Source: Pyrinomonadaceae bacterium (GTDB lineage Bacteria > Acidobacteriota > Blastocatellia > Pyrinomonadales > Pyrinomonadaceae). From it: a stretch of 64,000 nucleotides of DNA. Below are positions 1 through 64,000 of the stretch, piece by piece. The position numbers and the translations under genes were made by a program. Below the pieces are notes generated by a model. The model ran no database searches, was not told the DNA's origin, and saw only the letters and a program-made list of their open reading frames with translations. The stretch is from NCBI GenBank assembly GCA_035940695.1, contig DASZEQ010000029.1, positions 106,548 to 170,547 on the forward strand. Reading direction: 5' to 3'. Each line of letters starts with the position of its first letter. Positions within the stretch are counted from its first letter, which is position 1.

Positions 1-2
1 TC

Positions 3-134
3 GGTATGTTGATGGCGTTTTCCAATCGCAACGCGCGCGACGCCGCCGCCGCGACCTCCGCGCAAACGCGCCCGCAGGTTTCGTCGTCACGCACGGCTGC
101 CGATAAACCTTTCACCCCGGAGGCTGTTGAATGA
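3..134 (+). CDS. 3' end of an upstream gene (partial, product unknown)
   Basis: Open frame from the window edge with high GC3. Its TGA overlaps the ATG of the next gene (ATGA at 131-134). No recognisable motif. Confidence 0.3.
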   Translation, partial: GMLMAFSNRNARDAAAATSAQTRPQVSSSRTAADKPFTPEAVE

Positions 135-1774
135 GTGAGCAACAGGCCAATGTAAGAGTCGAATTCGCGTCCGTCACCGACCGCGGACTGAGCCAGAAGC
201 GACCGCTCAACGAGGACTCGATGCTCGTGGATGCGGAGCGGTGTATCTTCGCCGTGGCTGATGGCGTGGGCGGCGCACAGGCGGGCGAAGTCGCCTCGCA
301 AACGGCCGTCGAAGTGCTCGGCGAAGCGTTCCGTCATCACAAAGACGGCGACGACATCGAAGACCTGATGGAGATCGCCATCCAGCGCGCCAACGCTTCG
401 ATCTACCAGATGTCGCACGAGCAACGGCAACTCTCGATGATGGCGACCACCATCGTCGCGCTCCACTTGGACGGCCGCCGCGCCACCATCGGCCACGTCG
501 GCGATTCGCGCCTCTATCGCCTGCGACCCGACGGGCGGCTCGAACGCGAGACCGAAGATCATTCCGTGGTGGAGGAGGAGGTGCGCGCCGGGAGGATGTC
601 GCCGGAACAGGCGGCGCATCATCCGAGCCGCAACGTCATCAGCCGCGCACTCGGCGCGGAGCAGGCGGTTGAAGTTGACATGAAGACCATCGAGGTCGAA
701 GACGGCACGATCTTCTTGCTCTGCTCCGACGGCATCACGCGCCACATCCCCGACGAGGAGATCAACGCACTGCTGCACGGCGGCGATTCGCTCGATGCGA
801 CCTGCGAAGAGATGAAACGTCTGTGCTACGAGCGCGGCGCGGAGGATAATCTCACGGCGGTCGTCGTTCGCGTCGGCGCACAGCAGGCGCGCATCGTATC
901 GAGCGCGCCCGCGTCTGACGAAGACGACGAACGCACGCTCTTGACCGAACGCACGACGGCGCAGGCTTCAGCGGTCGCGGGCGGCCAGTTACACAACGTC
1001 GCCGCGTCGAGGAAGCAATTTCAAAATCCGCTCACCACGTCGGCCTCTCATAGCCTGCCGGATTCAACCGCCGCGCCGCGCGCGGGAAACAACAAGTTGC
1101 GAATCAACACGGAGGAAATTGCCGCCTTCGACGCCGCCGACACCGCCGCCGCCGCGACGCCGCCCCGCCCGGTTGAAACGCAACCGCGCAGCCCGACCGG
1201 ACGCGCGAGCAGTTGGTTCGGCGTGCTGTTATTGCTCTTGCTCGCATCGGCGGCAGCGTTCTACGGCGGCATCCGTTACCAGCAGAACAAGGCGGCGGGA
1301 GCGAACACGGTGGTCGCCGCGAACGACCCGCCCGCGCCCGTCGCCACCGCAACCCAGCGACCTGCGAGCGAACTGAACATCAACGACACCTACACGCGGC
1401 TGCGCGCGGCGGTTGACTTGTCGCCAAGCGTGGAGGCGCAGCGAATGGCGGGCGAGAACGGCGGGCGGCCTCTGGACTCGACGGATGCAGTCTTCCTTGC
1501 GCTCTACGGGCGCGCGCTCTTTTTGTCCGGCAAGTACCCGGAGGCGGTCGAAGCTTTGAAGCGCGCCAATGACAGGGTTGACGCGCAACGCGCGCCGGGA
1601 CGCGACCCCGTGCGTCTCGACACGCGCCTCGCGCTCGCCGCCGCCGCGCTGCGCGCCAACAACGCCGACGCGTTGCGCCTTGCATCCGATTCGTTCGGAA
1701 GCGTCATCGAAGATGCCGGGACGGGCGCGGCAACCGTCCCTTCGGTTGATACGGTTCCCGCGCCGGAGCGTTAG
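131..1774 (+). CDS. PP2C-family Ser/Thr protein phosphatase, membrane-anchored, with C-terminal TPR-like region
   Basis: PP2C motifs (NEDS, ADGVGG, GDSRLY, LLCSDG, EDNLTAVVV). Pro/Ala linker and one TM helix (WFGVLLLLLLASAAAFYGG). Lies next to a Hanks kinase. Confidence 0.9.
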   Translation: MSEQQANVRVEFASVTDRGLSQKRPLNEDSMLVDAERCIFAVADGVGGAQAGEVASQTAVEVLGEAFRHHKDGDDIEDLMEIAIQRANASIYQMSHEQRQLSMMATTIVALHLDGRRATIGHVGDSRLYRLRPDGRLERETEDHSVVEEEVRAGRMSPEQAAHHPSRNVISRALGAEQAVEVDMKTIEVEDGTIFLLCSDGITRHIPDEEINALLHGGDSLDATCEEMKRLCYERGAEDNLTAVVVRVGAQQARIVSSAPASDEDDERTLLTERTTAQASAVAGGQLHNVAASRKQFQNPLTTSASHSLPDSTAAPRAGNNKLRINTEEIAAFDAADTAAAATPPRPVETQPRSPTGRASSWFGVLLLLLLASAAAFYGGIRYQQNKAAGANTVVAANDPPAPVATATQRPASELNINDTYTRLRAAVDLSPSVEAQRMAGENGGRPLDSTDAVFLALYGRALFLSGKYPEAVEALKRANDRVDAQRAPGRDPVRLDTRLALAAAALRANNADALRLASDSFGSVIEDAGTGAATVPSVDTVPAPER

Positions 1775-1847
1775 GCTTCGCCGGGGCAATCGCGCCGGTC
1801 GCAGTTCAATAAGCGCGGAGCGGTTTTTGAGTTGAGTTCTCGGACGC

Positions 1848-3467
1848 ATGAGTGAATTGAAACTTCAACAGTGCAGGCTCGACGGACGCTACGACATTCT
1901 GGAATGTCTGGGGCGCGGCAGCTATGCCGAAGTTTATCTCGCACGCGACGCCGCCGCCGCCGGGGGCGGCTCGCCGCAGATGGTCGTGATCAAAGCGCTC
2001 AATCTTTTCCTGCAAGGCTCGATTGATCAGGAACTAGAACACACGCTCATCGAAAATTTCCGCAACGAGGCCGTCGCGCTCGACCGCGTGCGCCATCCGA
2101 ACATCATCAACCGCCTCGGCCACGGCACGGCCATCGACATGGCCGGACAGACGTTTCACTATCTCGTCCTCGAATACCTGCCCGGCGGCGACATGGCCGC
2201 GCTGTGCCGCAGCCAACCCCTCTCGCTCGACCGCGCGCTCTACTATCTGGATCAAATTTGCGACGGTCTCGCGCACGCGCACGAGCACGACGTGATTCAC
2301 CGCGACATCAAGCCGCAGAATTTGTTGCTCACGGCCGACCGTGAGGTCGTCAAGATCGCGGACTTCGGCGTCGCCAAGATCGAGGCCAGCGAAGGCTTGA
2401 TCACGCGCGTCGGGACGGACGTGTACGCCGCGCCGGAGCATCACCCGTTGATGCAGGCGGGCGTGCTCGGCACGGGTTCGCTCACGAGTCCGGTGACGCA
2501 ACTGACTCCGGCGGCGGACGTCTACTCGCTCGCCAAAACTGCCTACATGCTTCTGACCGGCGAAGCCCCGCGCCGCTTCTCGCAGCGACCGATTACGGAG
2601 TTGCCGCCGGGCGCGGCCGCTGCGCCGTGGGCGTCGTTCGTGCTGCGCGTCCTCAGACGCGGGACTGAGACAAACCCTGCGAAGCGTTACCAGAGCGTGC
2701 GCGAGTTCTGGAACGAACTGAGCGACGCCTTGATGCCGAAGACGCAATTGCTGACGCAGCCGAACGGCGAAGAGACGCGTGCCCTCTCGCAAATCAAAGG
2801 TCACAGCCAACGCCTCGCGCCGCTGCCGCCCGAACCTTCCCCCGCGCAGTTTGAACGCCCCGACGCGCAACCGCGACAGACGGGCGGAGCGAAAGTGCAC
2901 CCGCGCATCGTCGTTCCCGTCGCGCTGGCGCAACCGCCGCCGTCGCCGCCGCCGCAGACGAACGCGGCGCAAGCGGCCGTCGCCCAAACGTCGCACGCGC
3001 AGAAGATCCAAAAGTCGCCGCCGCCGGAGATACAAGCGAGGCCGAAAGAGCGCGTGTCGCTGATGCCGCGCAAGACTTGGTTTACTGAACATGCGCGCCC
3101 GTGGATCGTCGCGTTGTTGCTGCTGACGGGGTTTGCGTTGCTGCTGCTCGGCATCCAATACCGCGTGCGTAGCGGTCAAAGGAGCGCGCCCGCGAGCGCA
3201 GCGGGAGGGGCGACGACGAGCGCGCCCGCCGCGAATGCGGGCAGCCTGCAAGCGGGGCGTGAGATGTTGACGACGACTAATGTAAACTTGCGCAGCGGCC
3301 CCGGTCGAAATTATAACCGGGTCGGCGAGGTGGAGGGCGGTTCGCGCGTGCGTATTCTGCGAGTGAACGGCAACTGGTGCGAGGTGGAAGTAATTCAGAG
3401 GGGCTTCCCCAGAATCACCGAAGAGTCGGCCGACACTGGCTGGCTCGACGGGACGCGGTTAAGATAA
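1848..3467 (+). CDS. Hanks-type Ser/Thr protein kinase with TM helix and C-terminal SH3b-like domain
   Basis: HRDIKPQNLL, DFG and APE motifs. TM segment WIVALLLLTGFALLLLGI. C-terminal NVNLRSGPG...GNWCEVEV resembles bacterial SH3. Confidence 0.92.
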   Translation: MSELKLQQCRLDGRYDILECLGRGSYAEVYLARDAAAAGGGSPQMVVIKALNLFLQGSIDQELEHTLIENFRNEAVALDRVRHPNIINRLGHGTAIDMAGQTFHYLVLEYLPGGDMAALCRSQPLSLDRALYYLDQICDGLAHAHEHDVIHRDIKPQNLLLTADREVVKIADFGVAKIEASEGLITRVGTDVYAAPEHHPLMQAGVLGTGSLTSPVTQLTPAADVYSLAKTAYMLLTGEAPRRFSQRPITELPPGAAAAPWASFVLRVLRRGTETNPAKRYQSVREFWNELSDALMPKTQLLTQPNGEETRALSQIKGHSQRLAPLPPEPSPAQFERPDAQPRQTGGAKVHPRIVVPVALAQPPPSPPPQTNAAQAAVAQTSHAQKIQKSPPPEIQARPKERVSLMPRKTWFTEHARPWIVALLLLTGFALLLLGIQYRVRSGQRSAPASAAGGATTSAPAANAGSLQAGREMLTTTNVNLRSGPGRNYNRVGEVEGGSRVRILRVNGNWCEVEVIQRGFPRITEESADTGWLDGTRLR

Positions 3468-3516
3468 GTTTATACAAGTTCGGCTTGTTCGTTTAAAGAT
3501 CGAGAGGGATGGAAAC

Positions 3517-4368
3517 GTGAGCATACTGGAGTCTATTCGGAGGTGGATTGACGGCGAGGGCGAGGAAGACCCGCTCGCCTCGGTTGACGAACAGGCGAAA
3601 CCGCGCCGCGTCTGGGAAGAGTTTCTGGTGAAGGTCGCGCGCGAAATCGAGATCGTGATGCAGCGCGAGATGTTCACGCCGCCCGGCGGGCAGACTTACA
3701 TTCCGCCCGAGTACATCGTCTATTTGAGCAGCGAGGACGACAAAGACTGGCAGGGCGAGAAACGGCGCGGGCTGGAACAGGGACTTTTCTACGTGCTCTC
3801 GGAGCGCGCGCGCGAGTTGAGCGGCTCGACGCAACTCGCCACGAAATCTTTTGCCGTCGAACTGCGCGTTGACGGCACTCTGGAAAAGGGACAGTTTCGC
3901 GTGCAGCCCGTCTGGGACGCGACCGAGAGCGGCCACACGATGGTCACGGCGCGACCCGCCGAGGTGGACGCGCTGGCTTCCACGTCCGGCGCGGCGGAGT
4001 TGCCGGATACCGAATCGTCCGAGAGCGAAGTGACGCGCGTGAGTCCACGCATCGTCGAGTTGTATGCGGTCGAGTTGTGGCGCGGCGGGGTCAGGCAGAC
4101 GGTCGTGCCGATCACGAAGCCGGAGATCACCATCGGGCGCGGCTCAAAGTCCGTCGCCGTAGATTTGCCGATCAAGGGCGACCCGGAAGTGAGCCGCGTC
4201 CACGCGACGCTCTCGCGCGACCCCGAAGGCAAATACTGGCTCACCGCCAAAGGCCGCAACGTCACGCTCGTCTCCGGCGTCGAAGCCCCGCGCGATGAGA
4301 GCGTGCCGGTCGCGCCCGACGACAAGATCGAGATTTGCAGTTATACCCTGCGCATCCAGCCGCGTTGA
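3517..4368 (+). CDS. FHA-domain protein (FhaA-like: N-terminal DUF3662-like region plus C-terminal FHA)
   Basis: GTG start. C-terminal FHA signature (ITIGRG...SRVHATL...YWLTAKGRNVTLVSG). Sits in a PP2C-kinase-FHA triad. Confidence 0.85.
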   Translation: MSILESIRRWIDGEGEEDPLASVDEQAKPRRVWEEFLVKVAREIEIVMQREMFTPPGGQTYIPPEYIVYLSSEDDKDWQGEKRRGLEQGLFYVLSERARELSGSTQLATKSFAVELRVDGTLEKGQFRVQPVWDATESGHTMVTARPAEVDALASTSGAAELPDTESSESEVTRVSPRIVELYAVELWRGGVRQTVVPITKPEITIGRGSKSVAVDLPIKGDPEVSRVHATLSRDPEGKYWLTAKGRNVTLVSGVEAPRDESVPVAPDDKIEICSYTLRIQPR

Positions 4369-4448
4369 AGTGGACGCCGGAGACGCTTCAATGCGCGCGC
4401 CGTTTGCGGAAATCATTTAGACGAACTGACAGAGGAGACTGAGCGACG

Positions 4449-4745
4449 ATGACCTACATCGTGACCGAGGCTTGTGTAGATTGCAAATACACGGACTGCG
4501 CGGCGGTCTGCCCGGTTGAAGCGTTCCACGAACTGCCGGATCGCTTGTACATCAACCCGGAAACCTGTATCGACTGCGACGCGTGCGTGCCGGAATGTCC
4601 CGTCGAGGCGATCTTTTCGGAAGCGGCCTTGCCCGCAGAGTATCAGGAGTGGCTTGCGCTGAACGCGGAGGCGGAACAGTATCCCATCATCAGCTTGAAG
4701 AAAGACGCTCTGCTCGGCCCGGCCTGCACGCCTGCGGCCAAATAG
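4449..4745 (+). CDS. fdxA: 7Fe-type ferredoxin (3Fe-4S/4Fe-4S)
   Basis: Cys patterns CxxCxxxxCxxxCP and CxxCxxCxxxCP. N-terminal TYIVTEAC. GAGGAG Shine-Dalgarno upstream. Confidence 0.9.
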   Translation: MTYIVTEACVDCKYTDCAAVCPVEAFHELPDRLYINPETCIDCDACVPECPVEAIFSEAALPAEYQEWLALNAEAEQYPIISLKKDALLGPACTPAAK

Positions 4746-4757
4746 TTTTACACCTTG

Positions 4758-4807
4758 AACAATCAGAGGGGCGAAGGACTTATCCTTCGCCCCTCTGATT
4801 GTTTTGC
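4758..4807. terminator. Bidirectional intrinsic terminator between convergent genes
   Basis: 20-bp perfect stem aacaatcagaggggcgaagg / ccttcgcccctctgattgtt with a 6-nt loop, between the fdx stop and the HD-GYP gene stop. Confidence 0.8.
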
Positions 4808-4821
4808 GGCTGACGCGATAA

Positions 4822-6096
4822 CTAAGCGCTCCCGGCGGCGCGCGACGCGCTCGATTCAAGTTCCGCGATCAGTTCGACGAGAAGCGGGCGACACTCTTCC
4901 GGTTCGAGGTAGCCTTTGCCGAGCAGTTTCATCATCAGACGCTCTTTCGCCTCGCCGTTCACTTCCTTCAAGATCGCGCGGCAGAGGGCGGCCAACACTT
5001 CCGGCGCAAACTGCTTGCCCGCGTTCTTGCGAAAGTCTTCAATGACCTCTGTGAAAACTTTGCGCCGCTTGTAAGTGCGGTCGGTCGTCATCGCGTCGAA
5101 AGAGTCTGCGACGGCAACGATCTTCGCGCCGGGCGGTATCTGGTCGCCCGTCAAGCCTTCCGGGTAGCCGCGCCCGTCGATGCGCTCGTGGTGATATTTC
5201 GCCATCAGCGGAATGTCGGCGTAAGGGTGCTTGATGGGCGCGAGTATCTCGTAGCCGGCGGCGGGATGGCGGTTGAGTTCGGACGACTGCTTGGCGTCAA
5301 TTTTGTAGGGCGCGTTGATGATGTCGCGCTCGACGACGAGTTTGCCGATGTCGTGCAGGTAGCCCGCCACGGCGATGCCCTCGACCTGTTCCTCGCTCCA
5401 ACCCAACTCGCGCGCGATGATCTCGCTGTACTTGCCGACGCGCTCCGAATGCCCCTGCGTGTACTTGTCCTTGCAGTCGATGGCGGCGGCGAAGGCGCGC
5501 ACCGTGTCGCGGTAAATGGTGCGGAGATCGTCGTAGAGACCGCGCATCTCCTCCGCGCGCTGCTTGGCTTCGCGCAGCAGGCGGTGGTTGTAAATCCCGA
5601 CGCCGATATGCCGCGCCATCGTTCGCACCACTTCCCTCTCGGACGGCGTGAAAGCCTCGCCCGTCGCCTTATCGCCGAGCAGGATGAACCCGACGAACTT
5701 ATGATGCACGACGAGAGGCACGGTGAGTTGGAGACGAAATAGGACGAGCGTATTGAAGAGGCGTTCGCCGAGTTGATGCCGCGCGAGTTCGAGTTGATCC
5801 GTATCAGACAGCAACAGGGCGCGCGGGTGTGGCGTGGACAACATCTCCGCGCTCGCGGCGGCGAACGGCAGAACGGCGGGCGGCTCGTCGCCCAGTCCCC
5901 ACGCCGCGACGAAGCGCAACGCGTCGTCGCCCTGCATGTACTCGACCACCGCGCCGCGACGGACGCCGAGCGTGCCGAGCACGACGTGAAGCGTGGTCTG
6001 CACCATCTCCGCGAAGTCGCTCGTGTCCGCCAGTTCTTCGCCGAGGTCGGCGAGCGCGGAAAAGGCGTGGATCAATTTGGTTGTTTGCTCTGACAT
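4822..6096 (-). CDS. GAF-domain HD-GYP c-di-GMP phosphodiesterase
   Basis: HD...HDIGK...HHERIDGRGYP motifs. N-terminal GAF-like region. Start taken at MSEQTTK (ATG 6096), 4 nt after the stop of the upstream STAS gene; the track ORF extends to 6177. Confidence 0.88.
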   Translation of the reverse strand: MSEQTTKLIHAFSALADLGEELADTSDFAEMVQTTLHVVLGTLGVRRGAVVEYMQGDDALRFVAAWGLGDEPPAVLPFAAASAEMLSTPHPRALLLSDTDQLELARHQLGERLFNTLVLFRLQLTVPLVVHHKFVGFILLGDKATGEAFTPSEREVVRTMARHIGVGIYNHRLLREAKQRAEEMRGLYDDLRTIYRDTVRAFAAAIDCKDKYTQGHSERVGKYSEIIARELGWSEEQVEGIAVAGYLHDIGKLVVERDIINAPYKIDAKQSSELNRHPAAGYEILAPIKHPYADIPLMAKYHHERIDGRGYPEGLTGDQIPPGAKIVAVADSFDAMTTDRTYKRRKVFTEVIEDFRKNAGKQFAPEVLAALCRAILKEVNGEAKERLMMKLLGKGYLEPEECRPLLVELIAELESSASRAAGSA

Positions 6097-6100
6097 CAAC

Positions 6101-6505
6101 TCAAGTGTGCTTGCCGACCGGGACGGGAGAACGGTCGGGTAAATTCGGGTTCGACAACAGGCGGAGCGCGGCGTCAACGTCTGCGGCCAGCGCGGCGTGC
6201 ATCGTCAGGCCGAGTATCTCGAAGAGTTGCGCGGCCTGATCGTTGACGTTCGAGAAGACGAGCGGAGCGCGCGCGCGTTCGGCCGCGTCGATGACGCCGA
6301 GCATGATCGAGACGCCGATGCTGTTGACGAGTCCGGTGTTTTTGAAGTCCACGACGAGCGCGCGACAGCCCGCGGCGAGGGCGGCGCGACATTCGCGTTC
6401 GATGCGTTCCCCACTCAACTTGTTGAGATAGTCGCTCGCGTAAATGACGGCGATGTCGCCGCTGCGTTCGGAGCGCACCGGCGAGCGGTCGTGCAAGTCA
6501 ACCAT
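6101..6505 (-). CDS. STAS-domain anti-sigma-factor antagonist (SpoIIAA/RsbV-like)
   Basis: STAS layout with the conserved phosphorylatable-Ser context (VDFKNTGLVNSIGVSIM). Directly downstream of an RsbW-type kinase gene. Confidence 0.85.
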   Translation of the reverse strand: MVDLHDRSPVRSERSGDIAVIYASDYLNKLSGERIERECRAALAAGCRALVVDFKNTGLVNSIGVSIMLGVIDAAERARAPLVFSNVNDQAAQLFEILGLTMHAALAADVDAALRLLSNPNLPDRSPVPVGKHT

Positions 6506-6518
6506 TGTTTTGACCCCT

Positions 6519-8789
6519 CTAGCGACGTAGGTATTTCGTCATACGTAGACGCGTGCCGTCGTCAACCCGCTCGAACTCGACTTCATCCATCAGAGTCCGA
6601 ATCAGCTTGAGACCCCATCCGCGGCGTCCGTTATTCTCTTCTCGTGCGACGTTGCCGTTGGTTCCGGCGTTCGTGGGGGAGGGCACGATAATACCCCTGC
6701 TTGATACTGTGACGACTAATTTATCACTTTCGAGACGAAAACGTTGATAAATTTTTCGGTCGGGGCTGAGACTGTGCTCCGCCGCGTTGATGCACGCCTC
6801 AATGAGGGCGGTTTTGATCTGGTTGATGGCCTCGGATGAGAAGTCCAGACGGCGCGCGATCTGCTCGACCGTGTGCGCGGCGATCAGTTCCGTGTCGCTC
6901 CCCATCGGGATCACCATCTCGAACTCGTCCGGCGCGTTGCCCTGCGCCTCCGCGCTCCCGTCGCTTGAATCCGGGCTGAGGCGCGCGGTCAGAAATTCGA
7001 GTTGTTTGCGGCTCGAACTGAACGCGCCCCGCTCGTTTAACAGTTCGGAAGCCTCTGCCGAAAATCCTTCCGGGGCAACCAGCCACAGCTTGAAGCGTTT
7101 GAAGCCGCAGGAGTGGCCGACCTGCGTGAGACGGTCGCACCAAACTTCGGTGACGGCGCGACCCGCTTCGAGTTTGGAATCGATCTCGGCGGTGAGCCAG
7201 ATGATCTCGTTGGCATCGTTGTAAGGCATCGCGTCGAAACCGTGCGCGACGGCGCAGCGTTCCTCGTCGCAGACGAGCAGCATCGGCGGGTGAAACGAAG
7301 CGCAACTCGCCGCGTGGACGATTTGCGGCAGGCGAATCAAATCGGTCTCGGCGTCGAGACCGAGTTCGATCTCTGCGGTTTCGATGCCGCGATAGATGCG
7401 ACTGAAACGGTCGTAATGCAAAAGACTGGCGGCGACCCGTTGCGCGTCGAAGCGCGCGAGCAGTTCGCGCAGGTTGAGCGCGGCGGCGCGGCGATAATGA
7501 CGCGCCATCGTCTGCGGGGCGCGTTTCAAAGTCTCGACGAGCGTGTCGGCCACGACGAGCGCGCGGGGTTCGGCGGCGACTTGCAGGCGATAGCTCGCGC
7601 GCAGGTAATCGCGCCACAGGCTCTCCGTGCCGATCTCCATGAAGGTGGCGTTAAAGCTGGCGAGTTCGCGCACGTGCAGGGCAAACATCAACGGGTAGAG
7701 TTCATCAGGCTCAAGCTCCAGACGCCTGCGCCAAGCCTCGACGGGCGACTTGCCCCCGGCGTTCGTCGCCGCGTCGTGCAAGAGTCGAATCAGCGCGCGA
7801 CGGATGGTGAGCGAGGGCGTGACCTCTTCGAGCAGAGAGTTGAAGCGGCGATTGATGCGCCCGCCCAAAAGCTCGTCCACGTAAATTTTCTGGCATTCGA
7901 GAAAACTGGTGAGCGAGGCGTTGTCGCGGTGCGCCGCGTACATAAACGAGGCGATGTAGAACGGGCTGCCGCCGAACAGTTGCACGACGAGGTCGCGCGT
8001 TTCGTCGTTAATGGCGACGCGTTCCGTAAAGGCCAGACGCTCGACGAGCGTGCGCGCGTCCGCCTCCTTCAACCCTTCGAGATGGATCGTGCCGAAACCG
8101 TCGAAGCGGTGCGGCGCGTTCCCGCCGCTCAACTCGTCGAGCAGCCCGCGTCGCAATCCGCACAGGACGAACGGCGCGTCGCCGTGCATGGCGACCTGCG
8201 CGATCTCGTTGCCGAGTTCGACCTCGCCGCGCAATTTTTCGACGTTCTGAATTTCGTCCAACAGCACGACGGAACGCGCGCCGCGCGCCGCCGCGAGCAC
8301 CGGCGCGCCGAAACAGAGACGCACCAGCGCGAGTTCGTCGCTGCCGTCGCGCGCGCGTTCATAGGTCATCACCAGACGCTCGACCCATTCGTAGTCCGAA
8401 GGGTCTGCGAGGTCGATCAGGTCGCGCAGGGCGGGCGGCGAGTTGACGAACGAGGCGTCGTCGCGGCGGTGCGCGACGAGTTGCGAAAGGAACGTGTGAA
8501 GGAAACGACGCGCGACGGCCGCCACGCTCTGCTCTTGGCGCGTGAAGGCGAAATAGATGGGCGAGGCCGCGCCGCGCTGCTGGAAGAGTTTGTCGTAGGC
8601 TTGCCGCAACAGTTCGGACGCGCCTGCGGCCGGCGCGGCGTGAACGAGCAGCCCGCGTCGCGGCGAAGTGGAAGGCGCAAGCGCGGTGATCTCGCGCAAG
8701 TGCTCGCCGCGCCCGATGAAATTTTCCGGTGCGACGCGGCCGAGGATGCGCTTGGCCGGGGCGGCCTTGAAGGTATTTTCAGTTGACAT
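6519..8789 (-). CDS. Fusion protein: degenerate AAA/Arch-ATPase-like module, DUF234-like region and C-terminal RsbW/SpoIIAB-type HATPase_c serine kinase
   Basis: N-terminal FIGRGEHLREI, then a P-loop-like VHAAPAAGASELL that lacks the Lys, and Walker-B-like VVLLDEIQN. C-terminal N-box EACINAAEHS and G-box RRGWGLKLI. Start taken at MSTENT (8789), overlapping the upstream gene by 11 nt. Confidence 0.75.
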   Translation of the reverse strand: MSTENTFKAAPAKRILGRVAPENFIGRGEHLREITALAPSTSPRRGLLVHAAPAAGASELLRQAYDKLFQQRGAASPIYFAFTRQEQSVAAVARRFLHTFLSQLVAHRRDDASFVNSPPALRDLIDLADPSDYEWVERLVMTYERARDGSDELALVRLCFGAPVLAAARGARSVVLLDEIQNVEKLRGEVELGNEIAQVAMHGDAPFVLCGLRRGLLDELSGGNAPHRFDGFGTIHLEGLKEADARTLVERLAFTERVAINDETRDLVVQLFGGSPFYIASFMYAAHRDNASLTSFLECQKIYVDELLGGRINRRFNSLLEEVTPSLTIRRALIRLLHDAATNAGGKSPVEAWRRRLELEPDELYPLMFALHVRELASFNATFMEIGTESLWRDYLRASYRLQVAAEPRALVVADTLVETLKRAPQTMARHYRRAAALNLRELLARFDAQRVAASLLHYDRFSRIYRGIETAEIELGLDAETDLIRLPQIVHAASCASFHPPMLLVCDEERCAVAHGFDAMPYNDANEIIWLTAEIDSKLEAGRAVTEVWCDRLTQVGHSCGFKRFKLWLVAPEGFSAEASELLNERGAFSSSRKQLEFLTARLSPDSSDGSAEAQGNAPDEFEMVIPMGSDTELIAAHTVEQIARRLDFSSEAINQIKTALIEACINAAEHSLSPDRKIYQRFRLESDKLVVTVSSRGIIVPSPTNAGTNGNVAREENNGRRGWGLKLIRTLMDEVEFERVDDGTRLRMTKYLRR

Positions 8790-10899
8790 CGCGGGCGGGG
8801 GTGACCGGGGTGTTTTTGGCGGGAAGGACGTAAGAGACGACGCAGTTTTTACCGCGACTCTTGGCGACGTAGAGCGCGTGGTCGGCTGCGCCGATAATGC
8901 CGGATGGGGTTTCGATCTTTGGCCCGAAAGCCGAGATGCCGATGCTGACCGTGATTGCACCGCGCGGCTGGCTCTCGCCGTGCGGGTACGAAGATTTCTC
9001 GACGCGGCTGCGGATGCGTTCGGCGATCACGAGGGCTTCCGTCGCGCTTGTCTGCGGCAGCAGGATGCTGAACTCTTCGCCGCCGTAACGCGAAGCCACG
9101 TCGGCCGAGCGCAGCGCGGACTTCAAACACTGCGCGGTGATCTCCAGCGCGAGGTCGCCCGCCTGATGGCCGTGGCGGTCGTTGTACTCCTTGAAATTAT
9201 CGATGTCGATCATCAAAAAGCTCATCGGGAAGCGATGGCGTTTTGAACGCTCGAACTCCTCGGCCAGACGTTCTTCGAGATAACGACGATTGAGCAGTCC
9301 CGTCAACGGGTCGGTGATGGAGAGCAACTGGAACTGCGTCGCCTTCTGATGCCAGCCCGCGCGGTCGAGCGCAAGCGCCATCTGCGGAGCCATCGACTCA
9401 AGCAGGTGCAGATCGATTTCGTCGTAAGGCTCGCCGCCCGCCTTGTCCGTCATGTTAATGACGCCGACTTTCCGCCCGCCCGTGATGATCGGGTAGCTGA
9501 TGAAAGAATCCGTCTTGTACTTGCGCTCGGCGGGCGCGCGGTGCAACTCGGTCGCCGTCAGGTCGCGCACGACGCGCGGGCGTCCGTCGAGCAATACCGC
9601 CCCCGACACGCTCTCGCCCACGCGCACGCGCGCGTCCTGCGTCACGTCGGCGCGCGGCCCGACCGCCGCTTTTACTTCGAGTTCGTTCGCCGCCTCGTCG
9701 AACAGCAGCAGCGAGCCGCGTTCCGAGCGCAGCAGTTCGGTCGAGTGGCGCAGGATCGCCGCGTAAGCTTCGGACGGTTCGACCTCGTTGATTTGCTGCG
9801 TGAATGTTTGCAGGTGATATGAGGCGCGCAAGTTGCGCTCCAACTCTTCGCGCAGGCGCAGCACTTCGAGCGGCATCGCGATCTCAAGACAAAATTCGTT
9901 CACGCCGCGCCGCTTCTCTTCCGGCAGTTTGGCGTCGCCCACGAGCAGCGCGCCCTTCAATTCGTCGCCGACGACGAGCGGGAAAAGCTCCGTCTCCTCG
10001 TCCTGAAACACGTACGACTGCCACGCGCCGCCCTCGACGCTTCCCGGCAAATTCTGCGGCTCGCCCTTCTTCCCTTTGCCGGATAAATCGGGCAGCTTGT
10101 TTTTGAATCTACCCATCGCGCACGCGGGCGCAAAGCCCTCTTTCGTTCGCAGCATGAGCGCGACGGACTTGATCTTGAATCGCTCGCTAAACCTTTTCAG
10201 CGCGGTCTCGCAAGCGACTTGCAGTTTTATGCCCGGCGGAAAATAAACGTCGCCCGCGCCCTTCTCGTAAGCGTTTCCTTCAACTTCGCCCGGCTGCGCC
10301 GACTGCTGCGCTGCTGCGCGCACATGCCCCCCGGCCGTCTGCCCTGCGGGTTCGACCGTCGTCGCCGTCACGCTTCGCACGCCCGCCTTGGAAGAAATTT
10401 CGGCCAGTTGCGCGGCCAGTTCGTCGAGGTTGTGACGCGCGGCGAAGATGACGTTGCGGAAAAGTTCGGTTGAGAGCAACTCGCGCAAGTCGCCCTTGCG
10501 AAAACGTTCGGCCAGTTCACGATAGTCCGCGCCCGACAAAAAAGCGCGACCGCCGATGACAGCGAGCGGGCGCGATGCATCCAGCCCGACGGGCATCGCG
10601 AAACAATGCAGCCCGGCGTGGCAGCGATAATGAGTCGCCTCGCCCGCTTCCTGCGCGCGTTGGAAAGCGACGCCGCAGTAGGGGTCGCAGAGGTGCGCGT
10701 GCGTCGTTGAGCTTTGTAGGGCGTGGCAGATGGAGTTGTTGTTTGAGATGGCGAGTTGCGGCGGTTGATGGCCGTCAACCAGAAGGATCGCCAGATCGGT
10801 CTCAGCCGCCACGGACGCCTGTAGACGCTCCCACTCAGGGAGCGCTTGCAGTTCTTCGTTCTGGAATTTCGCACGCTCGGCGGCGGCAATCTTTTCCAT
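8779..10899 (-). CDS. PocR-GAF-GGDEF diguanylate cyclase
   Basis: PocR-like Cys/His sensor motif (ICHALQ...HLCDPYC...YRCHAGLHCFAMPV), a central GAF region, and C-terminal RYGGEEF with the DxLTGL..NRR linker. Confidence 0.85.
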   Translation of the reverse strand: MEKIAAAERAKFQNEELQALPEWERLQASVAAETDLAILLVDGHQPPQLAISNNNSICHALQSSTTHAHLCDPYCGVAFQRAQEAGEATHYRCHAGLHCFAMPVGLDASRPLAVIGGRAFLSGADYRELAERFRKGDLRELLSTELFRNVIFAARHNLDELAAQLAEISSKAGVRSVTATTVEPAGQTAGGHVRAAAQQSAQPGEVEGNAYEKGAGDVYFPPGIKLQVACETALKRFSERFKIKSVALMLRTKEGFAPACAMGRFKNKLPDLSGKGKKGEPQNLPGSVEGGAWQSYVFQDEETELFPLVVGDELKGALLVGDAKLPEEKRRGVNEFCLEIAMPLEVLRLREELERNLRASYHLQTFTQQINEVEPSEAYAAILRHSTELLRSERGSLLLFDEAANELEVKAAVGPRADVTQDARVRVGESVSGAVLLDGRPRVVRDLTATELHRAPAERKYKTDSFISYPIITGGRKVGVINMTDKAGGEPYDEIDLHLLESMAPQMALALDRAGWHQKATQFQLLSITDPLTGLLNRRYLEERLAEEFERSKRHRFPMSFLMIDIDNFKEYNDRHGHQAGDLALEITAQCLKSALRSADVASRYGGEEFSILLPQTSATEALVIAERIRSRVEKSSYPHGESQPRGAITVSIGISAFGPKIETPSGIIGAADHALYVAKSRGKNCVVSYVLPAKNTPVTPARDVN

Positions 10900-11081
10900 G
10901 CTGAATCCGGTGGCGTTGGGATGTACCCGTTGCGTGGTTAAGGGGCGAGTCTGGGGAATGAAGTCCGGCGACGGAGGTTAATCGCGCGCCAGATCAGAAC
11001 CGGCGCGCGAGGCCGGGTTGCGCCGCCCTCACAGCAGTATAAGTGTCCCGCTGTCAAGAGACAAGACTATTCTACAGAAAG

Positions 11082-11103
11082 ATTTAACCGCGGCCGGTTA
11101 AAT
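11082..11103 (-). terminator. Putative intrinsic terminator after the ABC ATPase genes
   Basis: 9-bp stem atttaaccg/cggttaaat with a 4-nt loop, followed on the minus strand by ctttctgt. Confidence 0.5.
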
Positions 11104-11170
11104 CATCGCCCAAAGCGAGAGATGAAGTGTCTGCAATCTTTGTCTGTAAACGACGAATCGCACGCCTTTT

Positions 11171-12307
11171 TCACGAAGCGGCAACTTGTTCCGCATTTTT
11201 TAGACCGGGCGCGCCGTCGCGTTCGACTCGTTCAATGTCGGGCTGCTCCGGGCTGATGCGTATGCAGGCGGCGAAGTGGGCGGGTTTGATCTCGGCGAGC
11301 GCGGGCAGGACCTCGCGACAGGCCGCGACGGCATAGGGGCAGCGCGTGTGAAAACGGCAGCCCGCCGGAGGGTTGAGCGGCGACGGCACATCGCCCGCGA
11401 GCACGATGCGACGGCGCGCGGCCTCGCGCACGGGGTCGGGGAAAGGCACGGCCGAAATCAGTGCTCTCGTGTAGGGCATGAGCGGCTCGTGGTAGACGCT
11501 TTCGGCCGCGCCGACTTCGACGAGTTTGCCGAGATACATGACGGCGATGCGGTCAGAGAGGTGACGGATGGCGCGCAGGTCGTGAGAGATGAAGAGATAG
11601 GTGAGATTGCGTTCACGTCGCAGGCGTTCCAGCAAATTCATGATCTGCGCCTGAATGGAAACGTCGAGCGCGGAGATCGGTTCGTCGGCCACGATGAATT
11701 CCGGTCGGGCGGCGAGGGCGCGGGCGATGCCGATGCGCTGGCGTTGCCCGCCGGAAAATTCGCGCGGGTATCGTTTGACGTGACGCGCGCTCAAGCCCAC
11801 CGTCTCAAGCAACTCGCTCACCTGCCCGGCGCGTTCGCGTCCACGCGCGAGGCCGAAAGTCTCCAACGGCTCTGAGATGATCTGCCCGATGGTCATGCGC
11901 GGGTTGAGCGAGGCGTAAGGGTCTTGAAAGATCATCTGCATGTGCCGTCGCATCCGGCGCAACTCGTCCGACGATAACTGCGAGAGATCGCGACCGCGAA
12001 AATAGACCTGACCGCCCGTGTGCGGCGTGAGTCGGAGCAACGCGCGGCCGAGCGTTGACTTGCCGCAGCCCGATTCTCCCACCAGCCCCAACGACTCGCC
12101 CGTTTTGATCTCAAACGAAACGCCGTCAACCGCGCGCACGACGCGGCGGCTCCCGGCGTCGCCCCCGAATTTATCCCACACCGAGCCGGCGCTCGCATTG
12201 AAGTAGACTTCGAGACCGCGCGCCGCGACCAACGGTTCGCCCGTCGCGTCTGGCCGGGAAGGCGGCGACGGGTCAGAGCGTGCGTTGAGTGGGTCGGGCG
12301 TGCTCAT
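11171..12307 (-). CDS. Peptide/nickel-type ABC transporter ATP-binding protein (OppF/DppF-like)
   Basis: Walker [10 protein letters not shown], signature LSGGQRQR-like FSGGQRQR, Walker B FIVADEP, and the C-terminal oligopeptide-type extension with Cys residues. Confidence 0.9.
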
Positions 12308-13311
12308 GGTTTGCGTCCGTCGGGTTGCGTGTAAATTTCCGCCGCGAAGTGGCAGAGAGAAAAATGCTCGCGCGTGAGTTGGACGAAGGGCGGGAACTCT
12401 CTGCGGCAGACATCCTCGGCATGTTCGCAGCGCGGCGCGAAGGGGCAGCCCGCAGGCAGGCGCGCGACATCGGGCGGAAGCCCCGGAATCTGGTAGAGCG
12501 CGCCCCCTGCGGTTTCCGGGTCGGGCATCGAGCGCAGCAACGCCTTCGTGTAAGGGTTCGCGGGGCGGGCGAACAATTCCCGCGTCGGTGCTTGCTCGAA
12601 AACTTTTCCGGCGTACATCACGACGACGCGATCCGTCATGCCCGCAACCACGCCGAGGTCGTGCGTGATGAGGATGACGCTCAACTTCGTTTGATCTTTC
12701 AGGCTTCTAATGAGTTCGAGAATTTGCGCTTGAATGGTCACGTCGAGCGCGGTCGTCGGCTCGTCCGCGATCAGGAGTTCGGGACGGCAGGAGAGCGCCA
12801 TCGCGATCATCACGCGCTGCCGCATGCCGCCGGAAAACTCGTGCGGGTAATCGTCTGCGCGGCGCGGCGCATCGGGGATGCCGACGATTTCCAGCATGCG
12901 GACGGCGTGCTCGTGCGCCTCCCGTCTGGTGTGCCGCAGGTGCAGCCGCGTCAACTCGGACAACTGCGCGGAGATGCGCATGAAGGGGTTGAGCGAGGTC
13001 ATCGGGTCTTGAAAGATCATGCTGATGCGCTTGCCGCGAATTTGGCGCACGGCTTCGAGCGGCAGCGACAGAATATCCTGACCGCCAAATACGATCTCTC
13101 CGCGAACGATCTTCCCCGGAGGCGTGGCGATGAGACGCAGGAGCGAGAGACTGGTGACGGATTTTCCCGAACCCGATTCGCCGACGATCCCTAACGTTTC
13201 GCCTTGCCAGAGGTCGAAGCTCACGCCGTCAACCGCCTTCACAATTCCGTCTTCGCTCCCGAAATAGGTGCAGAGGTTTCTGACTGACAGGAGCGGTGCG
13301 GCTTGGCTCAT
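12304..13311 (-). CDS. Peptide/nickel-type ABC transporter ATP-binding protein (OppD/DppD-like)
   Basis: Walker [29 protein letters not shown]. 4-nt overlap with the downstream ATPase gene. Confidence 0.9.
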
Positions 13312-13371
13312 CGAAATGTGTCTCTGTCGAATCGTGTAGGAGGCGTGCGGCGAAATCGTTTAACGACCGCC

Positions 13372-15279
13372 TCAGCGGTTGCTGACGATTCTGATGGCCG
13401 AATCGCGTTTCGGCGGTTGCCAGTTGGTGTCAATCCGCACGTGCTGGAGGGATGGTGCGTCGAGCAGGTTCGAGTCGAAGCCCGCAACGTAAGGTTTGAC
13501 GAGCGCATAAGAGGACGCGAAATAGATCGGGATCGCGGGCAATTCTTCGAGCGCCTGTTGCTCCGAAAGAATGAGCTTCGGCGCGTTTATTGTCGGCGGA
13601 GAATCGGGCGATGTGACGGCGGGCGTCGCGTCGCCGCGAGCGTCAGGGCGCGGCGTGGGTGCGGTGTTCGACTCCGCGCTCTCGCCGGTTTCGGAACTCG
13701 TCACGAAATTCAATCTCTCCGGGTCGAACATGGCGAGCATGTTGCTCTCCTCGTCAACCGTCTGCATGACCATACTGCGCCGCGCCACGTCGTAATCGCC
13801 GCTCTTGAGAGCCGCTTCGTACTCGTCCCAGTTGCGCAACACGATCTCGGTTTCCACGCCGAGCACGTTGCGCCACATCCCTGCGATGGCGGCGGCCACC
13901 GCACGGTGCTGCTCGTTGCGATTCACCAGCAGACGGATGCGCGGGAAATTGTTCCCTCCCCCGAAGCCCGCTTCGGCCAACAGACGACGCGCGGCGTCTG
14001 GGTCGAACGCCACGCCGTGATCTTTCGCCTCCGCGCGCTCTTGGCTTGCGTCTCCGGTCGTGGGTAAAAACTTGACGGCGGCATCGGTCGCGCCGCCGAG
14101 CGTGTCCGCGCTCAGACGTTGGCGATCAACGGCGAGGGATAATGCCTGCCGCACGCGCCGGTCGTTGAAGGGCGCGCGCGTGGTGTTGAAATCGTAGAAG
14201 GTCAACGCCCCGAAGGTGGCGCGGCGAAAATCTTTATAAGGCGTGAGCAGTTTCATCGCGAGCGGCTCGATGTTGGCGTTCGTCACGGCGTCAACTTCGC
14301 CCGCGCGATAGGCCGACAGGGCGGCCTCGGCGTCCGTCGCGGCGACGAAACGGACGCGCTCAAGCGCGACGATCTTCGCGTTCCAATAACTGTCCGCGCG
14401 TTCGAGCACAACGCCGTCGGCGGCCTGCGCGCTCAAATTGAATGCCCCGTTTGAGATGATCGGCGTGTCCGACTCCGGCCGTGCCGCTGCTTCGCTCGCG
14501 CGTTGTTCCTCGTCCGGATTAACCGTCTCTGCCCGTGCATCATCCTTCGCGTTATGCACGGGGCGAAATACCGGATGGGCGACGAGCGCGGGGAAATTTT
14601 TATCCGGCCTTTGCAAGCGCACTTTCAAAGTGTAGTCGTCGAGAGCTTCGACGCCGAGTTCGACCTGCGCCGGAGCGGGACTGGCCTCCGGCAAGGCAAC
14701 CTGCGCGGCCTCGTTTGCCGCGACCTCGTCTCTTCTCGCGGGCGGCGTCGGCGTGAGAAGCGGCCGGGGCGGCGTCGCATTAACCTGCGCGCCTTCGAGG
14801 TTGGCTAAAAGCTTCGCGTGCGGCGCGCGTTCCCCGAGTTGCAGCGTGCGTCGCCATGAACGCACGAAGTCGTGCGCCGTCACGGGTTCGCCGTTCGACC
14901 AGCGCGCGTCGTGCCGTAGATGAAAAGTCCACTCCCGGTCTGCGGCGGCCGACTCCCAACGAATCGCCACGCCCGAAACAGGCTTCAGCGTCCGCGCATC
15001 GTATTCCGTCAAGCCTTCAAACATCGCACGCACAACGTCCGTGTCGGGCGGGGCGGCCGCAAGCGCGGGGTCGAAGATTTGCGGCAGCCCTCCGTCGCTC
15101 CAGCGAAACTCCTGCCGCACCGGCACGCTGACGCGGCCGTAATACGTGTCGCCTTCGTCACTCGAAAAGCAACCGCCGCTCGCGACCGTCAGGCTGAGGG
15201 CGAGACACACGGCCAGCCTCGCACGCCAGCGCGCCGCGCGAAAACGAACAGTAGCCCTGTGTCGCTTCTGCTTCATCAA
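13372..15279 (-). CDS. ABC transporter substrate-binding lipoprotein, family 5 (peptide/nickel)
   Basis: Signal peptide with a lipobox-like ASGGC. SBP_bac_5-like length and motifs. Overlaps the coaE stop by 4 nt. Confidence 0.85.
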   Translation of the reverse strand: MMKQKRHRATVRFRAARWRARLAVCLALSLTVASGGCFSSDEGDTYYGRVSVPVRQEFRWSDGGLPQIFDPALAAAPPDTDVVRAMFEGLTEYDARTLKPVSGVAIRWESAAADREWTFHLRHDARWSNGEPVTAHDFVRSWRRTLQLGERAPHAKLLANLEGAQVNATPPRPLLTPTPPARRDEVAANEAAQVALPEASPAPAQVELGVEALDDYTLKVRLQRPDKNFPALVAHPVFRPVHNAKDDARAETVNPDEEQRASEAAARPESDTPIISNGAFNLSAQAADGVVLERADSYWNAKIVALERVRFVAATDAEAALSAYRAGEVDAVTNANIEPLAMKLLTPYKDFRRATFGALTFYDFNTTRAPFNDRRVRQALSLAVDRQRLSADTLGGATDAAVKFLPTTGDASQERAEAKDHGVAFDPDAARRLLAEAGFGGGNNFPRIRLLVNRNEQHRAVAAAIAGMWRNVLGVETEIVLRNWDEYEAALKSGDYDVARRSMVMQTVDEESNMLAMFDPERLNFVTSSETGESAESNTAPTPRPDARGDATPAVTSPDSPPTINAPKLILSEQQALEELPAIPIYFASSYALVKPYVAGFDSNLLDAPSLQHVRIDTNWQPPKRDSAIRIVSNR

Positions 15280-15905
15280 TCCTTCAAAGGACTTTGCTTC
15301 ACGTTTGCCAGTGCCTTCAGATGCTCGTAAACCGCGCCCGCCTGCTCTCGCGTCTCCGCGAAACCGCCGGAAGTGTCGATCAGGTAATCCGCGAAACTCT
15401 TTTTCTCATCTTGCGGCATCTGCGCTGCGATGCGTCGCAAGGCTTCGGCGGTCGTCAGCCCGTCGCGCTTCATCAAACGTTCGAGTTGCAATTCCGGGCG
15501 ACACCACACGACGATCAACTTATCAAACCGCTTGTAACTGCCCGTCTCGATCATCAAAGCGGCATCCACGATGCCGACGCCCCGCGGGTCTTGCGCTTCA
15601 CGATGCCGCAACCAGCCGTCCTGCGCTTCTATGATCAACGGGTGAAGAATCGAATTCAAGTGCGCCCGCTTCGTCTCGTCGCTAAAGACTATCGCACCGA
15701 GTTTCGCGCGATCAAGTGTGCCGTCAGGCTGTAACACTCCCGCGCCGAAAGCATCCACGATGGCGCGCAAGCCCACGCTGCCCGGCAAAACGACCTCGCG
15801 CGCCGTCCGGTCGGCGTCCAGCACATGACATCCTAACCCTTCGAGCACGGACGAGACGAAAGACTTGCCGACCGCAATCGATCCTGTGAGTCCGGCGCGC
15901 AGCAT
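15276..15905 (-). CDS. coaE: Dephospho-CoA kinase
   Basis: N-terminal GLTGSIAVGKS P-loop. Typical CoaE length and motifs. Confidence 0.9.
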   Translation of the reverse strand: MLRAGLTGSIAVGKSFVSSVLEGLGCHVLDADRTAREVVLPGSVGLRAIVDAFGAGVLQPDGTLDRAKLGAIVFSDETKRAHLNSILHPLIIEAQDGWLRHREAQDPRGVGIVDAALMIETGSYKRFDKLIVVWCRPELQLERLMKRDGLTTAEALRRIAAQMPQDEKKSFADYLIDTSGGFAETREQAGAVYEHLKALANVKQSPLKD

Positions 15906-15914
15906 CGACGTGCT

Positions 15915-16868
15915 TCAAGACAGCCCGCGCCGCCGACGCGCCGCCGTCAGAGTGTTTCGCATGAGCAACGCCACGGTCAGCGGCCCGATTCCGCCCGGAA
16001 CGGGCGTCAGGCTGCCCGCCACCTTCTCCACTTCCGACGGGTAAACGTCGCCCACGAGAGTAAACCCGCGCTTGCCGATAACTTCGATCCGTGCGGCTGC
16101 GTTCTCGCCGAAAAAGTCTCCTGCGGTCTCGGCGTCAGTGAATTTGTTCATGCCGACATCAATCACCGTCGCCCCCGGCTTCACATGCTCCGCGCGAATC
16201 AGGCCGATGCGCCCGACCGCCGCGACGAGAATGTCGGCCTCTCTCGTTAGAGACGCCAGTTCATTCGTCCGCGAATGGCAGATGGTGACGGTCGCGTCGT
16301 GTTGCAGCAAGAGTTGCGCGAGCGGGCGACCGACGGTGTGGCTGCGGCCGACGATGCAGGCATGCTGCCCGCTAATTTCGACGCCCTCGCGCATAAGCAA
16401 TTCGATGATCCCGGCGGGCGTGCAGGGTGCTAAGCCAGTGCGGCCGAGCGTCAGACGACCGATGTTGAGCGGGTGAAAACCGTCAACGTCTTTCGCCGGA
16501 TCAATCGCTTCGATCACGCGCACCTCGTCCACGCCACGCGGCAGCGGCAACTGGACGAGTATGCCGTCAACGTCGTCGCGCGCGTTCAGCGTCTCGACCT
16601 CGGCCAGCAGTTCCTCCGTCGTCGTCTCTTCGGGCAGTTCGTGGTGCTCGGAGCGCAGCCCCACCGTTTCGCAGGTGCGTACCTTGTTACGCACGTAGAC
16701 GGCCGACGCGGGATCATTCCCGACGCGCACCGCCACGAGACACGGAACATATCCGTGCTCGTCTTTCAAACGCGCCGCCTCAACGCTCACTTCACGTTTG
16801 ATCTCTTCGGCCACACGCGCCCCGTCAAGAACTTTCGCGCGCCGCTTCTCTTCATTCATGATCGACAT
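15915..16868 (-). CDS. folD: Bifunctional methylene-THF dehydrogenase / methenyl-THF cyclohydrolase
   Basis: FolD motifs (YVRNK, VQLPLP, DVDGFHP, GRSHTVGRP, PGGIGPLT). Start taken at the internal MSIMNEEK; the track ORF extends to 16925. Confidence 0.92.
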   Translation of the reverse strand: MSIMNEEKRRAKVLDGARVAEEIKREVSVEAARLKDEHGYVPCLVAVRVGNDPASAVYVRNKVRTCETVGLRSEHHELPEETTTEELLAEVETLNARDDVDGILVQLPLPRGVDEVRVIEAIDPAKDVDGFHPLNIGRLTLGRTGLAPCTPAGIIELLMREGVEISGQHACIVGRSHTVGRPLAQLLLQHDATVTICHSRTNELASLTREADILVAAVGRIGLIRAEHVKPGATVIDVGMNKFTDAETAGDFFGENAAARIEVIGKRGFTLVGDVYPSEVEKVAGSLTPVPGGIGPLTVALLMRNTLTAARRRRGLS

Positions 16869-16999
16869 AGTAAGGTGAAAAGTTCGACGCATCCTATCAT
16901 ATTTTATCCACACTCGATCACGCACGGCGACGCGGCGCGTGCCATTAACTTTTCAATTATTCGAGCCGCTCCCGAAACTCAACACGCGCACAAACGCAA

Positions 17000-17035
17000 C
17001 AGGCTCGCGAGTAGTTTGCACTACCCGCGAGCCTG
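17000..17035 (-). terminator. Putative terminator downstream of the response-regulator gene
   Basis: 10-bp perfect stem caggctcgcg/cgcgagcctg, followed on the minus strand by ttgcgtttgtg. Confidence 0.5.
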
Positions 17036-17162
17036 TCGCGTTTACGCGGCCTTCTTTATTAATGCCGGTGAGGGAACAATTAAATGCGTAAATTTACTGC
17101 CGGAAATTTCTCCACACGCGCGAAGCCTTTAGCCCGTGCGCCGTCGCCACATGCTCCGCGAT

Positions 17163-17702
17163 TCAACGGCCACTGTTACCGGCCAACCTCTGCAACTCGC
17201 CGGTGTCGCTTCCGTTTCCGTTTTTCAAGTCCAGCAGCGAGTTGCAAGTTGTAATCAGGTCTTTCAACCCGGTCGGCTTCTTCAAAAAAGCATCTGCGCC
17301 CGCCGCCAAAGCGTCGTCGTGTTGCAAGCTGCCCGTGAACATGATGATCGGGATGCGCCGGCGGTGAGCCATCTGACGCGCCCGATGTACTAACGACAGG
17401 CCGCTTTCACCCGGCAGTTGCGCGTCCAGAATGATCAGATCATAGTGCTCGTCGCTTTCGAGTTTTTTCAGCGCCGCTGAGCCGTCGCGACAAATATCAA
17501 CTTGCCAACTTTCGAGTTCCAACAACTGCTTGACTGTGAAAAGGACTAAATCATAGTCCTCAGCGTATAGAATTCTGGTCTGCTGCAAATTAAAGCACCT
17601 TCCTTCTTCCTCGGTGAGGCTGGTAAGAAGAGTATGCAAGCCACGTCGGATGAAGACCGAAACTTGCCTCGACTGCACGCGTAGCAACAACTGTTCCTTC
17701 AA
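17163..17702 (-). CDS. Stand-alone response-regulator receiver domain protein (CheY-like)
   Basis: Receiver motifs: acidic pair (YAEDYD), phospho-acceptor context (DLIILDAQLPGESG) and conserved Lys (FLKKP). No output domain. The true start is uncertain (TTG in the track). Confidence 0.8.
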   Translation of the reverse strand: MKEQLLLRVQSRQVSVFIRRGLHTLLTSLTEEEGRCFNLQQTRILYAEDYDLVLFTVKQLLELESWQVDICRDGSAALKKLESDEHYDLIILDAQLPGESGLSLVHRARQMAHRRRIPIIMFTGSLQHDDALAAGADAFLKKPTGLKDLITTCNSLLDLKNGNGSDTGELQRLAGNSGR

Positions 17703-17971
17703 GTCGCCATTCTTATCCTAAACAACTTGTCAGTTGATTTAACCGGCGATTTACAGTGATTTGGTGCGGGATTGTGGGCGGGTTCGGGCGGGGTGCGAGT
17801 TTGCGTGGCCGGGGAGATATTTTGAGTTGGTAATAATTTACACGGCGCGCGAGGGCGTCGTCCGTGTAACGACGCCTAGCAGGACGTTTAACTTCATTTG
17901 AAAGATACCTTGCGAAGCGTACGGATTCCGTCGCGGGGTTTTTCCCGAAAGCGTGAACCCGCCGGGCGGCG

Positions 17972-20272
17972 TTAGCGATTAGCCTTTTGTCTAGATTTCG
18001 ATCTGGTTTCCGGTCGCATGAGGCTGACCCGGCGCGTCCGCGTCGGCTTTCGCAAGGCGAGCAAATCGTTGTGCCGCCCGTTGACGATGTAGGCGAGACC
18101 CTGATGCGTGATGTTGAGGAGACGTGCGGCGCGCGTGATGCTCCCGCCCGCGCTGTCGAGGGCGAGCCGGATCAAATTGCGCTCGTAGGCGCGCACCTCT
18201 TCTTCGAGTGAACAACCCGTCCACGCCGCGCCGAAATTGGACTTGCTCGTCTGCCTGAGGGCGACCGTCTCCACCGCTTCCGCCGTGACGAGCGTTTCCT
18301 CCGAAGCCGTGATGAAGGTTCGCTCGATGAGAACACGCAACTCGCGCGCGTTGCCGCGCAGAGGCAGACGAGTCATCGCCTCCAGACTTTCGGGCGTAAA
18401 AGTAAGTTGCTTGTGGTAACGCTTCCGTGCTTCCGCGATAAAGTGCCGCGCGAGCGCGGGGATGTCTTCGGGTCGCTCCCTGAGCGGCAGGAGTTCAAGA
18501 TGAAAAGCGTTCAAGCGATAGAAAAGGTCTGCGCGGAAAAGACTGCGACTCACGCGCTGCCACAAGTCGTGATTGGTCGCCGCGATGATCCGCACATTAA
18601 CCCGCACCGGCAACGAACTGCCAATCGGGTAAATCTCCCCGTGATCAATCAGCCGCAGCAGTTTGGCTTGATGTGCCAGACTCAGTTCGCCGATCTCGTC
18701 GAGGAAGAGCGTCCCGCCCTCTGCTTCGAGCGCAGTGCCCGCATAATCTTCCGTCGCGTCGGTGAAACTTCCCTTCTTATGGCCGAACAGTTGGGACTCG
18801 ACGAGCGTGTCGCAGAGCGCGGCGCAGTTGAGCGCGACGAAACGACCGCTGCGACCGCTCCATTCGTGAATCAGACGCGCCATCACATCTTTTCCCGTCC
18901 CCGTCTCGCCGCTCAACAAAACCGAGCCTTCACCCAGCGCGATGGCTCTCGCCTCTTGCAACAAGCTCGCGGTCTTTTCAGAACCGTGGACGAACGTGCG
19001 TGTGCCGGACTCGACCGCCTTCTTGGCCTTTGCCTGCGGCATGATCAGATGACGGGCGCAAGCGCGCAGACGCGAGAGCAGTTCCGGTTGCTGTGTCTGT
19101 GAAAGCAATTCGTCGGCGCGCACGTAGATGGCTTGCAACTCTTCCGGCGCGTAATCATGCGTCAGTTCTTCGAAAATAGTGAGCAGGGCGCAGCCCGCGC
19201 CTTCCCGGTCGTTGAGTTGCTCGCTGATAGCGACCGCACGTTGGAACGCGTCGCGCGCCTGTGTGCGTCGCCCCAGACGAGTGAGGGCGATGCCCTGCGT
19301 GATCAAAGCTTCCGCCAGCAGGGCTTGCTCGTCGCCGCGCTCAAGTGTATGGACGGCGGCGCGGACGATTCGCTCGGCCTCGGAGTTGCAGCCCTGCGCG
19401 AGCAGTGCGCGGGCGCGCGTTTCGTCAACCTGCGCGGCGCGCACTCCGTCCTTCAAACGGATGAAGAGTCGGCGCGCGCGTTCGAGATGTTCGAAGGCTT
19501 CTTCAAAGCGGCCGGTACGGAAAAGGGAGAATCCCAGATTGTTTTCGACGCTGGCGAGATAATGCGTGTGTCCCGCCTGTTCCAGATGAAAACTCGCTGC
19601 CGTTAATTCGATTAAAGCATTGTCTATGTAATCCGGCCGCTTCTCCGCAACGCCGATGGATTCCCATGTTCCGGCCAGCGTGCTATGGAATTTGCCCTTT
19701 AGCGCGGGACTCTCGCATTCCCTGATGAGCGGCGCGGCGTCGAGCAAGATTGTGAGCGCGTCCCTGTGGCGCGCGGCCGAACGTTCGACTTCCGCGCGTC
19801 TCACCTGTGCAATACCTTTTAACTCAAGTTCGGAATCCGGCAGACCGTCCAACGCGTGCCGGAGCATCAGGCGCGCTTCGTCGTAGCTACCTTCGCGCCA
19901 GTAGCACCACGCCAACTCGATTTCCGCCTCCGACGCTCTGCCGGTCTCGCCGAGCGAGGCAAAGAGCGACCTGCTTTCGCTGATTAAATCTTTCGCGGCA
20001 TCCTGCGAACCTGCGACCTGATGCGCGCTGCCCAACCATCCACTTAACACCCCGGCGCGCAACAAAACCAAGGCCTGAGTCACCGCTTCAAAGCCTTCCA
20101 CATTGGGGCGCACGCCGATTCCCTGCCACAACGCGCCCAAGGCCTGTCGCGCGGTTTCATAGTTTCCGGCCTTTTCTAGTTCCTGCGCTAGCGTACAACG
20201 GAGTTGAGCCTGTGAGTCGGGAGTGCGCCCGATTTCGTCGATTTGGTGCAGCAGAGTTGTGGTTAAGTACAT
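17972..20272 (-). CDS. Sigma-54-dependent enhancer-binding protein with N-terminal TPR sensor region
   Basis: AAA+ core GETGTGKDVMARLIH, ESQLFGHKKGSFTDA (GAFTGA variant), GGTLFLDEIG, RELRVLIER, and a C-terminal Fis-type HTH (AARLLNITHQGLAYI). About 430 aa of TPR-like repeats replace a receiver domain. Confidence 0.88.
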   Translation of the reverse strand: MYLTTTLLHQIDEIGRTPDSQAQLRCTLAQELEKAGNYETARQALGALWQGIGVRPNVEGFEAVTQALVLLRAGVLSGWLGSAHQVAGSQDAAKDLISESRSLFASLGETGRASEAEIELAWCYWREGSYDEARLMLRHALDGLPDSELELKGIAQVRRAEVERSAARHRDALTILLDAAPLIRECESPALKGKFHSTLAGTWESIGVAEKRPDYIDNALIELTAASFHLEQAGHTHYLASVENNLGFSLFRTGRFEEAFEHLERARRLFIRLKDGVRAAQVDETRARALLAQGCNSEAERIVRAAVHTLERGDEQALLAEALITQGIALTRLGRRTQARDAFQRAVAISEQLNDREGAGCALLTIFEELTHDYAPEELQAIYVRADELLSQTQQPELLSRLRACARHLIMPQAKAKKAVESGTRTFVHGSEKTASLLQEARAIALGEGSVLLSGETGTGKDVMARLIHEWSGRSGRFVALNCAALCDTLVESQLFGHKKGSFTDATEDYAGTALEAEGGTLFLDEIGELSLAHQAKLLRLIDHGEIYPIGSSLPVRVNVRIIAATNHDLWQRVSRSLFRADLFYRLNAFHLELLPLRERPEDIPALARHFIAEARKRYHKQLTFTPESLEAMTRLPLRGNARELRVLIERTFITASEETLVTAEAVETVALRQTSKSNFGAAWTGCSLEEEVRAYERNLIRLALDSAGGSITRAARLLNITHQGLAYIVNGRHNDLLALRKPTRTRRVSLMRPETRSKSRQKANR

Positions 20273-20416
20273 GTGAGATTTAATCTTATGCCTCTTAGTA
20301 AGGTTTTTTGCAGGAACGCGAATTTTTTACTCGAAGGTGATATGATGCGCCCTCGACATTACAGAACAGCTTTAGCGTCATAAACGCGGGCAACATTTAA
20401 CCTCAGGAGAATCTCA

Positions 20417-20653
20417 ATGCCAACCGTACGTCGAATTTTCGCCATTGCTTTTTTAACAGCAGCATTCTCAACATTTGCGTTGGGCGATGATGGCTGGATC
20501 GGCACGGGCAACAAGCCACCCCAACCAGCGGCTCCCTCTCTGGCGTGTCATGAAACACCCAATCCAACCATCTGGGAAACTGGTGAGGAGTCCAGTTACT
20601 TTGATGAACTGTACGAAGCGACTTTATTATTTCTGCAAATGGCTTTGCTATAA
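20417..20653 (+). CDS. Small secreted hypothetical protein (78 aa)
   Basis: AGGAG Shine-Dalgarno 7 nt upstream of the ATG. Signal-peptide-like N-terminus (RRIFAIAFLTAAFSTFALG). Lies in a low-GC patch divergent from the EBP gene. Confidence 0.5.
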   Translation: MPTVRRIFAIAFLTAAFSTFALGDDGWIGTGNKPPQPAAPSLACHETPNPTIWETGEESSYFDELYEATLLFLQMALL

Positions 20654-20801
20654 CTTTAGCAACACCTGAATACTCTCAAGAATTGCATTTCCTCGCCCCG
20701 GCGTTTAGAGATTTACGCCCGCCCCCACGGGACGCCGGGAATTGCGAGACCGGCTAGGCTTCAAACAATTCACACCTTCCTGAGTTCGCGCTTTCGGGCG
20801 A

Positions 20802-20869
20802 GGCCAACTTTGTCGTGCGCAAAAAGACTTGCAAATCCTGCTTCGCGCCACGGCGAGTTGGCCTTTTTT
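20802..20869 (+). terminator. Intrinsic terminator (long hairpin plus T6)
   Basis: ggccaact...agttggcc outer stem with an inner cgtgcgc/gcgccacg pairing, followed by tttttt. About 150 nt past the small ORF stop. Confidence 0.7.
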
Positions 20870-20912
20870 GTCTCTGTCACAAAGCATCCTACTCTCATTT
20901 TTGCGTGAAAAG

Positions 20913-20927
20913 CAATAATTATTATGG
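20913..20927. promoter_or_regulatory. Fur-family-like 7-1-7 palindrome upstream of the SCO1 gene
   Basis: caATAATtATTATgg compared with the recalled Fur-type core GATAATnATTATC. Embedded between GTGAAAA/TTTTCAC inverted repeats. Confidence 0.4.
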
Positions 20928-21081
20928 CATTTTCACAGTCGCCGCCCGCAGCCGTCTGTGAAAATTATCGCCGCTTTTCGTCTGCGGCGTACGGTTGCTG
21001 GAAGACTTAATTTGAAGCGTGTTATACAAAGGATGTGTTACGCAAGAATTTTATTTTCATGTTATCCGCTGACGACCATCT

Positions 21082-21999
21082 ATGACCAACAAGACAACAG
21101 GTAAAAGCAGGAGCGCTTTACTGCTCGCGCTGTTTGCAGCCGCGTGCGCCTTTCTCGCCGGGTGCGGGGGCGCGCCCGACGACAGCCGGGCGCAGCGTTA
21201 CGAGTTGAAGGGCAAGATCGTCTCTTTCAATAAAGCGCAGCAACAGGTCGTCATTCAACACGAAGAAGTGCCCGGCTTCATGGATGCCATGACCATGCCC
21301 TTCACGCTCCGGGAAGACTCGGCCTTCGACGTGATGCGCGCAGGCGACCGGATACAGGCGACGCTCGTGGTGGACGACGAACGCACGCGTCTGGAAAATC
21401 CGACCATCACTCAGGCCACGCCCACTGTCGCCGCGACGGGGACGCCCACGGATGCTCCGACCGAACCTGAAATCGGCGCAACCGTTCCCGACGCCGCGCT
21501 CGTTAATCAGGACGGTAAATCAATCAAGTTGCAACAGTATCGCGGGCACGCGCTCGTCTTAACTTTCATTTACACACGTTGCCCCTTGCCTGATTACTGC
21601 ACCTTGATGAGTAATAACTTCGCCGAGATCAAGCGCGAGTTGGACAAGTCGCCGGAACTGCGCGGCGGGGGCGCGCACCTGCTCAGCATCACGCTCGACC
21701 CGGCCTACGACACCCCGCAAGTCTTACGCAGCTATGGTGCGGCGCACACGGAAAACTATCAGGGTGAAAAATTTGAAAATTGGGAATTGGCAACGGGCAA
21801 GCCCGCGGAGATTCGGCGCGTGGCAAATTTTTTCGGATTGCTCTACGCGCAGCAGGGTGAGGAGATCAACCACTCTCTGCGCACCGCCGTCATCGCGCCG
21901 GACGGCAAACTGTATAAACTCTATCGAGGGAACGAGTGGAAGCCCGCCGAGATTCTAAACGACCTGCGCACACTGAACGGCGCGCATCAACCTTCCTGA
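21082..21999 (+). CDS. SCO1/SenC-family copper chaperone fused to an N-terminal CusF-like copper-binding domain; lipoprotein
   Basis: Lipobox FLAGC. YELKGKIV...HEEVPGFMDAMTMPF (CusF-like Met/His motif). Thioredoxin-fold CPLPDYC of SCO1, and the HS...A motif. Confidence 0.85.
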   Translation: MTNKTTGKSRSALLLALFAAACAFLAGCGGAPDDSRAQRYELKGKIVSFNKAQQQVVIQHEEVPGFMDAMTMPFTLREDSAFDVMRAGDRIQATLVVDDERTRLENPTITQATPTVAATGTPTDAPTEPEIGATVPDAALVNQDGKSIKLQQYRGHALVLTFIYTRCPLPDYCTLMSNNFAEIKRELDKSPELRGGGAHLLSITLDPAYDTPQVLRSYGAAHTENYQGEKFENWELATGKPAEIRRVANFFGLLYAQQGEEINHSLRTAVIAPDGKLYKLYRGNEWKPAEILNDLRTLNGAHQPS

Positions 22000-22006
22000 A
22001 AAAGCC

Positions 22007-22037
22007 GGAAGCGGCGCGTTTACCACGCGCCGCTTCC
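22007..22037. terminator. Bidirectional terminator between convergent SCO1 and etfA
   Basis: 12-bp perfect stem ggaagcggcgcg/cgcgccgcttcc with a 7-nt loop. Confidence 0.75.
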
Positions 22038-22062
22038 ATAAAGATCAACACACAGTTTCCGA

Positions 22063-23043
22063 TTAGCCTTTGAGTTTTTTGATCTCTTCGGTCAAGACGG
22101 GAATCACCTCGAAGAGATCGCCGACGATGCCATAGTCGGCGATGTCGAAGATGGGGGCTTCCGGGTCTTTGTTGACGGCGACGATGGTGCTAGCGTTCTT
22201 CATGCCGACGAGATGCTGGATCGCGCCTGAGATGCCGAGCGCGATGTAAAGCTTGGGCGTGACGGTCTGCCCCGACGAACCGATCTGGCGGTCAATCGGC
22301 AGCCACCCGGCGTCGCAGATCGGGCGAGAGGCCGCGATCTCGCCGCCGAGCAGATCGGCCAACTGCTGCGCGAGCGCGATGTGCTCCTGCCCTTTGATGC
22401 CGCGCCCGATGGCGATAATGGTATCCGCCTTCGTCAGGTCTACGGCCTGCTTTACCTCTTGGAAAGGCTCTTCGGGCTGCATCCTCACTTCGCCCACTTC
22501 GACCGGCAGAGACTCGACTGCAACCGCCTGCGCGCCGCGCTCCGCTTGATCCGCGCGGTACGCGCCCGATTGGAACGTCGCGAACACGGGAGGCTCGCCG
22601 CTCGCCACTACGTCGGCGTCAATCTTTCCCTGAAAAATGCGCCGGGAGAAGGTCACCGCACCGTCCGACGCCGTAGCCCGCACGCAATCGCTGATTAAAT
22701 CCTTGCCGAAGCGTGCCGCCAGTTTCGGCGCGTAGTCGCGCACGAGATACGTGTGCGGCATGATGATGAACTGCGGGTCGAGCGCGCGCACGGCTTTTTC
22801 CATCGCGTCGGCGTAGCCGTCGGGCGTGTAGTCGGCCAACTTCGGATTTTCGACCGAGATGACCTTGTCGAGTTTGTAAGCTGCGACTTCACCGGCCAGT
22901 GTGGCGTCCGTGCCGAGCACGACGGCCGAGACCGGTTGGCCGAGCGACGCGCCGAGTTGTTGCGCGGCGGCCATCGCTTCGAAGGAGGTTTTGTTGAACG
23001 CACCGCCACGGTGCTCTGCGAAAACTATGATTCCGTTTGGCAT
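22063..23043 (-). CDS. etfA: Electron transfer flavoprotein alpha subunit
   Basis: ETF-alpha FAD-binding C-terminus ([25 protein letters not shown]). Confidence 0.92.
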
Positions 23044-23050
23044 ATAAATT

Positions 23051-23139
23051 TAGCTATTAGCTCTCAGCCGTCAGCTTTCAGCAAATTCAACTTTCAGCAA
23101 ACTCAACGCGTCTGGCTGATGGCCGAAAGCTGACGGCTC
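23051..23139. repeat. Heptamer-hairpin element, CAGCYNN/GCTGAYR family (etfB-etfA junction)
   Basis: Left arm tAGCTAT tAGCTCT cAGCCGT cAGCTTT cAGCAAA. Right arm gGCTGAT gGCCGAA aGCTGAC ggctc. agccgtcagctttc pairs with gaaagctgacggct. Confidence 0.85.
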
Positions 23140-23913
23140 TTAAAATATTCTGGCTTCGGTTCGTAATTTCTCCGCGAGTTGCGCTGCCCCGGCTTTGGCG
23201 TCGCCGTCGCCGAGAAACTGCGTCTGTTTGGTCTTTTGCGGAAAGTAAACTTTCGTGATTCGTTGATGCGCGGCCGCGCCCACGGCTTCCGCCGAAGGTG
23301 CGACCTCTTTAATCTCTTTCTTCTTGGCCGCCATGATGCCCTTCAGAGTCGCGTAGCGAATCTGGCTGATGCCGGATTGGATCGTGAGCAGCGCGGGGCG
23401 CGTCATCGCGTACCACTGATACCAGCCGCTCTCCAATTCCCGCTTCACACGCAACCCCTCGCCCGACGCGTCAACCTCGATCACGATGGTCGCGTGCGGC
23501 AGCCCCAGCAACTCCGCGAGGATCACGCCAGTCTGCGCGTAGCCGTTGTCGTCGGATTGCAAGCCGGTCAGGACGAGATCGGCCTGCTCGTCTTTGATGG
23601 CCTCGGACAAAACTCTGGCCGCCGCGTAAGGGCCGAGTTGAACCGTGTCGTCCGAGACGACGTGGATCGCGCGGTCAGCCCCGCGTGCGAGCGCGTCCTT
23701 AATGACGCTCTTGACGCGTTGCGGCCCGAGCGAGCAGACGACGACTTCGCCGCCGTGTTTCTCTTTCAGACGCAGAGCCTCTTCGAGCGCGTAGCCGTCC
23801 GACTCGTTGACTTCATAGGAGAGGTCGCCCTCCTCGATCCACGTCTCGCTTTTGTTGATCCGCAGGATCGCATCCTTGTTGGCGACCTGCTTCATAAGCA
23901 CAATAATTTTCAT
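23140..23913 (-). CDS. etfB: Electron transfer flavoprotein beta subunit
   Basis: ETF-beta family N-terminus MKIIVLMKQV and conserved core. Adjacent to etfA. Confidence 0.92.
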   Translation of the reverse strand: MKIIVLMKQVANKDAILRINKSETWIEEGDLSYEVNESDGYALEEALRLKEKHGGEVVVCSLGPQRVKSVIKDALARGADRAIHVVSDDTVQLGPYAAARVLSEAIKDEQADLVLTGLQSDDNGYAQTGVILAELLGLPHATIVIEVDASGEGLRVKRELESGWYQWYAMTRPALLTIQSGISQIRYATLKGIMAAKKKEIKEVAPSAEAVGAAAHQRITKVYFPQKTKQTQFLGDGDAKAGAAQLAEKLRTEARIF

Positions 23914-23918
23914 GATGA

Positions 23919-23995
23919 AGCTATCGGCCGTCAGCCATCAGCCGTCAGCAAAAAGCGTTAAAGCTGATTGCTGAAAGCTGATGGCTGACGGCTCT
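23919..23995. repeat. Heptamer-hairpin element, GCTGAYR family (fabF-etfB junction)
   Basis: agctatc ggccgtc agccatc agccgtc agc ... agctgat tgctgaa agctgat ggctgac ggct. gccgtcagccatcagc pairs with gctgatggctgacggc. Confidence 0.88.
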
Positions 23996-23998
23996 TTC

Positions 23999-25255
<1,257 letters not shown>

Positions 25256-25440
25256 ATTACTGCTCCTCCCTCCGAGGGATTGCTCGCGGCCGTCGCCCCG
25301 CCCGGTGCGCGCCAGAAAGGCGCGGGCACAGCGACGACTCTCAAGGTGACGGAAATTTCCTGCCGGAGTAAAACGGCGACCGGCGAGGCGCGCTTGGGAT
25401 GCCGCCGCGTGGCGGCAACGGCGACCCGGTCGCGCCCGTC

Positions 25441-25692
25441 TTACGCCTTGTTCAAATGCTGATCTATGTAGTTATAAGCGTCGCGCACGCTCTGAATTTT
25501 CTCGGCGTCCTCGTCGGGGATTTCGATACCGAACTCTTCTTCGAAACGCATGACGAGTTCGACGGTGTCGAGCGAGTCCGCACCCAGATCGTCTATGAAG
25601 CGGGCGTTCGGCGTCACCTCGTTTTCGTCCGCGCCGAGTTCGTCCACAATGATCTGTTTCACTTTATTCTCAATCTCTGCTTGATCGGGCAT
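25441..25692 (-). CDS. acpP: Acyl carrier protein
   Basis: [14 protein letters not shown] phosphopantetheine attachment motif; 83 aa. Confidence 0.95.
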
Positions 25693-25773
25693 CGTAGTTC
25701 TGCTCCTTCGGTCAATTAAAAAATAGAAAAACTTGGTCTTTGAGTTAGGGGCAAATTAAAACACGCCCGCACG

Positions 25774-26736
25774 TTAATTGCTACCACCCGCGGCCTGACT
25801 CTCCGTGAGCGCGGCGCGCGCGGCTTCAAGGCTCGCGGGGTCTGCCGCCCTCAGGCAGAGCGCATCCGGCACGATCTGTTTAACCAGACCGGACAGCACT
25901 TTGCCGGGGCCGACCTCGACAAAAGTTTTTACGTTTTTGCTCTCGATATAGTTAGCACAGAGCAGCCACTGCACGGGCGCGGTGACTTGTCTCAAGAGAT
26001 TCCCGCGCGCGTCCGCTCCCTTGTCGTATTCGGCCGCATCGACGTTGGCGACCAGCGGCACGCTCAAATCCGAAAACTCTATCTTCTCCAAATCTGCGGC
26101 CAGACGTTCCTGCGCCGGTTGCATCAGGGCGCAATGGAAAGGCGCGCTGACCGGCAACTTCGTGACGCGTTTCGCCCCTCTGGCTCTCAACAGTTCCATC
26201 GCGCGTTCGACCGCCGCCGTGTGCCCCGCGATGACGACCTGCTTCAGCGAGTTGATATTGGCCGGGCTGCACACTTCGCCCTCCTGCGCCGCCTCACGGC
26301 AAGCCTCTTCCACGACCTCTTCGCCCACGCCGAGAATCGCGGCCATCGCGCCGACGCCGACCGGCACGGCCTCTTGCATGTAACGGCCGCGCGCACGCAC
26401 CGTCCTGACCGCATCCGTGAGAGATAAAGACCCCGCTGCGACGAGAGCGGAATATTCGCCGAGGCTATGTCCGGCCACCAACTGCGGGCGCGGAAAGCCT
26501 TCCGCTTCCATTGCGCGCAAGGCCGCGATTGAAACGGTCAGGATCGCGGGCTGCGTGTTCTCCGTCAGACGCAATGTTTCGTCAGGCCCTTCAAAGCAGA
26601 GTTGCGAAAGCGAAAAGCCGAGCGCGTCGTCGGCCTCCGCGAAGACATCGCGCGCCGCCGGAAATCGCTCCGCCAGTTCACGCCCCATCCCGACGGATTG
26701 CGAGCCTTGTCCCGGAAAAATGTATGCGACGGTCAT
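25774..26736 (-). CDS. fabD: Malonyl-CoA:ACP transacylase
   Basis: FPGQGSQ and GHSLGEYSA motifs. Confidence 0.93.
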   Translation of the reverse strand: MTVAYIFPGQGSQSVGMGRELAERFPAARDVFAEADDALGFSLSQLCFEGPDETLRLTENTQPAILTVSIAALRAMEAEGFPRPQLVAGHSLGEYSALVAAGSLSLTDAVRTVRARGRYMQEAVPVGVGAMAAILGVGEEVVEEACREAAQEGEVCSPANINSLKQVVIAGHTAAVERAMELLRARGAKRVTKLPVSAPFHCALMQPAQERLAADLEKIEFSDLSVPLVANVDAAEYDKGADARGNLLRQVTAPVQWLLCANYIESKNVKTFVEVGPGKVLSGLVKQIVPDALCLRAADPASLEAARAALTESQAAGGSN

Positions 26737-26746
26737 TTGAAATCCG

Positions 26747-26812
26747 GTTGAAGGGAAAGGGTGAAGGAAAATCAGTCTTCCCTTCTTCCTCTTATACCCT
26801 TCTACCCCTGCT
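26747..26812. repeat. Heptamer-hairpin-like element, GAAGGGN family (fabH-fabD junction), imperfect
   Basis: Purine arm gaaggga aagggtg aaggaaa. Pyrimidine arm cttccct tcttcct cttatac ccttcta. Period 7 is visible but the pairing is imperfect. Confidence 0.5.
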
Positions 26813-26821
26813 CCTTAGAAC

Positions 26822-27811
26822 TTACCAGCGCATCAAGACCGCGCCCCAAGTGACGCCGCCGCCGAAGGAAGCGAGCAGCACGAGGTCGCCTTCGCTGACG
26901 CGTCCCTGCTCGACACACTCGTCGAGCGCAATCGGGATCGAGGCCGAAGAGGTGTTGCCGTGCATGGCGATATTGGAATAGACGATCCCTTCGTCAACTT
27001 TCAGGTTGTTCGCCACGGCGTCCGTGATGCGTTGATTGGCCTGATGCGGGATGAACAGTTTCACGTCCGAGCCTTTGTAGCCCGCCTCTTCCAGCACCTC
27101 GCGCGACACGTCGGCCATCGAACGCACGGCCACTTTGAACAACTCGTTGCCCTTCATGCGAAAGAAGTGCTGGCCGCTCGTCACGTTGTCGGCGGTGATG
27201 CCGAGGCGCGTGCCGCCGCCGGGCGCGTAGAGTTGTTCGGCGTAACGCCCGTCGGAGCGAATGCGCGTGCCGAGGATGCCGCGCTCGTCCGAGTCGGACG
27301 CGCCGACGAGAGCCGCCCCCGCGCCGTCGCCGAAGATAACGCACGTCGAACGATCCGTGTAGTCAACATAACGCGTTAAAACCTCCGCGCCGATGACGAG
27401 CGCGTAACGCGCCTGCCCGCCCCGGATCATCTGGTTGGCGAGCGTCAAACCGTAGAGGAAGCCGGAGCAGGCGGCGGCCAGATCGAAGGCGGCGGCGCGG
27501 TGCGCGCCGAGTTCGGTCTGGATCAAACAACCGGTCGAGGGGAGTATCTGGTCGGGCGTGACGGTGGCGCAGATGAGCAGGTCGATCTCGGACGGGTCGA
27601 TGCGCGCGCGCTCGATGGCCTGCCGCCCGGCGCGGACGGCGAACATCGAAGTGTACTCGCCCTCGGCGGCCTTGTGCCGCTCCTTGATGCCCGTGCGCGA
27701 AGTGATCCAGTCGTCCGACGTTTCGACCAACTTTTCGAGGTCGGCGTTCGTTAATACGCCTTCGGGGTAAGCGCGCCCCGTGCTCAAAATGCGGGCGTTC
27801 GTATTCGCCAT
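26822..27811 (-). CDS. fabH: 3-oxoacyl-ACP synthase III
   Basis: KAS III motifs (AACSGF active-site Cys, HQAN, GNTSSAS). Confidence 0.93.
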   Translation of the reverse strand: MANTNARILSTGRAYPEGVLTNADLEKLVETSDDWITSRTGIKERHKAAEGEYTSMFAVRAGRQAIERARIDPSEIDLLICATVTPDQILPSTGCLIQTELGAHRAAAFDLAAACSGFLYGLTLANQMIRGGQARYALVIGAEVLTRYVDYTDRSTCVIFGDGAGAALVGASDSDERGILGTRIRSDGRYAEQLYAPGGGTRLGITADNVTSGQHFFRMKGNELFKVAVRSMADVSREVLEEAGYKGSDVKLFIPHQANQRITDAVANNLKVDEGIVYSNIAMHGNTSSASIPIALDECVEQGRVSEGDLVLLASFGGGVTWGAVLMRW

Positions 27812-27813
27812 CT

Positions 27814-28899
27814 TTAATCTCCAGCTTTCGACACTTGAAACTTCTCGTCCGACAATTCCAACTCGCGCGCGTGCGTCTGGGCGATGCCCTCTTCGATGCG
27901 GTCGCTCGCGCCGTGCTCGGAAAACTCCCTGACGATCCGCACCGCGCTGCGGATGGCGCGTGCGTTGGAACTGCCGTGGCCGATCACCACCAGACGCTGC
28001 ACGCCGAGCAGCGGCGCGCCGCCGTATTCCGAATAATCGAGTTTCTTTTTCAAACGTTGGAAGGCCGGGCGCGCCAGCATCGCCCCGGCCTTCGTGATGG
28101 CCGAGGCAGACAGTTCGCGTTTGATGAGCGAGATGACGGCGTCCTGCAAGCCTTCGGAGAGTTTGAGCATCACGTTGCCGGTAAAACCGTCCGTGACGAT
28201 CACGTCAACCGCGCCCGTGAACACGTCACGCCCTTCGACGTTGCCGACGAAATTCAAACTGCTCAACTCGCGCAACAGCGGGAACGCTTCTTTCGTCAAC
28301 TCGTTCCCCTTCGCCTCTTCTTCGCCGATGCTCATCAAGCCCACCGCCGGGCGGTTAGTGCCGAGCACCGAGCGCGAATAAGCGTCGCCCATGATAGCAA
28401 ACTGCGCCATCTGGTGCGGCTTGCAATCCGAGTTTGCGCCCACGTCCAGCAACAGGACGGGCTTGCCCGCTTTCGTCGGGATCAGAGCCGCGAGCGCGGG
28501 ACGATCCACTCCGGGCAGCATGCCGATGACCATCTTGGCCGTCGCCATCGCCGCGCCCGTGTTGCCCGCCGACACGAAGCCGTCGGCCAACCCTTCGGCC
28601 ACGAGTTTCGCGCCGATGCGCAGCGAACTCTTTTTCTTGCGGCGGACGGCGACGGCGACGGCTTCGTCCATGCCGACCACTTCCGCCGCCTCGACGAATT
28701 CGATCCCCAGATCGCCGTCTCTGCGCCAGCCGCAGCGACGCAACTCCGGCACAACCTTTTCCGGTTGGCCGACGAGGATGACGCCGATCTGGAAGTCGCG
28801 CGCCGCAGCCAACGCGCCGTCGATTTCAGGATGCGGCGCGCGGTCGGTGCCCATCGCATCCACCACGACTTTACCAGTCAGTTGGCGTCCTTGCTTCAT
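27814..28899 (-). CDS. plsX: Phosphate acyltransferase
   Basis: PlsX family motifs (VDAMGTD, GNTGA, LLDVGAN, FVGNVEGRD). Conserved plsX-fabH order. Confidence 0.93.
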   Translation of the reverse strand: MKQGRQLTGKVVVDAMGTDRAPHPEIDGALAAARDFQIGVILVGQPEKVVPELRRCGWRRDGDLGIEFVEAAEVVGMDEAVAVAVRRKKKSSLRIGAKLVAEGLADGFVSAGNTGAAMATAKMVIGMLPGVDRPALAALIPTKAGKPVLLLDVGANSDCKPHQMAQFAIMGDAYSRSVLGTNRPAVGLMSIGEEEAKGNELTKEAFPLLRELSSLNFVGNVEGRDVFTGAVDVIVTDGFTGNVMLKLSEGLQDAVISLIKRELSASAITKAGAMLARPAFQRLKKKLDYSEYGGAPLLGVQRLVVIGHGSSNARAIRSAVRIVREFSEHGASDRIEEGIAQTHARELELSDEKFQVSKAGD

Positions 28900-28935
28900 C
28901 TTGAGGCGCGTTTTGAAGTGACCGCCCGAAACCGC

Positions 28936-29121
28936 TTAGACTTCGGTGTTGACGCGAACCACTTCACGGCCTTTGTAATGACCGCACTTGGGGCAGACGC
29001 GATGGGGCATGCGCGGCTCCTGACAGTTCGGGCAGGTCTGTGTCTGCGGGGCGCGCAGCGCGTCGTGCGCACGGCGTTTGCCCGTGCGCGCTTTGGAATG
29101 TCTTCGTTTTGGATTAGGCAT
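28936..29121 (-). CDS. rpmF: 50S ribosomal protein L32
   Basis: MPNPKRRHSKARTGKRRAH N-terminus with CxxC...CxxC zinc ribbon; 61 aa. Confidence 0.93.
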   Translation of the reverse strand: MPNPKRRHSKARTGKRRAHDALRAPQTQTCPNCQEPRMPHRVCPKCGHYKGREVVRVNTEV

Positions 29122-29134
29122 AATAGCTCCGTAA

Positions 29135-29199
29135 GTAAATAGTGGATCGTGGGTCGTAAATAGTGAGAAATCGTTTTATCCGTCTACGATTCACCATTT
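29135..29199. repeat. Heptamer-hairpin element, GTNNATC/AATCGTS-related family (yceD-rpmF junction), imperfect
   Basis: gtaaata gtggatc gtgggtc gtaaata gtgagaa, then loop, then ttatccgtctacgattcaccattt. The right arm overlaps the last codons of yceD. Confidence 0.6.
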
Positions 29200-29720
29200 C
29201 CGTCTTTTTTCAACGCCGCGAGCGCAGCCCAGCGCGGGTCTGTCTCCTGCCGCTCGCAGTGGCATGCTTGCGTGTTCAAATCTTCGCCGCACGTCAGGCA
29301 CAAGCCCTTGCAATCTTCGCGGCACAGGTGGCGCGAGGGCAAGGCCAGCAAAATCTGCTCGCGCGCCAGTTCGTCTATGTCGAGTTCGTCGCCTTCGTAA
29401 GTGGCGAACGTCAAATCGTCTTCCTGTAACTCGGTGGCTTCCGCGTCGGTCTTTAAAACTTCCTCCGGCACGTAAGTCACGTCGAAATCCGCGTTCAACG
29501 GAACGACTATGGGTGCGACGCAACGGTCGCAACGAACCTCGACCGAGGTGTTGATCGTGCCCCGCAGGCGAACCTGTTCGCGCCACTTGCTGGCGCGTCC
29601 TTCGAGCGTCGCGTCCGAGACGAGACGCGTCAATTCGTCTTCGAGTTGCAGTTCGTCGGGCGTGTAACGGGCGGCGAAGGGCGCGCCCGCCTCATTCAGT
29701 TTTTCGACCTCAATCCGCAT
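29184..29720 (-). CDS. yceD: DUF177 (YceD-like) protein
   Basis: Conserved position upstream of rpmF. C-terminal CxxDCxGLCxxCG...C.C motif. Start taken at MRIEVEK; the track ORF extends to 29765. Confidence 0.85.
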   Translation of the reverse strand: MRIEVEKLNEAGAPFAARYTPDELQLEDELTRLVSDATLEGRASKWREQVRLRGTINTSVEVRCDRCVAPIVVPLNADFDVTYVPEEVLKTDAEATELQEDDLTFATYEGDELDIDELAREQILLALPSRHLCREDCKGLCLTCGEDLNTQACHCERQETDPRWAALAALKKDGNGES

Positions 29721-29787
29721 GGCTCGTCCCCGGCAGGCGCGCACAGTCACAAATATCCGGCGCACGCAAAAGGAGCAATTATAGCGG

Positions 29788-31065
29788 TCAGCGCGCGGGT
29801 GTCAACGTGCCGAAGCCGACTTTCTCCAGCGCATCCTGACGCAACAAGTCGGCCAAGCGTTTGTCGCCCCCCGTGAGCAGGCGTTTCCGGCGATGCCGCC
29901 CCGCGCCGAAAAAATCGTGTAGCAGCGTCTCGTCCGATACGTCGGGGGCGGCGGCCTGACGTTTTTTCGTCCCGCCCCCCGCGCCCGTCGCCGCGCCCGC
30001 TTTCACCTTCAGCGCGCGCGCCGTCGCCAGAGCTTTTTGCGCCGGCTTGGCCTCGCCCAGTTGCGTCTGAATATAGCCTAACAACTGAAAGGTCGCCGCG
30101 TAGTTTTCGTCTGCCTCGACGGCTTTGTTGGCGTGCCTGAGCGCGGTACGCAGGCGACCCAGACGCGCCGACGCGAAACCCAACAGGTAATGCGCTTCGG
30201 CGCAGCGTCTCGCGTCGAGGGCTTGCTTGAAGTGTGCGTGCGCGCCCGCCCAATTATCTTCCTCGGCGTCGAAGCGTCCGAGCGCGTAATGCGCGGCGTA
30301 TGACGCGCCACGCTTCTCGATTGAATCGTGCAGCAGTGTGCGCGCCTGTTCCACTTCGCCCTCGTCGCCGCAGGCGATGCCGAGCAATAGGTAGACCTGC
30401 GCGCTGGCGGGTTGCGCTTCATGCGCCCGTTGCAGGTAGGCGCGGGCGAGCGCGAATTTGCCTTCGCGGAAGAATTGCAGGCCGAGGATGAAATTGAGCG
30501 TCGCGTGGGCGGGCGCGAGCGCGGAGGCGCGTTCCAACTCGCGTTTCGCGCGCGCCGTTTTCCCCGCGCCCAACAACTCCAGCCCGCGCCCGACGAACTC
30601 CGCGAAAACTTCTCTCTCCGCCCCCTGATAATCGTCCATGATGCTGGCGCGCAGAAATTCAACGTCGCTCAATTCCTTGCTCGCCGCCGCCTTCTCGCCC
30701 GCGAGCGCGGCGCGATACATGCTGTCGAGTCTCTGGCGGTCGGCCTTCCCGGTCTCGATCAGCAAGTCGATCAAACTTTCGAGCAGCGTGTGATCCGACA
30801 GCGCAATCTGCGACTGCTTCAAGAGCAGTTCGAATCCCCTTTCGAGCCGCTCGGCAAAGCGCAGCAGATTGTTTTCCAACAAAGAGACGCGCTCCATCAA
30901 CCCTTCGGCGTGTTGCGCCCCGGCCGTCACGTCTTCCTCGAAACGCAGCGTCGAAGGCTCGACGACCAGCATCAGGCGCGTCCCGCAACGCCCGCACAAC
31001 TCTTCACCGAGCGGGTTGGCCGCGCGGCATCTCTGGCAACGTATCTCTTGGAAACTTCTTCTCAT
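29788..31065 (-). CDS. TPR-repeat protein with N-terminal zinc ribbon
   Basis: CQRCRAANPLGEELCGRCG, then a coiled region and multiple TPR-like repeats. Start taken at MRRSFQEI (31065), because the track ORF upstream of it reads through the hairpin repeat. Confidence 0.75.
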   Translation of the reverse strand: MRRSFQEIRCQRCRAANPLGEELCGRCGTRLMLVVEPSTLRFEEDVTAGAQHAEGLMERVSLLENNLLRFAERLERGFELLLKQSQIALSDHTLLESLIDLLIETGKADRQRLDSMYRAALAGEKAAASKELSDVEFLRASIMDDYQGAEREVFAEFVGRGLELLGAGKTARAKRELERASALAPAHATLNFILGLQFFREGKFALARAYLQRAHEAQPASAQVYLLLGIACGDEGEVEQARTLLHDSIEKRGASYAAHYALGRFDAEEDNWAGAHAHFKQALDARRCAEAHYLLGFASARLGRLRTALRHANKAVEADENYAATFQLLGYIQTQLGEAKPAQKALATARALKVKAGAATGAGGGTKKRQAAAPDVSDETLLHDFFGAGRHRRKRLLTGGDKRLADLLRQDALEKVGFGTLTPAR

Positions 31066-31075
31066 ATCAAAAATA

Positions 31076-31149
31076 GTAAATCGTGAATCGTCAATCGTGA
31101 ATAGAGAAGAACTGTTTTCTCTATTCACGATTGACGATTCACGATTTAC
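31076..31149. repeat. Heptamer-hairpin element, AATCGTS family (hbd-TPR junction), perfect 33-bp stem
   Basis: gtaaatc gtgaatc gtcaatc gtgaata gagaa, loop gaactgtt, then the exact reverse complement. Overlaps the hbd stop codon by 4 nt. Confidence 0.95.
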
Positions 31150-32000
31150 GTCTTCTGGTATTCGTAAAACCCGCGCCCGGTTTTGCGGCCGAGCCAACCG
31201 GCGTCAACGTAACGCTTGAGCAGCGGGCAGGGGCGATACTTAGGGTCGCCCAGTTCTTCGTGCAAGACGTTGAGGATGGCGAGGCACACGTCGAGGCCGA
31301 TGAAGTCTGCGAGCGTGAGCGGCCCCATCGGGTGATTCATGCCGAGTTTCATGATGCCGTCGATTGCTTCGCGCGTGGCGACCGATTCGTAGAGCGCGAA
31401 GATGGCCTCGTTGATCATGGGCATCAGGACGCGATTGGAGACGAAGCCCGGCGAGTCGTTGCATTCGAGCGGAATCTTTTCGAGCCGTTCGGTCAGCGCG
31501 TGCGTGCGCGCGTAAGTCTCGTCGGAGGTGGCGATGCCGCGAATCACCTCGACGAGTTTCATCACCGGCACGGGGTTCATAAAGTGCATGCCGATGACGC
31601 GTTCGGGGCGGCGCGTCGCCCCGCCGAGTTTCGTGATCGAGATGGAAGAGGTGTTCGAGGCGAGGATGGCTTCGGGCGCGGTCAGTTCGTCGAGCGCGCG
31701 GAAGATTTCCGCCTTGACCGCAAAATTCTCCGTCACGGCTTCGACGACGAACTGCGCCTCTTTGAGCGCGTCCAACTCGGTCGTCGCGCTGATGCGGCCG
31801 ATGATGGCGCGCTTCTCCTCTTCCGCGAGACGCGCTTTGTCCACGTCGCGTTGCAGGCTGCGGTCGATGCTCTTGAGGCCGCGCTCCAAAAACTCGTCTT
31901 TCACGTCGCGCATGACGACCGTGTAGCCCGCACGCGCCGCCACCTGTGCGATGCCGTTGCCCATCGTCCCCGCGCCGATCACCCCGATTGTCTCTGTCAC
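31146..32000 (-). CDS. hbd: 3-hydroxybutyryl-CoA / 3-hydroxyacyl-CoA dehydrogenase
   Basis: Rossmann motif [15 protein letters not shown]. 3HCDH N- and C-terminal domain motifs. Start taken at GTG 32000; the track ORF extends to 32186. Confidence 0.9.
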
Positions 32001-32022
32001 TTTTCGCGTCTCCCCTGAAAGT

Positions 32023-32532
32023 TTATTCGTTGCGCCAGTCCGGCGGTTGCGCGGGCGGCACGTACTCGCGCTCGCGCCCCTGATTCGCACGCGCGTTCCA
32101 CTCGGACGCGGACGGCGGCGGCGGGGGCGTATCGCGCAACGCGTAAGGCCGTTGCGGGCTGGTATATGTTTTGTCGTACATCGCACGCCCCGCGTCGCTG
32201 AACATGAACCAGAAAGAATAGAACGCCACGGCCGTGCCGAACGGGAAACTCAACGCCTCCAGCACGGCCGCGACAACGCTCGCCGTTTTCGCCCAAGATT
32301 TATGCTTCAAGATCGCGTAGCCCGCGATGAACGAGGGCAGCATGAGGACGACAGACCAGAGCGCGATGAAGCTCAGGACGATCATCAAGACGCCCACGGG
32401 AGCCTCGCCGCCGGGAATCGCAAACATGATCGCCCCGAAAAAAACCAGCATGGCGAGCACCATCAACGCGCTCATGCCCCCGTAGGCCAGATGGCAGATA
32501 CCGACAGCCTTGTTGTGTTCCTCGGGCGTCAT
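32023..32532 (-). CDS. Integral membrane protein, unknown function, Pro-rich C-terminal tail
   Basis: Four hydrophobic helices. Abuts the thiolase stop with no gap. No motif recognised. Confidence 0.6.
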
Positions 32533-33723
32533 TTATCGCTCCACGGCCATCGCCACAGCGTTGCCGCCGCCGAGACACAGAGCGCACAGCCCGCGCCGCG
32601 CGTTGCGGCGTTTCATCTCGTAGAGGATGGTCGTCAGCAGTCTCGAACCCGATTGGCCGATGGCGTGGCCGAGCGCGACCGCGCCGCCGTTGACGTTCAC
32701 CTTCGCCGGGTCGAGTTCCAGTTCGCGGATGATGGCGACGGCCTGCACCGAGAACGCTTCGTTGAGTTCGATCAGATCGACTTCGTTCAGAGACCACCCG
32801 GCCTTCTTCAAGACTTTGCGGATCGCCTCGACGGGAGCCATCATCACGAGTTCCGGCTGGATGCCCGAAGTGGCCTGCGCCGCGATGCGCGCCAGAGGCT
32901 CGACGCCGAGCGAGCGCGCGCGTTCGAGCGACGTGACGACGACCGCCGATGCGCCATCGTTGACGCCCGGCGCGTTGCCCGCCGTCACCGTTCCGCCTTC
33001 CTTCTTGAACGCGGGCTTGAGCTTGGCGAGGGCTTCGAGCGAAGTGTCTTCGCGCACGGCCTCGTCCGTGTCGAACATGATGGGCGCGCCCTTCTTGTTC
33101 GGAATCTCCACGGGGACGATCTCGTCTCTGAACTTGCCCGCCTTGATCGCGGCGGCGGCCTTGCGGTGCGAGTTCAGGGCGTACTCGTCCTGCTCCGCGC
33201 GCATCACATTGTAGCGTTCGGCGACGACCTCGCCCGTGTTGCCCATGTGATAATTCTCAAAGGCGCACCACAGCCCGTCGTGAATCATCGCATCGACGAG
33301 CGTGCCGTTGCCGAGACGGTAGCCCTCGCGCGCCTTCGGCAACAGGTACGGCGCGTTCGACATGCTCTCCATGCCGCCCGCGACGACGATTTCGGCATCG
33401 CCGAGTTTCACCTCCTGCGCCGCCATCATCACGGACTTCAAACCCGAACCGCAGACCTTATTGATCGTCACGGCCGAGACGCCGAACGGAATCCCGCCCT
33501 TGAGCGCGGCCTGTCGCGCAGGGTTCTGGCCGACGCCCGCCTGCACGACGTTGCCCATGATCACTTCGTCCACGTCTTCCACTGCGACGCCCGCGCGCCT
33601 GACGCTCTCGCGCACGACGAGCGCGCCCAAATCGGTCGCCGAAAAATTCTTCAACGCACCTTGAAACTTCCCTGTCGGCGTCCGCGCCGCGCTGATGATG
33701 ACCGCCTCTGTATTATCCGGCAT
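32533..33723 (-). CDS. Acetyl-CoA acetyltransferase (thiolase II)
   Basis: Thiolase motifs ([10 protein letters not shown] active-site Cys, [23 protein letters not shown]). AAGGAG Shine-Dalgarno. Confidence 0.93.
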
Positions 33724-33739
33724 GATAACTCCTTAAAAA

Positions 33740-33817
33740 GTGACAAGTGACAGGTGACAGGTGACAAGTTAGAAGAACAAGCTGTTTTAACTTGTCACCC
33801 GTCACCTGTCACTTGTC
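33740..33817. repeat. Heptamer-hairpin element, GTGACAR family (upstream of thiolase)
   Basis: gtgacaa gtgacag gtgacag gtgacaa gttagaa, then loop, then ttaacttgtcacccgtcacctgtcacttgtc. About 30-bp stem with one mismatch. Confidence 0.93.
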
Positions 33818-33896
33818 GTTATAGTGACGATTATACGTTGGCACTTACGAGAGTCAAGCAACTGACCATATGTAGTTTCCGCGATGCAATAAATAA

Positions 33897-33925
33897 TTGA
33901 CACGGACAACGACCGGGAGTAATGT
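33897..33925 (+). promoter_or_regulatory. Sigma-70-like promoter for the downstream hypothetical gene
   Basis: TTGACA, 17 nt, TAATGT. Confidence 0.5.
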
Positions 33926-34019
33926 CCGGGCAGGATAAGCACCGTAATTAAACGAATCCTTTACCTCGCTCACTTTGTCATTGGGTTCAACCCAACTTCT
34001 AACTCACCTTGGAGGAAAA

Positions 34020-34640
34020 ATGCGAAGGCACTCTCTATTGATACTTTTAGTCGTTGTTTTTGTCGCGGGTATAACTGCGCGCACCGTGCTCAATCAAACG
34101 ACACGACGCGAACGCCCCGCTTACACGATCACTTGGCAAGTGACGGCATACGACGCGAAAGGTGAAGCGACGCCGCTCTATCTGGAAACACGCTACGTCT
34201 CGTCCAACGGCAACTGGCGCGGGGTCAAACAATACCCTGACGGCAAAATCGAAGAAATGTTTGCCGAAGTAGGGGAGGGCGTCTTCGTCAAGCGCGGCGA
34301 GAAAATGCACTTTCTGTCAAACCATAGGCTTCCTCCGGCGCGAACCGTCGAGGGATTTCTGAAAAGCCCCGACTACCTCCGCACGGAAACGGTGCTCGGA
34401 CAGACAGCCCTCGTGTTAAAGCCCGCCAATGATCACGAGGGTCGGTTTGAAATGTTTTATGCCCCCGCGCTGGATAACGACATCAAGACAATCTATCGCG
34501 GTGCGCGGACGACCGTTCAAGAACCTATCAGCCTTGTCTTCGGCGAGCCGGATGCGGCGTTGGTCAAAATGCCGAAAGGGTTGACCGTTGATCGCACGAA
34601 CTACGAGAGGATGCACGGCACACCCGGCGTTAAGAACTGA
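34020..34640 (+). CDS. Hypothetical exported/membrane-anchored protein
   Basis: GGAGG Shine-Dalgarno 5 nt upstream of ATG 34020. N-terminal hydrophobic signal/anchor (LLILLVVVFVAGITA). No recognisable domain. Confidence 0.6.
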   Translation: MRRHSLLILLVVVFVAGITARTVLNQTTRRERPAYTITWQVTAYDAKGEATPLYLETRYVSSNGNWRGVKQYPDGKIEEMFAEVGEGVFVKRGEKMHFLSNHRLPPARTVEGFLKSPDYLRTETVLGQTALVLKPANDHEGRFEMFYAPALDNDIKTIYRGARTTVQEPISLVFGEPDAALVKMPKGLTVDRTNYERMHGTPGVKN

Positions 34641-34682
34641 GCGGAGCAATCGCGCCGCTTCACCTCCCGACTTCGAGATAAG

Positions 34683-34720
34683 AACCGCCCGCAGGTCTGA
34701 CAGGCTTGCGGGCGGTTTCT
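34683..34720 (+). terminator. Intrinsic terminator
   Basis: 11-bp stem aaccgcccgca/tgcgggcggtt, followed by tct. Confidence 0.6.
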
Positions 34721-34834
34721 CCGTCGAGGGAAAAGATGTGCGAGAAGTTTGCGGGCGATTGAAAAGACGCGGAGTTGCGGCTACACTCCCCGGCGCGTTG
34801 CGGCTTTATTTTTATTCCGGTAACTTCTTAAAAC

Positions 34835-35881
34835 ATGCAAGCACTCATTCTCGCAGGCGGCAAAGGCACACGACTCCGCCCGCTCACGGTTCACACGCCG
34901 AAGCCCATCGTTCCCATCTGCAACCGCTCTTTCCTGCTCTACCAGATCGACACGCTGCGCGATGCCGGGATCACCGACATCACGCTCTCGCTCTCGTACC
35001 AGCCGCACAAGATCGAGCAACTCATCGGCGACGGCTCGGCACACGGCGTCAGGATCAAATACACGGTCGAGCCGCAGCCGATGGGCACGGCCGGGGCGTA
35101 CAAGTTTGCCGAAGAGTTGCTGCGCGAACCGACCGTCGTTTTCAACGGCGACATCCTGACCGACCTCGACCTCGAACGCGTCATCCGCGAACACAACGAA
35201 CGACGCGCGGCGGCGACGCTCGTGCTCGCGCCCGTCGAGAATCCGAGCGCGTATGGCTTGGTCGAAACCGAACCGGACGGCCGCGTGCGTCGCTTTCTGG
35301 AGAAGCCGAAACCGGACGAGATCAGAGTCAACACGATCAACGCGGGAACTTACGTCCTTGAACCGCGCGTGCTCGACGCAATCCCTGCGGGCGAAAATTA
35401 TTCTTTCGAGTATCAGCTTTTCCCCGACCTGCTCAGGCGCGGCGAACCCTTCTACGCGCACATCCCCACAGACGCCTACTGGATCGACATCGGCACGACC
35501 GAGCGCTACCTGCAAGTGCATCGAGACCTGCTCGCAGGCCGCGTCGGTCACGTCCGTCTGGCCGAACGCCGCGCCGGGTTTGAGCCAATCGCCGGAGCGA
35601 AAATCGACGAACGCTCGCTCATCGCGCCCGACTGCACGATCAAGGCGGGCGCGCACATCTCAAACTCCGTGCTCGGCGAGGGCTGTTTCGTCGAAGAAGG
35701 CGCGCGGGTCGAAGATTCCGTCATCTGGTCGCACACGCGCGTGGGTGCGGGGGCGCGCGTCTCCGGCGCGATCATCGGGCGCGGCTGCCACGTCGGGCGC
35801 GAAGCACAGGTCGGCGCGGGCGCGACGCTCGGCGACAAAACTTCTCTCACCGATTTCACGCAGACGGGTGGCGCGATATGA
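34835..35881 (+). CDS. NDP-sugar pyrophosphorylase (mannose-1-phosphate guanylyltransferase-like) with C-terminal left-handed beta-helix
   Basis: LILAGGKGTRLRPLT nucleotidyltransferase motif and C-terminal hexapeptide repeats. 4-nt overlap with the PMM/PGM gene. Confidence 0.88.
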   Translation: MQALILAGGKGTRLRPLTVHTPKPIVPICNRSFLLYQIDTLRDAGITDITLSLSYQPHKIEQLIGDGSAHGVRIKYTVEPQPMGTAGAYKFAEELLREPTVVFNGDILTDLDLERVIREHNERRAAATLVLAPVENPSAYGLVETEPDGRVRRFLEKPKPDEIRVNTINAGTYVLEPRVLDAIPAGENYSFEYQLFPDLLRRGEPFYAHIPTDAYWIDIGTTERYLQVHRDLLAGRVGHVRLAERRAGFEPIAGAKIDERSLIAPDCTIKAGAHISNSVLGEGCFVEEGARVEDSVIWSHTRVGAGARVSGAIIGRGCHVGREAQVGAGATLGDKTSLTDFTQTGGAI

Positions 35882-37368
35882 GCGGGCGCACGATCCCCGA
35901 GCGCATCCCGCGCACGCCCATCCTCTTTGGGACGGACGGCTGGCGCGCCGTCATCGCGCACGAGTTCACCTTCGCCAATCTCGAACGCGTGGCGCAAGCC
36001 TACGCGGACTTTCTCAACGGGGCGCAACAACAGCAACCGGCGCAACCCGAACGCGCGGGCGCGCCGACGGGTGCGCCGCACGCCGTCGTCGGCCACGACC
36101 GACGCTTCCTGTCGGAGAAGTTTGCCGCGCGCGTCGGCGAGGTGTTGGCAGGCAATGGCATCCGTGTCGCGATGTTCGCAGGCGACGTGCCGACGCCGCT
36201 CGTCTCTTGGGCGGTGCGCGAGCGCGGGGCGGCGGGCGGCGTCGTCATCACGGCCTCGCACAATCCTGCGGAGTTCAACGGCTTCAAGATCAAAGCTCCT
36301 TGGGGCGGGAGCGCGACGCGCGAGACGACGGCCGCCGTCGAGGCTCTCGTTGACGCGCAACCGCCGCGTCGCAGCGACCTGACGGACGCGATGCGCGGCG
36401 AATTGGATGATGCGCTGGAAAGTTATCGCGCGCAGATCGCGTCTTACATCGATCTCGAACGGTTGAAGGGTGCGCGGGCGCGCGTCGTGATCGACCCGAT
36501 GCACGGGTCGGGCGGTCGTTGGGTGGAAAGTTTCCTCGTCGGCGGCGCGCTCGAAGTGGAGACGATCCGCGCCGGACGCGACACGCAGTTCGGCGGCGTC
36601 AACCCCGAACCGATTGATCGCAACCTCGCCCCCTTGCGCGAGCGCGTCGGCGCGGCGGGCGCGCTCGTCGGGTTGGCGACCGACGGCGATGCCGATAGAG
36701 TCGGCGCGGTCAACGAACTGGGCGAGACGATGACGATGCATGAAGTCGTGCCGCTTCTGCTCCTGCACCTCGCGCGTCGGCGCGGGATGACGGGCGGCGT
36801 CGTGCGCACCTTCTCGCAATCCGTGCTGACGAAGCGTATTGCCGCCGCGCACAACTTGAAACTTTACGAAACGCCCATCGGTTTCAAGTACGTCGCAGAC
36901 CTCATGCTGCGCGAAGACATTCTCATCGGCGCGGAAGAATCCGGCGGCGTCGGCGTCAAAGGCCACATCCCGGAGCGCGACGGCATCCTCAATTCCCTGC
37001 TCTTTCTCGAAGCCGTCGTCGCCGCCGAGGGCAAGACGCCTTCGGAGATGGTCAGGGAGATGCACCGCGAGTTCGGCGAGTTCTACTTCGGGCGGCGCGA
37101 CCTGCATCTCGAAGTGGCGCGCGGTTTGAACCTCGTCGAGACGCTTTCCGTCTCACCGCCCGAAGCAGTGGCGGGTCACACCGTCCACGGCTTCTCGCAG
37201 ATGGACGGGATGAAGCTCGTCTTCGGCGACGAATCATGGCTGCTCTTTCGCCAGTCCGGCACAGAACCCGTCCTGCGCATCTACGCCGAAGCCACTTCCG
37301 TCGCAAAGGTGAACGAACTGCTCGACGCCGGTTGCGCCATGGCGAATAAAGCAGAGGTCAGAGGTTAG
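35878..37368 (+). CDS. Phosphomannomutase/phosphoglucomutase
   Basis: Active-site TASHNPAEFNGFK, Mg-binding DGDADR, and the GEESGG sugar-binding loop. The stop codon lies inside a heptamer array. Confidence 0.9.
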   Translation: MSGRTIPERIPRTPILFGTDGWRAVIAHEFTFANLERVAQAYADFLNGAQQQQPAQPERAGAPTGAPHAVVGHDRRFLSEKFAARVGEVLAGNGIRVAMFAGDVPTPLVSWAVRERGAAGGVVITASHNPAEFNGFKIKAPWGGSATRETTAAVEALVDAQPPRRSDLTDAMRGELDDALESYRAQIASYIDLERLKGARARVVIDPMHGSGGRWVESFLVGGALEVETIRAGRDTQFGGVNPEPIDRNLAPLRERVGAAGALVGLATDGDADRVGAVNELGETMTMHEVVPLLLLHLARRRGMTGGVVRTFSQSVLTKRIAAAHNLKLYETPIGFKYVADLMLREDILIGAEESGGVGVKGHIPERDGILNSLLFLEAVVAAEGKTPSEMVREMHREFGEFYFGRRDLHLEVARGLNLVETLSVSPPEAVAGHTVHGFSQMDGMKLVFGDESWLLFRQSGTEPVLRIYAEATSVAKVNELLDAGCAMANKAEVRG

Positions 37369-37552
37369 AGGTTAGAGGTTAGAAGTTAGGAGTTAGAGCT
37401 TTGACGTTAGCGGTCACAGGTCAGAGGTCAGTTTTACTCTGCTCCCTCCGCCGGACTCATCTTCGCCCGACAACTTTTATTGGTCTCAACAAAACTCATT
37501 CGCGCTCGGCATGCTTTCAACTAACCTCTAACCTCTGATCTCTAATCTCTCT
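37353..37552. repeat. Heptamer element, AGAGGTY family: 11-unit direct array plus distal inverted arm
   Basis: 37353-37431 holds 11 consecutive 7-mers (agaggtc agaggtt x3 agaagtt aggagtt agagctt tgacgtt agcggtc acaggtc agaggtc). After an 86-nt spacer, 37519-37552 reads aactaacctctaacctctgatctctaatctct (complement words). Confidence 0.9.
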
Positions 37553-37557
37553 TTCTT

Positions 37558-38391
37558 ATGCCTGAGCTACCCGAAGTCGAACTCGTCGCGCGCGCCCTCG
37601 ATGGCCTCGTCAGTTCGCGGCGCGTGTTGGCCGCGAGACTTTTGCGCGCCGGTCTCGCGCCGGACACGCCGCCTGCCGTCTTCGCACGCGCCCTGCGCGG
37701 CCGTCGCATCGAACGCGTCACGCGGCGCGGCAAGCACATCCTCTTCGAGTTTGAAGGCGCGCAAACGCTCATCGCGCATCTGCGCATGACCGGGAGATTT
37801 ATGCTCCTGCCGCCCGAAGCCGCGCCGCCCAAGCACACCCACGCCCTCTTTTATCTCGACGACGAACGGCGGCTCGTCTTCTCCGACCAGCGACACTTCG
37901 GGATGATGAAACTCGTCGGCACGGCCGATCTGGCGCACGCGAAAGAACTGCGCCTGCTCGCCCCCGAACCCTTCTCCGGCGACTTCACGCCCGACTACCT
38001 GCGGACGACCTTCGCCCGCACGCGCCGCACACTGAAAGAGACGCTGCTCGATCAAAGGAAGGTCACGGGTCTCGGCAACATCTACGCCGCCGAAGCTCTG
38101 TTCCTCGCGCGCATCAACCCCTTTCGCGCCGCCGCCGAAATCTCACCGCGCCGCCTGCCCCGACTTCATCAAGCCATCCTCGACGTGTTCAACGAATCAA
38201 TCGCGCACGGCTCGACCATGAACGTTGACCCCGAAAACATCGACGGGAGCTACTACGACGGCGGCTTCAACGGCCGCTGGCGCGTCTACGACCGCGAAGG
38301 CGAACCCTGTCTCGACTGCCGCGCCTCCATTCGACGCATCACGCACGCCGGACGCTCCACCTATTTCTGCCCGCGCTGCCAGCAAAGATAA
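37558..38391 (+). CDS. mutM: Formamidopyrimidine-DNA glycosylase
   Basis: N-terminal MPELPEVE and C-terminal zinc finger CxxC...CxxC (CLDC...CPRC). Confidence 0.93.
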   Translation: MPELPEVELVARALDGLVSSRRVLAARLLRAGLAPDTPPAVFARALRGRRIERVTRRGKHILFEFEGAQTLIAHLRMTGRFMLLPPEAAPPKHTHALFYLDDERRLVFSDQRHFGMMKLVGTADLAHAKELRLLAPEPFSGDFTPDYLRTTFARTRRTLKETLLDQRKVTGLGNIYAAEALFLARINPFRAAAEISPRRLPRLHQAILDVFNESIAHGSTMNVDPENIDGSYYDGGFNGRWRVYDREGEPCLDCRASIRRITHAGRSTYFCPRCQQR

Positions 38392-38396
38392 AAGCG

Positions 38397-38516
38397 GAGG
38401 TTAGAGGTCAGAGGTCAGAGGTCAGTAGAGACAAATTGAAGGCCGGTGAAAGCGCGTAAGATCACTTTCACCGGCCTTTTTTTACTAACCTCTAACTTCT
38501 AACCTCTGACCTCTCG
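38397..38516. repeat. Heptamer-hairpin element, AGAGGTY family, enclosing a terminator
   Basis: Left arm gaggtta gaggtca gaggtca gaggtca. Right arm ctaacct ctaactt ctaacct ctgacct. The arms flank the hairpin at 38439-38483. Confidence 0.9.
38439..38483 (+). terminator. Intrinsic terminator of mutM (nested in the heptamer element)
   Basis: 14-bp stem aaggccggtgaaag/ctttcaccggcctt followed by a T7 run. Confidence 0.85.
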
Positions 38517-38519
38517 CCT

Positions 38520-40748
38520 TTACAAGTTTTGCACGATGAAGTCGGTCATCATCTGTCGCATGTGTTTGAGCAGGAGCGGGTCGGTCACGCCGTGGCGCGA
38601 CTTGGGATAGAGCATGAGTTGGAAGGGCTTGCCCGCCTTCTGTAGTTCGTAGGCAAACTGGATGGTGTTCTGGACGTGAACGTTGTCGTCCATCGTGCCG
38701 TGGATGAGCAGGAGTTTGCCGTGCAGGTCTTTCGCGTTGTGCAGCGGCGAAGCCTTGCGATAGCCTTCGGGGTTGTTCTGCGGCGTGCCCATGTAACGCT
38801 CTGTGTAGATGCTGTCGTAATCGCGCCAGTCCGAGACGGTTCCGCCCGCGATGCCGATCTTGAAGCTCTGGCTGTGGGTCAACGCGTAGGAAGTCATAAA
38901 GCCGCCGTAGCTCCAGCCCCAGAGGCCGATGCGCGAGCCGTCAACGTAGGGCTGCGACTTCAACCACGAGAGGCCGTCTTCCAGATCGCGCAGTTCCAAC
39001 TCCCCGAAGTTGCGATAGACCGGCCAAGCGGATTCCACGCCTTTGTTGCTCGCCGTGCGGTTATCGCAAATCCAGACGATGTAGCCCTTCTGCGCGAGAA
39101 GTTGATGCCAGAGATAGCCGAGGCCGCCCCACCCGTTTCGCACCTGTGGGGCTTGCGGCCCGCTGTAGGTGAACGACATCACCGGGTATTTTTTCGACGG
39201 GTCGAAATCCGGCGGGCGAATCATCATCGCCTCCATCGTGAAGCCGTCGCGCGTCTTGACCTGCATCAGTTCGGCCTTGCCGAGTTTGTATTGCGCGAGG
39301 GCGGCGACTTTGTTTTCCGCCAGCACGCGCACGAGTTTGCCATTAGCGTCGAAGAGACGCACCTGCGTCGGCGTGTTGATGTCGTTCCAGTAATGGACGT
39401 AGTGCGTGAAGGTCGGGTTGAAGTCAACGCGGTGCGAGCCTTCGCCCTGCGTGATGCGCGTCTGTCCCGTGCCGTCGAGATTGATGCGGTAGGCGTTCGT
39501 CGCAATGTGGCTCGCTTCCGTGCCCGTGAAATAGATGACGCCCTTCGCTTCGTCCACGCCCTCGACCGAACGAATCTCCCACTTGCCGTCCGTCACCTGC
39601 CGGATCAATTTGCCGTCGGCCGCGTAGTGATAGAGGTGCTGCCAGCCGTTGCGCTCGCTCAACCAGAGAAACGAGCCGTCTTTCAGGTAACGCGGATTAT
39701 TGTCCTTCGCTTCGACCCACGCTTTGGTCGTCTCGCGAAAGAGCGTCGAGGTCTTGCCGTCCGACGCGTTGGCGTAGTTCAGGTCGAGATACTTCTGCTC
39801 CCGATCCTGCGCGTGAAAGATGACCCGGCGACTGTCGGGCGTCCAGCCGACGCGCGTGATCAACAGATCGTCCGGTTGATACTTGTAAGTATCGACCCAG
39901 CGCGTCGCGCCGCCGGAGGCGTTGACGATGCCGAGCTTGACGACGGGGTTCGGATCGCCCGCCTTCGGGTAGGGCGTGATCTCCAACTCCTGCCTGACCG
40001 GAATGTGATCCACCACGGCGAATTCGTGCACCGGCGTTTCGTCCAGACGCAGGTAGGCGATCATGTTTGAATCGGGACTCCACCAGTAGCCCTCGAAGTT
40101 GCCGCGCCCGTAGAGTTCTTCCTGATAAACCCAGTCGAGACGGCCGTTCAGGATTTTGGGCGAGCCGTCGCTCGTGAGCGCGCGTTCCTTCTGCCCGCCG
40201 AGATCGACGATGTAGATGTTGTTGCCGCGCACGTAAGAGACCATGCGCCCGTCGGGGCTGAACGTCTCGCCCACCTCTTCGTCCGGCGAGTTTGTCAGAC
40301 GCCACGCGCGGTCGCTGTTGAACTCGTAATAAAAGAGATCGTTGGCGTGATTGATGAGCGCGCCGGTCTGCGACGGGTTCAACTGGTAGTTGGTGCGATT
40401 GGCGAGGCGGCGCGCGTCCTCGCTCGACATGCCGGGGAGCGCGTTCAGTGCGGCCTCCATCTTCGCGGCGTCGAAGAACGCGGACGTGTCGCCCGTCAGG
40501 GCGTTGACGCGGACGATGCGCGGCGTGCCCGGCTTCGTCGGGTCGCCCGCGACCAAGTAACTTTTGCCGTCCTTGAGCCAGCGCGGCGCGGGCGTCGAGC
40601 CGCTGAAGTTGACCCGCTTGACCGGGTCGTAGAGTTCTTCGACGGTCAACAGTTTCTCCTGCGCGAAAGCGTGGGAGGAAAGAGCGAGTAAGATAAAGGC
40701 GAGTGTGAAAAGTGTCAGGCGTTTACGCACTGTGGAATTCTCCTGCAA
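38520..40748 (-). CDS. Dipeptidyl-peptidase IV family serine peptidase (S9B)
   Basis: Signal peptide, DPPIV N-terminal propeller region, and catalytic GWSYGG with the Asp/His region (HGTMDDNVH). Confidence 0.9.
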   Translation of the reverse strand: MQENSTVRKRLTLFTLAFILLALSSHAFAQEKLLTVEELYDPVKRVNFSGSTPAPRWLKDGKSYLVAGDPTKPGTPRIVRVNALTGDTSAFFDAAKMEAALNALPGMSSEDARRLANRTNYQLNPSQTGALINHANDLFYYEFNSDRAWRLTNSPDEEVGETFSPDGRMVSYVRGNNIYIVDLGGQKERALTSDGSPKILNGRLDWVYQEELYGRGNFEGYWWSPDSNMIAYLRLDETPVHEFAVVDHIPVRQELEITPYPKAGDPNPVVKLGIVNASGGATRWVDTYKYQPDDLLITRVGWTPDSRRVIFHAQDREQKYLDLNYANASDGKTSTLFRETTKAWVEAKDNNPRYLKDGSFLWLSERNGWQHLYHYAADGKLIRQVTDGKWEIRSVEGVDEAKGVIYFTGTEASHIATNAYRINLDGTGQTRITQGEGSHRVDFNPTFTHYVHYWNDINTPTQVRLFDANGKLVRVLAENKVAALAQYKLGKAELMQVKTRDGFTMEAMMIRPPDFDPSKKYPVMSFTYSGPQAPQVRNGWGGLGYLWHQLLAQKGYIVWICDNRTASNKGVESAWPVYRNFGELELRDLEDGLSWLKSQPYVDGSRIGLWGWSYGGFMTSYALTHSQSFKIGIAGGTVSDWRDYDSIYTERYMGTPQNNPEGYRKASPLHNAKDLHGKLLLIHGTMDDNVHVQNTIQFAYELQKAGKPFQLMLYPKSRHGVTDPLLLKHMRQMMTDFIVQNL

Positions 40749-41001
40749 GTTAAGTTGAAGCGGTGTCGAATTTCTACTCTAACAGATTCGCGCCCGCACG
40801 GCCGCGCGCAAGTTCCGGCGTCGGTTTATTCGGGGAGAAGGCGCAGTTTATTTTGAACGCTCGAAGCATTCAGCCAAAATCAAACGCGCCTGTCAAGAAG
40901 ATTCCCGGTTGATACGCAAGGCGGGCGCAACCGGTTTCAACCGTCGCCCACGCGTTCGAGCCTCACGCGTAAAGGCGCACGCCGCGCCGCGGGCGCGTCG
41001 C

Positions 41002-41031
41002 TTGACAGCCGCCGCCGGACGGGCGTATAAG
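41002..41031 (+). promoter_or_regulatory. Sigma-70-like promoter of the methionine-gene leader
   Basis: TTGACA, 18 nt, TATAAG. About 225 nt upstream of the ATG. Confidence 0.55.
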
Positions 41032-41144
41032 CGCGTTTGAGAAAAGACGTGGTGAGTTAAGGCGACTTGCGGCCACGTAAAATAAACCGCTAAACAGCAC
41101 GACTCTTCCGTCGAAGCGCCACCCTCTTCGAGCCGCTTTTCTGA

Positions 41145-41178
41145 AGTCCCGCGTTGTTTGGCGCGGGACTTTCGTTTT
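41145..41178 (+). terminator. Intrinsic terminator/attenuator inside the 5' leader
   Basis: 9-bp stem agtcccgcg/cgcgggact with an 8-nt loop, followed by ttcgtttt. Lies between the promoter and the coding start. Confidence 0.65.
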
Positions 41179-41179
41179 G

Positions 41180-41252
41180 AGCCGTCAACTATCAGCGGTC
41201 AGCTATCAGCTTTTTGTCTGTGCTGACGGCTGACGGCTGACCGCTGACAGCT
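41180..41252. repeat. Heptamer-hairpin element, GCTGAYR family (leader of the methionine gene)
   Basis: agccgtcaactatcagcggtcagctatcagc, loop tttttgtctgt, then gctgacg gctgacg gctgacc gctgaca gc. Ends 6 nt before the ATG. Confidence 0.9.
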
Positions 41253-41257
41253 TCTTT

Positions 41258-43153
41258 ATGGAAAACTTTCGCGACCTACTTTCGAGCGACCAGATCACAG
41301 TGTTTGACGGCGCGATGGGCACGATGCTCTATGCAAAGGGCGTCTACATCAATCGCTCCTATGACGAGTTGAATCTGACGAACCCCGACCTCGTGCGCGA
41401 GGTGCATCAGGAATACGTGCGCGCGGGCGCGGACGTTATCGAGACGAACACCTTCGGCGCAACCGCTCACAACTTGCAGCAGTACGGATTGGAGGCGAGC
41501 CTTCGCCAGATCAACATCACGGCCGCACGTCTCGCGCGCGAGGCCGCCTGCGAACGCTGCCACGTCGCGGGCGCAATCGGCCCACTCGGCCTGCGTATCG
41601 AGCCTTACGGCCCCACCTCTTTCGACGAAGCGAAGGAGATGTTCAAGCAACAGGTCTCCGCGCTGCTCGAAGGGGGTGTTGACCTCTTCATCCTCGAAAC
41701 TTTCTCCGACATCTCCGAGATTCGCCAAGCCCTGCGCGCCGTGCGCGAACTTTGCGACCTGCCCGTCATCGCGCAGATGACGATCCTCGCTGACGGCAAC
41801 ACCTCTTACGGCACGACGCCCGAAGTCTTCACCACGCGCCTAGACGAATGGGGTGCGGACGTGATCGGCCTCAACTGCGGCGTCGGCCCGGCCGACGTGC
41901 TCACGGCCATCGAAAAGATGCGTAAGGTGACGGACAAGAAGTTGTCCGCACAACCCAACGCCGGTTTGCCGCGTGACGTGCAGGGGCGGCAGTTTTACAT
42001 GAGTTCGCCGGAGTACATGGCGAAGTATGCGAAGCGTCTGATTCAGGCGGGCGTGAAAGTGATCGGCGGCTGTTGCGGCACGATGCCCGCACACATCAAG
42101 CTCATCTCCGACGCCGTGCGCGCCGCTTCGCCCCGCAAGCAGCGCGTCATCTTCAAAACCGAGCAACCGGCGCGCATCGAAGAATTGCAGCCCACAGACA
42201 TTCAGGTCGTGCCGTTGGCGGAGCGTTCAAACTGGGCGCGACGGCTCGTGGGCGGCGAGTTTGTGACGACCGTGGAGGTGCTGCCGCCGAAAGGCTGCGA
42301 CGCCGCCAAGACCCTCGATCAAATACGGCTGCTCAAGACCGCCGGAGTCAACGCCGTCAACATCCCCGACGGGCCACGCGCGCAGACGCGCATGAGCGCG
42401 CAGGCCACCGCGCTGCTGGTCGAACGCGAGATCGGCCTCGAAGCCGTGCTCCACTATTGTTGCCGCGACCGCAACCTGCTCGGCATGATGTCCGACCTGC
42501 TCGGCGCGGCCGCGCTCGGCTTGCGGAATCTTCTGTTAATCACCGGCGACCCGCCGAAGATGGGGCCGTACCCGGACGCTACGGCCGTCTTCGACATCGA
42601 TTCCATCGGCCTGACCAACATGGTCAACAAGCTCAACCACGGTCTCGACCTCGGCAACAATCCCATCGGCTGCCCGACCTCTTTCTGTATCGGCGTCGGC
42701 GTCAACCCCGGCGCGATCAATCTCGACGAAGAGATCAAACGTTTCGAGTACAAGGTCGAGGCGGGCGCGGAATACGCCATCACGCAACCGGTCTTCGACG
42801 TGGGACAATTGCGCGACTTCCTCAAAAAAATCGAGCACGTCCGCATCCCCGTCATCGCGGGCATCTGGCCGCTCGTCTCCTTTCGCAACGCCGAGTTTCT
42901 CCACAACGAAGTGCCCGGCGTCCGCGTCACGCCTTCGATCATGGAACGCATGCGGCGCGCCTCTGACATCGGGAAAGAAGCCGCGCGCGACGAGGGCTTG
43001 CAGATCGCGCGCGAGTCGCTGCTCGAAGTGCGCGATCTGATACAGGGCGTGCAAGTCTCCGCCCCCTTCAACAACGTCCGCTACGCGCTCGAAGTGTTCG
43101 AGGCTCTGCCGGAGTTCGGCGCGCAGAGCGAAACGACGACGGCCGCCGGTTAG
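41258..43153 (+). CDS. Bifunctional homocysteine S-methyltransferase / 5,10-methylenetetrahydrofolate reductase (YitJ-like)
   Basis: N-terminal Hcy-binding domain (DGAMGT, ETNTFGA, GLNCG, GGCCGT zinc ligands) followed by an MTHFR-like TIM barrel (SFE..PPK..., HYCCRDRN, LLITGDPP). No B12 domain. Confidence 0.88.
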   Translation: MENFRDLLSSDQITVFDGAMGTMLYAKGVYINRSYDELNLTNPDLVREVHQEYVRAGADVIETNTFGATAHNLQQYGLEASLRQINITAARLAREAACERCHVAGAIGPLGLRIEPYGPTSFDEAKEMFKQQVSALLEGGVDLFILETFSDISEIRQALRAVRELCDLPVIAQMTILADGNTSYGTTPEVFTTRLDEWGADVIGLNCGVGPADVLTAIEKMRKVTDKKLSAQPNAGLPRDVQGRQFYMSSPEYMAKYAKRLIQAGVKVIGGCCGTMPAHIKLISDAVRAASPRKQRVIFKTEQPARIEELQPTDIQVVPLAERSNWARRLVGGEFVTTVEVLPPKGCDAAKTLDQIRLLKTAGVNAVNIPDGPRAQTRMSAQATALLVEREIGLEAVLHYCCRDRNLLGMMSDLLGAAALGLRNLLLITGDPPKMGPYPDATAVFDIDSIGLTNMVNKLNHGLDLGNNPIGCPTSFCIGVGVNPGAINLDEEIKRFEYKVEAGAEYAITQPVFDVGQLRDFLKKIEHVRIPVIAGIWPLVSFRNAEFLHNEVPGVRVTPSIMERMRRASDIGKEAARDEGLQIARESLLEVRDLIQGVQVSAPFNNVRYALEVFEALPEFGAQSETTTAAG

Positions 43154-43424
43154 CCGTTGCAACATTTTTGCCAGTAACTTTTGCTTGTATTTTTCGCGCC
43201 CCCGTGTAGAATGCCGCGCGTTAAGTATCGGAGACCCGCGCGCGTGCGGCGTTACCTCAGACGGCATCTTTAACGCCCCGCGCGAATTGACGGCATCAGC
43301 GCAACCCTCTACGCGCCCCTTGCCGGATCGTTCGACCCACAGACTCACGCCCCTCTAAAAACAATATCCGCACCGGTTCGCCCGGCGTTTTCTACGCCTG
43401 CGCGCTCCGGCAAGGAGCACGACC

Positions 43425-46400
43425 TTGAACACTCACGCGAGGCGACTCTGCGCCTCCTTCCTCGCAGCCTTCGCGCTCTGCCTGTGGGTCGCATCCGTGC
43501 GCTCGCAAAACGGCGCGGTGCGTCCGATCACCACGACGCCCGAACACGCTCTCAGCCTCAACCCGACCATCAGCGGCGACGGCCAACGCGTCGCTTTTGA
43601 ATCGAACGCCAACTTGACCGGCGCAAACAGCAGCGGCGGCAGCGCGCGCTTTCACGCCCTGCGCGTGGATTTATCCGGAGCGCGCGACGCGTTTACGGAC
43701 GTGGCCGCGTCGCGCGCGCCAGCCCCCGCCATGTCGCGCGACGGCTCGCGGCTTGCGTTCGCCAGCCACGAAAATTTGACCGGAGAAAACGCCGACGGCA
43801 ACTCGGAGATATTTCTCTTCGCGGACGAGAGGCTGCAACAGATCACTCACACGTCGCCACGCGACCCCGCGCAACGCACCGCCGAAGGAAATTTCCAACC
43901 CTCCGTCTCCGACGACGGCTCGCTCGTCGCCTTCGCATCCAATCGCGATCTGACGGGCGCAAACCCGGACGCGAACCTCGAAATCTTCCTCTACGACCAC
44001 GCCGCCCGCACCTTCAAACAACTCACCGACGCGACCCACACGACCAACTCAAGCGACGCCAAGATCAGCGGCGACGGCACGCGCATCGCCTTCATACGCG
44101 ACGCGCAAGCGGCGGGCGGCGACGACGACGCTCGGCGCACGCGCGACTTGATGTTGTTTGAACGCGCCGACAATTCGACGCGCATCGTCGCACCCGGCGT
44201 CGAAGCGTTGTCGATGACTTATGGCCGCGCGATCAGCACCGACGGACGGCGCGTAGTCTATTCGGCGCAGACGGCGGCGCGCACGACACAGGTGTTTCTC
44301 TACGACGGGCGCAACGAGCAGATCCGGCAACTCACCGCTCTCGGCTCGCGCGCCGCGGACGTCCCGCTCCACCCGACCATCAGCGGCGACGGCTCGCGTG
44401 TCGCTTTCGCCACGCGGCGCAACGTCTCCGGCGGCAATTCGGACGCGAGCGTCGAGTTGTATCTCTACGATCTCCCCACAGCCAAATTTTCCCGCGTCAC
44501 CGACGCGCCCTCCGGCGCAAACGCCGAAGTCGTCTCTTCTCTCAACGAAGACGGCTCGCTCGTCGCGTTCAACTTTCCGCGCGTGCTGACACAAGCAATT
44601 TCCGACGCCGACTTCGCCAACAACTCCGAGATTTATCTGGCGCGTCTCGACGCCCGCGCCCCCTTCTCAACCAACCTGCAAATTTTGCACGGCGCGTCGT
44701 TCGGCAAAGAACCCGCCCCCGTGAAGTCCATCGCGCCCGGTCAAATCGCGGTCGCGCGGGGCGTCAATCTCGCCCTCGATGCCACGCGCTCGCGGCCGTC
44801 GGACGGCGGCGCATTTCCGCTCACGCTCGGCGGCGCAACGCTCTTGGTCAACGGGCGACGCGCCCAACTCTTTTACGCCTCGCCCACGCAGATCAACTTC
44901 CACGTCCCGGCCGAAACCGAAACGGGCACGGCGCAAGTGGTGGTACGTAATCACGACGGCCAAGAGTCGCGCGCGTTTGTCGCGGTGTCGCCCGCCGCGC
45001 CCGGCGTCTTTACGGAAAGCGGCGACGGCAGCGGCGCAAGCGTCGCGCTCGACGCGCAGACATTCTTACGCAGCCCCTTCGATCCGGTTGACGCCGCAAA
45101 CCGCCCGCGACGCCTGATCATCTTCGCGACCGGCGTGCGCGGCGCGCAGTCAATCGCCGTCACCGTCGGCGGGCGCGTGCTCGTGGTGGAAAACATTTTG
45201 CCTTCGCCCGACCTGCCCGGTCTGGACGAGATACACGTCCTGCTCTCGCGCTCGCTGGCCGGGGCGGGCGATGTTCCGCTCGTCGTGCGCGCCGACGGGC
45301 GCGAGAGTAATCCGACGCATATCAACTTCACGGGCACGCGTCGCCCCGCGAGCATCGCGCTCGAACCCGCGTCGGCCTCTGTGGGCGTCGGCCGCTCCGT
45401 GCGTTTTGCGGCTTCGGTGCGCGACGCCGACGGCGTCGAGATCGCAAACGCGCCCGTCGCCTTTAACACGTCCGACGAGAGCGTGGCGACGATAGACACG
45501 GGCGGCGTCGCGCGCGGCTTGCGCGCAGGGACGGCGACTATCAAGGCCACTTCCGGCGAAGTCTCTGCGACGGCGCACCTGTCTGTCTTTCCGCTCACGC
45601 TCGTCCTCAACGAAGTTCTCGCAGACCCGCCCGACGGCGCGGCGGGCGACGCCAACCACGACGGCGCGCGCAGTTCGACGCAGGACGAGTTTATCGAACT
45701 CGTCAACGCTTCGACGGTTGATCTGAACATCGGCGGCTATCAACTCACGACTCGCGGCGCGAGCGGCGCGGACATCGTGCGCCACACTTTCGCGGCCGAC
45801 ACCATCGTCGCTCCCGGCACGGCAATCGTCGTGTTCGGCGGGGCGCAAGTTGACGCGTTCGACCCCACGCATCCCGCGTTCGCGGGCGCGCTTGTCCAGA
45901 CCGCTTCGACCGGCGCGCTGTCTCTCACAAACGGCGGCAGCGTCGTCAAACTACTCGACCCGGCGGGCGCGACCGTCGAACAAATAGCTTACGGCGGCGC
46001 GGGCGAACCCGACGGCGACCGCAACCAATCGCTCACACGTGCGCCGGATGTCGTAGGCGATTTCATCCCACATGAAACCGCACCCGCCAGCGTTGGTCGT
46101 TCGTTCTCTCCGGGCACGCGCATAGACGCGACGCCTTTTCTCAACAGCGCCCCCATCGCTCGCATCGAAGTCGCGCCTCCGCTTGCGACCATCGAACGCG
46201 GCGAGCAACAACAGTTCACGGCGCGCGCCTTCGACGCGAACGGGGCGGAACTTCAAGGAATCATTTTCCGCTGGCAGTCTACAGACGCGGCGGTGGCGAC
46301 GATTGACGCGGGCGGCCTCGCGCGCTCGTCGGCGTCGGGCGAGACACAAATCACGGCCACGGGGCGCGGCGTTCAATCGACGCCCGCGATGCTTGAAGTG

Positions 46401-48656
46401 CTCGCGCCTCAACCCAAAATTGCGCGCGTTGAAGTTGCGCCCCTCACGGCCTCGATCAATCGCGGCGGCACGCTTCAGTTCAGCGCACAAGCCTTCGACC
46501 CGCAGGGGCGTCCCGTCGCCGACGCGAATTTTTCGTGGTCTTCCGGCAACGCTTCGATTGCGTCGATTGACGCGGCGGGAGCGGCGCGCGGCGTCGGCGT
46601 CGGTGCGACGAGCATCTCGGCCTCAACCTCCGACGGCGCGGGCGGCACGGTCAAGGGTCAGGCTTCGCTCGAAGTGCGTGTTCCCATCGTCTTGAACGAA
46701 ATATTTGCGGACGTGCCGCCCGATGATCCGGCCACGCAAATTGTCGAAGGCGATGCCAACCGCGACGGCGTGCGTAACTCGGATGACGACGAGTTTGTCG
46801 AGGTTTTGAACTATTCGTCGTCGCCCGTAGACATCTCCGGCGTCGTCGTCGCAGACACGACCGCGAGACGTTTCACCTTCCCTGCGGGGACGATTCTTGC
46901 GCCGGGAAGCCCGCTCGTCGTCTTCGGCGGCGGCGCACCGTCGCGCGTCGATCCGGCGTTCGGCGGGTCAGGCGTATTCGTCGCCGCATCGCTCGGCTTG
47001 AACGACGCGGGCGACGCGCTTTCGCTCAAACTTCCAATCGGCAATGTAGAGATCACGATTGCGTCTCAAGCTTATGGCACGGCCGCGACGGGCGCGCCTC
47101 CTGCGCCCGCCGATCAATCGTTGACGCGTGCGCCCGACGCCGCTTCGGATTCGACGGGTGGCGCGTTTGTCGCGCACACGCTTGCGACGGGTGCGGCTGG
47201 CCGACGCTATTCCCCCGGCACGCGCGCCGACGGCACGCCGTTCAATTCGCCGCCCATCACGCGTATCTTAGTTGACCCCGCAATTGCCGCCGTCGAGATC
47301 GGCGCGTCGCAAAATTTCCGCGCACGGGCTTACGCCACGCTCGACGGCGTCGAACGCGAAGTGTCGAACGTTTCGTTCAACTGGGATTCGAGCGATGCGG
47401 GCAAGGCGACCGTCGCGCAAGCGAGCGGAGCGGAGACGACAATTCGCGGCGTGTCCGCGGGCAACACCCTGATTCGCGCACGCGCGGGCGGGCTTGAGGC
47501 CGCCGCGACCCTGACGATCAATCCCCCGCCGCCCGTCCTCACGCGTCTCATCTTGTCTCCCGTCGCCGCGACAATCGTTGTCGGCGGCGCAGAGCAGTTC
47601 ACGGCGCGCGCGTTCGACCAATACGACCAACCGTTCCCCGTCTCTTCAATCAACTTTAATTCGGACGCCGTTGCGGTCGCGACGGTTGACGCGGTTAATC
47701 AAAGTCAGGGAAGCGTCGAAGCGCGTGCGATGGTCAGAGGCCGCGCGGCGGGCACGGCGCACATCACGGCTACGGCCATAGACGGCGGGCGAAGCGTGGC
47801 GAGCGAGGCGGCGACGCTCACGGTGAATCCACCGCCGCCGAGCGTCAAGCGAGTCGAAATTGCGCCGCCGTCCGCAATCATCGGCGCGGGCGCGACGCAG
47901 CAGTTCACTGCGAAGGCTTACGACCAGAATGATCGAGAGATGCAGGGCGTCGTGTTCAACTGGACGACGAGCGACGCGGGCGTTGCCACCATTGATGCAA
48001 GCGGGCTTGCGACGGGGAGAGCGGCGGGCACGACGGCAGTAAAGGCCGCCGCTGCGAATGTCGAGAGCGCGGCCGCGTCTCTGACGGTCACAGCCCCGCC
48101 CGTCCCTTCTGCGGGTCAAGTCATCATCAACGAAGCGGTCGTCGCCTTCGCAACGTCCGGCACGCAGGCGCGCAGAGATTTCGTCGAGCTTTACAACTTG
48201 ACCGGGCAGACGCTCGACATCACCGGACTCGTCATCACCTTTCGCCCGTCCGGCTCAGGCAACGCTCCGCAGTCGCTCATGCTCGGCAATGCGTCGGGCG
48301 AGAAATTCTTGATTCAGCCGCACGGCTATTTTCTCATCGCCGGCGGCGCGGACACCTTCGGCGCGCGGGTGGATTTCAACGCCAGCGCGAGCAGTTTTGA
48401 TCTGAACAATACAACGGGCGGGATCAAGATCGAGATCGGCGGGGTGAAGTTGGACGGGCTGGCGTATCAGGGAGGCGCGACCGCCCCGTCGGCGGCGTTT
48501 AGTGCGTACGGCGAGGGGACGCTTTTGCGGTTCACGAGCGGCACGACGAACGATCTCATACGCAGCCCCAACGCAACCGACACCAACAACAACGCGACGG
48601 ATTTTCGCCGCAACGGCACGGCCTCAAGCGTCAGTCCGAAAACGGCGAACCCTTGA
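43425..48656 (+). CDS. Giant secreted multidomain protein: PD40-type beta-propeller, TIGR03437-like domain, multiple Big_2 domains and three lamin-tail (LTD) domains
   Basis: TTG start 7 nt after AAGGAG, with a signal peptide. Seven repeats of [IV]SxDGxxxAF...LTG.N.D.N.EI[FY]L. Also APGQIAV..LLVNG..AQLFYASPTQINFHVP. Big_2-like I.V.P....I..G...QF.A.A.D..G units. Three LNE..[AF]D...DEF[IV]E[LV].N modules. Confidence 0.85.
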   Translation: MNTHARRLCASFLAAFALCLWVASVRSQNGAVRPITTTPEHALSLNPTISGDGQRVAFESNANLTGANSSGGSARFHALRVDLSGARDAFTDVAASRAPAPAMSRDGSRLAFASHENLTGENADGNSEIFLFADERLQQITHTSPRDPAQRTAEGNFQPSVSDDGSLVAFASNRDLTGANPDANLEIFLYDHAARTFKQLTDATHTTNSSDAKISGDGTRIAFIRDAQAAGGDDDARRTRDLMLFERADNSTRIVAPGVEALSMTYGRAISTDGRRVVYSAQTAARTTQVFLYDGRNEQIRQLTALGSRAADVPLHPTISGDGSRVAFATRRNVSGGNSDASVELYLYDLPTAKFSRVTDAPSGANAEVVSSLNEDGSLVAFNFPRVLTQAISDADFANNSEIYLARLDARAPFSTNLQILHGASFGKEPAPVKSIAPGQIAVARGVNLALDATRSRPSDGGAFPLTLGGATLLVNGRRAQLFYASPTQINFHVPAETETGTAQVVVRNHDGQESRAFVAVSPAAPGVFTESGDGSGASVALDAQTFLRSPFDPVDAANRPRRLIIFATGVRGAQSIAVTVGGRVLVVENILPSPDLPGLDEIHVLLSRSLAGAGDVPLVVRADGRESNPTHINFTGTRRPASIALEPASASVGVGRSVRFAASVRDADGVEIANAPVAFNTSDESVATIDTGGVARGLRAGTATIKATSGEVSATAHLSVFPLTLVLNEVLADPPDGAAGDANHDGARSSTQDEFIELVNASTVDLNIGGYQLTTRGASGADIVRHTFAADTIVAPGTAIVVFGGAQVDAFDPTHPAFAGALVQTASTGALSLTNGGSVVKLLDPAGATVEQIAYGGAGEPDGDRNQSLTRAPDVVGDFIPHETAPASVGRSFSPGTRIDATPFLNSAPIARIEVAPPLATIERGEQQQFTARAFDANGAELQGIIFRWQSTDAAVATIDAGGLARSSASGETQITATGRGVQSTPAMLEVLAPQPKIARVEVAPLTASINRGGTLQFSAQAFDPQGRPVADANFSWSSGNASIASIDAAGAARGVGVGATSISASTSDGAGGTVKGQASLEVRVPIVLNEIFADVPPDDPATQIVEGDANRDGVRNSDDDEFVEVLNYSSSPVDISGVVVADTTARRFTFPAGTILAPGSPLVVFGGGAPSRVDPAFGGSGVFVAASLGLNDAGDALSLKLPIGNVEITIASQAYGTAATGAPPAPADQSLTRAPDAASDSTGGAFVAHTLATGAAGRRYSPGTRADGTPFNSPPITRILVDPAIAAVEIGASQNFRARAYATLDGVEREVSNVSFNWDSSDAGKATVAQASGAETTIRGVSAGNTLIRARAGGLEAAATLTINPPPPVLTRLILSPVAATIVVGGAEQFTARAFDQYDQPFPVSSINFNSDAVAVATVDAVNQSQGSVEARAMVRGRAAGTAHITATAIDGGRSVASEAATLTVNPPPPSVKRVEIAPPSAIIGAGATQQFTAKAYDQNDREMQGVVFNWTTSDAGVATIDASGLATGRAAGTTAVKAAAANVESAAASLTVTAPPVPSAGQVIINEAVVAFATSGTQARRDFVELYNLTGQTLDITGLVITFRPSGSGNAPQSLMLGNASGEKFLIQPHGYFLIAGGADTFGARVDFNASASSFDLNNTTGGIKIEIGGVKLDGLAYQGGATAPSAAFSAYGEGTLLRFTSGTTNDLIRSPNATDTNNNATDFRRNGTASSVSPKTANP

Positions 48657-48823
48657 GGGCGCAAGGCGCGTCTCTGGCGAAACGGAAGCCGCCCGCGCGG
48701 GCAGCCTTCAACTTGAAAGGTTCACTTAAACCGAGAAAGGAAAGCTCTCGCGCGGGCGGGGTGGAACGACTCACGGAGCGGCAACCGGAACAGCGATTCC
48801 CGCTCTGTTTAGAGAAGCATTGA

Positions 48824-48982
48824 TTACCAGTGATCTCCGTAGGAATGACCGCAGGCACAGTAGTCATTTCCTCCCGGGTTCGCGTTTTCATATTGGGCGC
48901 ACGTGCATCTGCTGCATCTCCCTGCCCCCCTCAACGCCTTGCTGATGAAATGTCGGCAGGACTCGAGAAGTGTGTTCAACAT
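48824..48982 (-). CDS. Small Cys/His-rich protein (52 aa), putative zinc-binding; not in the ORF track
   Basis: AAGGAGGT Shine-Dalgarno 6 nt upstream of the ATG. Translation MLNTLLESCRHFISKALRGAGRCSRCTCAQYENANPGGNDYCACGHSYGDHW. GC3 about 65 percent. The overlapping 86-aa track ORF has no Shine-Dalgarno. Confidence 0.5.
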   Translation of the reverse strand: MLNTLLESCRHFISKALRGAGRCSRCTCAQYENANPGGNDYCACGHSYGDHW

Positions 48983-49331
48983 AGGTTTACCTCCTTAGGG
49001 AAAGTGGACGCATTGATGAGGTATGGCGACGGCTGCGGCAGCGTCCGTTTGAGAGCGGCCGTCTTAACAGTGTGCTGCCATTTACTTGTTAAGTGCGCTC
49101 GCCCCGACATAACTCTGAGAAGCACACGGAAACAAGCAGCGCGCATCTTACTGCATGTTGCAAAATTTAAAAATCAAAAAATCGTGATGCTCGCCGGCCG
49201 GATATCTAACTTAATCTTCGCTTCTTTGTGCCTCCGGTGTGAGGCTTATCCGCACAGAAGAATTGACTCAGGCGGGAGAGGAAGAGACGCTGATGAGATT
49301 TGCGAAGCGGACTTGAACGAGCGTCGCGCCC

Positions 49332-49853
49332 CTAGTTGTCTTCTTCGATGGAGAAGGAAGTTTCCTGTTTGGGCTGCTGGCGGAGGCTCTGGAGTTTGGC
49401 GGAGACTTTGCTGCTGAGACGCTCGCCCCTGTCCTTCGCGGCGTCGGAATCCGGCGAGTCGAAAATGTCTTCAAACCAAGACTGCCGCTCCGTGGACTTC
49501 GGAGCATCGACCGCTGCCGTTTCTCCCGCGTGCGCCGTCTCCTGTTCAAGTTCAACAATTCGTTCGGCCTCGTCGCCGTTTTCCGTTTGGCGCGTGAGTA
49601 GTTTCTGAAATTCCCTCTCGTAGTGATCGTGCGTGTCGCTCAATTCGTCGGCGATGTTGAGGGCGGCGAAGATGGCGATCTTGGCGAGGTCGTGCGCCGT
49701 CGTGTGCGCGGAGATGAGGCGCATCCGCTCGTCCACGAGTCCGGCGATGCGACGGATGTGCTCGACCTCGCGGTTCGTACGCAGGCTGTAAACCTGATTG
49801 AAGATGTTTACTTCAACCGATTTGAAGGGAGGCTTGGGGGCGTCGCTGCTCAT
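49332..49853 (-). CDS. zapA: Cell division protein ZapA with acidic C-terminal extension
   Basis: VEVNIFNQVYSLR...EHIRRIAGLVDERM...IAIFAALNIADEL matches ZapA. Start taken at MSSDAPK (49853); the track ORF extends into thiG. Confidence 0.85.
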   Translation of the reverse strand: MSSDAPKPPFKSVEVNIFNQVYSLRTNREVEHIRRIAGLVDERMRLISAHTTAHDLAKIAIFAALNIADELSDTHDHYEREFQKLLTRQTENGDEAERIVELEQETAHAGETAAVDAPKSTERQSWFEDIFDSPDSDAAKDRGERLSSKVSAKLQSLRQQPKQETSFSIEEDN

Positions 49854-49866
49854 ATATAAACTTGAT

Positions 49867-50658
49867 TTACCTGACCACGCCCACGAGCGGGCTTGACGCG
49901 CTGGCGTAGAGGCGTTTCGGCATGCGCCCGGCGAGATAGGCGAGGCGTCCGGCGCGAATGGCGAGGCGCATCGCATCGGCCATCTGCGCGGCGTCGCGCG
50001 CCTCGGCAATGGCGGTGTTCATCAAGACTGCGTCCGCGCCGAGTTCCATCGCAATCGCCGCGTCGCTGGCCGTGCCGACGCCCGCGTCGACGATGATGGT
50101 GGCATCCGGCAACTGCTCGCGCATGATCCGCAGGTTGGCCGGGTTCTGCACGCCGAGACCCGAACCGATGGGCGCGGCGAGCGGCATCACGGCGGCGCAC
50201 CCGGCGTCCAGCAACTTCTTTGCCATGATGAGGTCGTCGCTGAAATAGGGGAGCACCGTGAAGCCCTCGCGGACGAGCACGCGCGCGGCTTCGAGCGTCT
50301 GCTCGTTGTCGGGAAAGAGCGTCGTCTGGTCGCCGATGACTTCGAGTTTAACGAGGTCGGTGTGCAGGGCTTCGCGCGCGAGGCGTGCGGTGCGGACGGC
50401 CTCTTCCGCCGTGTAACACCCGGCGGTGTTCGGCAGGATGGCGAGAGCCGGGTCGAGGTGGTCGAGAAAGGATTCGCTGCTGCGGTCGAGCGGCACGCGA
50501 CGCACGGCGACCGTCACCATCTCCGCGCCCGATGCGCGATGCGCCGCCTTCATCTCCTCGAAGCTGCGATACTTCCCCGTCCCGATGATCAGGCGCGACG
50601 TAAAAGCGCGCCCCCCGATTTCGAAAGTCTCTGTGGTTGTAGTTAAGGTGGTTGACAT
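49867..50658 (-). CDS. thiG: Thiazole synthase
   Basis: ThiG motifs (IGTGKY, NTAGC, KLEVIGD, VMPL..PIGSG, VDAGVGT.SDA). Confidence 0.93.
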
Positions 50659-50725
50659 ATCCGATTGAATCTTTCCGTCCGTTGCGATTCGGGATTATAG
50701 CAACTAATCAACCATGAACGGCAAA

Positions 50726-50757
50726 GGGAGCGGCGCGCAAATTGCGATGCCGCTCCC
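50726..50757 (-). terminator. Intrinsic terminator after the flotillin-like gene
   Basis: 9-bp stem gggagcggc/gccgctccc, followed on the minus strand by tttgccgtt. A perfect TATAAT (50699-50694, minus strand) follows, upstream of thiG. Confidence 0.65.
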
Positions 50758-50781
50758 TCCGGGCTACAAGTGATCCGCGTT

Positions 50782-53016
50782 TTACCCTTTCAGCTTCGAC
50801 CCGTTTCCCCCGTTATCGCCGCCCGCCAGTTTCGCCCCGTTGTCGCCGCCGTTTGCAGGCAAGCGGTCGCGGAAGAGATTGAGCAGGAGCAGCGTGCCGA
50901 GGCCGCCCGCGCCGCTGTCGCCGTTGCCGCCCGAAGCCATCACGTCGGGCGTGATGCGGACGCCCTTCTCGCCGATCACGCGTAGCGTCTCGACGAGCGC
51001 GACGCCCTGCGCGCCGAGCGCGTTGACCTGTTCGTGATAGGCGACGCCCTGCGCCTCGCCCATCAGGCGCACCTTCTCGGCTTCGGCCTTACCCGTGGCG
51101 AGAATGTAGTGCGCCTCGCCGTCGGCTTCGGCCTTGCGCTGCTCGGAGCGTTTGCCCGCGATGTCCACGCCGACAGTCGCCGCCATCAGGTCTTTCTGGT
51201 TGTCGGCCTGCGCGCTGATGCGTTCGAGTTGGATGCGCTTCTCTTCGGCTTCGCGCTGCGCGTCGTACATGTTCTGTCGCTGCTCCGCGAGAATCTTCTC
51301 GGTCTGCGTCTTCATCAACTCGGCGGGCAGGTGGATGTGGCAGATGAGCACGTTGACGACGTCGACGTGATACTTCAACAGGTGCGCGCGCACGCGCGCC
51401 TCCGCGCGTTCCTGCTCCTCGTGCCGGTTCTGCAAGTAGGCCATCGCCGACGACTCGGACGCCTGATTGCGAAAGATCGAGTCGATCAGAGGATGCATCA
51501 CGTTCTGGATCAGCTTATCAATCGAGCCGATCTTGGCGACCATGAAAGGCGCGTCTTCCGGTTTGACGCGGAACACGACGCGCACTTCGAGTTGCATCGT
51601 GAAGCCGTCTTTCGAGATCACTTCAAACGGGTTGAACGACTGGTTCACCTCGCCCGCCGTCCACTCGACGGTCTGGTTCGTCGTCGGAATGACGATGGGC
51701 GTGATCGCCAGCGTGTTGACGTAGTAGCGGCCGGGGCCGACCACGGTTTCCTGTATGCCGCGATAGCCTTCGGGCACGACGTAGGCTTCGTGCGCGCCTT
51801 CGTCGAGCCGACGGTCTGCCGGGTCGCCCGCCATCAGGTCTTCCTGAATCTCCGCCACATCGCGGTTCTCGTCAGCGAGTTTGTCGAGGCGCGCGGCGGC
51901 CTGCTCGACGTGCGCTTGCTCCTCGCGTTCCATCCGCTCGCGCACCTTCGCCGCCATCAGACGCCGGATTTCCTCGCCGGGGTCTTTGCCGATGTTCGAG
52001 ACGATGACGGCCACTTCGCCCGGCTTCACTTCCTTCGCTAGTTCCAGAATCACTTTGAAGACGAGCGGGTTGATGTAGTAAGTGCCGGGCAGCAGGATGT
52101 CCTTCTGTGGGCCGCGCTGGCCGCCGCGCGTGATGAACTCGTTACAGTCCTGAAAATTGTCGTGGCCTTCCACGGGCGTCGCCACGTAATCGCGCGGGTC
52201 GAGCGGCGCGCCGTCGAGGGCTTCGACGAGGCCGATCTGATTCTCGTTGATGATCGTCGCGTCGTAGTGGCGCACGAAGAAGAGGCCGTGTTTGGTCTCC
52301 GTCCCGTTTTCGATGGAGATGGACTGCGTGAGGATGCGGTAAGTGCCCGGCGTCAAAATCTCCACCTGCGGGCCTTTCTGCCCGCCGCTCGCAATGAACT
52401 GCTCGGCGTCCTGATAGTTGCGATGCCCCTGTATGGCCTTGCCGTGCAGACGCCCGGCGTCGAGTTGCTCGCCGTCGGCCGCCGTCACGACGCCGACTTT
52501 GCCCGGCGGGATGACGGTTGCCTTCGCCACCGAGACGCGGAACAGGTAAGGATGAATCGGCCACAAGCCCGGCGGGAGCGTGCGCAGTTGGATGCCTTTG
52601 ACGCCGCCGCGCTTGATGAAGGCGATGGGGTCTTGAAAGTTGTTGTGCGCGTTCTCGGCGCGGTCGGGCGCGAAGATGCGTCCGGGCGGCATCGGCTCGC
52701 CGTCCACCGCTTCGATGATGCCTAGTTCTTCCGCGCCCACTTCGATGAGCGGCACTTTGCGCACCACGGTCTCGAACGGCCAAAAGAGAAAGTGCAGTCC
52801 GGGCTTGAGCACGTCGGCCTGTATGCCGACTTCGCCCTCGGTGGCGACGACACGGCCGGGAGGCATTTTCACGCCCCAGTAACGTCGCTCCTTGATGGCG
52901 ATTTCGCGCCCGCCGACGTTGACGAACATTTTGCTCACGAGGATGAGCAAGACGAGAGCCACGACTCCGAGAAATATCAGGAGTGTCGTGTTGGCGAAGA
53001 GATCGTTGATGTCCAT
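50782..53016 (-). CDS. Flotillin/SPFH (band 7) family protein with repeated N-terminal modules
   Basis: N-terminal TM helix. Repeated ...GG.kG.Q...L.PG.Y.I.P modules. C-terminal flotillin-like Ala/Glu-rich coiled coil (AEQRQNMYDAQREAEEKRIQLE...). ATG 53016 is preceded by AAGGAAG; the track start 53040 is a TTG. Confidence 0.85.
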   Translation of the reverse strand: MDINDLFANTTLLIFLGVVALVLLILVSKMFVNVGGREIAIKERRYWGVKMPPGRVVATEGEVGIQADVLKPGLHFLFWPFETVVRKVPLIEVGAEELGIIEAVDGEPMPPGRIFAPDRAENAHNNFQDPIAFIKRGGVKGIQLRTLPPGLWPIHPYLFRVSVAKATVIPPGKVGVVTAADGEQLDAGRLHGKAIQGHRNYQDAEQFIASGGQKGPQVEILTPGTYRILTQSISIENGTETKHGLFFVRHYDATIINENQIGLVEALDGAPLDPRDYVATPVEGHDNFQDCNEFITRGGQRGPQKDILLPGTYYINPLVFKVILELAKEVKPGEVAVIVSNIGKDPGEEIRRLMAAKVRERMEREEQAHVEQAAARLDKLADENRDVAEIQEDLMAGDPADRRLDEGAHEAYVVPEGYRGIQETVVGPGRYYVNTLAITPIVIPTTNQTVEWTAGEVNQSFNPFEVISKDGFTMQLEVRVVFRVKPEDAPFMVAKIGSIDKLIQNVMHPLIDSIFRNQASESSAMAYLQNRHEEQERAEARVRAHLLKYHVDVVNVLICHIHLPAELMKTQTEKILAEQRQNMYDAQREAEEKRIQLERISAQADNQKDLMAATVGVDIAGKRSEQRKAEADGEAHYILATGKAEAEKVRLMGEAQGVAYHEQVNALGAQGVALVETLRVIGEKGVRITPDVMASGGNGDSGAGGLGTLLLLNLFRDRLPANGGDNGAKLAGGDNGGNGSKLKG

Positions 53017-53109
53017 GTCGCTTCCTTTGTTGCGATGCAACGGTTAGAGATTCAACCCGGCGTGCGCCGCAGGCACACGCGAAATCACCCCCCCCGGTTC
53101 GTACTTCCG

Positions 53110-53832
53110 TCAGCTTTCTACATGCGGAGACTCCGTCTCCCGGCTCGCCGCCGATTCGACGCGCAGTGCGGCGAGGCGTTCTTTCAAGATGAAGCCCGCG
53201 CCCGTGCCACGCGCGGCGGAACTCAAAACCCAGTACTCGCTTTCGATCAGCGCGGACAATTCTTCGCGCCTGATCTCCGCGGGGCGAGCGGAACGCGCCG
53301 CGCCCGTCACGGCGACGACGGCTCGCTCGAAGACGCTCGCGTCGTCAGAGAGCGCGGCCAGATGGAGCAGTCGGGCGGTATGCTGGCGGTCGGGGTGTCG
53401 CTGCCAGAGTTCCATGTAGGCTGTGGCGAGACGCGGGCTGCCGCGCAAGAAGTCCGTGTCGCCCGCGACGAACGAGGCGAGCGTGTGCAAGTTTGCTTCG
53501 GAGTCAGCCGCCCAATCCAAGAGGGCGTCCAACACAGAGGCATAAAGCGCGGAATCTCCGTCGCGATGTGCTTCCGCGAGAGCCGTCAGGTCGCCTGCGG
53601 ACGCGCGTTTCAGAAGCGTTGATTTGCGCTGCACGGCCTCTGTGTTCGCGTGAGCCGGGATGAGACGCTTGTTTTTCGTGTGTGTCGCGTCTTGGCCGTC
53701 GAACAGGCTGCGCGGAGACGGAGGTCGCGTTTCGAGTTGCGCGGGATAGTCGGATGACCCGTGCTGCCTGCGATAGAGTGTGTATGCGGTTGCAGCGAGC
53801 AGGGCGAATGCGATGATGAAAAGGGCGATCAC
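53110..53832 (-). CDS. Hypothetical membrane-anchored protein
   Basis: GTG start. N-terminal TM helix (MIALFIIAFALLAATAYTLY) and a helical soluble part. No motif recognised. Directly upstream of the flotillin gene. Confidence 0.6.
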   Translation of the reverse strand: MIALFIIAFALLAATAYTLYRRQHGSSDYPAQLETRPPSPRSLFDGQDATHTKNKRLIPAHANTEAVQRKSTLLKRASAGDLTALAEAHRDGDSALYASVLDALLDWAADSEANLHTLASFVAGDTDFLRGSPRLATAYMELWQRHPDRQHTARLLHLAALSDDASVFERAVVAVTGAARSARPAEIRREELSALIESEYWVLSSAARGTGAGFILKERLAALRVESAASRETESPHVES

Positions 53833-53984
53833 GTTTGATGCCTGAGCGATTCGTTTTCAAGCGGCAAGCGGCGACCACTTTGGTCGTTGCGCCGCAACGA
53901 GCGCCAGCCAAAGTTATTATACGGCGATTGGCGCGGAAGGTTCTAAAAACCGTCGGGCGCGCGAACTTTATTCCGCGCCTTTGT

Positions 53985-54203
53985 TCAGAGACGCGGTTGG
54001 CCGCTCCCGCCTCCGACGAAATGAACGATTTCGACTTGATCTCCGTCACGCAACACCGTCTCAGCCCAGCGTGCGCGGCGCACGACTTCGCGGTTGAGTT
54101 CGATGGCGAGGCGTTCGGGCGCGAGCGCGAGTTGGCTGACGAGTGCGTCGAGCGTGAGCGACTCCGGCAGTTCGCGGACTTCCCCGTTGATCTGGACGCG
54201 CAA
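53985..54203 (-). CDS. thiS: Sulfur-carrier protein ThiS with a C-terminal extension beyond the GG motif
   Basis: RVQINGE...LTLDALV...[11 protein letters not shown]....[15 protein letters not shown], then SGQPRL. Start inferred at TTG 54203, 5 nt after AAGGGA; the track ORF extends further upstream. Confidence 0.75.
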
Positions 54204-54214
54204 GATTTTCCCTT

Positions 54215-55123
54215 TCAGGGCTGGTGGATGACGCGCCGCAGTTCGGCGGTGAAGCCGTCGAGGGTGGCGCGCACGAGCACCGCCGCGCGCCCTTTCGTGA
54301 AACGCGGCAGCCACGCGTGAATGGTCGCCACGCCGTCGCCGTCGGAACGCGTAGTTAAAATCAACGGGCGAAACTCCGTGCCGAGAACTTTGACCGTAAC
54401 GGGCACGTTCGCCGTCGCCTCGCGGCGGTCGCCCACGCCGCGACTGACACGGACGCGGATCGTCACCACTTCGCCCGCGTGAAATTCGCGCTCCTCCATC
54501 AGGCTCAAATGCAGCGCGCCTTCGGCTTCAACCTGAATGAAGTCGTCCTCCTCCTGCTTGCTTGCGGGGCGGACGGGTTCTACGTGCTGCGTTCTGGCGG
54601 GCGGTCTGGGTGACGGCTGCGGTTGGCTCATGGCAGGAGGAGGAGGCGGCGGCGGCGCAACTTCCAGCGGGACATCTTCCAGCGCGAGAATGTCGAACTC
54701 GTCCTCGATGGGTTGAAATTCAGGCGCGCGCGCTTCCACTATTGCCGGGGCGGTTTCGATAGTTTTCGCCGGAGCTTTCGCCGGGACGGATTTTGGCGCG
54801 GGCGGCGCGGCCGGTGTGGGCGGCGCGGGCGGCGCGACCACGTCGGCGTTCTCGCGCGGCGACAGGCGTTTGAGGTCTTCTATCCGCCCGGCTTTGACGG
54901 CGGCGCAGATGAGCTTGTGCTGGCGTTGGAGACGTTCGGTGAGGACGAGCGGGTCGAAGCCCGCGTTGATGAGGTCTTGATAAGGCGAACGCTTGCTCGC
55001 CAGAATCGCTCCGCCCACGTAGACGAGCGACAGGATTAGAGGCGTGTCGAGTCCTTTGTCTTCCGTCTGGACGTGGTACACGACGCCGTTAAACTCTATA
55101 TCCGTGTTGAAGCCAGTGATCAC
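54215..55123 (-). CDS. Hypothetical protein (conserved N-terminal domain, Pro-rich linker, C-terminal beta-rich domain)
   Basis: GTG start. [24 protein letters not shown]... N-terminus and a [13 protein letters not shown] linker. No recognised family. Confidence 0.65.
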
Positions 55124-55274
55124 AATGATTTCAGGAAAGCGCGCGGGCGCGGTGGTGGTGGTAAAACGCTACTCAAGAGTTGTCAACGGGGTCGCCGCTT
55201 CAAACAGTAACATAGCCCTCCGAAGAGGGTCAATCTCCTTATAAAAGGGGCTTTTGCGCGGTGCGCCCACTCCC

Positions 55275-55303
55275 TTGACACCCTTTAGACCTTGCACTAC
55301 CAT
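55275..55303 (+). promoter_or_regulatory. Sigma-70-like promoter of the nuo operon
   Basis: TTGACA, 17 nt, TACCAT. About 80 nt upstream of nuoA. Confidence 0.55.
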
Positions 55304-55380
55304 GACTTTGTGCCATCATTCTCAATCTAAATTTAGAGCAGCTTTACGCTCTTTTCAGCACAAGCTGACGGGAGGCCGGT

Positions 55381-55860
55381 GTGCGTAATTTCGACCTGAA
55401 AGATTACTTGCCGATCCTGCTGATGTTTCTCGTCGCGGGGGGTTTCGCGGGCGGCAACATCCTGCTGTCCCAACTCGTCGGGCAGCGCAAGCAGACGCGC
55501 ACGAAGTTGATGCCCTACGAGTGCGGCAAAGACCCCGTGGGGTCGGCGCGCGAACGCTTCTCGGTCAAGTTCTATCTGATCGCGATGATCTTCATTCTCT
55601 TCGACATCGAGTTGATCTTCCTGATGCCGTGGGCGGTGGTCTTCAAGTCGCTCGCGGCGCAAGGCGGGGCGATGCGGAATTTGATCTACGTCGAGATGAT
55701 GCTGTTCGTCGTGCTGCTCTTGGTCGGCTACGTCTACGTGTTGAAGAAGGGCTTGTTCGACTGGAACGAGCGGGCGCGCACAGAGGCCGAGGCCGAAGCC
55801 CGCGCGCTGGCTTTGAAAGAAGGCCGCAGGGCGGAGTTGGAACATCGCGCCGCAGCTTAG
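55381..55860 (+). CDS. nuoA: NADH-quinone oxidoreductase subunit A (with C-terminal extension)
   Basis: GTG start 5 nt after GGAGG. YECG...F.V.FYLIA..FILFD.E motif. Confidence 0.88.
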
Positions 55861-55887
55861 CGGTGAGGGCGGTTCAGGAGTTTTACC

Positions 55888-56538
55888 ATGGGTCTCGAAA
55901 ATATACTCGCGGAAGCGTTGCCCGAAGTGTTGACGACGAAACTCGACTCGCTCGTCAACTGGGCGCGCAAGTCTTCTCTGTGGCCGGCGACGTTCGGCCT
56001 CGCCTGTTGCGCCATCGAAATGATGAACGCGACCAGTTCGCGCCACGACCTTGCGCGTTTCGGCTCGGAGGTGTTTCGCGCCAGCCCGCGACAAGCCGAC
56101 GTGATGATCGTCTCAGGCCGCGTCTCGCGCAAGATGGCTCCGGTGCTGCGTCGCATCTACGATCAAATGCCCGAACCGAAGTGGGTCATCTCGATGGGCG
56201 CGTGCGCCACTTCGGGCGGCGTCTTCGACAACTACGCTATCGTGCAGGGCGTGGACAAGATCGTGCCGGTGGACGTGTACGTTCCCGGTTGCCCGCCGCG
56301 CCCGGAGATGCTCATCAACGCCGTGATGATGTTGCAGGACAAGGTGATGAAAGAGTCTCTGCGCGACCGGCGCGACATCCCGGTCGAACAGGCGCGCGAG
56401 GCCGTCCCGCCGGGGACGCTGCCCGGCTCAGGCATCTCCGCTCTCAACGAAGCGGCGGCGCAGGATGCGGACGAGAAAGCAAACGTCTCGCGCCCCTACA
56501 CGATCCCCTCGCGCCACGAGCGGCGGCGTTCATCTTAA
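55888..56538 (+). CDS. nuoB: NADH-quinone oxidoreductase subunit B
   Basis: [30 protein letters not shown] and GCPPRPE Fe-S ligand motifs. About 45-aa C-terminal extension. Confidence 0.95.
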
Positions 56539-56548
56539 AAATAGCACT

Positions 56549-56626
56549 CGGCCGTCAGCTATCAGCGGTCAGCCGGACAGGCTGCATTTGCTCATAGCTG
56601 ATGGCTGATAGCTGACGGCTGACAGC
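56549..56626. repeat. Heptamer-hairpin element, GCTGAYR family (nuoB-nuoC junction)
   Basis: cggccgtcagctatcagcggtcagc, then loop, then gctgatg gctgata gctgacg gctgaca gc. Ends 5 nt before the nuoC ATG. Confidence 0.9.
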
Positions 56627-56631
56627 TTCTT

Positions 56632-57177
56632 ATGAGCAAAGATATCGAGCGCGAACAGGCGATAGCCGGGCAGGCGGCCGAAGAACCGTTGAAGGATCAG
56701 GCGGGGTCGCAGTTGATCTCCGTGCTGCAAGAGACGCACGCGGACGCGGTTTCGGAAGTGATTCAGGCGTTCGGCGAGATCACGATTGTCGTGCCGCGCG
56801 AGCACCTCGTCGAGTTGTGCGAGTACCTGAAGACCGCGCCGCAGTTCGGTTTCAACATGCTCGCGGACATCTGCGGCGTTGATCGCGGCCCGGAGGAAGA
56901 CCCGCGTTTTGAAGTCAACTATCATCTCTTTTCCACGACGAGATTTCATCGCCTGCGTCTGAAGGTGGTGGTGAGCGAAGAGAGCGCGAGTGTGCCGACC
57001 GTGACGGGCGTGTGGCGCACGGCCAACTGGCACGAGCGCGAAACCTTCGATATGTTCGGCGTCCGTTTCGACGGCCACCCCGACCTGCGGCGCATCCTCC
57101 TGCCCGACGACTGGCAGGGGCACGCGCTCCGCAAAGACTTTCCGCTGCGCGGCTACGAGCCGTACAGCCTTTCGTAG
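56632..57177 (+). CDS. nuoC: NADH-quinone oxidoreductase subunit C
   Basis: ERE..DMFG..F.GHPDLRRIL motif. Confidence 0.93.
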   Translation: MSKDIEREQAIAGQAAEEPLKDQAGSQLISVLQETHADAVSEVIQAFGEITIVVPREHLVELCEYLKTAPQFGFNMLADICGVDRGPEEDPRFEVNYHLFSTTRFHRLRLKVVVSEESASVPTVTGVWRTANWHERETFDMFGVRFDGHPDLRRILLPDDWQGHALRKDFPLRGYEPYSLS

Positions 57178-57178
57178 C

Positions 57179-57259
57179 GTTTCGAGTTTCCGGTTTCGGG
57201 TTTCAAGTTAAAAACTTCAGACCTGAGACTTGAAACTTGAAACCTGAAACTTGAAACTT
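57179..57259. repeat. Heptamer-hairpin element, GTTTCNR/CTTGAAA family (nuoC-nuoD junction)
   Basis: gtttcga gtttccg gtttcgg gtttcaa gtt, loop aaaa, then acttcag acctgag acttgaa acttgaa acctgaa acttgaa actt. Abuts ATG 57260. Confidence 0.9.
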
Positions 57260-58471
57260 ATGGTCGCAAATTTACCGCCGCAGTTTGAGGTTGTCGATCA
57301 ACCGTTCGACACGCAGATGACGATCTCGATGGGGCCGCAGCACCCTTCGACGCACGGCGTCCTGCGCCTCGAACTCGTGCTCGACGGCGAGATGGTCGTG
57401 AAATGTACGCCCGACATCGGCTATCTCCACACGGGGATGGAGAAGCTGTTCGAGTACAAAAAGTACCAGCAAGGCATCGTCATCACCGACCGGATGGACT
57501 ACCTGAATCCGCTCGGCAACAACCTCTGTTATGTGATGGCGGTGGAGAAACTGCTCGGCCTCGAAATCCCGGAACGCGCGCAGGTGATTCGCGTGCTGAT
57601 GTGCGAATTGCAGCGCATCGCTTCGCACATGGTCTGGTTGGGGACGCACGCGCTCGACATCGGCGCGATGACCGTCTTCTTCTACGCCTTCCGCGAGCGC
57701 GAGAAGATTTTGAACTTGATCGAAGCCGCTTCGGGCGGCCGCCTGACGCCGTCCTACTTCCGCATCGGCGGTTTGATGATGGACTTGCCCGCGGGCTTCG
57801 AGCGTCGCGCGCGGCAGTTCATGGACGGATTTCCGAAGGCCATTGACGAGTTCGAGACGCTGCTCTCAGGCAACCGTATTTTCCAGACGCGCACGCAGGG
57901 CGTCGGCATCATCACGGCCGAGGATGCGATTGACATGGGCGTCACGGGGCCGTGCCTGCGCGGCAGCGGCGTCGGCGTCGATGTGCGGCGCACGAACCCT
58001 TACACGGGTTATGAAACTTACGACTTCGAGATTCCGGTCGAGCAGAGTTGCGACGTGTGGGCGCGCTACGTCGTCCGCATGCGCGAACTACGCGAGTCTC
58101 TGAAGATCGCGCGGCAGGCTCTCGGCCGTCTGAAGCCGGGTGCGGTCAAGGCCGACGCGCCGAAAGTCGTCCTGCCGGATCGCGAGGCGATGAAGACGCA
58201 CATGGACGCGTTGATTCATCACTTCCTGATCGTGGCCGAGGGCTTCAACGTCCCGGCGGGCGAAATTTATCACCCGATTGAAGGCTCGAAGGGCGAACTC
58301 GGCTGCTACGTGAGATCGGACGGCGGGCCGAAGCCCGCGCGCGTACACTTTCGCGGCCCTTCGTTCATCAACCTCTCCGCCCTGCCCCACATGGCCGAGG
58401 GCGAGATGGTCGCGGACGTGGTCGCCATCATCGGTTCACTCGACATCGTGCTCGGCGAAATTGATAGATAG
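57260..58471 (+). CDS. nuoD: NADH-quinone oxidoreductase subunit D
   Basis: GPQHPSTHGVLR and HRGMEK-like HTGMEK motifs. Start taken at ATG 57260 (MVANLPPQ), because the track TTG at 57251 lies inside the repeat. Confidence 0.95.
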   Translation: MVANLPPQFEVVDQPFDTQMTISMGPQHPSTHGVLRLELVLDGEMVVKCTPDIGYLHTGMEKLFEYKKYQQGIVITDRMDYLNPLGNNLCYVMAVEKLLGLEIPERAQVIRVLMCELQRIASHMVWLGTHALDIGAMTVFFYAFREREKILNLIEAASGGRLTPSYFRIGGLMMDLPAGFERRARQFMDGFPKAIDEFETLLSGNRIFQTRTQGVGIITAEDAIDMGVTGPCLRGSGVGVDVRRTNPYTGYETYDFEIPVEQSCDVWARYVVRMRELRESLKIARQALGRLKPGAVKADAPKVVLPDREAMKTHMDALIHHFLIVAEGFNVPAGEIYHPIEGSKGELGCYVRSDGGPKPARVHFRGPSFINLSALPHMAEGEMVADVVAIIGSLDIVLGEIDR

Positions 58472-58474
58472 CAT

Positions 58475-58546
58475 TCAGCTATCAGCTATCAGCGTTCGGC
58501 CGAACCGGTTGAATTTGCTGAAAGCTGACGGCTGATGGCTGACAGC
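58475..58546. repeat. Heptamer-hairpin element, GCTGAYR family (nuoD-nuoE junction)
   Basis: tcagctatcagctatcagc, then loop, then gctgaaa gctgacg gctgatg gctgaca gc. Ends 6 nt before the nuoE ATG. Confidence 0.9.
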
Positions 58547-58552
58547 TTCTTT

Positions 58553-59110
58553 ATGAGTAAACAGTTCACGCCCAACAATCCTTTGCCGCAGGAAGCGCCC
58601 GTGCCGGATGAGATCGCCACGTTTTCGGCGGCGGTCGAAGCGGAGATCGACGGGCATCTGGCGAAGTACCCGTTGAAGCGTTCGGCGATTCTGCCGCTCA
58701 TGTTCATCGTGCAGCGCGAGCGCGGTTATCTGGACAAGCCGGGCGTGGCCTATCTCGCGGATCGTCTGGGCGTGCGCGTCACGGACATCTGGGAGGTGGC
58801 GACCTTCTACTCGATGATCAATACCGAGCCGGTCGGCAAGTATCACCTGCAAGTTTGCCGCACGCTCTCGTGCAAGATCGTCGGCGCGGACAAGATCACG
58901 GAACACTGCGCGAAACGCCTCGGCATCAAGCCCGGCGAGACGACCGAAGACGGGCAGTTTTCGCTCTCCGAAGTTGAATGTCTCGGCTCGTGCGGCACAG
59001 CCCCGATGATGCAGATCGGGTTCGACTATCACGAGAACCTGACGCCGGAGAAGGTGGACGAACTGATCGAACGTTGTCGCAGCAATCAACTCTCGAACGG
59101 CGTGCGCTAA
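58553..59110 (+). CDS. nuoE: NADH-quinone oxidoreductase subunit E
   Basis: 2Fe-2S ligands (VCRTLSC ... CLGSCGTAPMM). Start taken at ATG 58553 (MSKQFTP), because the track start 58535 lies inside the repeat. Confidence 0.93.
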   Translation: MSKQFTPNNPLPQEAPVPDEIATFSAAVEAEIDGHLAKYPLKRSAILPLMFIVQRERGYLDKPGVAYLADRLGVRVTDIWEVATFYSMINTEPVGKYHLQVCRTLSCKIVGADKITEHCAKRLGIKPGETTEDGQFSLSEVECLGSCGTAPMMQIGFDYHENLTPEKVDELIERCRSNQLSNGVR

Positions 59111-59140
59111 AGTTTCTCGAAAATTTAAAGGCTCGATTTT

Positions 59141-60475
59141 TTGTCTCCTGTAAAGAATATGTTTATCGGTGCAATCGGTTGCGAACCGCTACAACTCGCA
59201 CGCGTCGGTCTGGAGCGTTCCGAGACGCTCGAAACCTACCGGAAGCACGGCGGCTACGAGTCGCTCGGCAAGGTACTGGGCGGCATGTCGCCCGACGACG
59301 TAATCGGCGAGTTGAAGAAGTCCGCGCTGCGCGGGCGCGGCGGGGCGGGTTTCCCCACGGGCATGAAGTGGAGTTTCGTGCCGAAGGATTCGCCGAAGCC
59401 GAAATACGTCGTCTGCAACGCGGACGAGTCGGAGCCGGGCACCTTCAAAGACCGCTACATCATGGAACGCGACCCGCACATGCTGATCGAAGGCATGCTC
59501 ATCGCCGCCTACGCGCTCGGCTCGAAGACCTGTTACATCTACACGCGCGGCGAATATCGCTATCTCATCGAGATCATGGATCGCGCGATTGAAGAGGCGC
59601 GTGCGGCCGGGTTGGTCGGCGAAAAGATTCTGGGAACGGACTTCGGGTGCGAGGTTTACACGCATTCGGGCGCGGGCGCGTACATCTGCGGCGAAGAGAC
59701 CGCGCTCTTGAACTCGCTCGAAGGCTTGCGCGGCCACCCGCGCATGAAGCCGCCCTTCCCCGCCGTCGCGGGTCTCTACGGCTGCCCCACGGTCGTCAAC
59801 AACGTCGAGACTTTGACCGCCGTGCCGGACATCATCAGGATGGGCGGCGAGGCGTATCAAAAGTTGGGCACGGAGAAGAGCGGCGGCACGAAGCTCTGGT
59901 CGGTCAGCGGTCACGTCAACCGCCCCGGCGTGTACGAGTTGCCGATGGGCTACGCGGACATGGAAAAGTTCATCATGGAGGACTGTCAGGGCATCCCGAA
60001 CGGGCGCAAGCTCAAGGCCGTGATTCCGGGCGGGTCGAGCGTCTACATCATGCCCGCGTCCGACATCGTGGGCAAGAAAGTGACGATGGATTACGAGGGA
60101 CTTGTGGCCGCCGGTTCGATGGTCGGGTCGGGCGGCTTCATCGTGATGGACGACACGGTGGACATCTTTGAATCCACGAAAAACCTGACCGAGTTTTACA
60201 AGCACGAATCGTGCGGCTGGTGTACGCCCTGCCGCGAAGGTACGGACTGGCTCGTCAAAGTTTTTAAGCGCATCGCGCGCGGCGAAGGCAAGGCGGACGA
60301 CGCGCAATTGCTTCTCGACCTGTGCGACAACATCGAAGGCAAGTCGTTTTGCCCGCTCGGCGATGCCGCTTCGTGGCCGATCCAGTCGGCCATCAAGAAA
60401 TTCCCGGAAGACTTCCGACGCCATCTCGCGCCGCTCGCCAAGAGCGAAGCGTTGCCGACGATGGCGGGCGGTTGA
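59141..60475 (+). CDS. nuoF: NADH-quinone oxidoreductase subunit F
   Basis: GRGGAGFPTG FMN/NADH motif, ESCGWCTPCREG 4Fe-4S motif. The start could be TTG 59141 or ATG 59159. Confidence 0.95.
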   Translation: MSPVKNMFIGAIGCEPLQLARVGLERSETLETYRKHGGYESLGKVLGGMSPDDVIGELKKSALRGRGGAGFPTGMKWSFVPKDSPKPKYVVCNADESEPGTFKDRYIMERDPHMLIEGMLIAAYALGSKTCYIYTRGEYRYLIEIMDRAIEEARAAGLVGEKILGTDFGCEVYTHSGAGAYICGEETALLNSLEGLRGHPRMKPPFPAVAGLYGCPTVVNNVETLTAVPDIIRMGGEAYQKLGTEKSGGTKLWSVSGHVNRPGVYELPMGYADMEKFIMEDCQGIPNGRKLKAVIPGGSSVYIMPASDIVGKKVTMDYEGLVAAGSMVGSGGFIVMDDTVDIFESTKNLTEFYKHESCGWCTPCREGTDWLVKVFKRIARGEGKADDAQLLLDLCDNIEGKSFCPLGDAASWPIQSAIKKFPEDFRRHLAPLAKSEALPTMAGG

Positions 60476-60510
60476 AAGGCGGCACAAAGATTCGACGGTG
60501 GGGGCGACCG

Positions 60511-60930
60511 ATGAAAAGAGCTAAAGCGTTCATCCTCTCGCTTGCGCTGCTGCTGGGCGCGTCGAGCGTGCCCAGCATGCCCGTAGCGGCGGAAAGTTTT
60601 TCGTGGGGCGCGGCGGGACAATGCCGGGGCACGGACGTGCCCGTCCGAAAACAGTTGCGCTTCGGGCGCGGGCGCACAACGGCGGTCGTGCGGGACAGGA
60701 TCAAACTCTGCACGAGCCACGACTATTATCTCCGCGCGCGCCGTGGGCAGCGGATGAGCGTCCATCTCGTCGCGGGCAAAAAAACTTCCTTCACGGTTTA
60801 CGCGCCGACCGACCGCCTCTCCGACGGCGAGTGGGACTGGACGGGCGAATTGCCGGAGGATGGCGAATATCGGATCAGTATCGGCACGGACGTAACGGCG
60901 AGCTACACACTGGAAGTCACGATTCGTTAA
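60511..60930 (+). CDS. Small secreted hypothetical protein encoded inside the nuo operon
   Basis: ATG 60511 (MKRAKAFILSLALLLGASSVPSMPVAA signal peptide), 139 aa, beta-rich (YYLRARRGQRMSVHL...FTVYAP...GEYRISIG...YTLEVTI). The track ORF extends upstream into nuoF. Confidence 0.6.
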   Translation: MKRAKAFILSLALLLGASSVPSMPVAAESFSWGAAGQCRGTDVPVRKQLRFGRGRTTAVVRDRIKLCTSHDYYLRARRGQRMSVHLVAGKKTSFTVYAPTDRLSDGEWDWTGELPEDGEYRISIGTDVTASYTLEVTIR

Positions 60931-60939
60931 TTTAAAAGC

Positions 60940-63240
60940 ATGTCTACCGAACTTATAAAAGTCACGATCAACGGCAACCTCTACGAGGTGGAGAAAGGCG
61001 CGCGTCTCATCGACGTGTGCCGCGAGAAGGGGCACGCCGTCCCCTCCTTCTGTTACTACGCAGACCTCGCGCTGCAAGCCTCTTGCCGCATGTGTCTCGT
61101 GCGGATCGAGAAGATGCCGAAGTTGCAAACGTCGTGCACGATCACCTGCACGGACGGCATGAGCGTCACGACCGAGAGCGAGGAGATCGAGAAGGCGCAG
61201 CGCGGGATGGTGGAATTCCTACTGGCGAATCACCCGCTCGATTGCCCTGTCTGCGACCGTGGCGGCGAATGCGAGTTGCAGGAGATGGTCTTCGACTGGG
61301 GCGGCCTCGAAGAACGCTTTCAGGAGAAGAAAAACTACTACCCCGAAAAATTCCTCTCCCCCATCGTCGCCAACGACCCGCAGCGTTGCATCCTGTGCAA
61401 ACGCTGCACGCGCGTCTGCGACGAGTGGATGGGCGAGGACGCGATTGAAGCGGGCGGGCGCGGCGCGAACACCGTCATCGGCACGTTCGACGGCTGGCTC
61501 AACTGCTCGCAGTGCGGCAACTGCATCGAAGTCTGCCCGACGGGCACTCTGCTCGATGCGACCTACAGGCATCAAGCGCGCCCGTGGGAACTCTCGCAGA
61601 CCACGACGACCTGCAACTTCTGCTCCGACGGCTGCCAGATGTCTCTGGGGTCGCGTGCGGGCGAAGTGATGCGTTCCGTGGCGCGCGACCGCTACGTCAA
61701 CGGCATCAACGGCGAGTTTCTCTGTATCAAAGGCCGCTTCGCGCACCCTTTCATCAATCACGAGGAGCGCATCAAGACGCCGCTCATCCGTTACAAGAAG
61801 GGCGGCAAGTTGATCCCGGCGACGTGGGACGAGGCCATCCGGCACACGGCGGCGAAACTGCAAGAGATCAGGCAAGCGCACGGCGGCGACTCAATCGGCG
61901 TCGTCGGCAGCCCGCGCCTGACGAACGAGGCCAACTACGCGTTGCTCAAATTCGCGCGCGAGGTGTTGGCGACGAACAACTACACGGCGACCGACGCTTT
62001 CTCGCTCGCGCCGTTCTTCGCAAACCTGAGCGCGCCGCTCGCCACGCACCGCGACATTCGCCACGCCAAGACGCTCATCGTCATCGGCGGCGAGCCGGAA
62101 GAGTTGCAGCCGCTCACGGGTCGCCAGATCAGGCAGGCCGTCCGAAACGGCGGCGCGAAACTCGTCATCGTCAACAGCGTGCCGATCCGCCTGAAACAAG
62201 CGGCGACGCAGTTCATACACATGAATCCCGGCGCGGACGACGCGGCCGTGCTCGCCTTCGCGGGCAACGAATACGCGACGGCCGCGCACAAGATGGGCGT
62301 CGAAGCGCAGGAGTTGGTTGACGCGCGGCGCATCATCGAAGAGACGAAGGGCGATGTCGTCGTCATGTTCGGCGAGTTGAGCGCGACGGCGCAGACCGCG
62401 CTGGCGAACATCGCCACGGCTTACGGCGAGAGCGAAGGACGACGCTTCCTGTTTCACCCGTTGCCGCTCTACAACAACAGCATCGGCGTGCACGACCTCG
62501 GCCTGTTGAACGGCGCGCTCGACGCCGAGGGCATGCTCGACGCGGCGGGCGCAACGTTGCGCGCGCTCTACGTCGCGGGCAGCTTCCTGCCGCGACATCT
62601 CGCGGGGCGCGGCGACGCGCTCTCGAAGTTGGACTTCCTCGTCGTGCAGGAGATGTTCGAGACCGAGACGACGCGCCACGCAGACGTGGTCTTCCCCGCC
62701 GCCTCTTACGCGGAGACGGACGGAACGTTCACGAACAACAGCGGCCTCGTCCAGCGCGTGCGCCAGTCGATCCCGCCCGTCCACCAATCGCGGCCGGACT
62801 GGATGATCACGGACGCGCTCGCGCTCGCGCTCGGCGTAAATTTCGACTTCCAGTGGTCGGCCGGTAAAGTCTTTCTCGAACTCGCGCGCAACACGACCGC
62901 CTATGCCGGGATGAAGTACGCCCTATTGAAAGACGAGTCGCAGCCCGTACAGGCGAGGCACGCGGTCGCCGGAGAGGGCGACAACGCGGCGGTGGCGAGC
63001 GCGCTCCAAGACCTGCGCGCGACGGTCGAAGCGTTGAGCATCGAGGGCGAAAAGATCGAGGGCACGCCGCCCATCGGCCACGAACTGTTCAAGCCGGGCA
63101 CGCTGACGAGCAAGACGCCGCAGTTCCCCCTGCTCGACGCAGGCAACCCGAAGCCGCCCACGGTGCTCGTGTCGCCGCTCTATCAAATTTCCGTTGACCC
63201 GGCGCTGCGCCGCGCAACGGTGGTCGCCGCCGGAGACTGA
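60940..63240 (+). CDS. nuoG: NADH-quinone oxidoreductase subunit G
   Basis: N-terminal 2Fe-2S (CYYADLALQASCRMC), HxxxCxxCxxxxxC, 4Fe-4S motifs (CILCKRCTRVC, CSQCGNCIEVCP) and a molybdopterin-oxidoreductase-like domain. Confidence 0.93.
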   Translation: MSTELIKVTINGNLYEVEKGARLIDVCREKGHAVPSFCYYADLALQASCRMCLVRIEKMPKLQTSCTITCTDGMSVTTESEEIEKAQRGMVEFLLANHPLDCPVCDRGGECELQEMVFDWGGLEERFQEKKNYYPEKFLSPIVANDPQRCILCKRCTRVCDEWMGEDAIEAGGRGANTVIGTFDGWLNCSQCGNCIEVCPTGTLLDATYRHQARPWELSQTTTTCNFCSDGCQMSLGSRAGEVMRSVARDRYVNGINGEFLCIKGRFAHPFINHEERIKTPLIRYKKGGKLIPATWDEAIRHTAAKLQEIRQAHGGDSIGVVGSPRLTNEANYALLKFAREVLATNNYTATDAFSLAPFFANLSAPLATHRDIRHAKTLIVIGGEPEELQPLTGRQIRQAVRNGGAKLVIVNSVPIRLKQAATQFIHMNPGADDAAVLAFAGNEYATAAHKMGVEAQELVDARRIIEETKGDVVVMFGELSATAQTALANIATAYGESEGRRFLFHPLPLYNNSIGVHDLGLLNGALDAEGMLDAAGATLRALYVAGSFLPRHLAGRGDALSKLDFLVVQEMFETETTRHADVVFPAASYAETDGTFTNNSGLVQRVRQSIPPVHQSRPDWMITDALALALGVNFDFQWSAGKVFLELARNTTAYAGMKYALLKDESQPVQARHAVAGEGDNAAVASALQDLRATVEALSIEGEKIEGTPPIGHELFKPGTLTSKTPQFPLLDAGNPKPPTVLVSPLYQISVDPALRRATVVAAGD

Positions 63241-63339
63241 AAGGAGGAGTGAGGGCAGAAGGGTGACGGATGAATAAGAACGCCGCTCGCGCGTTTGGCT
63301 TACACATCTTCATCCCTTTGCCCTCCGCCCTCATCCCTT
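63241..63339. repeat. Heptamer-hairpin-like element, GAAGGGN/GAGGGNN family (nuoG-nuoH junction), imperfect
   Basis: Purine arm aaggagg agtgagg gcagaag ggtgacg gatgaat. Pyrimidine arm tcttcatccctttgccctccgccctcatccctt. Ends 6 nt before the nuoH ATG. Confidence 0.6.
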
Positions 63340-63345
63340 AATTCT

Positions 63346-64000
63346 ATGGACTGGAGCACACTTACTTACGTCGGATTGAAGATGCTCGGCATCAACATCG
63401 CTTTCGTGGTGGTGTTGATGATCGTGGCCTACACGGTGCTGGCGGAGCGGCGCATCCTCGCGCTGATTCAGGGGCGACTCGGGCCGAACCGCGTCGGCTA
63501 CGGCGGCATCCTGCAACCGTTCGCAGACCTCCTGAAATTCATCTTCAAGGAAGAGATCGTTCCCGACAAGGCGACGAAGTTCGTCTATTTTCTCGCGCCC
63601 ATGATCGCTATCGTCGGCGCGTTGATGACGATCATCGTCTACCCGTTCGGGCCGGAGATGAACTTGCCGTTCATCGGCGTGGTCAAACTCGTCGTCGCGC
63701 AGTTCGACGTGGGGCTGCTGTACGTGCTGGCGATCACTTCAATCGGCGTCTACGGCATCGCGCTCGCGGGTTGGTCTTCCAACAACAAGTACAGTCTGAT
63801 GGGCGGCCTGCGCGCCTCCGCCCAGTTGATCTCTTACGAGCTATCGCTGGGGCTGGCGCTCGTCGGCACGGTGCTGCTGTCGGGCACGCTCGACCTCTAC
63901 CAGATCGTCGAGCAACAGTCGGGCTACTGGTGGCTCGCGGGCGTCGTGCCCATCCCGCGTTGGAACATTTTCCCGCAGGTGCTCGGTTTCATCATCTATC
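63346..64000 (+). CDS. nuoH: NADH-quinone oxidoreductase subunit H (5' part; runs off the window)
   Basis: Hand translation MDWSTLTYVGLKMLGINIAFVVVLMIVAYTVLAERRILALIQGRLGPNRVGYGGILQPFADLLKFIFKEEIVPDKA contains the NuoH signature. Absent from the track because there is no stop in the window. Confidence 0.9.
   Translation, partial: MDWSTLTYVGLKMLGINIAFVVVLMIVAYTVLAERRILALIQGRLGPNRVGYGGILQPFADLLKFIFKEEIVPDKATKFVYFLAPMIAIVGALMTIIVYPFGPEMNLPFIGVVKLVVAQFDVGLLYVLAITSIGVYGIALAGWSSNNKYSLMGGLRASAQLISYELSLGLALVGTVLLSGTLDLYQIVEQQSGYWWLAGVVPIPRWNIFPQVLGFIIY

Follow-up and report, generated by a model that had tools for sequence, protein, structure and literature searches.

A co-conserved operon of a diguanylate cyclase, an RsbW-like hub, a STAS protein and an HD-GYP phosphodiesterase as a candidate c-di-GMP partner switch in soil bacteria

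Four genes that encode a diguanylate cyclase, an RsbW-like hub protein, a STAS protein and an HD-GYP phosphodiesterase form one group that is co-conserved in well over a hundred genomes of soil bacteria and in a second phylum. The identities of the domains, the intact catalytic motifs, the structure of the operon and its co-conservation across clades and phyla are directly visible in the sequences analysed here. We propose that the four proteins together form a signalling module with the c-di-GMP level, not a sigma factor, as its output, with the cyclase and the HD-GYP enzyme gated via the hub and the STAS protein, and we give this reading a probability of about one in two. Known partner switches reach c-di-GMP via a cyclase only; here, the synthase and the degrading enzyme are encoded in one operon. 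If the proposal is true, a single switch would exert push-pull control over the second messenger. The module is a conserved chromosomal part in Blastocatellia, abundant soil Acidobacteriota in which signalling is almost unstudied experimentally, and offers an entry point to c-di-GMP-dependent regulation in this group.

The operon lies in a window of 64 kb, the whole stretch of DNA that was analysed, from a Pyrinomonadaceae bacterium. The ORF list and the translations agree with an earlier note on this DNA, which had described four tightly packed minus-strand genes at 4822-10899 with an 11-nt overlap (8779-8789), a 13-nt gap (6506-6518) and a 4-nt gap (6097-6100). In the direction of transcription the features are:

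11081..11104, minus strand: terminator-like hairpin at the end of the upstream ABC-transporter unit, a pattern match only from a consensus scan (10-pair stem, then a T run)
11036..11064, minus strand: candidate promoter of sigma-70 type, TTGTCT-17-TATACT, some 140 nt before the ATG of the cyclase gene (9/12 matches, weak evidence)
8779..10899, minus strand: diguanylate cyclase PocR-GAF-GGDEF, 706 aa (GGDEF 9e-49; TIGR00254 179 bits)
6519..8789, minus strand: hub protein, 756 aa (Pfam, AF2, Foldseek, motif alignment)
6101..6505, minus strand: STAS protein, 134 aa (STAS 6.5e-8)
4822..6096, minus strand: GAF-HD-GYP phosphodiesterase, 424 aa (HD_5 2.7e-33; GAF_3 1.6e-9)
4758..4803, no strand assigned: hairpin (21-bp stem) that separates the HD-GYP stop codon from a convergent ferredoxin ORF (-44.2 kcal/mol, z = -9.1)

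The four-gene unit is delimited at both ends, upstream by the hairpin and the promoter-like site and downstream by the hairpin with the 21-bp stem. The latter is probably a bidirectional terminator, and 0 of 200 shuffled sequences fold equally well. Oligopeptide ABC transporter genes flank the unit upstream; on the downstream side the convergent ferredoxin ORF is followed by an FHA / Hanks kinase / PP2C cluster on the plus strand. The ATG start of the hub gives 756 aa and is the Met at which the homologues begin, with the longest ORF extending to a GTG at 8960. Likewise, the HD-GYP enzyme has 424 aa from its ATG, and the longest ORF begins at a TTG at 6177, within the STAS gene.

Pfam bears out all domain assignments made before (PocR-GAF-GGDEF, an RsbW-like C-terminus, STAS and GAF-HD-GYP), and each of the motifs quoted with them (RYGGEEF, LVNSIG, HDIGK, HHERIDGRGYP) is found in the translations. 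The cyclase matches PocR (7e-15), GAF_2 (4e-19) and GGDEF (9e-49), and its TIGR00254 score of 179 bits compares with a cut-off of 37.4. An RSAD sequence (RxxD I-site) stands five residues upstream of the RYGGEEF active site, and the guanine-specifying position in the translation is an Asp (...YNDRHGHQAGD...). Both GGEEF and the RxxD I-site are retained in 124 of 128 cyclase orthologues. The phosphodiesterase has HDIGK as well as HHERIDGRGYP (HHExxDGxGYP), its PDB relatives are 5z7c (5e-33) and 4mcw (2e-31), and the HD and GYP motifs (HD...HHExxDGxGYP) are retained in 113/113 orthologues. In the STAS protein, Ser62 is aligned with the phospho-Ser of DSTGLG in RsbV and SpoIIAA. The surrounding motif T-x-LVNSIG[VI]SIL, including Ser62, is invariant in all 129 STAS orthologues; the NCBIfam ant_ant_sig score of the protein is 26.2 bits against a cut-off of 53.45.

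The hub had been described as an RsbW-type kinase. The GHKL/RsbW fold stands, but the protein is atypical, since the G1 Asp is absent in 205 sequences and about 600 of the 756 residues belong to an AAA+/ORC-like part plus an alpha/beta domain. The AF2 model (mean pLDDT 87.7) and Foldseek searches reveal an AAA+/ORC-like fold from residue 1 to about 400 (matches to 2fna, 2qen and ORC, E 4e-9 to 1e-7), an alpha/beta domain at about 440-605 and an RsbW-like GHKL domain at about 620-756. The C-terminal 135 residues match RsbW 6m36 with a TM-score on target of 0.95 and an rmsd of 1.2 A, phmmer connects the hub to the same protein (3.8e-9), and Pfam assigns HATPase_c_2 (PF13581, 8e-20) to the C-terminus along with a weak AAA_16 match (4e-4). 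The protein is far under the NCBIfam equivalog cut-offs of RsbW (59.6 vs 145 bits) and SpoIIAB (46 vs 135). The N-box (EACINAAEH; E664, N668, H672) and the G2 box (RRGWGL) are present, and E664/N668/H672 as well as the G2 box (RGWG) are almost invariant across the 205 sequences of the family. What is missing from the complete nucleotide-binding motif set of canonical RsbW and SpoIIAB is the Asp of the G1 box (DxGxG), the adenine-binding residue in GHKL ATPases. In the window protein it is replaced by Ser697, and family-wide the position holds Ser in 135 sequences, Asn in 67 and Asp in none. D78 of RsbT is the presumed equivalent of this residue. RsbT D78N is kinase-dead and retains partner binding (PMC11821858). 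Because the G1 Asp is replaced throughout the family and RsbT D78N is kinase-dead, kinase activity of the hub should not be assumed.

A possible alternative, which we hold with some doubt, leaves the module and its output the same and makes the RsbW-like domain a pseudokinase. Partner choice would then be set by binding of a nucleotide or ligand to the hub without phosphotransfer, and Ser62 would be kept for binding or structure. In SpoIIAB, partner choice is set by ADP versus ATP. The absence of the G1 Asp from all 205 family members mimics the kinase-dead, binding-competent RsbT D78N (PMC11821858), and it is the entire STAS motif that is invariant, not the Ser alone. A phosphatase is not co-conserved in any clade, and none would be needed if there is no phosphotransfer. 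However, the Glu, Asn and His of the N-box and the G2 box are invariant and decay only where the STAS protein is absent, as in the L084/L086 clade, which is devoid of STAS and HD-GYP genes. This argues for an activity that depends on nucleotides and is linked to the STAS protein, and a Ser occupies the phospho-acceptor position in 129/129 orthologues.

Decidedly more speculative is the idea that the RsbW-like domain has shifted its specificity from adenine to guanine nucleotides. The hub might use GTP, or sense GTP, GMP, pGpG or c-di-GMP, and via the STAS protein gate the cyclase and the HD-GYP enzyme oppositely, which would make the module a self-contained c-di-GMP homeostat or toggle. We raise this idea because Asn or Ser stands in for the G1 Asp while the remaining nucleotide pocket is invariant. 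The Asp is the acceptor in a hydrogen bond with adenine N6, and Asn or Ser can act as the donor towards guanine O6. Should the idea be true, this would be the first STAS partner switch that targets a phosphodiesterase. With an AAA+/ORC-like part joined to an RsbW-like domain in which the adenine-binding Asp is systematically replaced, the hub poses the question of whether it is a kinase, a pseudokinase or a guanine-nucleotide sensor.

The earlier note correctly stated that the operon encodes neither a sigma factor nor an RsbU/RsbP-type PP2C and that the only PP2C of the window (131-1774) is paired with a Hanks kinase. This gene is on the strand opposite to the operon, in an FHA / Hanks kinase cluster that in locus L001 extends to FtsW and a PBP. 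The 30 other window ORFs scanned include no sigma factor and no further PP2C. Likewise, no sigma factor was found in the Pfam-annotated neighbourhoods of L001, L082, L084, L086, L167, L168, L169 and L172, no locus examined has a PP2C on the strand of the operon, and no PP2C or other phosphatase was found to be co-conserved with the module in any clade examined. It is unlikely that the hub and the STAS protein are a conventional anti-sigma / anti-anti-sigma pair with a remote sigma factor and phosphatase, and that the cyclase and the phosphodiesterase are only co-transcribed neighbours. The C-terminal domain of the hub is closest to RsbW and SpoIIAB, and with a genome view of 64 kb a remote sigma factor could exist. 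On the other hand, the four-gene order crosses phyla with unrelated flanks and never with a sigma factor nearby, the hub stays at 59.6 bits where the RsbW cut-off is 145 and has about 600 residues with no counterpart in anti-sigma factors, and the most conserved feature is the cyclase-hub pair (111/113).

The earlier proposal had been staked on co-conservation of the four genes, and this holds across clades and unrelated flanks. In counts over 149 non-redundant loci, with denominators that differ per gene pair and with some missing neighbours being detection failures, the cyclase gene immediately precedes the hub gene in 111/113 loci, the STAS gene immediately follows the hub gene in 109/125 and the HD-GYP gene comes next after STAS in 87/98; all four genes are contiguous in 72 of the 84 fully covered loci. 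Among clades with the four-gene block, hub identity goes down to about 25%, and there are at least four unrelated flanking contexts. The same order with unrelated flanks is found in L082 (P-II / MacB), L167 (a Thermodesulfobacteriota MAG) and L172 (SecDF), and the genes overlap or almost abut in the window and in L172. Within the Pyrinomonadaceae the ABC transporter and FHA/STK/PP2C flanks are syntenic too, and close relatives therefore add little independent weight. This conservation of the flanks would fit four independent signalling genes that are adjacent by inherited synteny and have no functional coupling, which we consider very unlikely: the block persists with other flanks (L068, L070, L073, L075, L078), in distant clades and in another phylum, stop and start codons overlap between genes, and in L084/L086 the loss of STAS and HD-GYP goes together with decayed kinase motifs.

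Residues 1 to about 400 of the hub have a fold in common with archaeal-type AAA+ ATPases (PF01637; SSO1545 2fna, PABY2304 2qen) and with ORC/Cdc6 or STAND NTPases. In contrast to these, the clade of the window has lost the Walker A Lys. The window protein reads APAAGAS instead of GxxxxGK[ST], with Ala57 for Lys; across the family the Lys is found in 33/205 sequences, all from distant clades, and is otherwise mostly Ala, Val or Gly. Distant members have a canonical GxxxxGKT Walker A and a full-length PF01637 match. The searches made found no known PF01637, ORC or STAND member fused to an RsbW-like domain. The STAND/ORC NTPase-like half, the nucleotide second-messenger enzymes and weak restriction-endonuclease-like matches in the middle domain of one homologue (Mrr_cat_2 0.014, NA-iREase1 0.069) might recall an anti-phage defence or conflict system, but this can be set aside as highly improbable, for PADLOC finds no match for the locus except generic HD similarity, the cyclase and the phosphodiesterase are canonical enzymes of c-di-GMP metabolism, the locus is stable and syntenic on the chromosome family-wide, and distant clades have not retained the acidic and Lys residues that look nuclease-like.

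The STAS and HD-GYP genes are never separated; they are retained, moved or lost together, and where insertions occur they lie between the hub gene and the STAS gene. The linkage pattern points to two pairs, cyclase-hub and STAS-phosphodiesterase, and thus the STAS protein may act on the phosphodiesterase. It points to a contact between STAS and the HD-GYP enzyme at least as much as to one between STAS and the cyclase. For the proposed c-di-GMP switch we infer all protein-protein contacts, the phosphorylation step and whether each effect is positive or negative. The hub, which forms an almost invariant (111/113) and translationally coupled pair with the cyclase, would be made together with it and act directly on it. 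Its C-terminal RsbW-like domain would bind the STAS protein and probably phosphorylate Ser62. The target of free, unphosphorylated STAS protein would be the HD-GYP product of the adjacent gene, perhaps together with the cyclase, for which SiaC-SiaD and BgrV-BgrR give the model, and partner switching would shift synthesis and degradation in opposite directions. Likely input sites are the AAA+-like N-terminal half of the hub, the PocR domain and both GAF domains.

The arrangement had been regarded as not a described system, with HsbA-HsbD the only precedent cited. This is right for the four-gene variant, but sigma-free switches with a cyclase as output were already known: SiaABCD, BgrV-BgrR and HsbA-HsbD are established partner switches on diguanylate cyclases without sigma-factor output (PMC8457831). 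Control of cyclases by STAS-type proteins has precedent there and in PMC13438883. In the window, too, a STAS(-like) protein is encoded beside an intact GGDEF cyclase and without a sigma factor, an arrangement seen in 72/84 fully covered loci. SiaABCD of Pseudomonas aeruginosa consists of the PP2C SiaA, the kinase SiaB, the STAS-like DUF1987 protein SiaC and the cyclase SiaD, and SiaC binds and activates SiaD unless phosphorylated (PMC8457831). It resembles the module as a sigma-free partner switch in the same operon as a diguanylate cyclase. However, SiaC is a DUF1987 protein and not a Pfam STAS, SiaA is a PP2C devoted to the system, the kinase is small, and SiaABCD includes no phosphodiesterase. 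The window module has no PP2C, its "kinase" is an AAA+-fused protein of 756 aa that lacks the G1 Asp, an HD-GYP enzyme belongs to the unit, and its cyclase falls under the SiaD equivalog cut-off (161.7 vs 290 bits).

The BgrR-BgrV partner-switching system of Sinorhizobium meliloti has RsbU- and RsbW-like partners. To our knowledge, neither an HD-GYP enzyme nor an AAA+-fused hub has been described for it. Its likeness to the module is a STAS protein together with a diguanylate cyclase and no sigma factor. BgrV is a true STAS protein that controls the dedicated cyclase BgrR without a sigma factor, and its phosphorylation state matters (Baena et al. 2019, as cited in PMC8457831 and PMC13438883); its effect on the BgrR cyclase is repression (PMC13438883). 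Pseudomonas aeruginosa also has the HptB-HsbR-HsbA-HsbD pathway, where the cyclase HsbD is under the control of a STAS protein, HsbA (PMC8457831; PMC6482189). There, in contrast to the module, a phosphorelay drives HsbR, a protein with receiver, PP2C and kinase domains, HsbA further affects the anti-sigma factor FlgM and the availability of RpoS, and no phosphodiesterase partner is described. The RsbW-RsbV-SigB and SpoIIAB-SpoIIAA-SigF systems of Bacillus share with the module the RsbW fold of the hub C-terminus and the phospho-Ser position (Ser62). Unlike these, the window module has no sigma factor, no RsbU/RsbP/SpoIIE phosphatase and no G1 Asp, and its hub has about 600 extra N-terminal residues.

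Natural variants of the module provide controls for its dissection. About 10-15% of the loci hold the cyclase-hub pair only, with intact RsbW motifs; either the STAS protein is encoded elsewhere in these genomes or the hub works without it. Next to these pairs and the clade with decayed kinase motifs stands L093, with a hub-STAS-HD-GYP trio and no cyclase.

The module consists of four minus-strand genes, and their sizes and spacings, as described in the earlier note, were borne out by the open reading frames and their translations. The hub is a protein that ends in an RsbW-like domain.

8779-10899, minus strand: cyclase (PocR-GAF-GGDEF), 706 aa, ORF translation
6519-8789, minus strand: hub, 756 aa, ORF translation, start at the ATG at 8789
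6101-6505, minus strand: STAS protein, 134 aa, ORF translation
4822-6096, minus strand: HD-GYP phosphodiesterase, 424 aa, ORF translation

The cyclase and hub genes overlap by 11 nt, and gaps of 13 nt and 4 nt separate hub from STAS and STAS from HD-GYP. The ATG at 8789 is the start in all close hub homologues. Pfam confirmed the domain calls for all four proteins, with PocR, GAF and GGDEF (9e-49) in the cyclase, a C-terminal HATPase_c_2 (8e-20) in the hub, STAS (6.5e-8) in the STAS protein, and GAF and HD_5 (2.7e-33) in the phosphodiesterase; the previously quoted motifs RYGGEEF, LVNSIG, HDIGK and HHERIDGRGYP are all found in the translations. On the 5' side lie a terminator-like hairpin and a promoter-like site, followed upstream by oligopeptide ABC transporter genes, and on the 3' side a hairpin whose stem has 21 bp (-44 kcal/mol, z = -9.1) precedes a convergent ferredoxin ORF. 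The module looks like a self-contained operon. As had been claimed, it encodes no sigma factor, and neither a sigma factor nor a further PP2C was found among the 30 other window ORFs examined. In the operon and its leader, Rfam at gathering thresholds detected no known RNA; the sole match was an unrelated SAM riboswitch at 41039.

The hub family comprises 229 clusters at 50% identity (E <= 1e-30), is full length down to about 25% identity and has members in at least 584 species-level genomes; nearly all named matches are from Pyrinomonadaceae, Chloracidobacterium or other Blastocatellia. More than 170 homologous loci (handles of the form L001) were gathered from genomes and metagenomes, and the context counts were made on 167 of them. 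Partner genes were located by iterated profile searches, and hubs more than 90% identical were collapsed, which left 149 loci. At 111 of the 113 loci with enough sequence the end of a GGDEF gene lies no more than 400 nt from the hub start, STAS starts at most 400 nt downstream of the hub at 109 of 125, HD-GYP comes next after STAS at 87 of 98, and the four-gene set is contiguous at 72 of 84. These counts are slight underestimates, because some partner genes escaped the ORF-based domain detection and were found by tblastn (STAS in L004 and L008, the cyclase in L064). Close relatives also have flanking genes in common with the window and therefore give little independent weight. The four-gene block is kept despite different flanks at L068, L070, L073, L075 and L078, and in distant clades the same order stands beside entirely different genes: at L082, where the hub is about 27% identical, the block adjoins P-II and MacB genes, L167 lies in a Thermodesulfobacteriota MAG, and at L172 the block adjoins secDF and the reading frames overlap. 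Co-conservation, which had been set beforehand as the decisive check, is strong by these contiguity counts and by the repetition of the order amid unrelated flanks. Mere synteny, for which the common flanks of close relatives would leave room, is an unlikely explanation. We put the probability that the four proteins form one c-di-GMP module at about 0.8. In L001 (7784-9983, on a 5-Mb contig) PocR was called as a 190-aa ORF of its own ahead of a 504-aa GAF-GGDEF ORF, through either a real split or a frameshift, and in L082 (10334-10981) the STAS gene codes for two STAS domains in tandem (215 aa).

STAS and HD-GYP are never separated in the collected loci, and foreign genes (methyltransferase, glycosyltransferase, epimerase), where inserted, fall between hub and STAS. 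A hidden phosphatase in these insertions was rejected on the basis of these gene identities.

L037, 12333-16750: hub-STAS insertion with methyltransferase, family-2 glycosyltransferase and NAD-dependent epimerase
L041, 9459-11223: hub-STAS insertion with methyltransferase and family-2 glycosyltransferase
L093, 2089-12421: 1784-aa TPR protein, hub, STAS and HD-GYP, no cyclase

The inserted polysaccharide-type genes in L037 and L041 could be a clue to the module's output. The hub of L093 has a full-length PF01637 match together with HATPase_c_2, and L087 and L170 probably have the same arrangement. About a tenth of the loci (L057, L060, L067, L076, L077, L079, L164, L168, L169) carry the cyclase-hub pair alone, L077 being from OZ244725.1; they are scattered among four-gene relatives and their RsbW-like motifs are intact. 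In a distant two-gene clade (L084, L086, L171) the N-box His and the G2 glycines are gone. Retention of the nucleotide motifs in the RsbW-like domain follows the presence of STAS. From these variants the hub is therefore the element common to all, and the tight couples are the cyclase-hub pair and the STAS-phosphodiesterase pair. The cyclase-hub pair of the distant two-gene clade always has a PatA_N-domain protein (about 370 aa) encoded upstream, with a sigma-54 response regulator farther upstream.

The hub is more than an RsbW with an extension. Its AlphaFold2 model, built from 35 family members, is confident (mean pLDDT 87.7, pTM 0.82). In Foldseek searches against the PDB residues 1 to about 400 matched archaeal AAA+ ATPases (2fna, 2qen), ORC/Cdc6 and STAND NTPases; for the alpha/beta domain at residues of about 440-605 no significant family match emerged. 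The P-loop of the N-terminal part is degenerate in the window's clade (APAAGAS, no Lys); hubs of distant clades retain GxxxxGKT, with a full-length PF01637 match. The middle domain gave weak restriction-endonuclease-like matches in one distant homologue only, and a nuclease-like domain was rejected, as the candidate catalytic residues are not kept in distant clades; the likeness is a weak remark on the level of the fold. The last 135 residues superpose on RsbW of the RsbV/RsbW complex (6m36) with a TM-score on target of 0.95 and an rmsd of 1.2 A, and SpoIIAB superposes on them as well.

The hub had been called an RsbW-type HATPase_c kinase, and Pfam and the 6m36 superposition uphold the fold, but as a kinase it is atypical. 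In an alignment of 205 family sequences the N-box (E664, N668, H672) and the G2 box (R723-G-W-G726) are all but invariant, and the G1-box Asp is present in 0 of 205, with Ser in 135 and Asn in 67; Ser697 of the hub sits opposite the G1 Asp in both PDB sequence alignments. In GHKL ATPases the G1-box Asp binds the adenine amino group, and we take D78 of RsbT to be this residue. The Asp-to-Asn variant RsbT D78N is kinase-dead and retains partner binding (PMC11821858). Alignment places Ser62 of the STAS protein at the phosphorylated Ser of RsbV and SpoIIAA, and 129 non-identical orthologues all keep the motif T-x-LVNSIG[VI]SIL unchanged, Ser62 included, in agreement with the claim of a retained phosphorylatable Ser context. 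We give even odds that the hub truly acts as a kinase on Ser62. The chief alternative is a pseudokinase hub that swaps partners by ligand state, so that the switch is independent of phosphorylation. The invariant Ser62 speaks for a kinase and the loss of the G1 Asp for the pseudokinase, which would also account for the lack of a co-conserved phosphatase.

The cyclase carries an RxxD I-site (RSAD), GGEEF and I-site are retained in 124 of 128 cyclase orthologues, and HD and HHExxDGxGYP in all 113 phosphodiesterase orthologues. Because these catalytic motifs are retained, activity is expected of both enzymes. V-cGAP3, a 3'3'-cGAMP phosphodiesterase, is the best match to the HD-GYP enzyme in the PDB. 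Hypr cyclases have Ser at the position equivalent to PleD D344; cGAMP was rejected as the nucleotide since the guanine-specifying Asp is found there in 113 of 128 cyclase orthologues, and judged from sequence the module nucleotide is likely c-di-GMP. A common ligand of paralogous GAF domains in the two enzymes found no support, as they share just a remote likeness (24% over 45 residues).

The earlier interpretation, a partner switch with c-di-GMP turnover as output, is supported in part, by the strong co-conservation, and several of its details are corrected. We infer that the module sets c-di-GMP, with the hub acting directly on the cyclase and its RsbW-like domain binding STAS and perhaps phosphorylating Ser62. 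Free STAS would act on the HD-GYP enzyme and possibly on the cyclase, like SiaC, HsbA and BgrV, and partner exchange would push synthesis one way and degradation the other. Signals could enter at PocR, at the GAF domains and at the hub's AAA+-like half. It is a rather improbable extension that Asn or Ser retunes the GHKL pocket to guanine nucleotides; the operon would then be a c-di-GMP homeostat that senses itself, with the phosphodiesterase as the target of STAS. A conventional anti-sigma role with a remotely encoded sigma factor, which the RsbW fold might suggest, is unlikely; hub and STAS score far short of the NCBIfam equivalog cut-offs for RsbW, SpoIIAB and anti-anti-sigma. A defence function is unlikely too, as PADLOC gave no match for cyclase, hub and STAS and only generic HD similarity for the phosphodiesterase.

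Control of diguanylate cyclases by partner switches that lack a sigma factor is established for SiaABCD, BgrV-BgrR and HsbA-HsbD (PMC8457831), BgrV being a repressor (PMC13438883). The principle is thus already known. The claim of novelty, made with one of these systems cited, applies to the gene set, of which full-text literature searches turned up no account. In contrast to those systems, the module has an HD-GYP phosphodiesterase as an integral, co-inherited part, an AAA+/ORC-like fusion to the RsbW-like domain, a systematically lost G1 Asp and no PP2C, and its cyclase falls below the NCBIfam threshold for SiaD.

The sole PP2C found in the window (131-1774) lies on the opposite strand and, as noted before, is paired with a Hanks kinase, in a cluster that also includes an FHA protein.

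131-4368, plus strand: FHA protein, Hanks kinase (SH3 domain) and PP2C

In the relative L001 (15140-22274) this cluster runs on into FtsW/RodA and a transpeptidase (PBP), which makes it a cell-wall-type kinase cluster similar in arrangement to the actinobacterial fhaA-pstP-rodA-pbpA-pknB. The PP2C was rejected as the missing phosphatase since it belongs to this cluster and is absent at distant four-gene loci; it is unlikely to be a module component.

Elsewhere in the window, the SAM_alpha riboswitch (RF00521; 41039-41114, plus strand; 41.6 bits, gathering score 36) lies directly upstream of a fused homocysteine S-methyltransferase/MTHFR gene (41258-43153). The family is named for Alphaproteobacteria, and the closest relatives of the window are Acidobacteriota. 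The gene at 43425-48656 (plus strand) encodes a protein of 1743 aa that contains Big_2, Lamin-tail and PD40 repeats, and at E <= 1e-5 Pfam gave no match for the ORFs at 31951-33750 (plus strand, 599 aa) and 54215-55123 (minus strand, 302 aa). The 766-aa sigma-54 activator at 17972-20272 (minus strand) has TPR repeats, not a receiver domain, as its N-terminal half.

Follow-up and report, generated by a model that had tools for sequence, protein, structure and literature searches.

The window, that is, the whole 64,000-nucleotide stretch of DNA analysed here, contains 13 heptamer hairpins, inverted repeats whose arms are built of tandem 7-nt units. A preliminary description had named these sites, and an inverted repeat with 7-nt periodic arms was recovered at 13/13 of them; its listing of the word family at each locus is also correct. 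The names of the flanking genes are confirmed by Pfam. The hairpins and associated features are:

23051..23139, minus strand: heptamer hairpin, CAGCYRN/GCTGAYR family, from the etfB stop (23140) to the etfA ATG (23043); dG -34 to -42
23919..23995, minus strand: heptamer hairpin, CAGCCRT family, from the fabF stop (23999) to the etfB ATG (23913); z -10.4; TRF period 7
26747..26812, minus strand: degenerate heptamer hairpin, GAAGGGN-like, at the fabH/fabD junction; dG -22 kcal/mol
29135..29199, minus strand: degenerate heptamer hairpin, AATCGTS/AAATAGT-like, at the yceD/rpmF junction; dG -12 to -19 kcal/mol
31076..31149, minus strand: perfect 33-bp heptamer hairpin, AATCGTG, 33/33 pairs, from the hbd stop (31146) to the TPR-gene ATG (31065); z -12.3
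33740..33817, minus strand: heptamer hairpin, GTGACAR, in the 5' UTR of the thiolase gene (ATG 33723), divergent context; z -11.4
33857-33830, minus strand: promoter-like site TTGACT-16-TATAAT, 11/12 matches, upstream of the thiolase gene
37353..37552, plus strand: heptamer hairpin, AGAGGTY, about 11 units in the 5' arm and a 138-nt loop, from PMM/PGM to the mutM ATG (37558); dG -72
38397..38516, plus strand: heptamer hairpin, AGAGGTC, at the convergent mutM/DPP-IV junction; dG -70 to -76
38439..38486, plus strand: canonical GC-rich terminator, stem 38439-38478 then T7 on the plus strand, within the loop of the 38397-38516 hairpin
41039-41114, plus strand: SAM-II (SAM_alpha) aptamer, Rfam RF00521, 41.6 bits (gathering score 36)
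41143-41179, plus strand: U-tract terminator of the SAM-II riboswitch, predicted from sequence and fold, directly 5' of the next hairpin
41180..41252, plus strand: heptamer hairpin, CAGCYRT, in a 5' UTR, ending 7 nt before the homocysteine-methyltransferase/MTHFR ATG (41258)
56549..56626, plus strand: heptamer hairpin, CAGCYRT, at the nuoB/nuoC junction; z -8.2
57179..57259, plus strand: heptamer hairpin, GTTTCRR/YYTGAAA, from nuoC to nuoD (ATG 57260); z -8.7
58475..58546, plus strand: heptamer hairpin, CAGCTAT, from nuoD to nuoE (probable ATG 58553); z -6.6
63241..63339, plus strand: decayed heptamer hairpin, GGGATGA/GAAGGGT family, from nuoG to nuoH (ATG 63346); dG -44

Ten of the 13 loci lie between co-directional genes, as had been claimed, the exceptions being 33740, 38397 and 41180, and the three loci described as imperfect (26747, 29135 and 63241) are indeed degenerate or decayed. 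It had further been stated that no locus lies in a gene body and that a few clip only last codons; the clipping was found at yceD (29135-29199) and PMM (37353-37552), each overlapped in its last 5 codons, with rpmF following yceD at 28936-29121 on the minus strand. The true starts are probably ATG 57260 for nuoD, 58553 for nuoE (conserved tail GCTGACAGCTTCTTTATG), 31065 for the TPR gene and 63346 for nuoH. In the case of the thiolase gene, the hairpin begins about 5-10 nt past the transcription start predicted from the promoter-like site. An array of 10.9 copies at 37353-37428 by TRF belongs to a hairpin with 30-nt arms.

RNAfold returns stable folds at all 13 loci, with dG of about -19 to -76 kcal/mol, and a shuffle test at seven of them gave z-scores of -6.6 to -12.3, with 0/200 dinucleotide shuffles equally stable. 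When the window was scanned for arrays with a minimum of 3 units and 80% agreement, 16 of period 7 were found, as against a mean of 0.66 and a maximum of 3 in 100 dinucleotide shuffles; periods 8-12 gave 0-1 arrays. By TRF, all period-7 arrays of at least 2.7 copies in the whole window fall at the claimed loci. The span 37353-38516 is identical (100%) in independent assemblies from other samples (L091 and L092), so an assembly artefact is excluded as the source of the hairpins.

The architecture is present well beyond this window. A survey of 1.43 Mb from 85 Pyrinomonadaceae loci yielded 347 long hairpins, 209 of which have period-7 arms; these strict heptamer hairpins comprise 78 words and occur in 72 of the 85 loci. 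Period 7 accounts for 209/220 (95%) of the hairpins with periodic arms, in agreement with the claim of one architecture with a constant period and variable words, and for 538 tandem arrays, as against 21-25 for periods 8-9. An inverted partner is present for 85% of the heptamer arrays. Heptamer hairpins are a hallmark of the whole family Pyrinomonadaceae (Acidobacteriota, Blastocatellia), a group of soil bacteria in which they often occupy the narrow intervals that separate core-operon genes. The stems are AT-rich (GC 0.40) and have a median length of 27 bp. In 150/169 hairpins the 5' arm is rich in G/T and poor in C, a polarity also present at convergent junctions. The 3' arm is A/C-rich and G-poor up to the start codon. 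Among the individual cases, one hairpin holds a gene in its loop, another is nested inside the loop of a second, and similar hairpins are carried on viral contigs.

Placement is equally regular. As claimed for the window, the surveyed hairpins are intergenic (197/209) and mostly between co-directional genes (180 of the 195 with a defined context). They fill the whole spacer from the stop codon to the next ATG, with median gaps of 3 nt on the stop-codon side of the stem and 9 nt on the start side, the start being ATG in 159/180. An SD-like motif precedes 9 of the 197 genes behind a hairpin versus 248/1010 other genes. Two window loci (33740 and 41180) and nine other hairpins have no upstream cistron.

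Comparison of strains, based on short-read MAG assemblies, shows how the elements change at the DNA level. Between L001 and L002, which are 99.8% identical over 11 kb, the only indels measure 7 nt and 14 nt and lie in the arms of hairpins. Those between L003 and L004 (99.9% identical over 20.5 kb) all fall in one hairpin, which differs by a 21 nt indel and by a 26-nt loop that is exactly reverse-complemented; a second flipped loop separates L007 from L008. Among strains about 98% identical, the hairpin at 23051-23139 shows arm substitutions but is kept, and that at 26747-26812 has 7 differing positions in its 3' arm, while one strain variant of 23919-23995 has four perfect CAGCCGT units. Over longer distances the word itself is exchanged: relatives whose coding flanks are 88-96% identical have unlike word families at one and the same junction, as at nuoB-nuoC. 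Presence/absence polymorphism is also seen. At nuoG-H, three relatives (L009, L012 and L014) have clean GGGATGA hairpins, of which locus 63241 is a decayed ortholog. Finally, single genomes contain paralogous copies with a common loop, and paralogs at different junctions are about 90-100% identical in arms and loop with unrelated flanks; to illustrate, the loop motif GGTTGAATTTGCTGA of 58475-58546 recurs in copies elsewhere, both at further junctions and in further genomes. A word family is common to 23% of within-locus pairs versus 6.5% of pairs between loci. The DNA thus changes by whole 7-nt units, by loop inversion, by copying to other junctions and by word-family replacement. This mode of mutation in 7-nt steps, the loop flips, the rapid replacement and the family-wide distribution go beyond the first reading of the sequence.

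Some junctions are more constant. The GTTTCRA hairpin at nuoC-D has orthologs in 17 genomes with double-sided (compensatory) changes in 12/20 pairs; some operon junctions keep pairing for long through compensatory changes. Hairpins occupy 24% of junctions in nuo versus 4-8% elsewhere. The same junctions have short spacers and no hairpins in P. methylaliphatogenes K22 and L050. Stem mismatches on the sense strand show no preference for G:U (124) over A:C (118), and the antisense strand folds as stably as the sense strand, so that there is no direct sign of selection on the RNA over the DNA palindrome.

The reading that we favour, at a probability of roughly 45%, is that the hairpins are lineage-specific foldback elements, generated by slippage and arm-to-arm templating, and that operons tolerate or retain them because they fold and are thereby looped out of the mRNA, a function that we infer. 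The arrays would be built by slipped-strand mispairing with a 7-nt step, 7 nt being the preferred long simple-sequence-repeat unit in many prokaryotes, as quoted in PMC4679880. Intrastrand template switching or recombination from arm to arm would hold the arms complementary and at times flip the loop. Transcribed within the operon mRNA, the element would fold to a 20-35 bp hairpin and loop out 60-100 nt, such that the upstream stop and downstream ATG would remain about 12 nt apart at the stem base. In this SD-poor lineage, the loop-out would preserve termination-reinitiation or coupled translation, and folding would also shield the spacer from single-strand-specific RNases and Rho. A ribosome halted 3 nt before the stem would open few base pairs; 'unmasking' is weak, and coupling would have to depend on proximity. 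If the loop-out reading is true, a tightly coupled operon such as nuo can bear the insertion of a palindrome, and selection keeps pairing in such operons even though the elements are dispensable in relatives with 4-40 nt spacers. Against this explanation stands the G/T polarity of the 5' arm, for which neither slippage nor coupling accounts, and against coupling the 11 hairpins without an upstream cistron.

It is less likely that the hairpins are selected cis-acting RNA elements, namely intercistronic processing or stability determinants (RNase III substrates or 3'/5' protective stem-loops) that would set the abundance of operon segments by 'selective RNA processing and stabilisation', the heptamers being a by-product of their origin. 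Perfect duplexes of 25-35 bp are classic RNase III substrates. The six-fold enrichment in nuo, an operon for a multisubunit complex, is consistent with such a role, as are the compensatory changes that retain pairing across deep divergence and the hairpin placed at the predicted mRNA 5' end of the thiolase gene, 5' stem-loops being known mRNA stabilisers. Stem-loops controlling subunit stoichiometry in C. cellulolyticum provide a precedent (PMC4423207). Complex I subunits, however, are needed 1:1, so differential stability would bring no obvious gain; moreover, related genomes manage without the elements at the same junctions, close relatives exchange unrelated words, the sense strand has no G:U-over-A:C bias and the element survives loop inversion.

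Somewhat further down in probability are non-autonomous mobile elements (MITE/REPIN-like), mobilised in trans by an enzyme such as an IS200/IS605-type Y1 transposase (RAYT/TIRYT), for which the heptamer units would be repeated recognition sites, similar to those of eukaryotic Foldback elements. The near-identical paralogs with unrelated flanks point this way, together with word repertoires specific to each genome, presence/absence polymorphism, hairpin-in-loop nesting, the gene carried in one loop, the copies on viral contigs and the reported occurrence in Acidobacteria of TIR-associated tyrosine transposases and TIR repeat families (PMC3733652). Nevertheless, no target-site duplication is visible in the two paralog pairs inspected, no transposase was found in the loci examined, and the 7/14/21-nt indels suggest slippage in situ. 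There is no conserved terminal tag, as evidenced by CGTC at 5/197 hairpins and GTAG at 27/197, the latter accounted for by TAG stop codons. With at least six word families in 41 kb of one genome and 78 overall, mobility would call for a large set of word-specific enzymes, or else for a single enzyme that recognises nothing but the period.

We consider it improbable that the arrays are bound by a protein that recognises single-stranded nucleic acid and covers about 7 nt (cold-shock domain or S1 OB-fold). By loading on one arm, such a protein would melt the hairpin or keep it from forming and thereby control how the following gene is translated, period 7 being the protein register. The constant unit length with a varying word would suit such a register, as would the base composition of the two arms. 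Bacillus CspB binds the heptamer GTCTTTG/T (PMC1904285), which one word family, GGTCTTT, contains, and binding of an unknown factor has been suggested for the direct heptamer repeats that adjoin start codons in Nostoc and Beggiatoaceae (PMC4679880; bioRxiv 10.1101/2022.06.06.494920). Yet the words match the CspB consensus no better than letter-shuffled words, 78 different words speak against sequence-specific binding, and a protein register does not need identical successive units.

Heptamer hairpins are not intrinsic terminators, as had been stated for ordinary ones, and a U-tract-less type of factor-independent terminator or attenuator is very improbable: although they are stable stem-loops downstream of stop codons, with a T-tract at 3/6 convergent-junction hairpins, the T-tract is missing from 96% of co-directional ones, the stems are long and AT-rich, as many as six successive genes in the 14-gene nuo operon have hairpins between them, and canonical U-tract terminators adjoin one hairpin (41143-41179) and sit inside another (38439-38486). 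In the former case, the SAM-II riboswitch has its own terminator directly 5', so hairpin 41180-41252 is not the terminator.

Foldback heptamer hairpins appear to be previously undescribed; a search of the literature found no description of such elements, and Rfam no family at threshold for the hairpins. The hairpins do not pass the tests for REP, CRISPR and Rfam membership, in line with the preliminary statement that they are not REP/BIME, CRISPR or a catalogued RNA. REP/BIME and REPIN elements are nonetheless similar in being intergenic, hairpin-forming, multi-copy, lineage-specific, mostly between unidirectional genes, transcribed with operons, grouped in families within a genome and polymorphic for presence (PMC3733652), and REPINs likewise are hairpins of about 100 nt. 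REPs, however, are single palindromes of 20-40 bp with an unpaired GTAG/CGTC tag, usually of one to few families per genome, and merely trail the upstream gene, whereas heptamer hairpins have tandem 7-nt arms, no tag, dozens of word families and no RAYT found, and abut the downstream start codon. Cyanobacterial STRR had been said to share only the unit length, which they do, but the 'only' does not hold: the 3' arm stops some 9 nt short of the ATG, which brings the likeness to cyanobacterial and Beggiatoaceae heptamer repeats closer. The STRR, Nostoc TTTTGAA/TTCAAAA and GACYAAT and Beggiatoaceae TAACTGA arrays are intergenic, end a few nucleotides before or overlap a start codon, are A-rich and G-poor on the sense strand, and have been proposed to act in translation (PMC4679880; bioRxiv 10.1101/2022.06.06.494920). 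They are direct, with one or few fixed words and no inverted partner (BOGUAY has one inverted case among 170 repeat sets; bioRxiv 10.1101/2022.06.06.494920), whereas Pyrinomonadaceae arrays are mostly paired into a hairpin whose word is free to vary. The stem-loops of selective RNA processing (C. cellulolyticum cip-cel, the malE-malF REP) are also stable, intercistronic and found in operons encoding complexes (PMC4423207). Those are unique and non-repetitive, with an RNA action shown experimentally, while the sequences of heptamer hairpins are repetitive, hypermutable and interchangeable. In Drosophila Foldback (FB) transposons and in organelle hairpin repeats (such as sponge mitochondrial RHEs), too, the inverted arms consist of short tandem repeats, and these elements also invade intergenic DNA and can hold an insert; they are eukaryotic or organellar, kilobase-scale and of other unit lengths, and no homology or common enzymology is implied. 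Integron attC sites, too, are structure-conserved, sequence-variable imperfect palindromes between co-directional genes, but they flank mobile cassettes beside an integrase and have single R''/L''-L'/R' boxes, whereas heptamer hairpins have core-gene neighbours in conserved synteny and arms that are tandem arrays.

All 13 loci between positions 23051 and 63339 at which the preliminary description had claimed intergenic heptamer hairpins, cited here by their start, do consist of tandem copies of a 7-nt word and, beyond a loop, tandem copies of its reverse complement. TRF assigns 10 of the 13 a period of 7 (or 14), all period-7 arrays of at least 2.7 copies in the window fall at claimed loci, and the arms are recovered equally by an inverted-repeat finder. 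An autocorrelation scan of the window, requiring at least three units with at least 80% match, returns 16 period-7 arrays but only 0-1 for each period from 8 to 12. The expected excess over shuffled sequence is borne out by 100 dinucleotide shuffles, which yield 0.66 period-7 arrays on average and never more than 3. Seven representative hairpins fold with -37 to -61 kcal/mol (z-scores of -6.6 to -12.3), and no shuffle is as stable. The three loci flagged at the outset as weak (26747, 29135 and 63241) are all degenerate; 63241 is a decayed ortholog of the clean GGGATGA hairpins that relatives have at the nuoG-H junction. Since the region 37353-38516 is matched exactly in independent assemblies from other samples, the hairpins are not an assembly artefact. 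Roughly one-third of the window spacers of at least 25 nt carry a heptamer hairpin; in the first 23 kb, 0 of 11 spacers do. The names of the flanking genes are backed by Pfam, and ten loci are placed between co-directional genes. The following window features are referred to below.

28936-29121, rpmF
38397, heptamer hairpin with convergent genes on either side
38439-38486, ordinary GC-rich terminator with a T7 tail, inside the loop of the 38397 hairpin
41039-41114, SAM-II (SAM_alpha, RF00521) aptamer, passing the Rfam gathering score
41143-41179, canonical U-tract terminator, approximately 30 nt after the SAM-II aptamer

NuoC and NuoD homologs assign the window to Pyrinomonadaceae (Acidobacteriota, Blastocatellia). 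Family-wide occurrence was assessed in the nuo regions of 87 related contigs (85 sequences, 1.43 Mb after de-duplication); the relatives taken from the genome-collection scan were the best 80 by NuoD, all of them Pyrinomonadaceae or Blastocatellia. This material holds 538 tandem arrays of period 7, compared with 21 of period 8, 25 of period 9 and no more than 7 of any period from 10 to 13. An inverted partner lies within 220 nt of 360 of 425 heptamer arrays (85%). A strict finder, which accepts Watson-Crick pairs only, a stem of at least 16 and at least 85% pairing, recovers 347 hairpins from the 1.43 Mb, 209 with period-7 arms and just 11 with arms of another period. As had been proposed for the window, the period is constant and the word is not: the 209 hairpins span 78 distinct words across the 85 loci. 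They occur in 72 of these loci (GC range 0.51-0.67), and loci scored as 'zero' by the strict finder often contain imperfect hairpins. Strict hairpins are found at 24% of junctions in nuo (complex I); the figures are 4% for the remaining co-directional junctions and 8% for divergent and convergent ones alike, a non-random retention. The 14-gene nuo operon can have hairpins at as many as six junctions in a row.

Pyrinomonas methylaliphatogenes K22 (contig L084, 8163-18125), a type strain and the sole cultured one among the sampled relatives, and some MAGs, including that of contig L050, have short nuo spacers of 4-60 nt. The K22 spacers have SD-like motifs, and the 21 kb examined contain at most one degenerate heptamer hairpin, which may explain why the elements went unnoticed. 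The short spacers of K22 and these MAGs imply that the elements are gained and dispensable. Heptamer hairpins were also encountered on putative viral contigs (IMG/VR) by searching two tandem words (19 of 143 loci); they include L126, L147, L188, L200, L206 and L222, and some contigs have several different words. This suggests that the phenomenon extends beyond chromosomal operons.

Intergenic placement, likewise part of the preliminary description, holds for 197 of the 209 strict hairpins, although 89% of the sequence is coding. The hairpins take up the entire spacer: the stem begins a median of 3 nt after the stop codon and ends a median of 9 nt before the start codon, and the start is ATG in 159 of 180 cases. 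An SD-like motif accompanies 9 of 197 genes behind a hairpin, as against 248 of 1010 other genes, and the family in general makes little use of SD motifs. Elements are 60-200 nt long, with arms of 16-35 bp, a median stem of 27 bp, a stem GC of 0.40 and a median loop of 26 nt. The arms have a fixed polarity: G and T dominate the 5' arm and C is scarce there (A 0.26, G 0.29, C 0.11, T 0.34), G exceeding C in 150 hairpins versus 19, while the 3' arm is A/C-rich and has almost no start triplets (1.5 per 100 nt versus 8.1). Because this polarity is also seen at convergent junctions (6:0), as well as divergent ones (8:1), its source is not the downstream start region. The G-rich 5' arm was rejected as a sign of the acting strand, as the polarity is unchanged by reverse complementation. 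Nor is the 5' arm enriched in stop codons that cover all three frames. Bridging of an SD, the hairpin and the AUG was likewise discarded, with SD-complementary 5-mers in merely 26% of 5' arms; their modest excess over permuted words (51 versus 36.8 +/- 4.5) is confounded by family structure.

A conserved loop motif across families was not found, there being just a few significant loop matches and a loop that can flip. Loops do accommodate other elements, among them the terminator at 38439-38486 of the window. To illustrate further, the nuoG-H spacer of contig L001 (16699-16873) has a period-8 hairpin with TTGATTCA units inside the loop of a GGGATGA hairpin; at the same place, contig L012 has just a short two-unit version, which could be a precursor or a remnant. 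In contig L010 (2235-2667; ortholog in L013, 1476-1910), the loop of a GTGACGA-arm hairpin is a complete 125-aa gene of the 23S_rRNA_IVP/bAvd-like four-helix-bundle family (Pfam E = 5e-38). Genes of the 23S_rRNA_IVP family are known from rRNA intervening sequences excised at long stems. As an 'autonomous' partner of the hairpins this gene was dismissed, since it is present at one locus and its ortholog only in 1.4 Mb.

Closely related genomes reveal how these elements change. Slippage is directly visible in two pairs of near-identical contigs. The unit-number polymorphism for which the preliminary description proposed to look is seen in contigs L001 and L002: over 10,954 nt they have 2 mismatches and just two indels, one of 7 nt (GCTGATA) and one of 14 nt (ATTCACCATTTACT), each within a hairpin arm. 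Contigs L003 and L004 share 99.86% identity across 20.5 kb, and their indels are confined to the nuoG-H hairpin:

L003 16781-16860 versus L004 16781-16881, flipped-loop hairpin

In one copy the 3' arm is shorter by 21 nt, or three units, and the 26-nt loop of this shortened copy is the exact reverse complement of the other, a flip-flop; a second loop flip separates contigs L007 and L008. In strains approximately 98% identical to the window, substitutions are about twofold denser in hairpins than elsewhere and tend to alter entire units. At greater distance, relatives whose coding flanks are 88-96% identical nevertheless have unrelated word families at the same junction, such as CAGCYRT, GTGACAG, GCTGTTA and GCAGTGA at nuoB-C, and a given word family can recur elsewhere, both at different junctions and in different genomes. 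Within one genome, different junctions hold copies that share a loop, are approximately 90-100% identical and have unrelated flanks. A word family is shared by 23% of hairpin pairs within a locus versus 6.5% between loci, and no distance-dependent local spread was seen within 20 kb. Pairing is maintained as the words change. The GTTTCRA family occupies nuoC-D in 17 genomes with NuoD identities of 86-99%, in which the arms have changed together (GTTTCAA:TTGAAAC, GTTTCGA:TCGAAAC and GTCTCAA:TTGAGAC), with double-sided changes at 12 of the 20 consensus pairs.

An account at the level of DNA, namely foldback repeat elements that change in 7-nt steps, is well supported by these observations. Arms would lengthen and shorten through slipped-strand mispairing with a 7-nt step; template switching or recombination between the arms would keep them complementary and occasionally flip the loop; and copies would also spread within the genome. 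Heptanucleotides are a favoured unit of long simple sequence repeats in many prokaryotes, as quoted in PMC4679880.

We also infer a possible consequence at the level of RNA, loop-out within operon transcripts. The element would be co-transcribed in the operon, and its 20-35 bp stem would loop out the inserted 60-100 nt, leaving the stop codon and the next ATG approximately 12 nt apart. Such a short distance would allow termination-reinitiation or coupled translation to continue, and the folded spacer would be hidden from RNases and Rho. A palindrome would therefore be an insertion that a tightly coupled operon can bear, and selection would then keep its pairing in such operons. Selection for pairing would agree with the compensatory changes in the arms, with the enrichment in nuo and with the elements being dispensable in relatives with 4-40 nt spacers. 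Loop-out is less readily reconciled with the mismatches, which carry no RNA-specific bias (G:U-type and A:C-type sense-strand mismatches are equal, 124 versus 118, and sense and antisense folds are of equal stability), or with the 11 hairpins that have no upstream cistron.

Among other explanations, processing or stability elements under selection (RNase III, SRPS; PMC4423207) are plausible for some copies. An example is the hairpin at 33740, which lies directly downstream of a near-consensus promoter-like site (TTGACT-16-TATAAT) and would thus be the 5'-terminal stem-loop of the thiolase mRNA; the rapid replacement and loop inversion of the hairpins fit poorly with such a role. The paralogous copies and the nesting, together with the TIR-associated tyrosine transposases reported in Acidobacteria (PMC3733652), would suit a MITE- or REPIN-like element moved by a dedicated transposase; a MITE has terminal inverted repeats, a target-site duplication and a related autonomous element, and inverted arms are present here. 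Against this stand the dozens of word families and the lack of a tag, target duplication or enzyme in 1.4 Mb around nuo: no transposase was seen in that material, the ends of two paralog pairs show no direct duplication, and the only 'full' element found carries the 23S_rRNA_IVP/bAvd-like gene instead of a transposase. REPs are palindromes of 20-40 bp that bear an unpaired tag, GTAG or CGTC, on one side (PMC3733652), and REP, BIME and REPIN elements go with a RAYT (Y1 transposase) gene flanked by the repeats. GTAG is near the end of 27 of 197 heptamer hairpins, owing to the upstream TAG stop codon, and CGTC of 5 of 197; size and architecture differ as well, so that the hairpins are not REP/BIME, as had been maintained. 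REP, REPIN and MITE elements thus resemble the heptamer hairpins in lifestyle but not in architecture.

If the units were bound by a protein whose footprint is 7 nt, such as one with a cold-shock or S1 OB-fold, this would explain the register and perhaps the polarity. CspB, for instance, binds GTCTTTG/T (PMC1904285), yet the words match its consensus no better than shuffled words do. An extension of this idea, which we consider improbable, is that the 7-nt register, free word and fixed polarity constitute a new layer of post-transcriptional control in an SD-poor lineage. A factor with a footprint of approximately 7 nt, whether a cold-shock/S1-type OB-fold protein or another, would load unit by unit on one arm, thereby opening or closing the hairpin and gating translation of the next cistron across operons. 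A dedicated enzyme that writes and copies periodic palindromes is a related possibility. If either were true, the direct heptamer arrays found beside start codons in Beggiatoaceae and cyanobacteria would represent an unpaired version of this system.

Intrinsic (Rho-independent) terminators, which have a short GC-rich stem followed by a U/T-tract and stand at the ends of transcription units, are effectively excluded, because T-tracts are rare (six or more T among the 9 nt that follow the stem in just 7 of 180 co-directional hairpins, 4%, as the early reading of the window implied), stems are long and AT-rich, and consecutive nuo junctions are occupied. In this material, sampled around nuo, the nuo operon itself contains 166 of the 191 hairpins assigned to a junction. 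Convergent junctions account for 6 of 195 heptamer hairpins with defined context, versus 22 of 98 non-periodic hairpins. A terminator consensus scan flags solely the inner stem (38439-38478) nested at the convergent locus 38397. At 41180, the heptamer hairpin comes after both the SAM-II aptamer and the riboswitch's own terminator and ends 7 nt before the ATG; aptamer and terminator precede a fused homocysteine S-methyltransferase/MTHFR gene. This order shows that canonical terminators are in use in this organism and that the heptamer hairpin is of another kind. A uORF linking the riboswitch to the 41180 hairpin was sought and is absent, the canonical terminator standing in between. SAM-II is usually described as translational and from Proteobacteria and Bacteroidetes; a transcriptional expression platform for an acidobacterial SAM-II would be unusual.

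Nor do the remaining repeat classes apply. CRISPR arrays have direct repeats of 24-48 nt with unique spacers of similar length; repeat scans show no such family, and the units here are contiguous and 7 nt long, in keeping with the original assessment. Integron attC sites flank mobile cassettes next to an intI integrase and were rejected, as the neighbours are nuo, fab, etf and rpmF genes whose order is conserved across more than 80 genomes. In Rfam, only SAM_alpha (41039-41114) reaches the gathering score; the hairpins match no family, and down to E <= 1 they give sub-threshold matches to eukaryotic miRNA precursors, that is, to generic hairpins. A tRNA/tmRNA search found none. Like heptanucleotide SSRs or STRRs, the elements consist of head-to-tail 7-nt copies in intergenic DNA; STRRs are direct arrays only, with few genome-wide words, whereas here there are inverted partners and 78 words. 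The likeness to STRR-type repeats had been put down to unit length alone, which is too narrow. The heptamer arrays at start codons in Nostoc and Beggiatoaceae share the 7-nt unit but also the position and the A-rich, G-poor composition, and differ in being direct, of fixed word and without an inverted partner. Eukaryotic Foldback transposons, also among the closest known systems, have arms built of tandem repeats.

A literature search yields no hairpins with heptamer-array arms in Acidobacteria or elsewhere, in line with the initial impression that they were undescribed. We rate them as intergenic palindromic repeat elements, a known kind, in which the heptamer-array arms are what is new. They unite intergenic palindromic repeats (REP/REPIN/MITE) with the prokaryotic preference for 7-nt tandem repeats, hitherto studied separately, and provide a natural system in which 7-nt slippage, arm-to-arm homogenisation and loop flip-flop are readable from population data. 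They also pose the question of how an operon is translated across a hairpin of -40 to -70 kcal/mol ending 9 nt before the starts, in organisms that hardly use SD motifs. Pyrinomonadaceae are among the commonest soil Acidobacteriota and are nearly all uncultured; a practical use of the elements would be as hypervariable strain markers.

Several further features were observed in the window. A perfect sigma-70 consensus (TTGACA-16-TATAAT, 12/12) is found at 29805-29778 on the minus strand, within the end of the TPR gene and just upstream of the yceD-rpmF-plsX-fabHD cluster. A conserved ORF of approximately 137 aa with no Pfam match (60476-60939) splits the nuo operon between nuoF and nuoG; the other loci noted for this place are L001 (13972-14385), L003 and L005, and L006/L007 (13869-14337), and more distant relatives have a HicA/HicB toxin-antitoxin pair in its place. 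Gene callers tend to put starts within arms or to run ORFs through hairpins (in the window, 58535 versus 58553, 57251 versus 57260, and 29788-31197), which makes the heptamer hairpins a hazard for gene calling. For nuoC, nuoE and the metH-like gene, the start codons that are probably the true ones can be recognised by a conserved tail, GCTGACAGCTTCTT(T)ATG.

Follow-up and report, generated by a model that had tools for sequence, protein, structure and literature searches.

A string shared by the starts of unrelated genes, GGCTGACAGCTTCTT(T)ATG, appears to belong to a repeated palindromic element that fills the gaps between genes; it would form the outer 3' end of this element, with no independent origin as a start signal at each gene (probability of roughly 0.6). 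The source genome (4.38 Mb, soil Pyrinomonadaceae, Acidobacteriota) has its intergenic gaps occupied by heptamer hairpins; the string was encountered in a stretch of 64,000 nucleotides of this genome, hereafter the window. Genes behind such hairpins lack a Shine-Dalgarno (SD) sequence with or without the hairpin. Therefore, a dedicated role of the string as a start signal is improbable.

The GCTGAYR family comprises about 61 copies in the genome, all of them paired and with identical polarity in 61/61. Their layout is (YRTCAGC)n-loop-(GCTGAYR)n, and in most cases a single degenerate unit comes next, for example GCTTCTT or GCTCTTA. This tail keeps the phase of the array. In half of the copies, the palindrome reaches 4-7 nt past the core. 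Genome-wide, at least 356 heptamer hairpins from at least six word families were found, with stems of about 34 bp and a mean dG of -47 kcal/mol. Tandem arrays of period 7 numbered 986, whereas period 8 yielded 62 and period 9 yielded 42. Inverted array pairs amounted to 61 for GCTGAYR and to at least 313 over all words (loops of 10-60 nt). Next to the hairpins, the sequence is often rich in A on the 5' side and in T on the 3' side.

The first-pass annotation, made from the letters of the window, had reported near-identical sequence at several hairpin-start junctions, and the strings themselves were confirmed. The tail GCTGACAGCTTCTT followed by (T)ATG is exact at 41243-41256, 56618-56631 and 58538-58551 (+), compared to 0.39 occurrences expected allowing two mismatches. 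On the minus strand, the etfB copy reads ...gatagcttcatcATG with a start at 23913, and the strings reported for nuoD, mutM, nuoH and the TPR gene are present at 57250, 37547, 63335 and 31063-31082 (-), respectively. In the entire 4.38-Mb genome, the exact tail GCTGACAGCTTCTT(T)ATG is found at only four sites, three of which fall inside the window.

The homocysteine S-methyltransferase/MTHFR (metH-like) gene carries its hairpin in the 5' leader, at 41182..41250 (+; -39.8 kcal/mol, z -6.2). This copy consists of a (YRTCAGC)n 5' arm, an 11-nt loop and a (GCTGAYR)4 3' arm. The last unit, tail and start read GCTGACA GCTTCTT T ATG (41243..41260, +; start 41258), with about 7 unpaired nt directly before the AUG. 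On the 5' side of this hairpin lies a SAM-II (SAM_alpha, RF00521) riboswitch aptamer (41039..41114, +; 41.6 bits vs a gathering score of 36), the sole Rfam match at gathering score in the whole window, where none fell on the hairpins. Its expression platform is a terminator-like stem with a U-tract, gtcccgcg...cgcgggac tttcgtttt (41146..41178, +), and in all congeners the hairpin starts immediately past this terminator. The leader holds no credible uORF. The only open frame has 11 codons and a TTG start; it lies inside the terminator, and a leader peptide ahead of the hairpin was rejected. Re-initiation after an upstream stop, proposed earlier as a mechanism, is thus ruled out for the metH-like gene, whose hairpin sits behind a riboswitch terminator without any upstream ORF.

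Two further GCTGAYR hairpins fill junctions of the nuo operon. The first (56543..56627, +; -55.4 kcal/mol, z -8.2) lies between the nuoB stop TAA (56536-56538) and the nuoC ATG (56632), and the tail GCTGACAGCTTCTT with this ATG is an exact match at 56618..56634 (+). At the second (58469..58541, +; -43.3 kcal/mol, z -7.2), between nuoD and nuoE, the nuoD stop TAG (58469-58471) is itself base-paired within the stem base, and the tail GCTGACAGCTTCTTT leads into the nuoE ATG at 58553 (58538..58555, +). An in-frame ATG at 58535, within the hairpin arm, was rejected as the nuoE start on the evidence of a 186-aa open frame in three relatives. The nuoC-nuoD junction is filled by a hairpin of another word, (GTTTCAR)n...(YTGAAAC)n (57179..57259, +), ending cttgaaactt ATG (57260). 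On the minus strand, a GCTGAYR hairpin at 23913..24001 (-; -52.2 kcal/mol, z -8.8) runs from the ketoacyl-synthase stop TGA (24001-23999) to the etfB ATG (23913-23911), the stop pairing with a UCA that overlaps the A of the etfB AUG. A further copy, at 23064..23133 (-; C29:129611-129680), extends from the stop of the 23140-23913 gene towards the next minus-strand gene, which starts 20 nt past the hairpin. The cited hairpins are very stable, at -39.8 to -55.4 kcal/mol, with z scores of -6.2 to -8.8 relative to dinucleotide shuffles. The start codons behind them are backed by homology: NuoC, NuoE and MetH-like align from residue 1 in all congeners, the open frame of several genomes opens at the conserved Met or one codon before it, and the metH-like Met1 (41258) is also kept in a 69%-identical homologue.

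The placement of the hairpins relative to stops and starts was tabulated with home-made gene calls (longest ORF plus codon-usage scoring), so individual start distances in these genome-wide tables may be wrong; a nuo survey with homology-defined starts agrees with them. Among hairpins of all words, 294 lie between co-directional, 33 between convergent and 25 between divergent genes. For GCTGAYR, 56/61 copies are co-directional, and its convergent copies (0 in a first classification, 2/69 in a second) carry little weight. The one S23p (PF05635) gene of the genome has a complete hairpin ahead of it, but heptamer arms do not enclose it. The median distance is 3 nt from stop to hairpin and 9 nt from hairpin to start. 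Among the 294 co-directional hairpins, 155 abut the stop as well as the start, 82 abut just the stop and 17 just the start. In long spacers, 31 hairpins sit beside the stop (p=4e-14), 10 beside the start (about 7 expected, not significant) and 15 beside neither. Between convergent genes, 21/33 hairpins touch both stops, and none of the 33 has a start beyond it on either strand. In divergent spacers, a hairpin is found at most 15 nt from a start in 10/18 cases vs 16% expected (p=1e-4). The residual spacer at hairpin junctions has a median of 11 nt and is below 25 nt in 72% of them, whereas 28% of hairpin-less co-directional junctions have spacers below 25 nt. Altogether, hairpins anchor to stops, or to a terminator, rather than to starts. 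They take up nearly the whole spacer of tight junctions and reach 0-15 nt from the next ATG wherever no SD needs keeping.

The 107 hairpins found at nuo junctions of the family display the same arrangement. In all but one, the distance of the stop from the stem base is -3 to +9 nt, and in about 100 it is within +6 nt; for the ATG, this distance is -3 to +26 nt, with medians of 5-7. At one single junction, species differ in stem-to-ATG spacing between -1 and 16 nt, indicating that there is no fixed spacing. The geometry of operon-internal junctions would fit re-initiation coupling. Hairpins might then have been selected as coupling devices that hold stop and AUG adjacent, the terminating ribosome either unmasking the AUG or crossing the stem base in a shunt-like manner. 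We regard this as unlikely. The stop in or at most 6 nt from the stem base, the ATG at a median of 5-7 nt beyond, the concentration of hairpins in tight co-directional junctions and the SD-less downstream genes all speak for it, and so does the state of the junctions elsewhere: in relatives without a hairpin, the spacers at nuoC-D and D-E measure 0-6 nt, and in other families of the class nuoB and nuoC overlap by ATGA, the ancestral coupled state. However, the metH-like copy has no upstream ORF, convergent and divergent copies occur, and 82 co-directional copies adjoin the stop yet lie far from the start. Moreover, a process that fills gaps until it meets constrained sequence predicts identical geometry.

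SD sequences were assessed as anti-SD complementarity 5-13 nt upstream of the start, scored as duplex energy. As claimed in the first-pass annotation, there is no SD at the cited starts, where the best anti-SD duplex is only +0.7 to -1.8 kcal/mol (metH-like, nuoC, nuoE, etfB and nuoD). The genes named there for comparison do have strong ones, at -7.5 (43425), -9.3 (34020), -10.3 (55381) and -12.4 kcal/mol (48982, minus strand). Over the genome, about one third of the genes use an SD (38% of clear starts vs 20% background). Starts at most 14 nt from a hairpin have an SD in 0/29 cases; at 15-40 nt the proportion is 7/18, near the genomic 38%. In 80 family genomes with homology-defined starts, an SD precedes nuoC, nuoD and nuoE in 2/106 cases where a hairpin is present vs 8/98 where it is absent. 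The hairpin is therefore not the cause of SD absence: downstream genes are SD-less as a trait of gene and genome, hairpin or not. In the family genomes nuoB has an SD in about 83%, and its junction carries a hairpin in 1/74. A split ribosome-binding site, with an SD 5' of the hairpin folded to the AUG, was also considered and rejected, SD-like duplexes being found in 21% of the 25-nt segments before hairpins vs 29% in gene 3' ends.

The earlier proposal was that a stable hairpin, a short pyrimidine/U-rich tract and AUG form a recurrent alternative initiation context. Tabulating element-to-ATG distance and SD score over the genome upheld the recurrence, since adjacency is non-random and an ATG lies at most 14 nt past the last GCTGA in 30/56 co-directional GCTGAYR hairpins; the other word families display the same adjacency. 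The second part, replacement of the SD by hairpin and tract, was not supported, hairpin-less orthologues being equally SD-less and SD use being low over the whole genome. Neither did the linker prove to be a pyrimidine-rich tract, as it is A/U-rich and G-poor (A.28, C.21, G.18, T.33).

The hairpins are conserved as structures while their words are not. Among congeners, a hairpin is present in 13/13 genomes at nuoB-C, in 13/13 at nuoD-E and in 11/11 metH leaders, but at least five different 7-mers are found at these three sites; G001, for instance, carries GCTAAYR at all three where G000 carries GCTGAYR. Selection on the sense strand at the RNA level was rejected, no difference being found in G.U vs A.C asymmetry (595 G.U pairs on the sense strand vs 641 on the antisense strand) or in stability (mean dG of -47.1 sense vs -47.7 kcal/mol antisense). 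Equal folding of both strands and word swaps at occupied sites point to upkeep of the hairpins at the DNA level. Full occupancy of three junctions genus-wide, despite word turnover, could result from selection for some function.

It is rather improbable that hairpin, short U-rich tract and AUG make up a selected module for SD-independent initiation, acting through 30S standby or through docking of the stem on the ribosomal platform. The idea draws on the recurrence of ATG adjacency in every word family and on the complete absence of SD wherever the ATG is at most 14 nt away (0/29). Hairpin-adjacent starts are also enriched in ATG (86% vs 65% in a reference set), divergent-spacer hairpins tend to adjoin starts, the metH-like gene must initiate de novo 7 nt from a -40 kcal/mol stem, and a comparable idea has been put forward for TAACTGA repeats (PMC4679880). 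However, hairpin-less orthologues are just as SD-less, hairpins prefer the stop side when the spacer has room, 33 of them lie between convergent genes, stem-to-ATG spacing is unconstrained (-3 to +20 nt), the linker is not pyrimidine-rich, and a sense-strand signature is absent from both G.U counts and dG by strand. The 100% occupancy, the divergent start adjacency and the ATG enrichment count against the account of the hairpins as gap-filling elements; the last two fit some link to initiation.

A role as intrinsic terminators or attenuators within operons, with the T-rich tail as a U-tract, seems very improbable to us. TTTT(T)ATG does follow some copies, A-rich 5' and T-rich 3' flanks are frequent, and the 21 convergent copies that touch both stops resemble bidirectional terminators. 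On the other hand, the tails are merely 33% T, with A equal (22-33%), and stems of about 34 bp are far above terminator stem length. Most copies separate genes for subunits of the same complex, as in nuoB-C-D-E, and the metH-like copy stands directly 3' of a proper terminator. A consensus scan for stem plus U-tract flagged trivial sub-stems only.

The hairpins are a variant of known bacterial heptamer-repeat elements. The STRR heptamer repeats of heterocystous cyanobacteria are intergenic tandem 7-mers that differ between lineages; the present hairpins belong to another phylum and use other words, and their consistently paired, stop-anchored arrangement is specific to them. In gamma-proteobacteria, REP/BIME and REPINs are abundant intergenic palindromes within operons and after stops, which stabilise mRNA 3' ends and whose sequences are species-specific at conserved sites. 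Liang, Rudd and Deutscher reportedly found in 2015 that a REP at most 15 nt from the stop affects translation of the upstream gene. Unlike REP and REPINs, the arms here are tandem 7-mers in stems of about 34 bp, with no link to a Y1 (RAYT) transposase. Indeed, G000 has two full-length PF01797 genes with no arrays within 600 nt, and seven hairpin-bearing congeners, which are incomplete MAGs, had no PF01797 match; the RAYT/REP machinery was rejected. In a check for GTAG/CGTC tags at one end, 43/61 copies had CGTC close to an end, but only since the repeated word CGTCAGC contains it. MITE-like target-site duplications were likewise rejected: the boundaries of the palindrome are fuzzy, and direct repeats of 2-5 nt occur there at chance level (k=2: 5 vs 4.5; k>=4: 0).

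Among the closest types are the GGGAATC arrays of Xanthomonas and the GGGGAYT arrays of Nostoc, tandem 7-nt units of which each genome uses a single word (Rehm et al. 2015, PMC4692102). In each genome, 70-75 of these arrays are paired in convergent orientation, hence hairpin-capable; they favour gaps between co-directional ORFs, at most 50 bp from a stop or start, and sometimes overlap the stop codon (PMC4692102). They are also transcribed, and their G-rich words form G-quadruplexes (PMC4692102). Three of their characters, exact 7-nt tandem units, inverted close pairs and location between aligned ORFs, are found here. In contrast to them, this genome uses at least six words without G-tracts, nearly all as long perfect hairpins, and words are swapped between congeners at fixed junctions. 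GCTGAYR, GATTYAC, YTGAAAC, CCTCTRA and CTGCTYA contain no G-runs and thus no G-tracts for G-quadruplexes.

TAACTGA direct repeats are found a few nt 5' of start codons in marine Beggiatoaceae, cyanobacteria and Bacteroidetes (MacGregor 2015, PMC4679880). SD is rare at these genes (25% genome SD use), and a role in translation was suggested there without a test (PMC4679880). Proximity to starts and lack of SD are shared by the present elements (30/56 with the ATG at most 14 nt away, 0/29 with SD). However, the TAACTGA repeats are direct repeats of a single word and single-stranded in RNA, whereas the elements here consist of other words in inverted pairs, forming stop-anchored hairpins of -40 to -55 kcal/mol. 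The stem-loops of selective RNA processing and stabilisation (SRPS), for example in Clostridium cellulolyticum, are intercistronic and follow selected genes of operons for multi-subunit complexes (PMC4423207); they are unique, locus-specific and experimentally backed, while the present hairpins form repeated families. A literature search, limited in reach, returned nothing on repeats or hairpins of Pyrinomonadaceae.

For the hairpins as gap-filling elements, we propose the following mechanism. Arrays would arise and be homogenised through slippage, template switching or conversion, and would grow until they reach constrained sequence. In operon mRNA, the hairpins may act, or be tolerated, as post-stop stem-loops, either as an exonuclease barrier or as a processing site. 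The adjacent AUG would be used through SD-independent initiation on the short A/U-rich, G-poor linker. At operon-internal copies, a ribosome ending at a stop within the stem base would have to melt the lower stem; this would briefly free the region upstream of the AUG and may couple both genes. Judging from junction geometry, it is also conceivable, though quite unlikely, that the hairpin is a topologically neutral insert at more than 150 SD-less operon junctions, leaving stop and start adjacent, with ribosomes that end at a stop within the stem base re-initiating across the helix base on an AUG 0-15 nt beyond. If true, this would amount to a bacterial equivalent of ribosome shunting, which would explain why formerly overlapping, coupled junctions tolerate only hairpins.

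Since junctions stay occupied while 7-mers are swapped between species, a copying or homogenising mechanism is needed, and none has been described so far. For annotation, hairpin ends mark true stops and starts, and a missing SD at a gene behind a hairpin is normal and not an error. About 1 in 10 genes here, including core complex I subunits, are SD-less and begin a few nt past a hairpin of about -47 kcal/mol. The Pyrinomonadaceae are thus a natural test bed for bacterial initiation beside strong structure, and also for the role of the long-unexplained heptamer repeats of bacteria.

The 14-mer GCTGACAGCTTCTT is present on the + strand of the window in three exact copies, at 41243, 56618 and 58538, for 0.39 matches expected when up to two mismatches are allowed, and every copy leads into (T)ATG. 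The string that the first-pass annotation had placed at the starts of the methionine gene, nuoC and nuoE was thus confirmed at all three positions, and the etfB copy and the strings before nuoD, mutM, nuoH and the TPR gene were found where it had located them. Pfam identified the methionine gene (41258-43153) as a homocysteine S-methyltransferase with an MTHFR domain, agreed with the names NuoB, NuoC, NuoD and NuoE, and recognized an ETF subunit gene preceded by a ketoacyl synthase gene. Alignments of NuoC, NuoE and the methyltransferase begin at residue 1 in all congeners, and the open frame of several genomes extends no further upstream than the conserved Met or the codon before it; these two observations support the three start codons. 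An in-frame ATG at 58535, within the hairpin arm, was excluded as a start by homology and open-frame limits. The cited starts had been described as lacking a Shine-Dalgarno sequence (SD). Indeed, the best anti-SD duplex at five of them was +0.7 to -1.8 kcal/mol, versus -7.5 to -12.4 kcal/mol in the comparison genes with a strong SD (starts at 43425, 34020, 55381 and 48982).

Each copy of the string is the terminus of an inverted pair of tandem heptamer arrays, (YRTCAGC)n - loop - (GCTGAYR)n. The four GCTGAYR copies in the window fold at -39.8 to -55.4 kcal/mol (z = -6.2 to -8.8). The tail keeps the phase of the array (GCTGACA-GCTTCTT-(T)ATG), which marks it as a degenerate final unit; in other copies the unit before ATG is GCTCTTA, GCTATTC, GCTACTT or similar. 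In the genome of the window (G000; 4.38 Mb, 36 contigs, 62% GC), the exact tail plus ATG is found just four times, three of them within the window. The same genome contains 61 GCTGAYR inverted pairs, all of one polarity, and at least six word families including GCTGAYR, with 986 period-7 arrays versus 62 of period 8. At least 356 form hairpins (mean ΔG -47 kcal/mol), and no Rfam family matched them. Under a strict pairing criterion, 384 of 985 period-7 arrays were unpaired. A 7-nt period carries a stop triplet through all three frames; stop triplets occupied all three frames, on either strand, in 93.5% of hairpins versus 51% of shuffles, and the array itself often contains the stop at which the upstream gene ends. 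The original observation is real and extends beyond the window.

Placement was analyzed with gene calls made in this study (3329 genes). Neighbouring genes were co-directional for 56 of the 61 GCTGAYR hairpins; in 53 of these 56, a stop lay 3-16 nt ahead of the first TCAGC. The adjacency to start codons proposed earlier proved recurrent genome-wide, with an ATG no more than 14 nt past the last GCTGA in 30/56 and at 15-28 nt in 14/56. Hairpins of all word families were mostly co-directional (294; 33 convergent, 25 divergent). The residual spacer (intergenic length minus hairpin length) had a median of 11 nt. Less than 25 nt was left in 72% of the junctions with a hairpin, while only 28% of hairpin-less co-directional junctions had spacers that short. 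Therefore, hairpins fill tight junctions. Where at least 60 nt remained (n=56), 31 hairpins adjoined the stop only, 10 the start only and 15 neither, for about 13% (~7) expected at either end under uniform placement; the preference was significant for the stop (p=4e-14) and not for the start. Convergent hairpins were flush with both stops in 21/33 cases, and in divergent spacers the hairpin lay within 15 nt of a start in 10/18 (16% expected, p=1e-4). The stop is thus the main anchor, and starts draw hairpins somewhat.

Across the genome, the GGAG/GAGG maximum falls at -16 to -9, and SD use is modest: only 38% of 485 genes with unambiguous starts reached a duplex of -5 kcal/mol or lower, versus 20% in the background. 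No SD was found (0/29) when a GCTGAYR hairpin lay within 14 nt of the start, a distance too short to hold one; at 15-40 nt the proportion (7/18) matched the genomic rate. The possibility that folding brings an SD located 5' of the hairpin into reach of the AUG was rejected (21% versus 29% background). As a control, 80 Pyrinomonadaceae loci with starts set by homology were compared; the NuoC loci closest to that of G000 all come from Pyrinomonadaceae MAGs. Heptamer hairpins occupied nuoB-C in 29/64 loci, nuoC-D in 35/79 and nuoD-E in 43/64, versus nuoA-B in 1/74. An SD preceded 2/106 nuoC, nuoD and nuoE starts with a hairpin versus 8/98 without (p=0.05), and about 83% of nuoB starts. These three genes are SD-poor with or without the hairpin; thus SD-lessness is a family-wide property of the genes, which the hairpin neither brings nor replaces. 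The proposal of a dedicated alternative initiation context was not upheld, since orthologues without the hairpin are also SD-poor. Nor was the pyrimidine/U-rich tract thought to precede the AUG: the linker is A/U-rich and G-poor.

With a single exception, the 107 hairpins at nuoB-C, C-D and D-E across the family have the stop between -3 and +9 nt from the stem base; in about 100 of them the distance is no more than +6, and the stop is frequently itself paired. Distances from the stem base to the ATG range from -3 to +26 nt; their medians are about 5-7 nt, and no value is favoured. Given the ribosome footprint, a ribosome that terminates at a stem-base stop must have melted about 10 bp at the foot of the stem. 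This would release the 3' strand immediately before the AUG, which makes coupling, through unmasking or re-initiation, physically plausible where the copy is internal to an operon. Coupling cannot be the general explanation, because the methionine-gene hairpin follows a riboswitch and terminator, with no credible upstream ORF found in the leader; translation there has to begin de novo, at an AUG 7 nt away from a stem of -40 kcal/mol. This leader (41039-41178), kept in all congeners and followed by the hairpin in each, contains a SAM-II aptamer (SAM_alpha, RF00521; 41039-41114; 41.6 bits, gathering score 36) and, 3' of it, a stem and U-tract resembling an intrinsic terminator. The usual target of SAM-II elements is translation, and their typical hosts are Proteobacteria, which makes it unusual to meet one coupled to a terminator in an acidobacterium. 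No comparative test supported the standby binding or re-initiation invoked by the first-pass annotation at operon-internal copies, and several spoke against a dedicated role.

Every congener examined has a heptamer hairpin at nuoB-C (13/13), nuoD-E (13/13) and the methionine-gene leader (11/11), with flanking coding DNA about 90% identical. The words vary: GCTGAYR, GCTAAYR, GTGACRR, GTRAGCA, GTTGTCM/GTGGTCA, ATTCAGR and GAGGTCA. In the congener G001 (L013/L112/L127), (TTAGCYR)n...(GCTAAYR)n stands for the (TCAGCYR)n...(GCTGAYR)n of G000 at 41182-41250, 56543-56627 and 58469-58541, with one base altered in every unit, in both arms and at three loci. Such a concerted change implies genome-wide homogenisation or replacement. 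GCTGAYR itself is patchy in the genus (130 matches in G000, none in 7 of 19 congeners searched). Sense and antisense strands fold equally, with equal G.U pair counts; therefore pairing looks maintained at the DNA level and not by RNA-level compensatory evolution. Copying of an arm from the opposite arm, or conversion between copies, may maintain it. Neither target-site duplications at hairpin boundaries nor a link to Y1/RAYT transposases was found. The sole S23p/23S-rRNA-IVS-protein gene (PF05635) of G000, outside the window (C36:247975-248295, - strand), has an AT-rich hairpin wholly upstream, not enclosing it, with a 7/14-nt period and ACAGATT/GGAAATT words.

In other families of the class, nuoB and nuoC overlap by ATGA or have adjacent stop and start, and Pyrinomonadaceae without the hairpin have spacers of 0-36 nt. 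In several Pyrinomonadaceae genera (L032, L035, L036, L044, L048, L054, L059, L063, L070, L091, L094), a conserved, non-repetitive nuoB-nuoC spacer (…ttcagacaaacgaagcttttcagcaacaaattygggtcagg…), roughly 70 nt long and with only weak structure (-10 to -15 kcal/mol), takes the place of a heptamer hairpin. In the genus of G000, the C-terminus of NuoB (window 56440-56538) is extended by about 30 residues; the extension is missing from other families of the class, in which nuoB overlaps nuoC by ATGA.

The literature that was searched held no work on Pyrinomonadaceae repeats or hairpins. The two closest published systems are the Xanthomonas GGGAATC arrays, with 70-75 inverted pairs per genome, transcribed, between aligned ORFs and near or overlapping stops (Rehm et al. 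2015, PMC4692102), and the Beggiatoaceae TAACTGA direct repeats, a few nt ahead of starts where SD is rare, with a proposed, untested translational role (MacGregor 2015, PMC4679880). The present hairpins share with them the 7-nt unit, the junction site and the SD-poor setting. They differ in their many non-G-rich words, in being nearly always long and perfect, and in that words turn over while junctions remain occupied. Altogether, the start context that these genes have in common consists of the terminal part of a repeated hairpin element and a short A/U-rich linker, at genes that are SD-less anyway, and the hairpins can be said to colonise SD-less junctions and to avoid the SD-bearing one.
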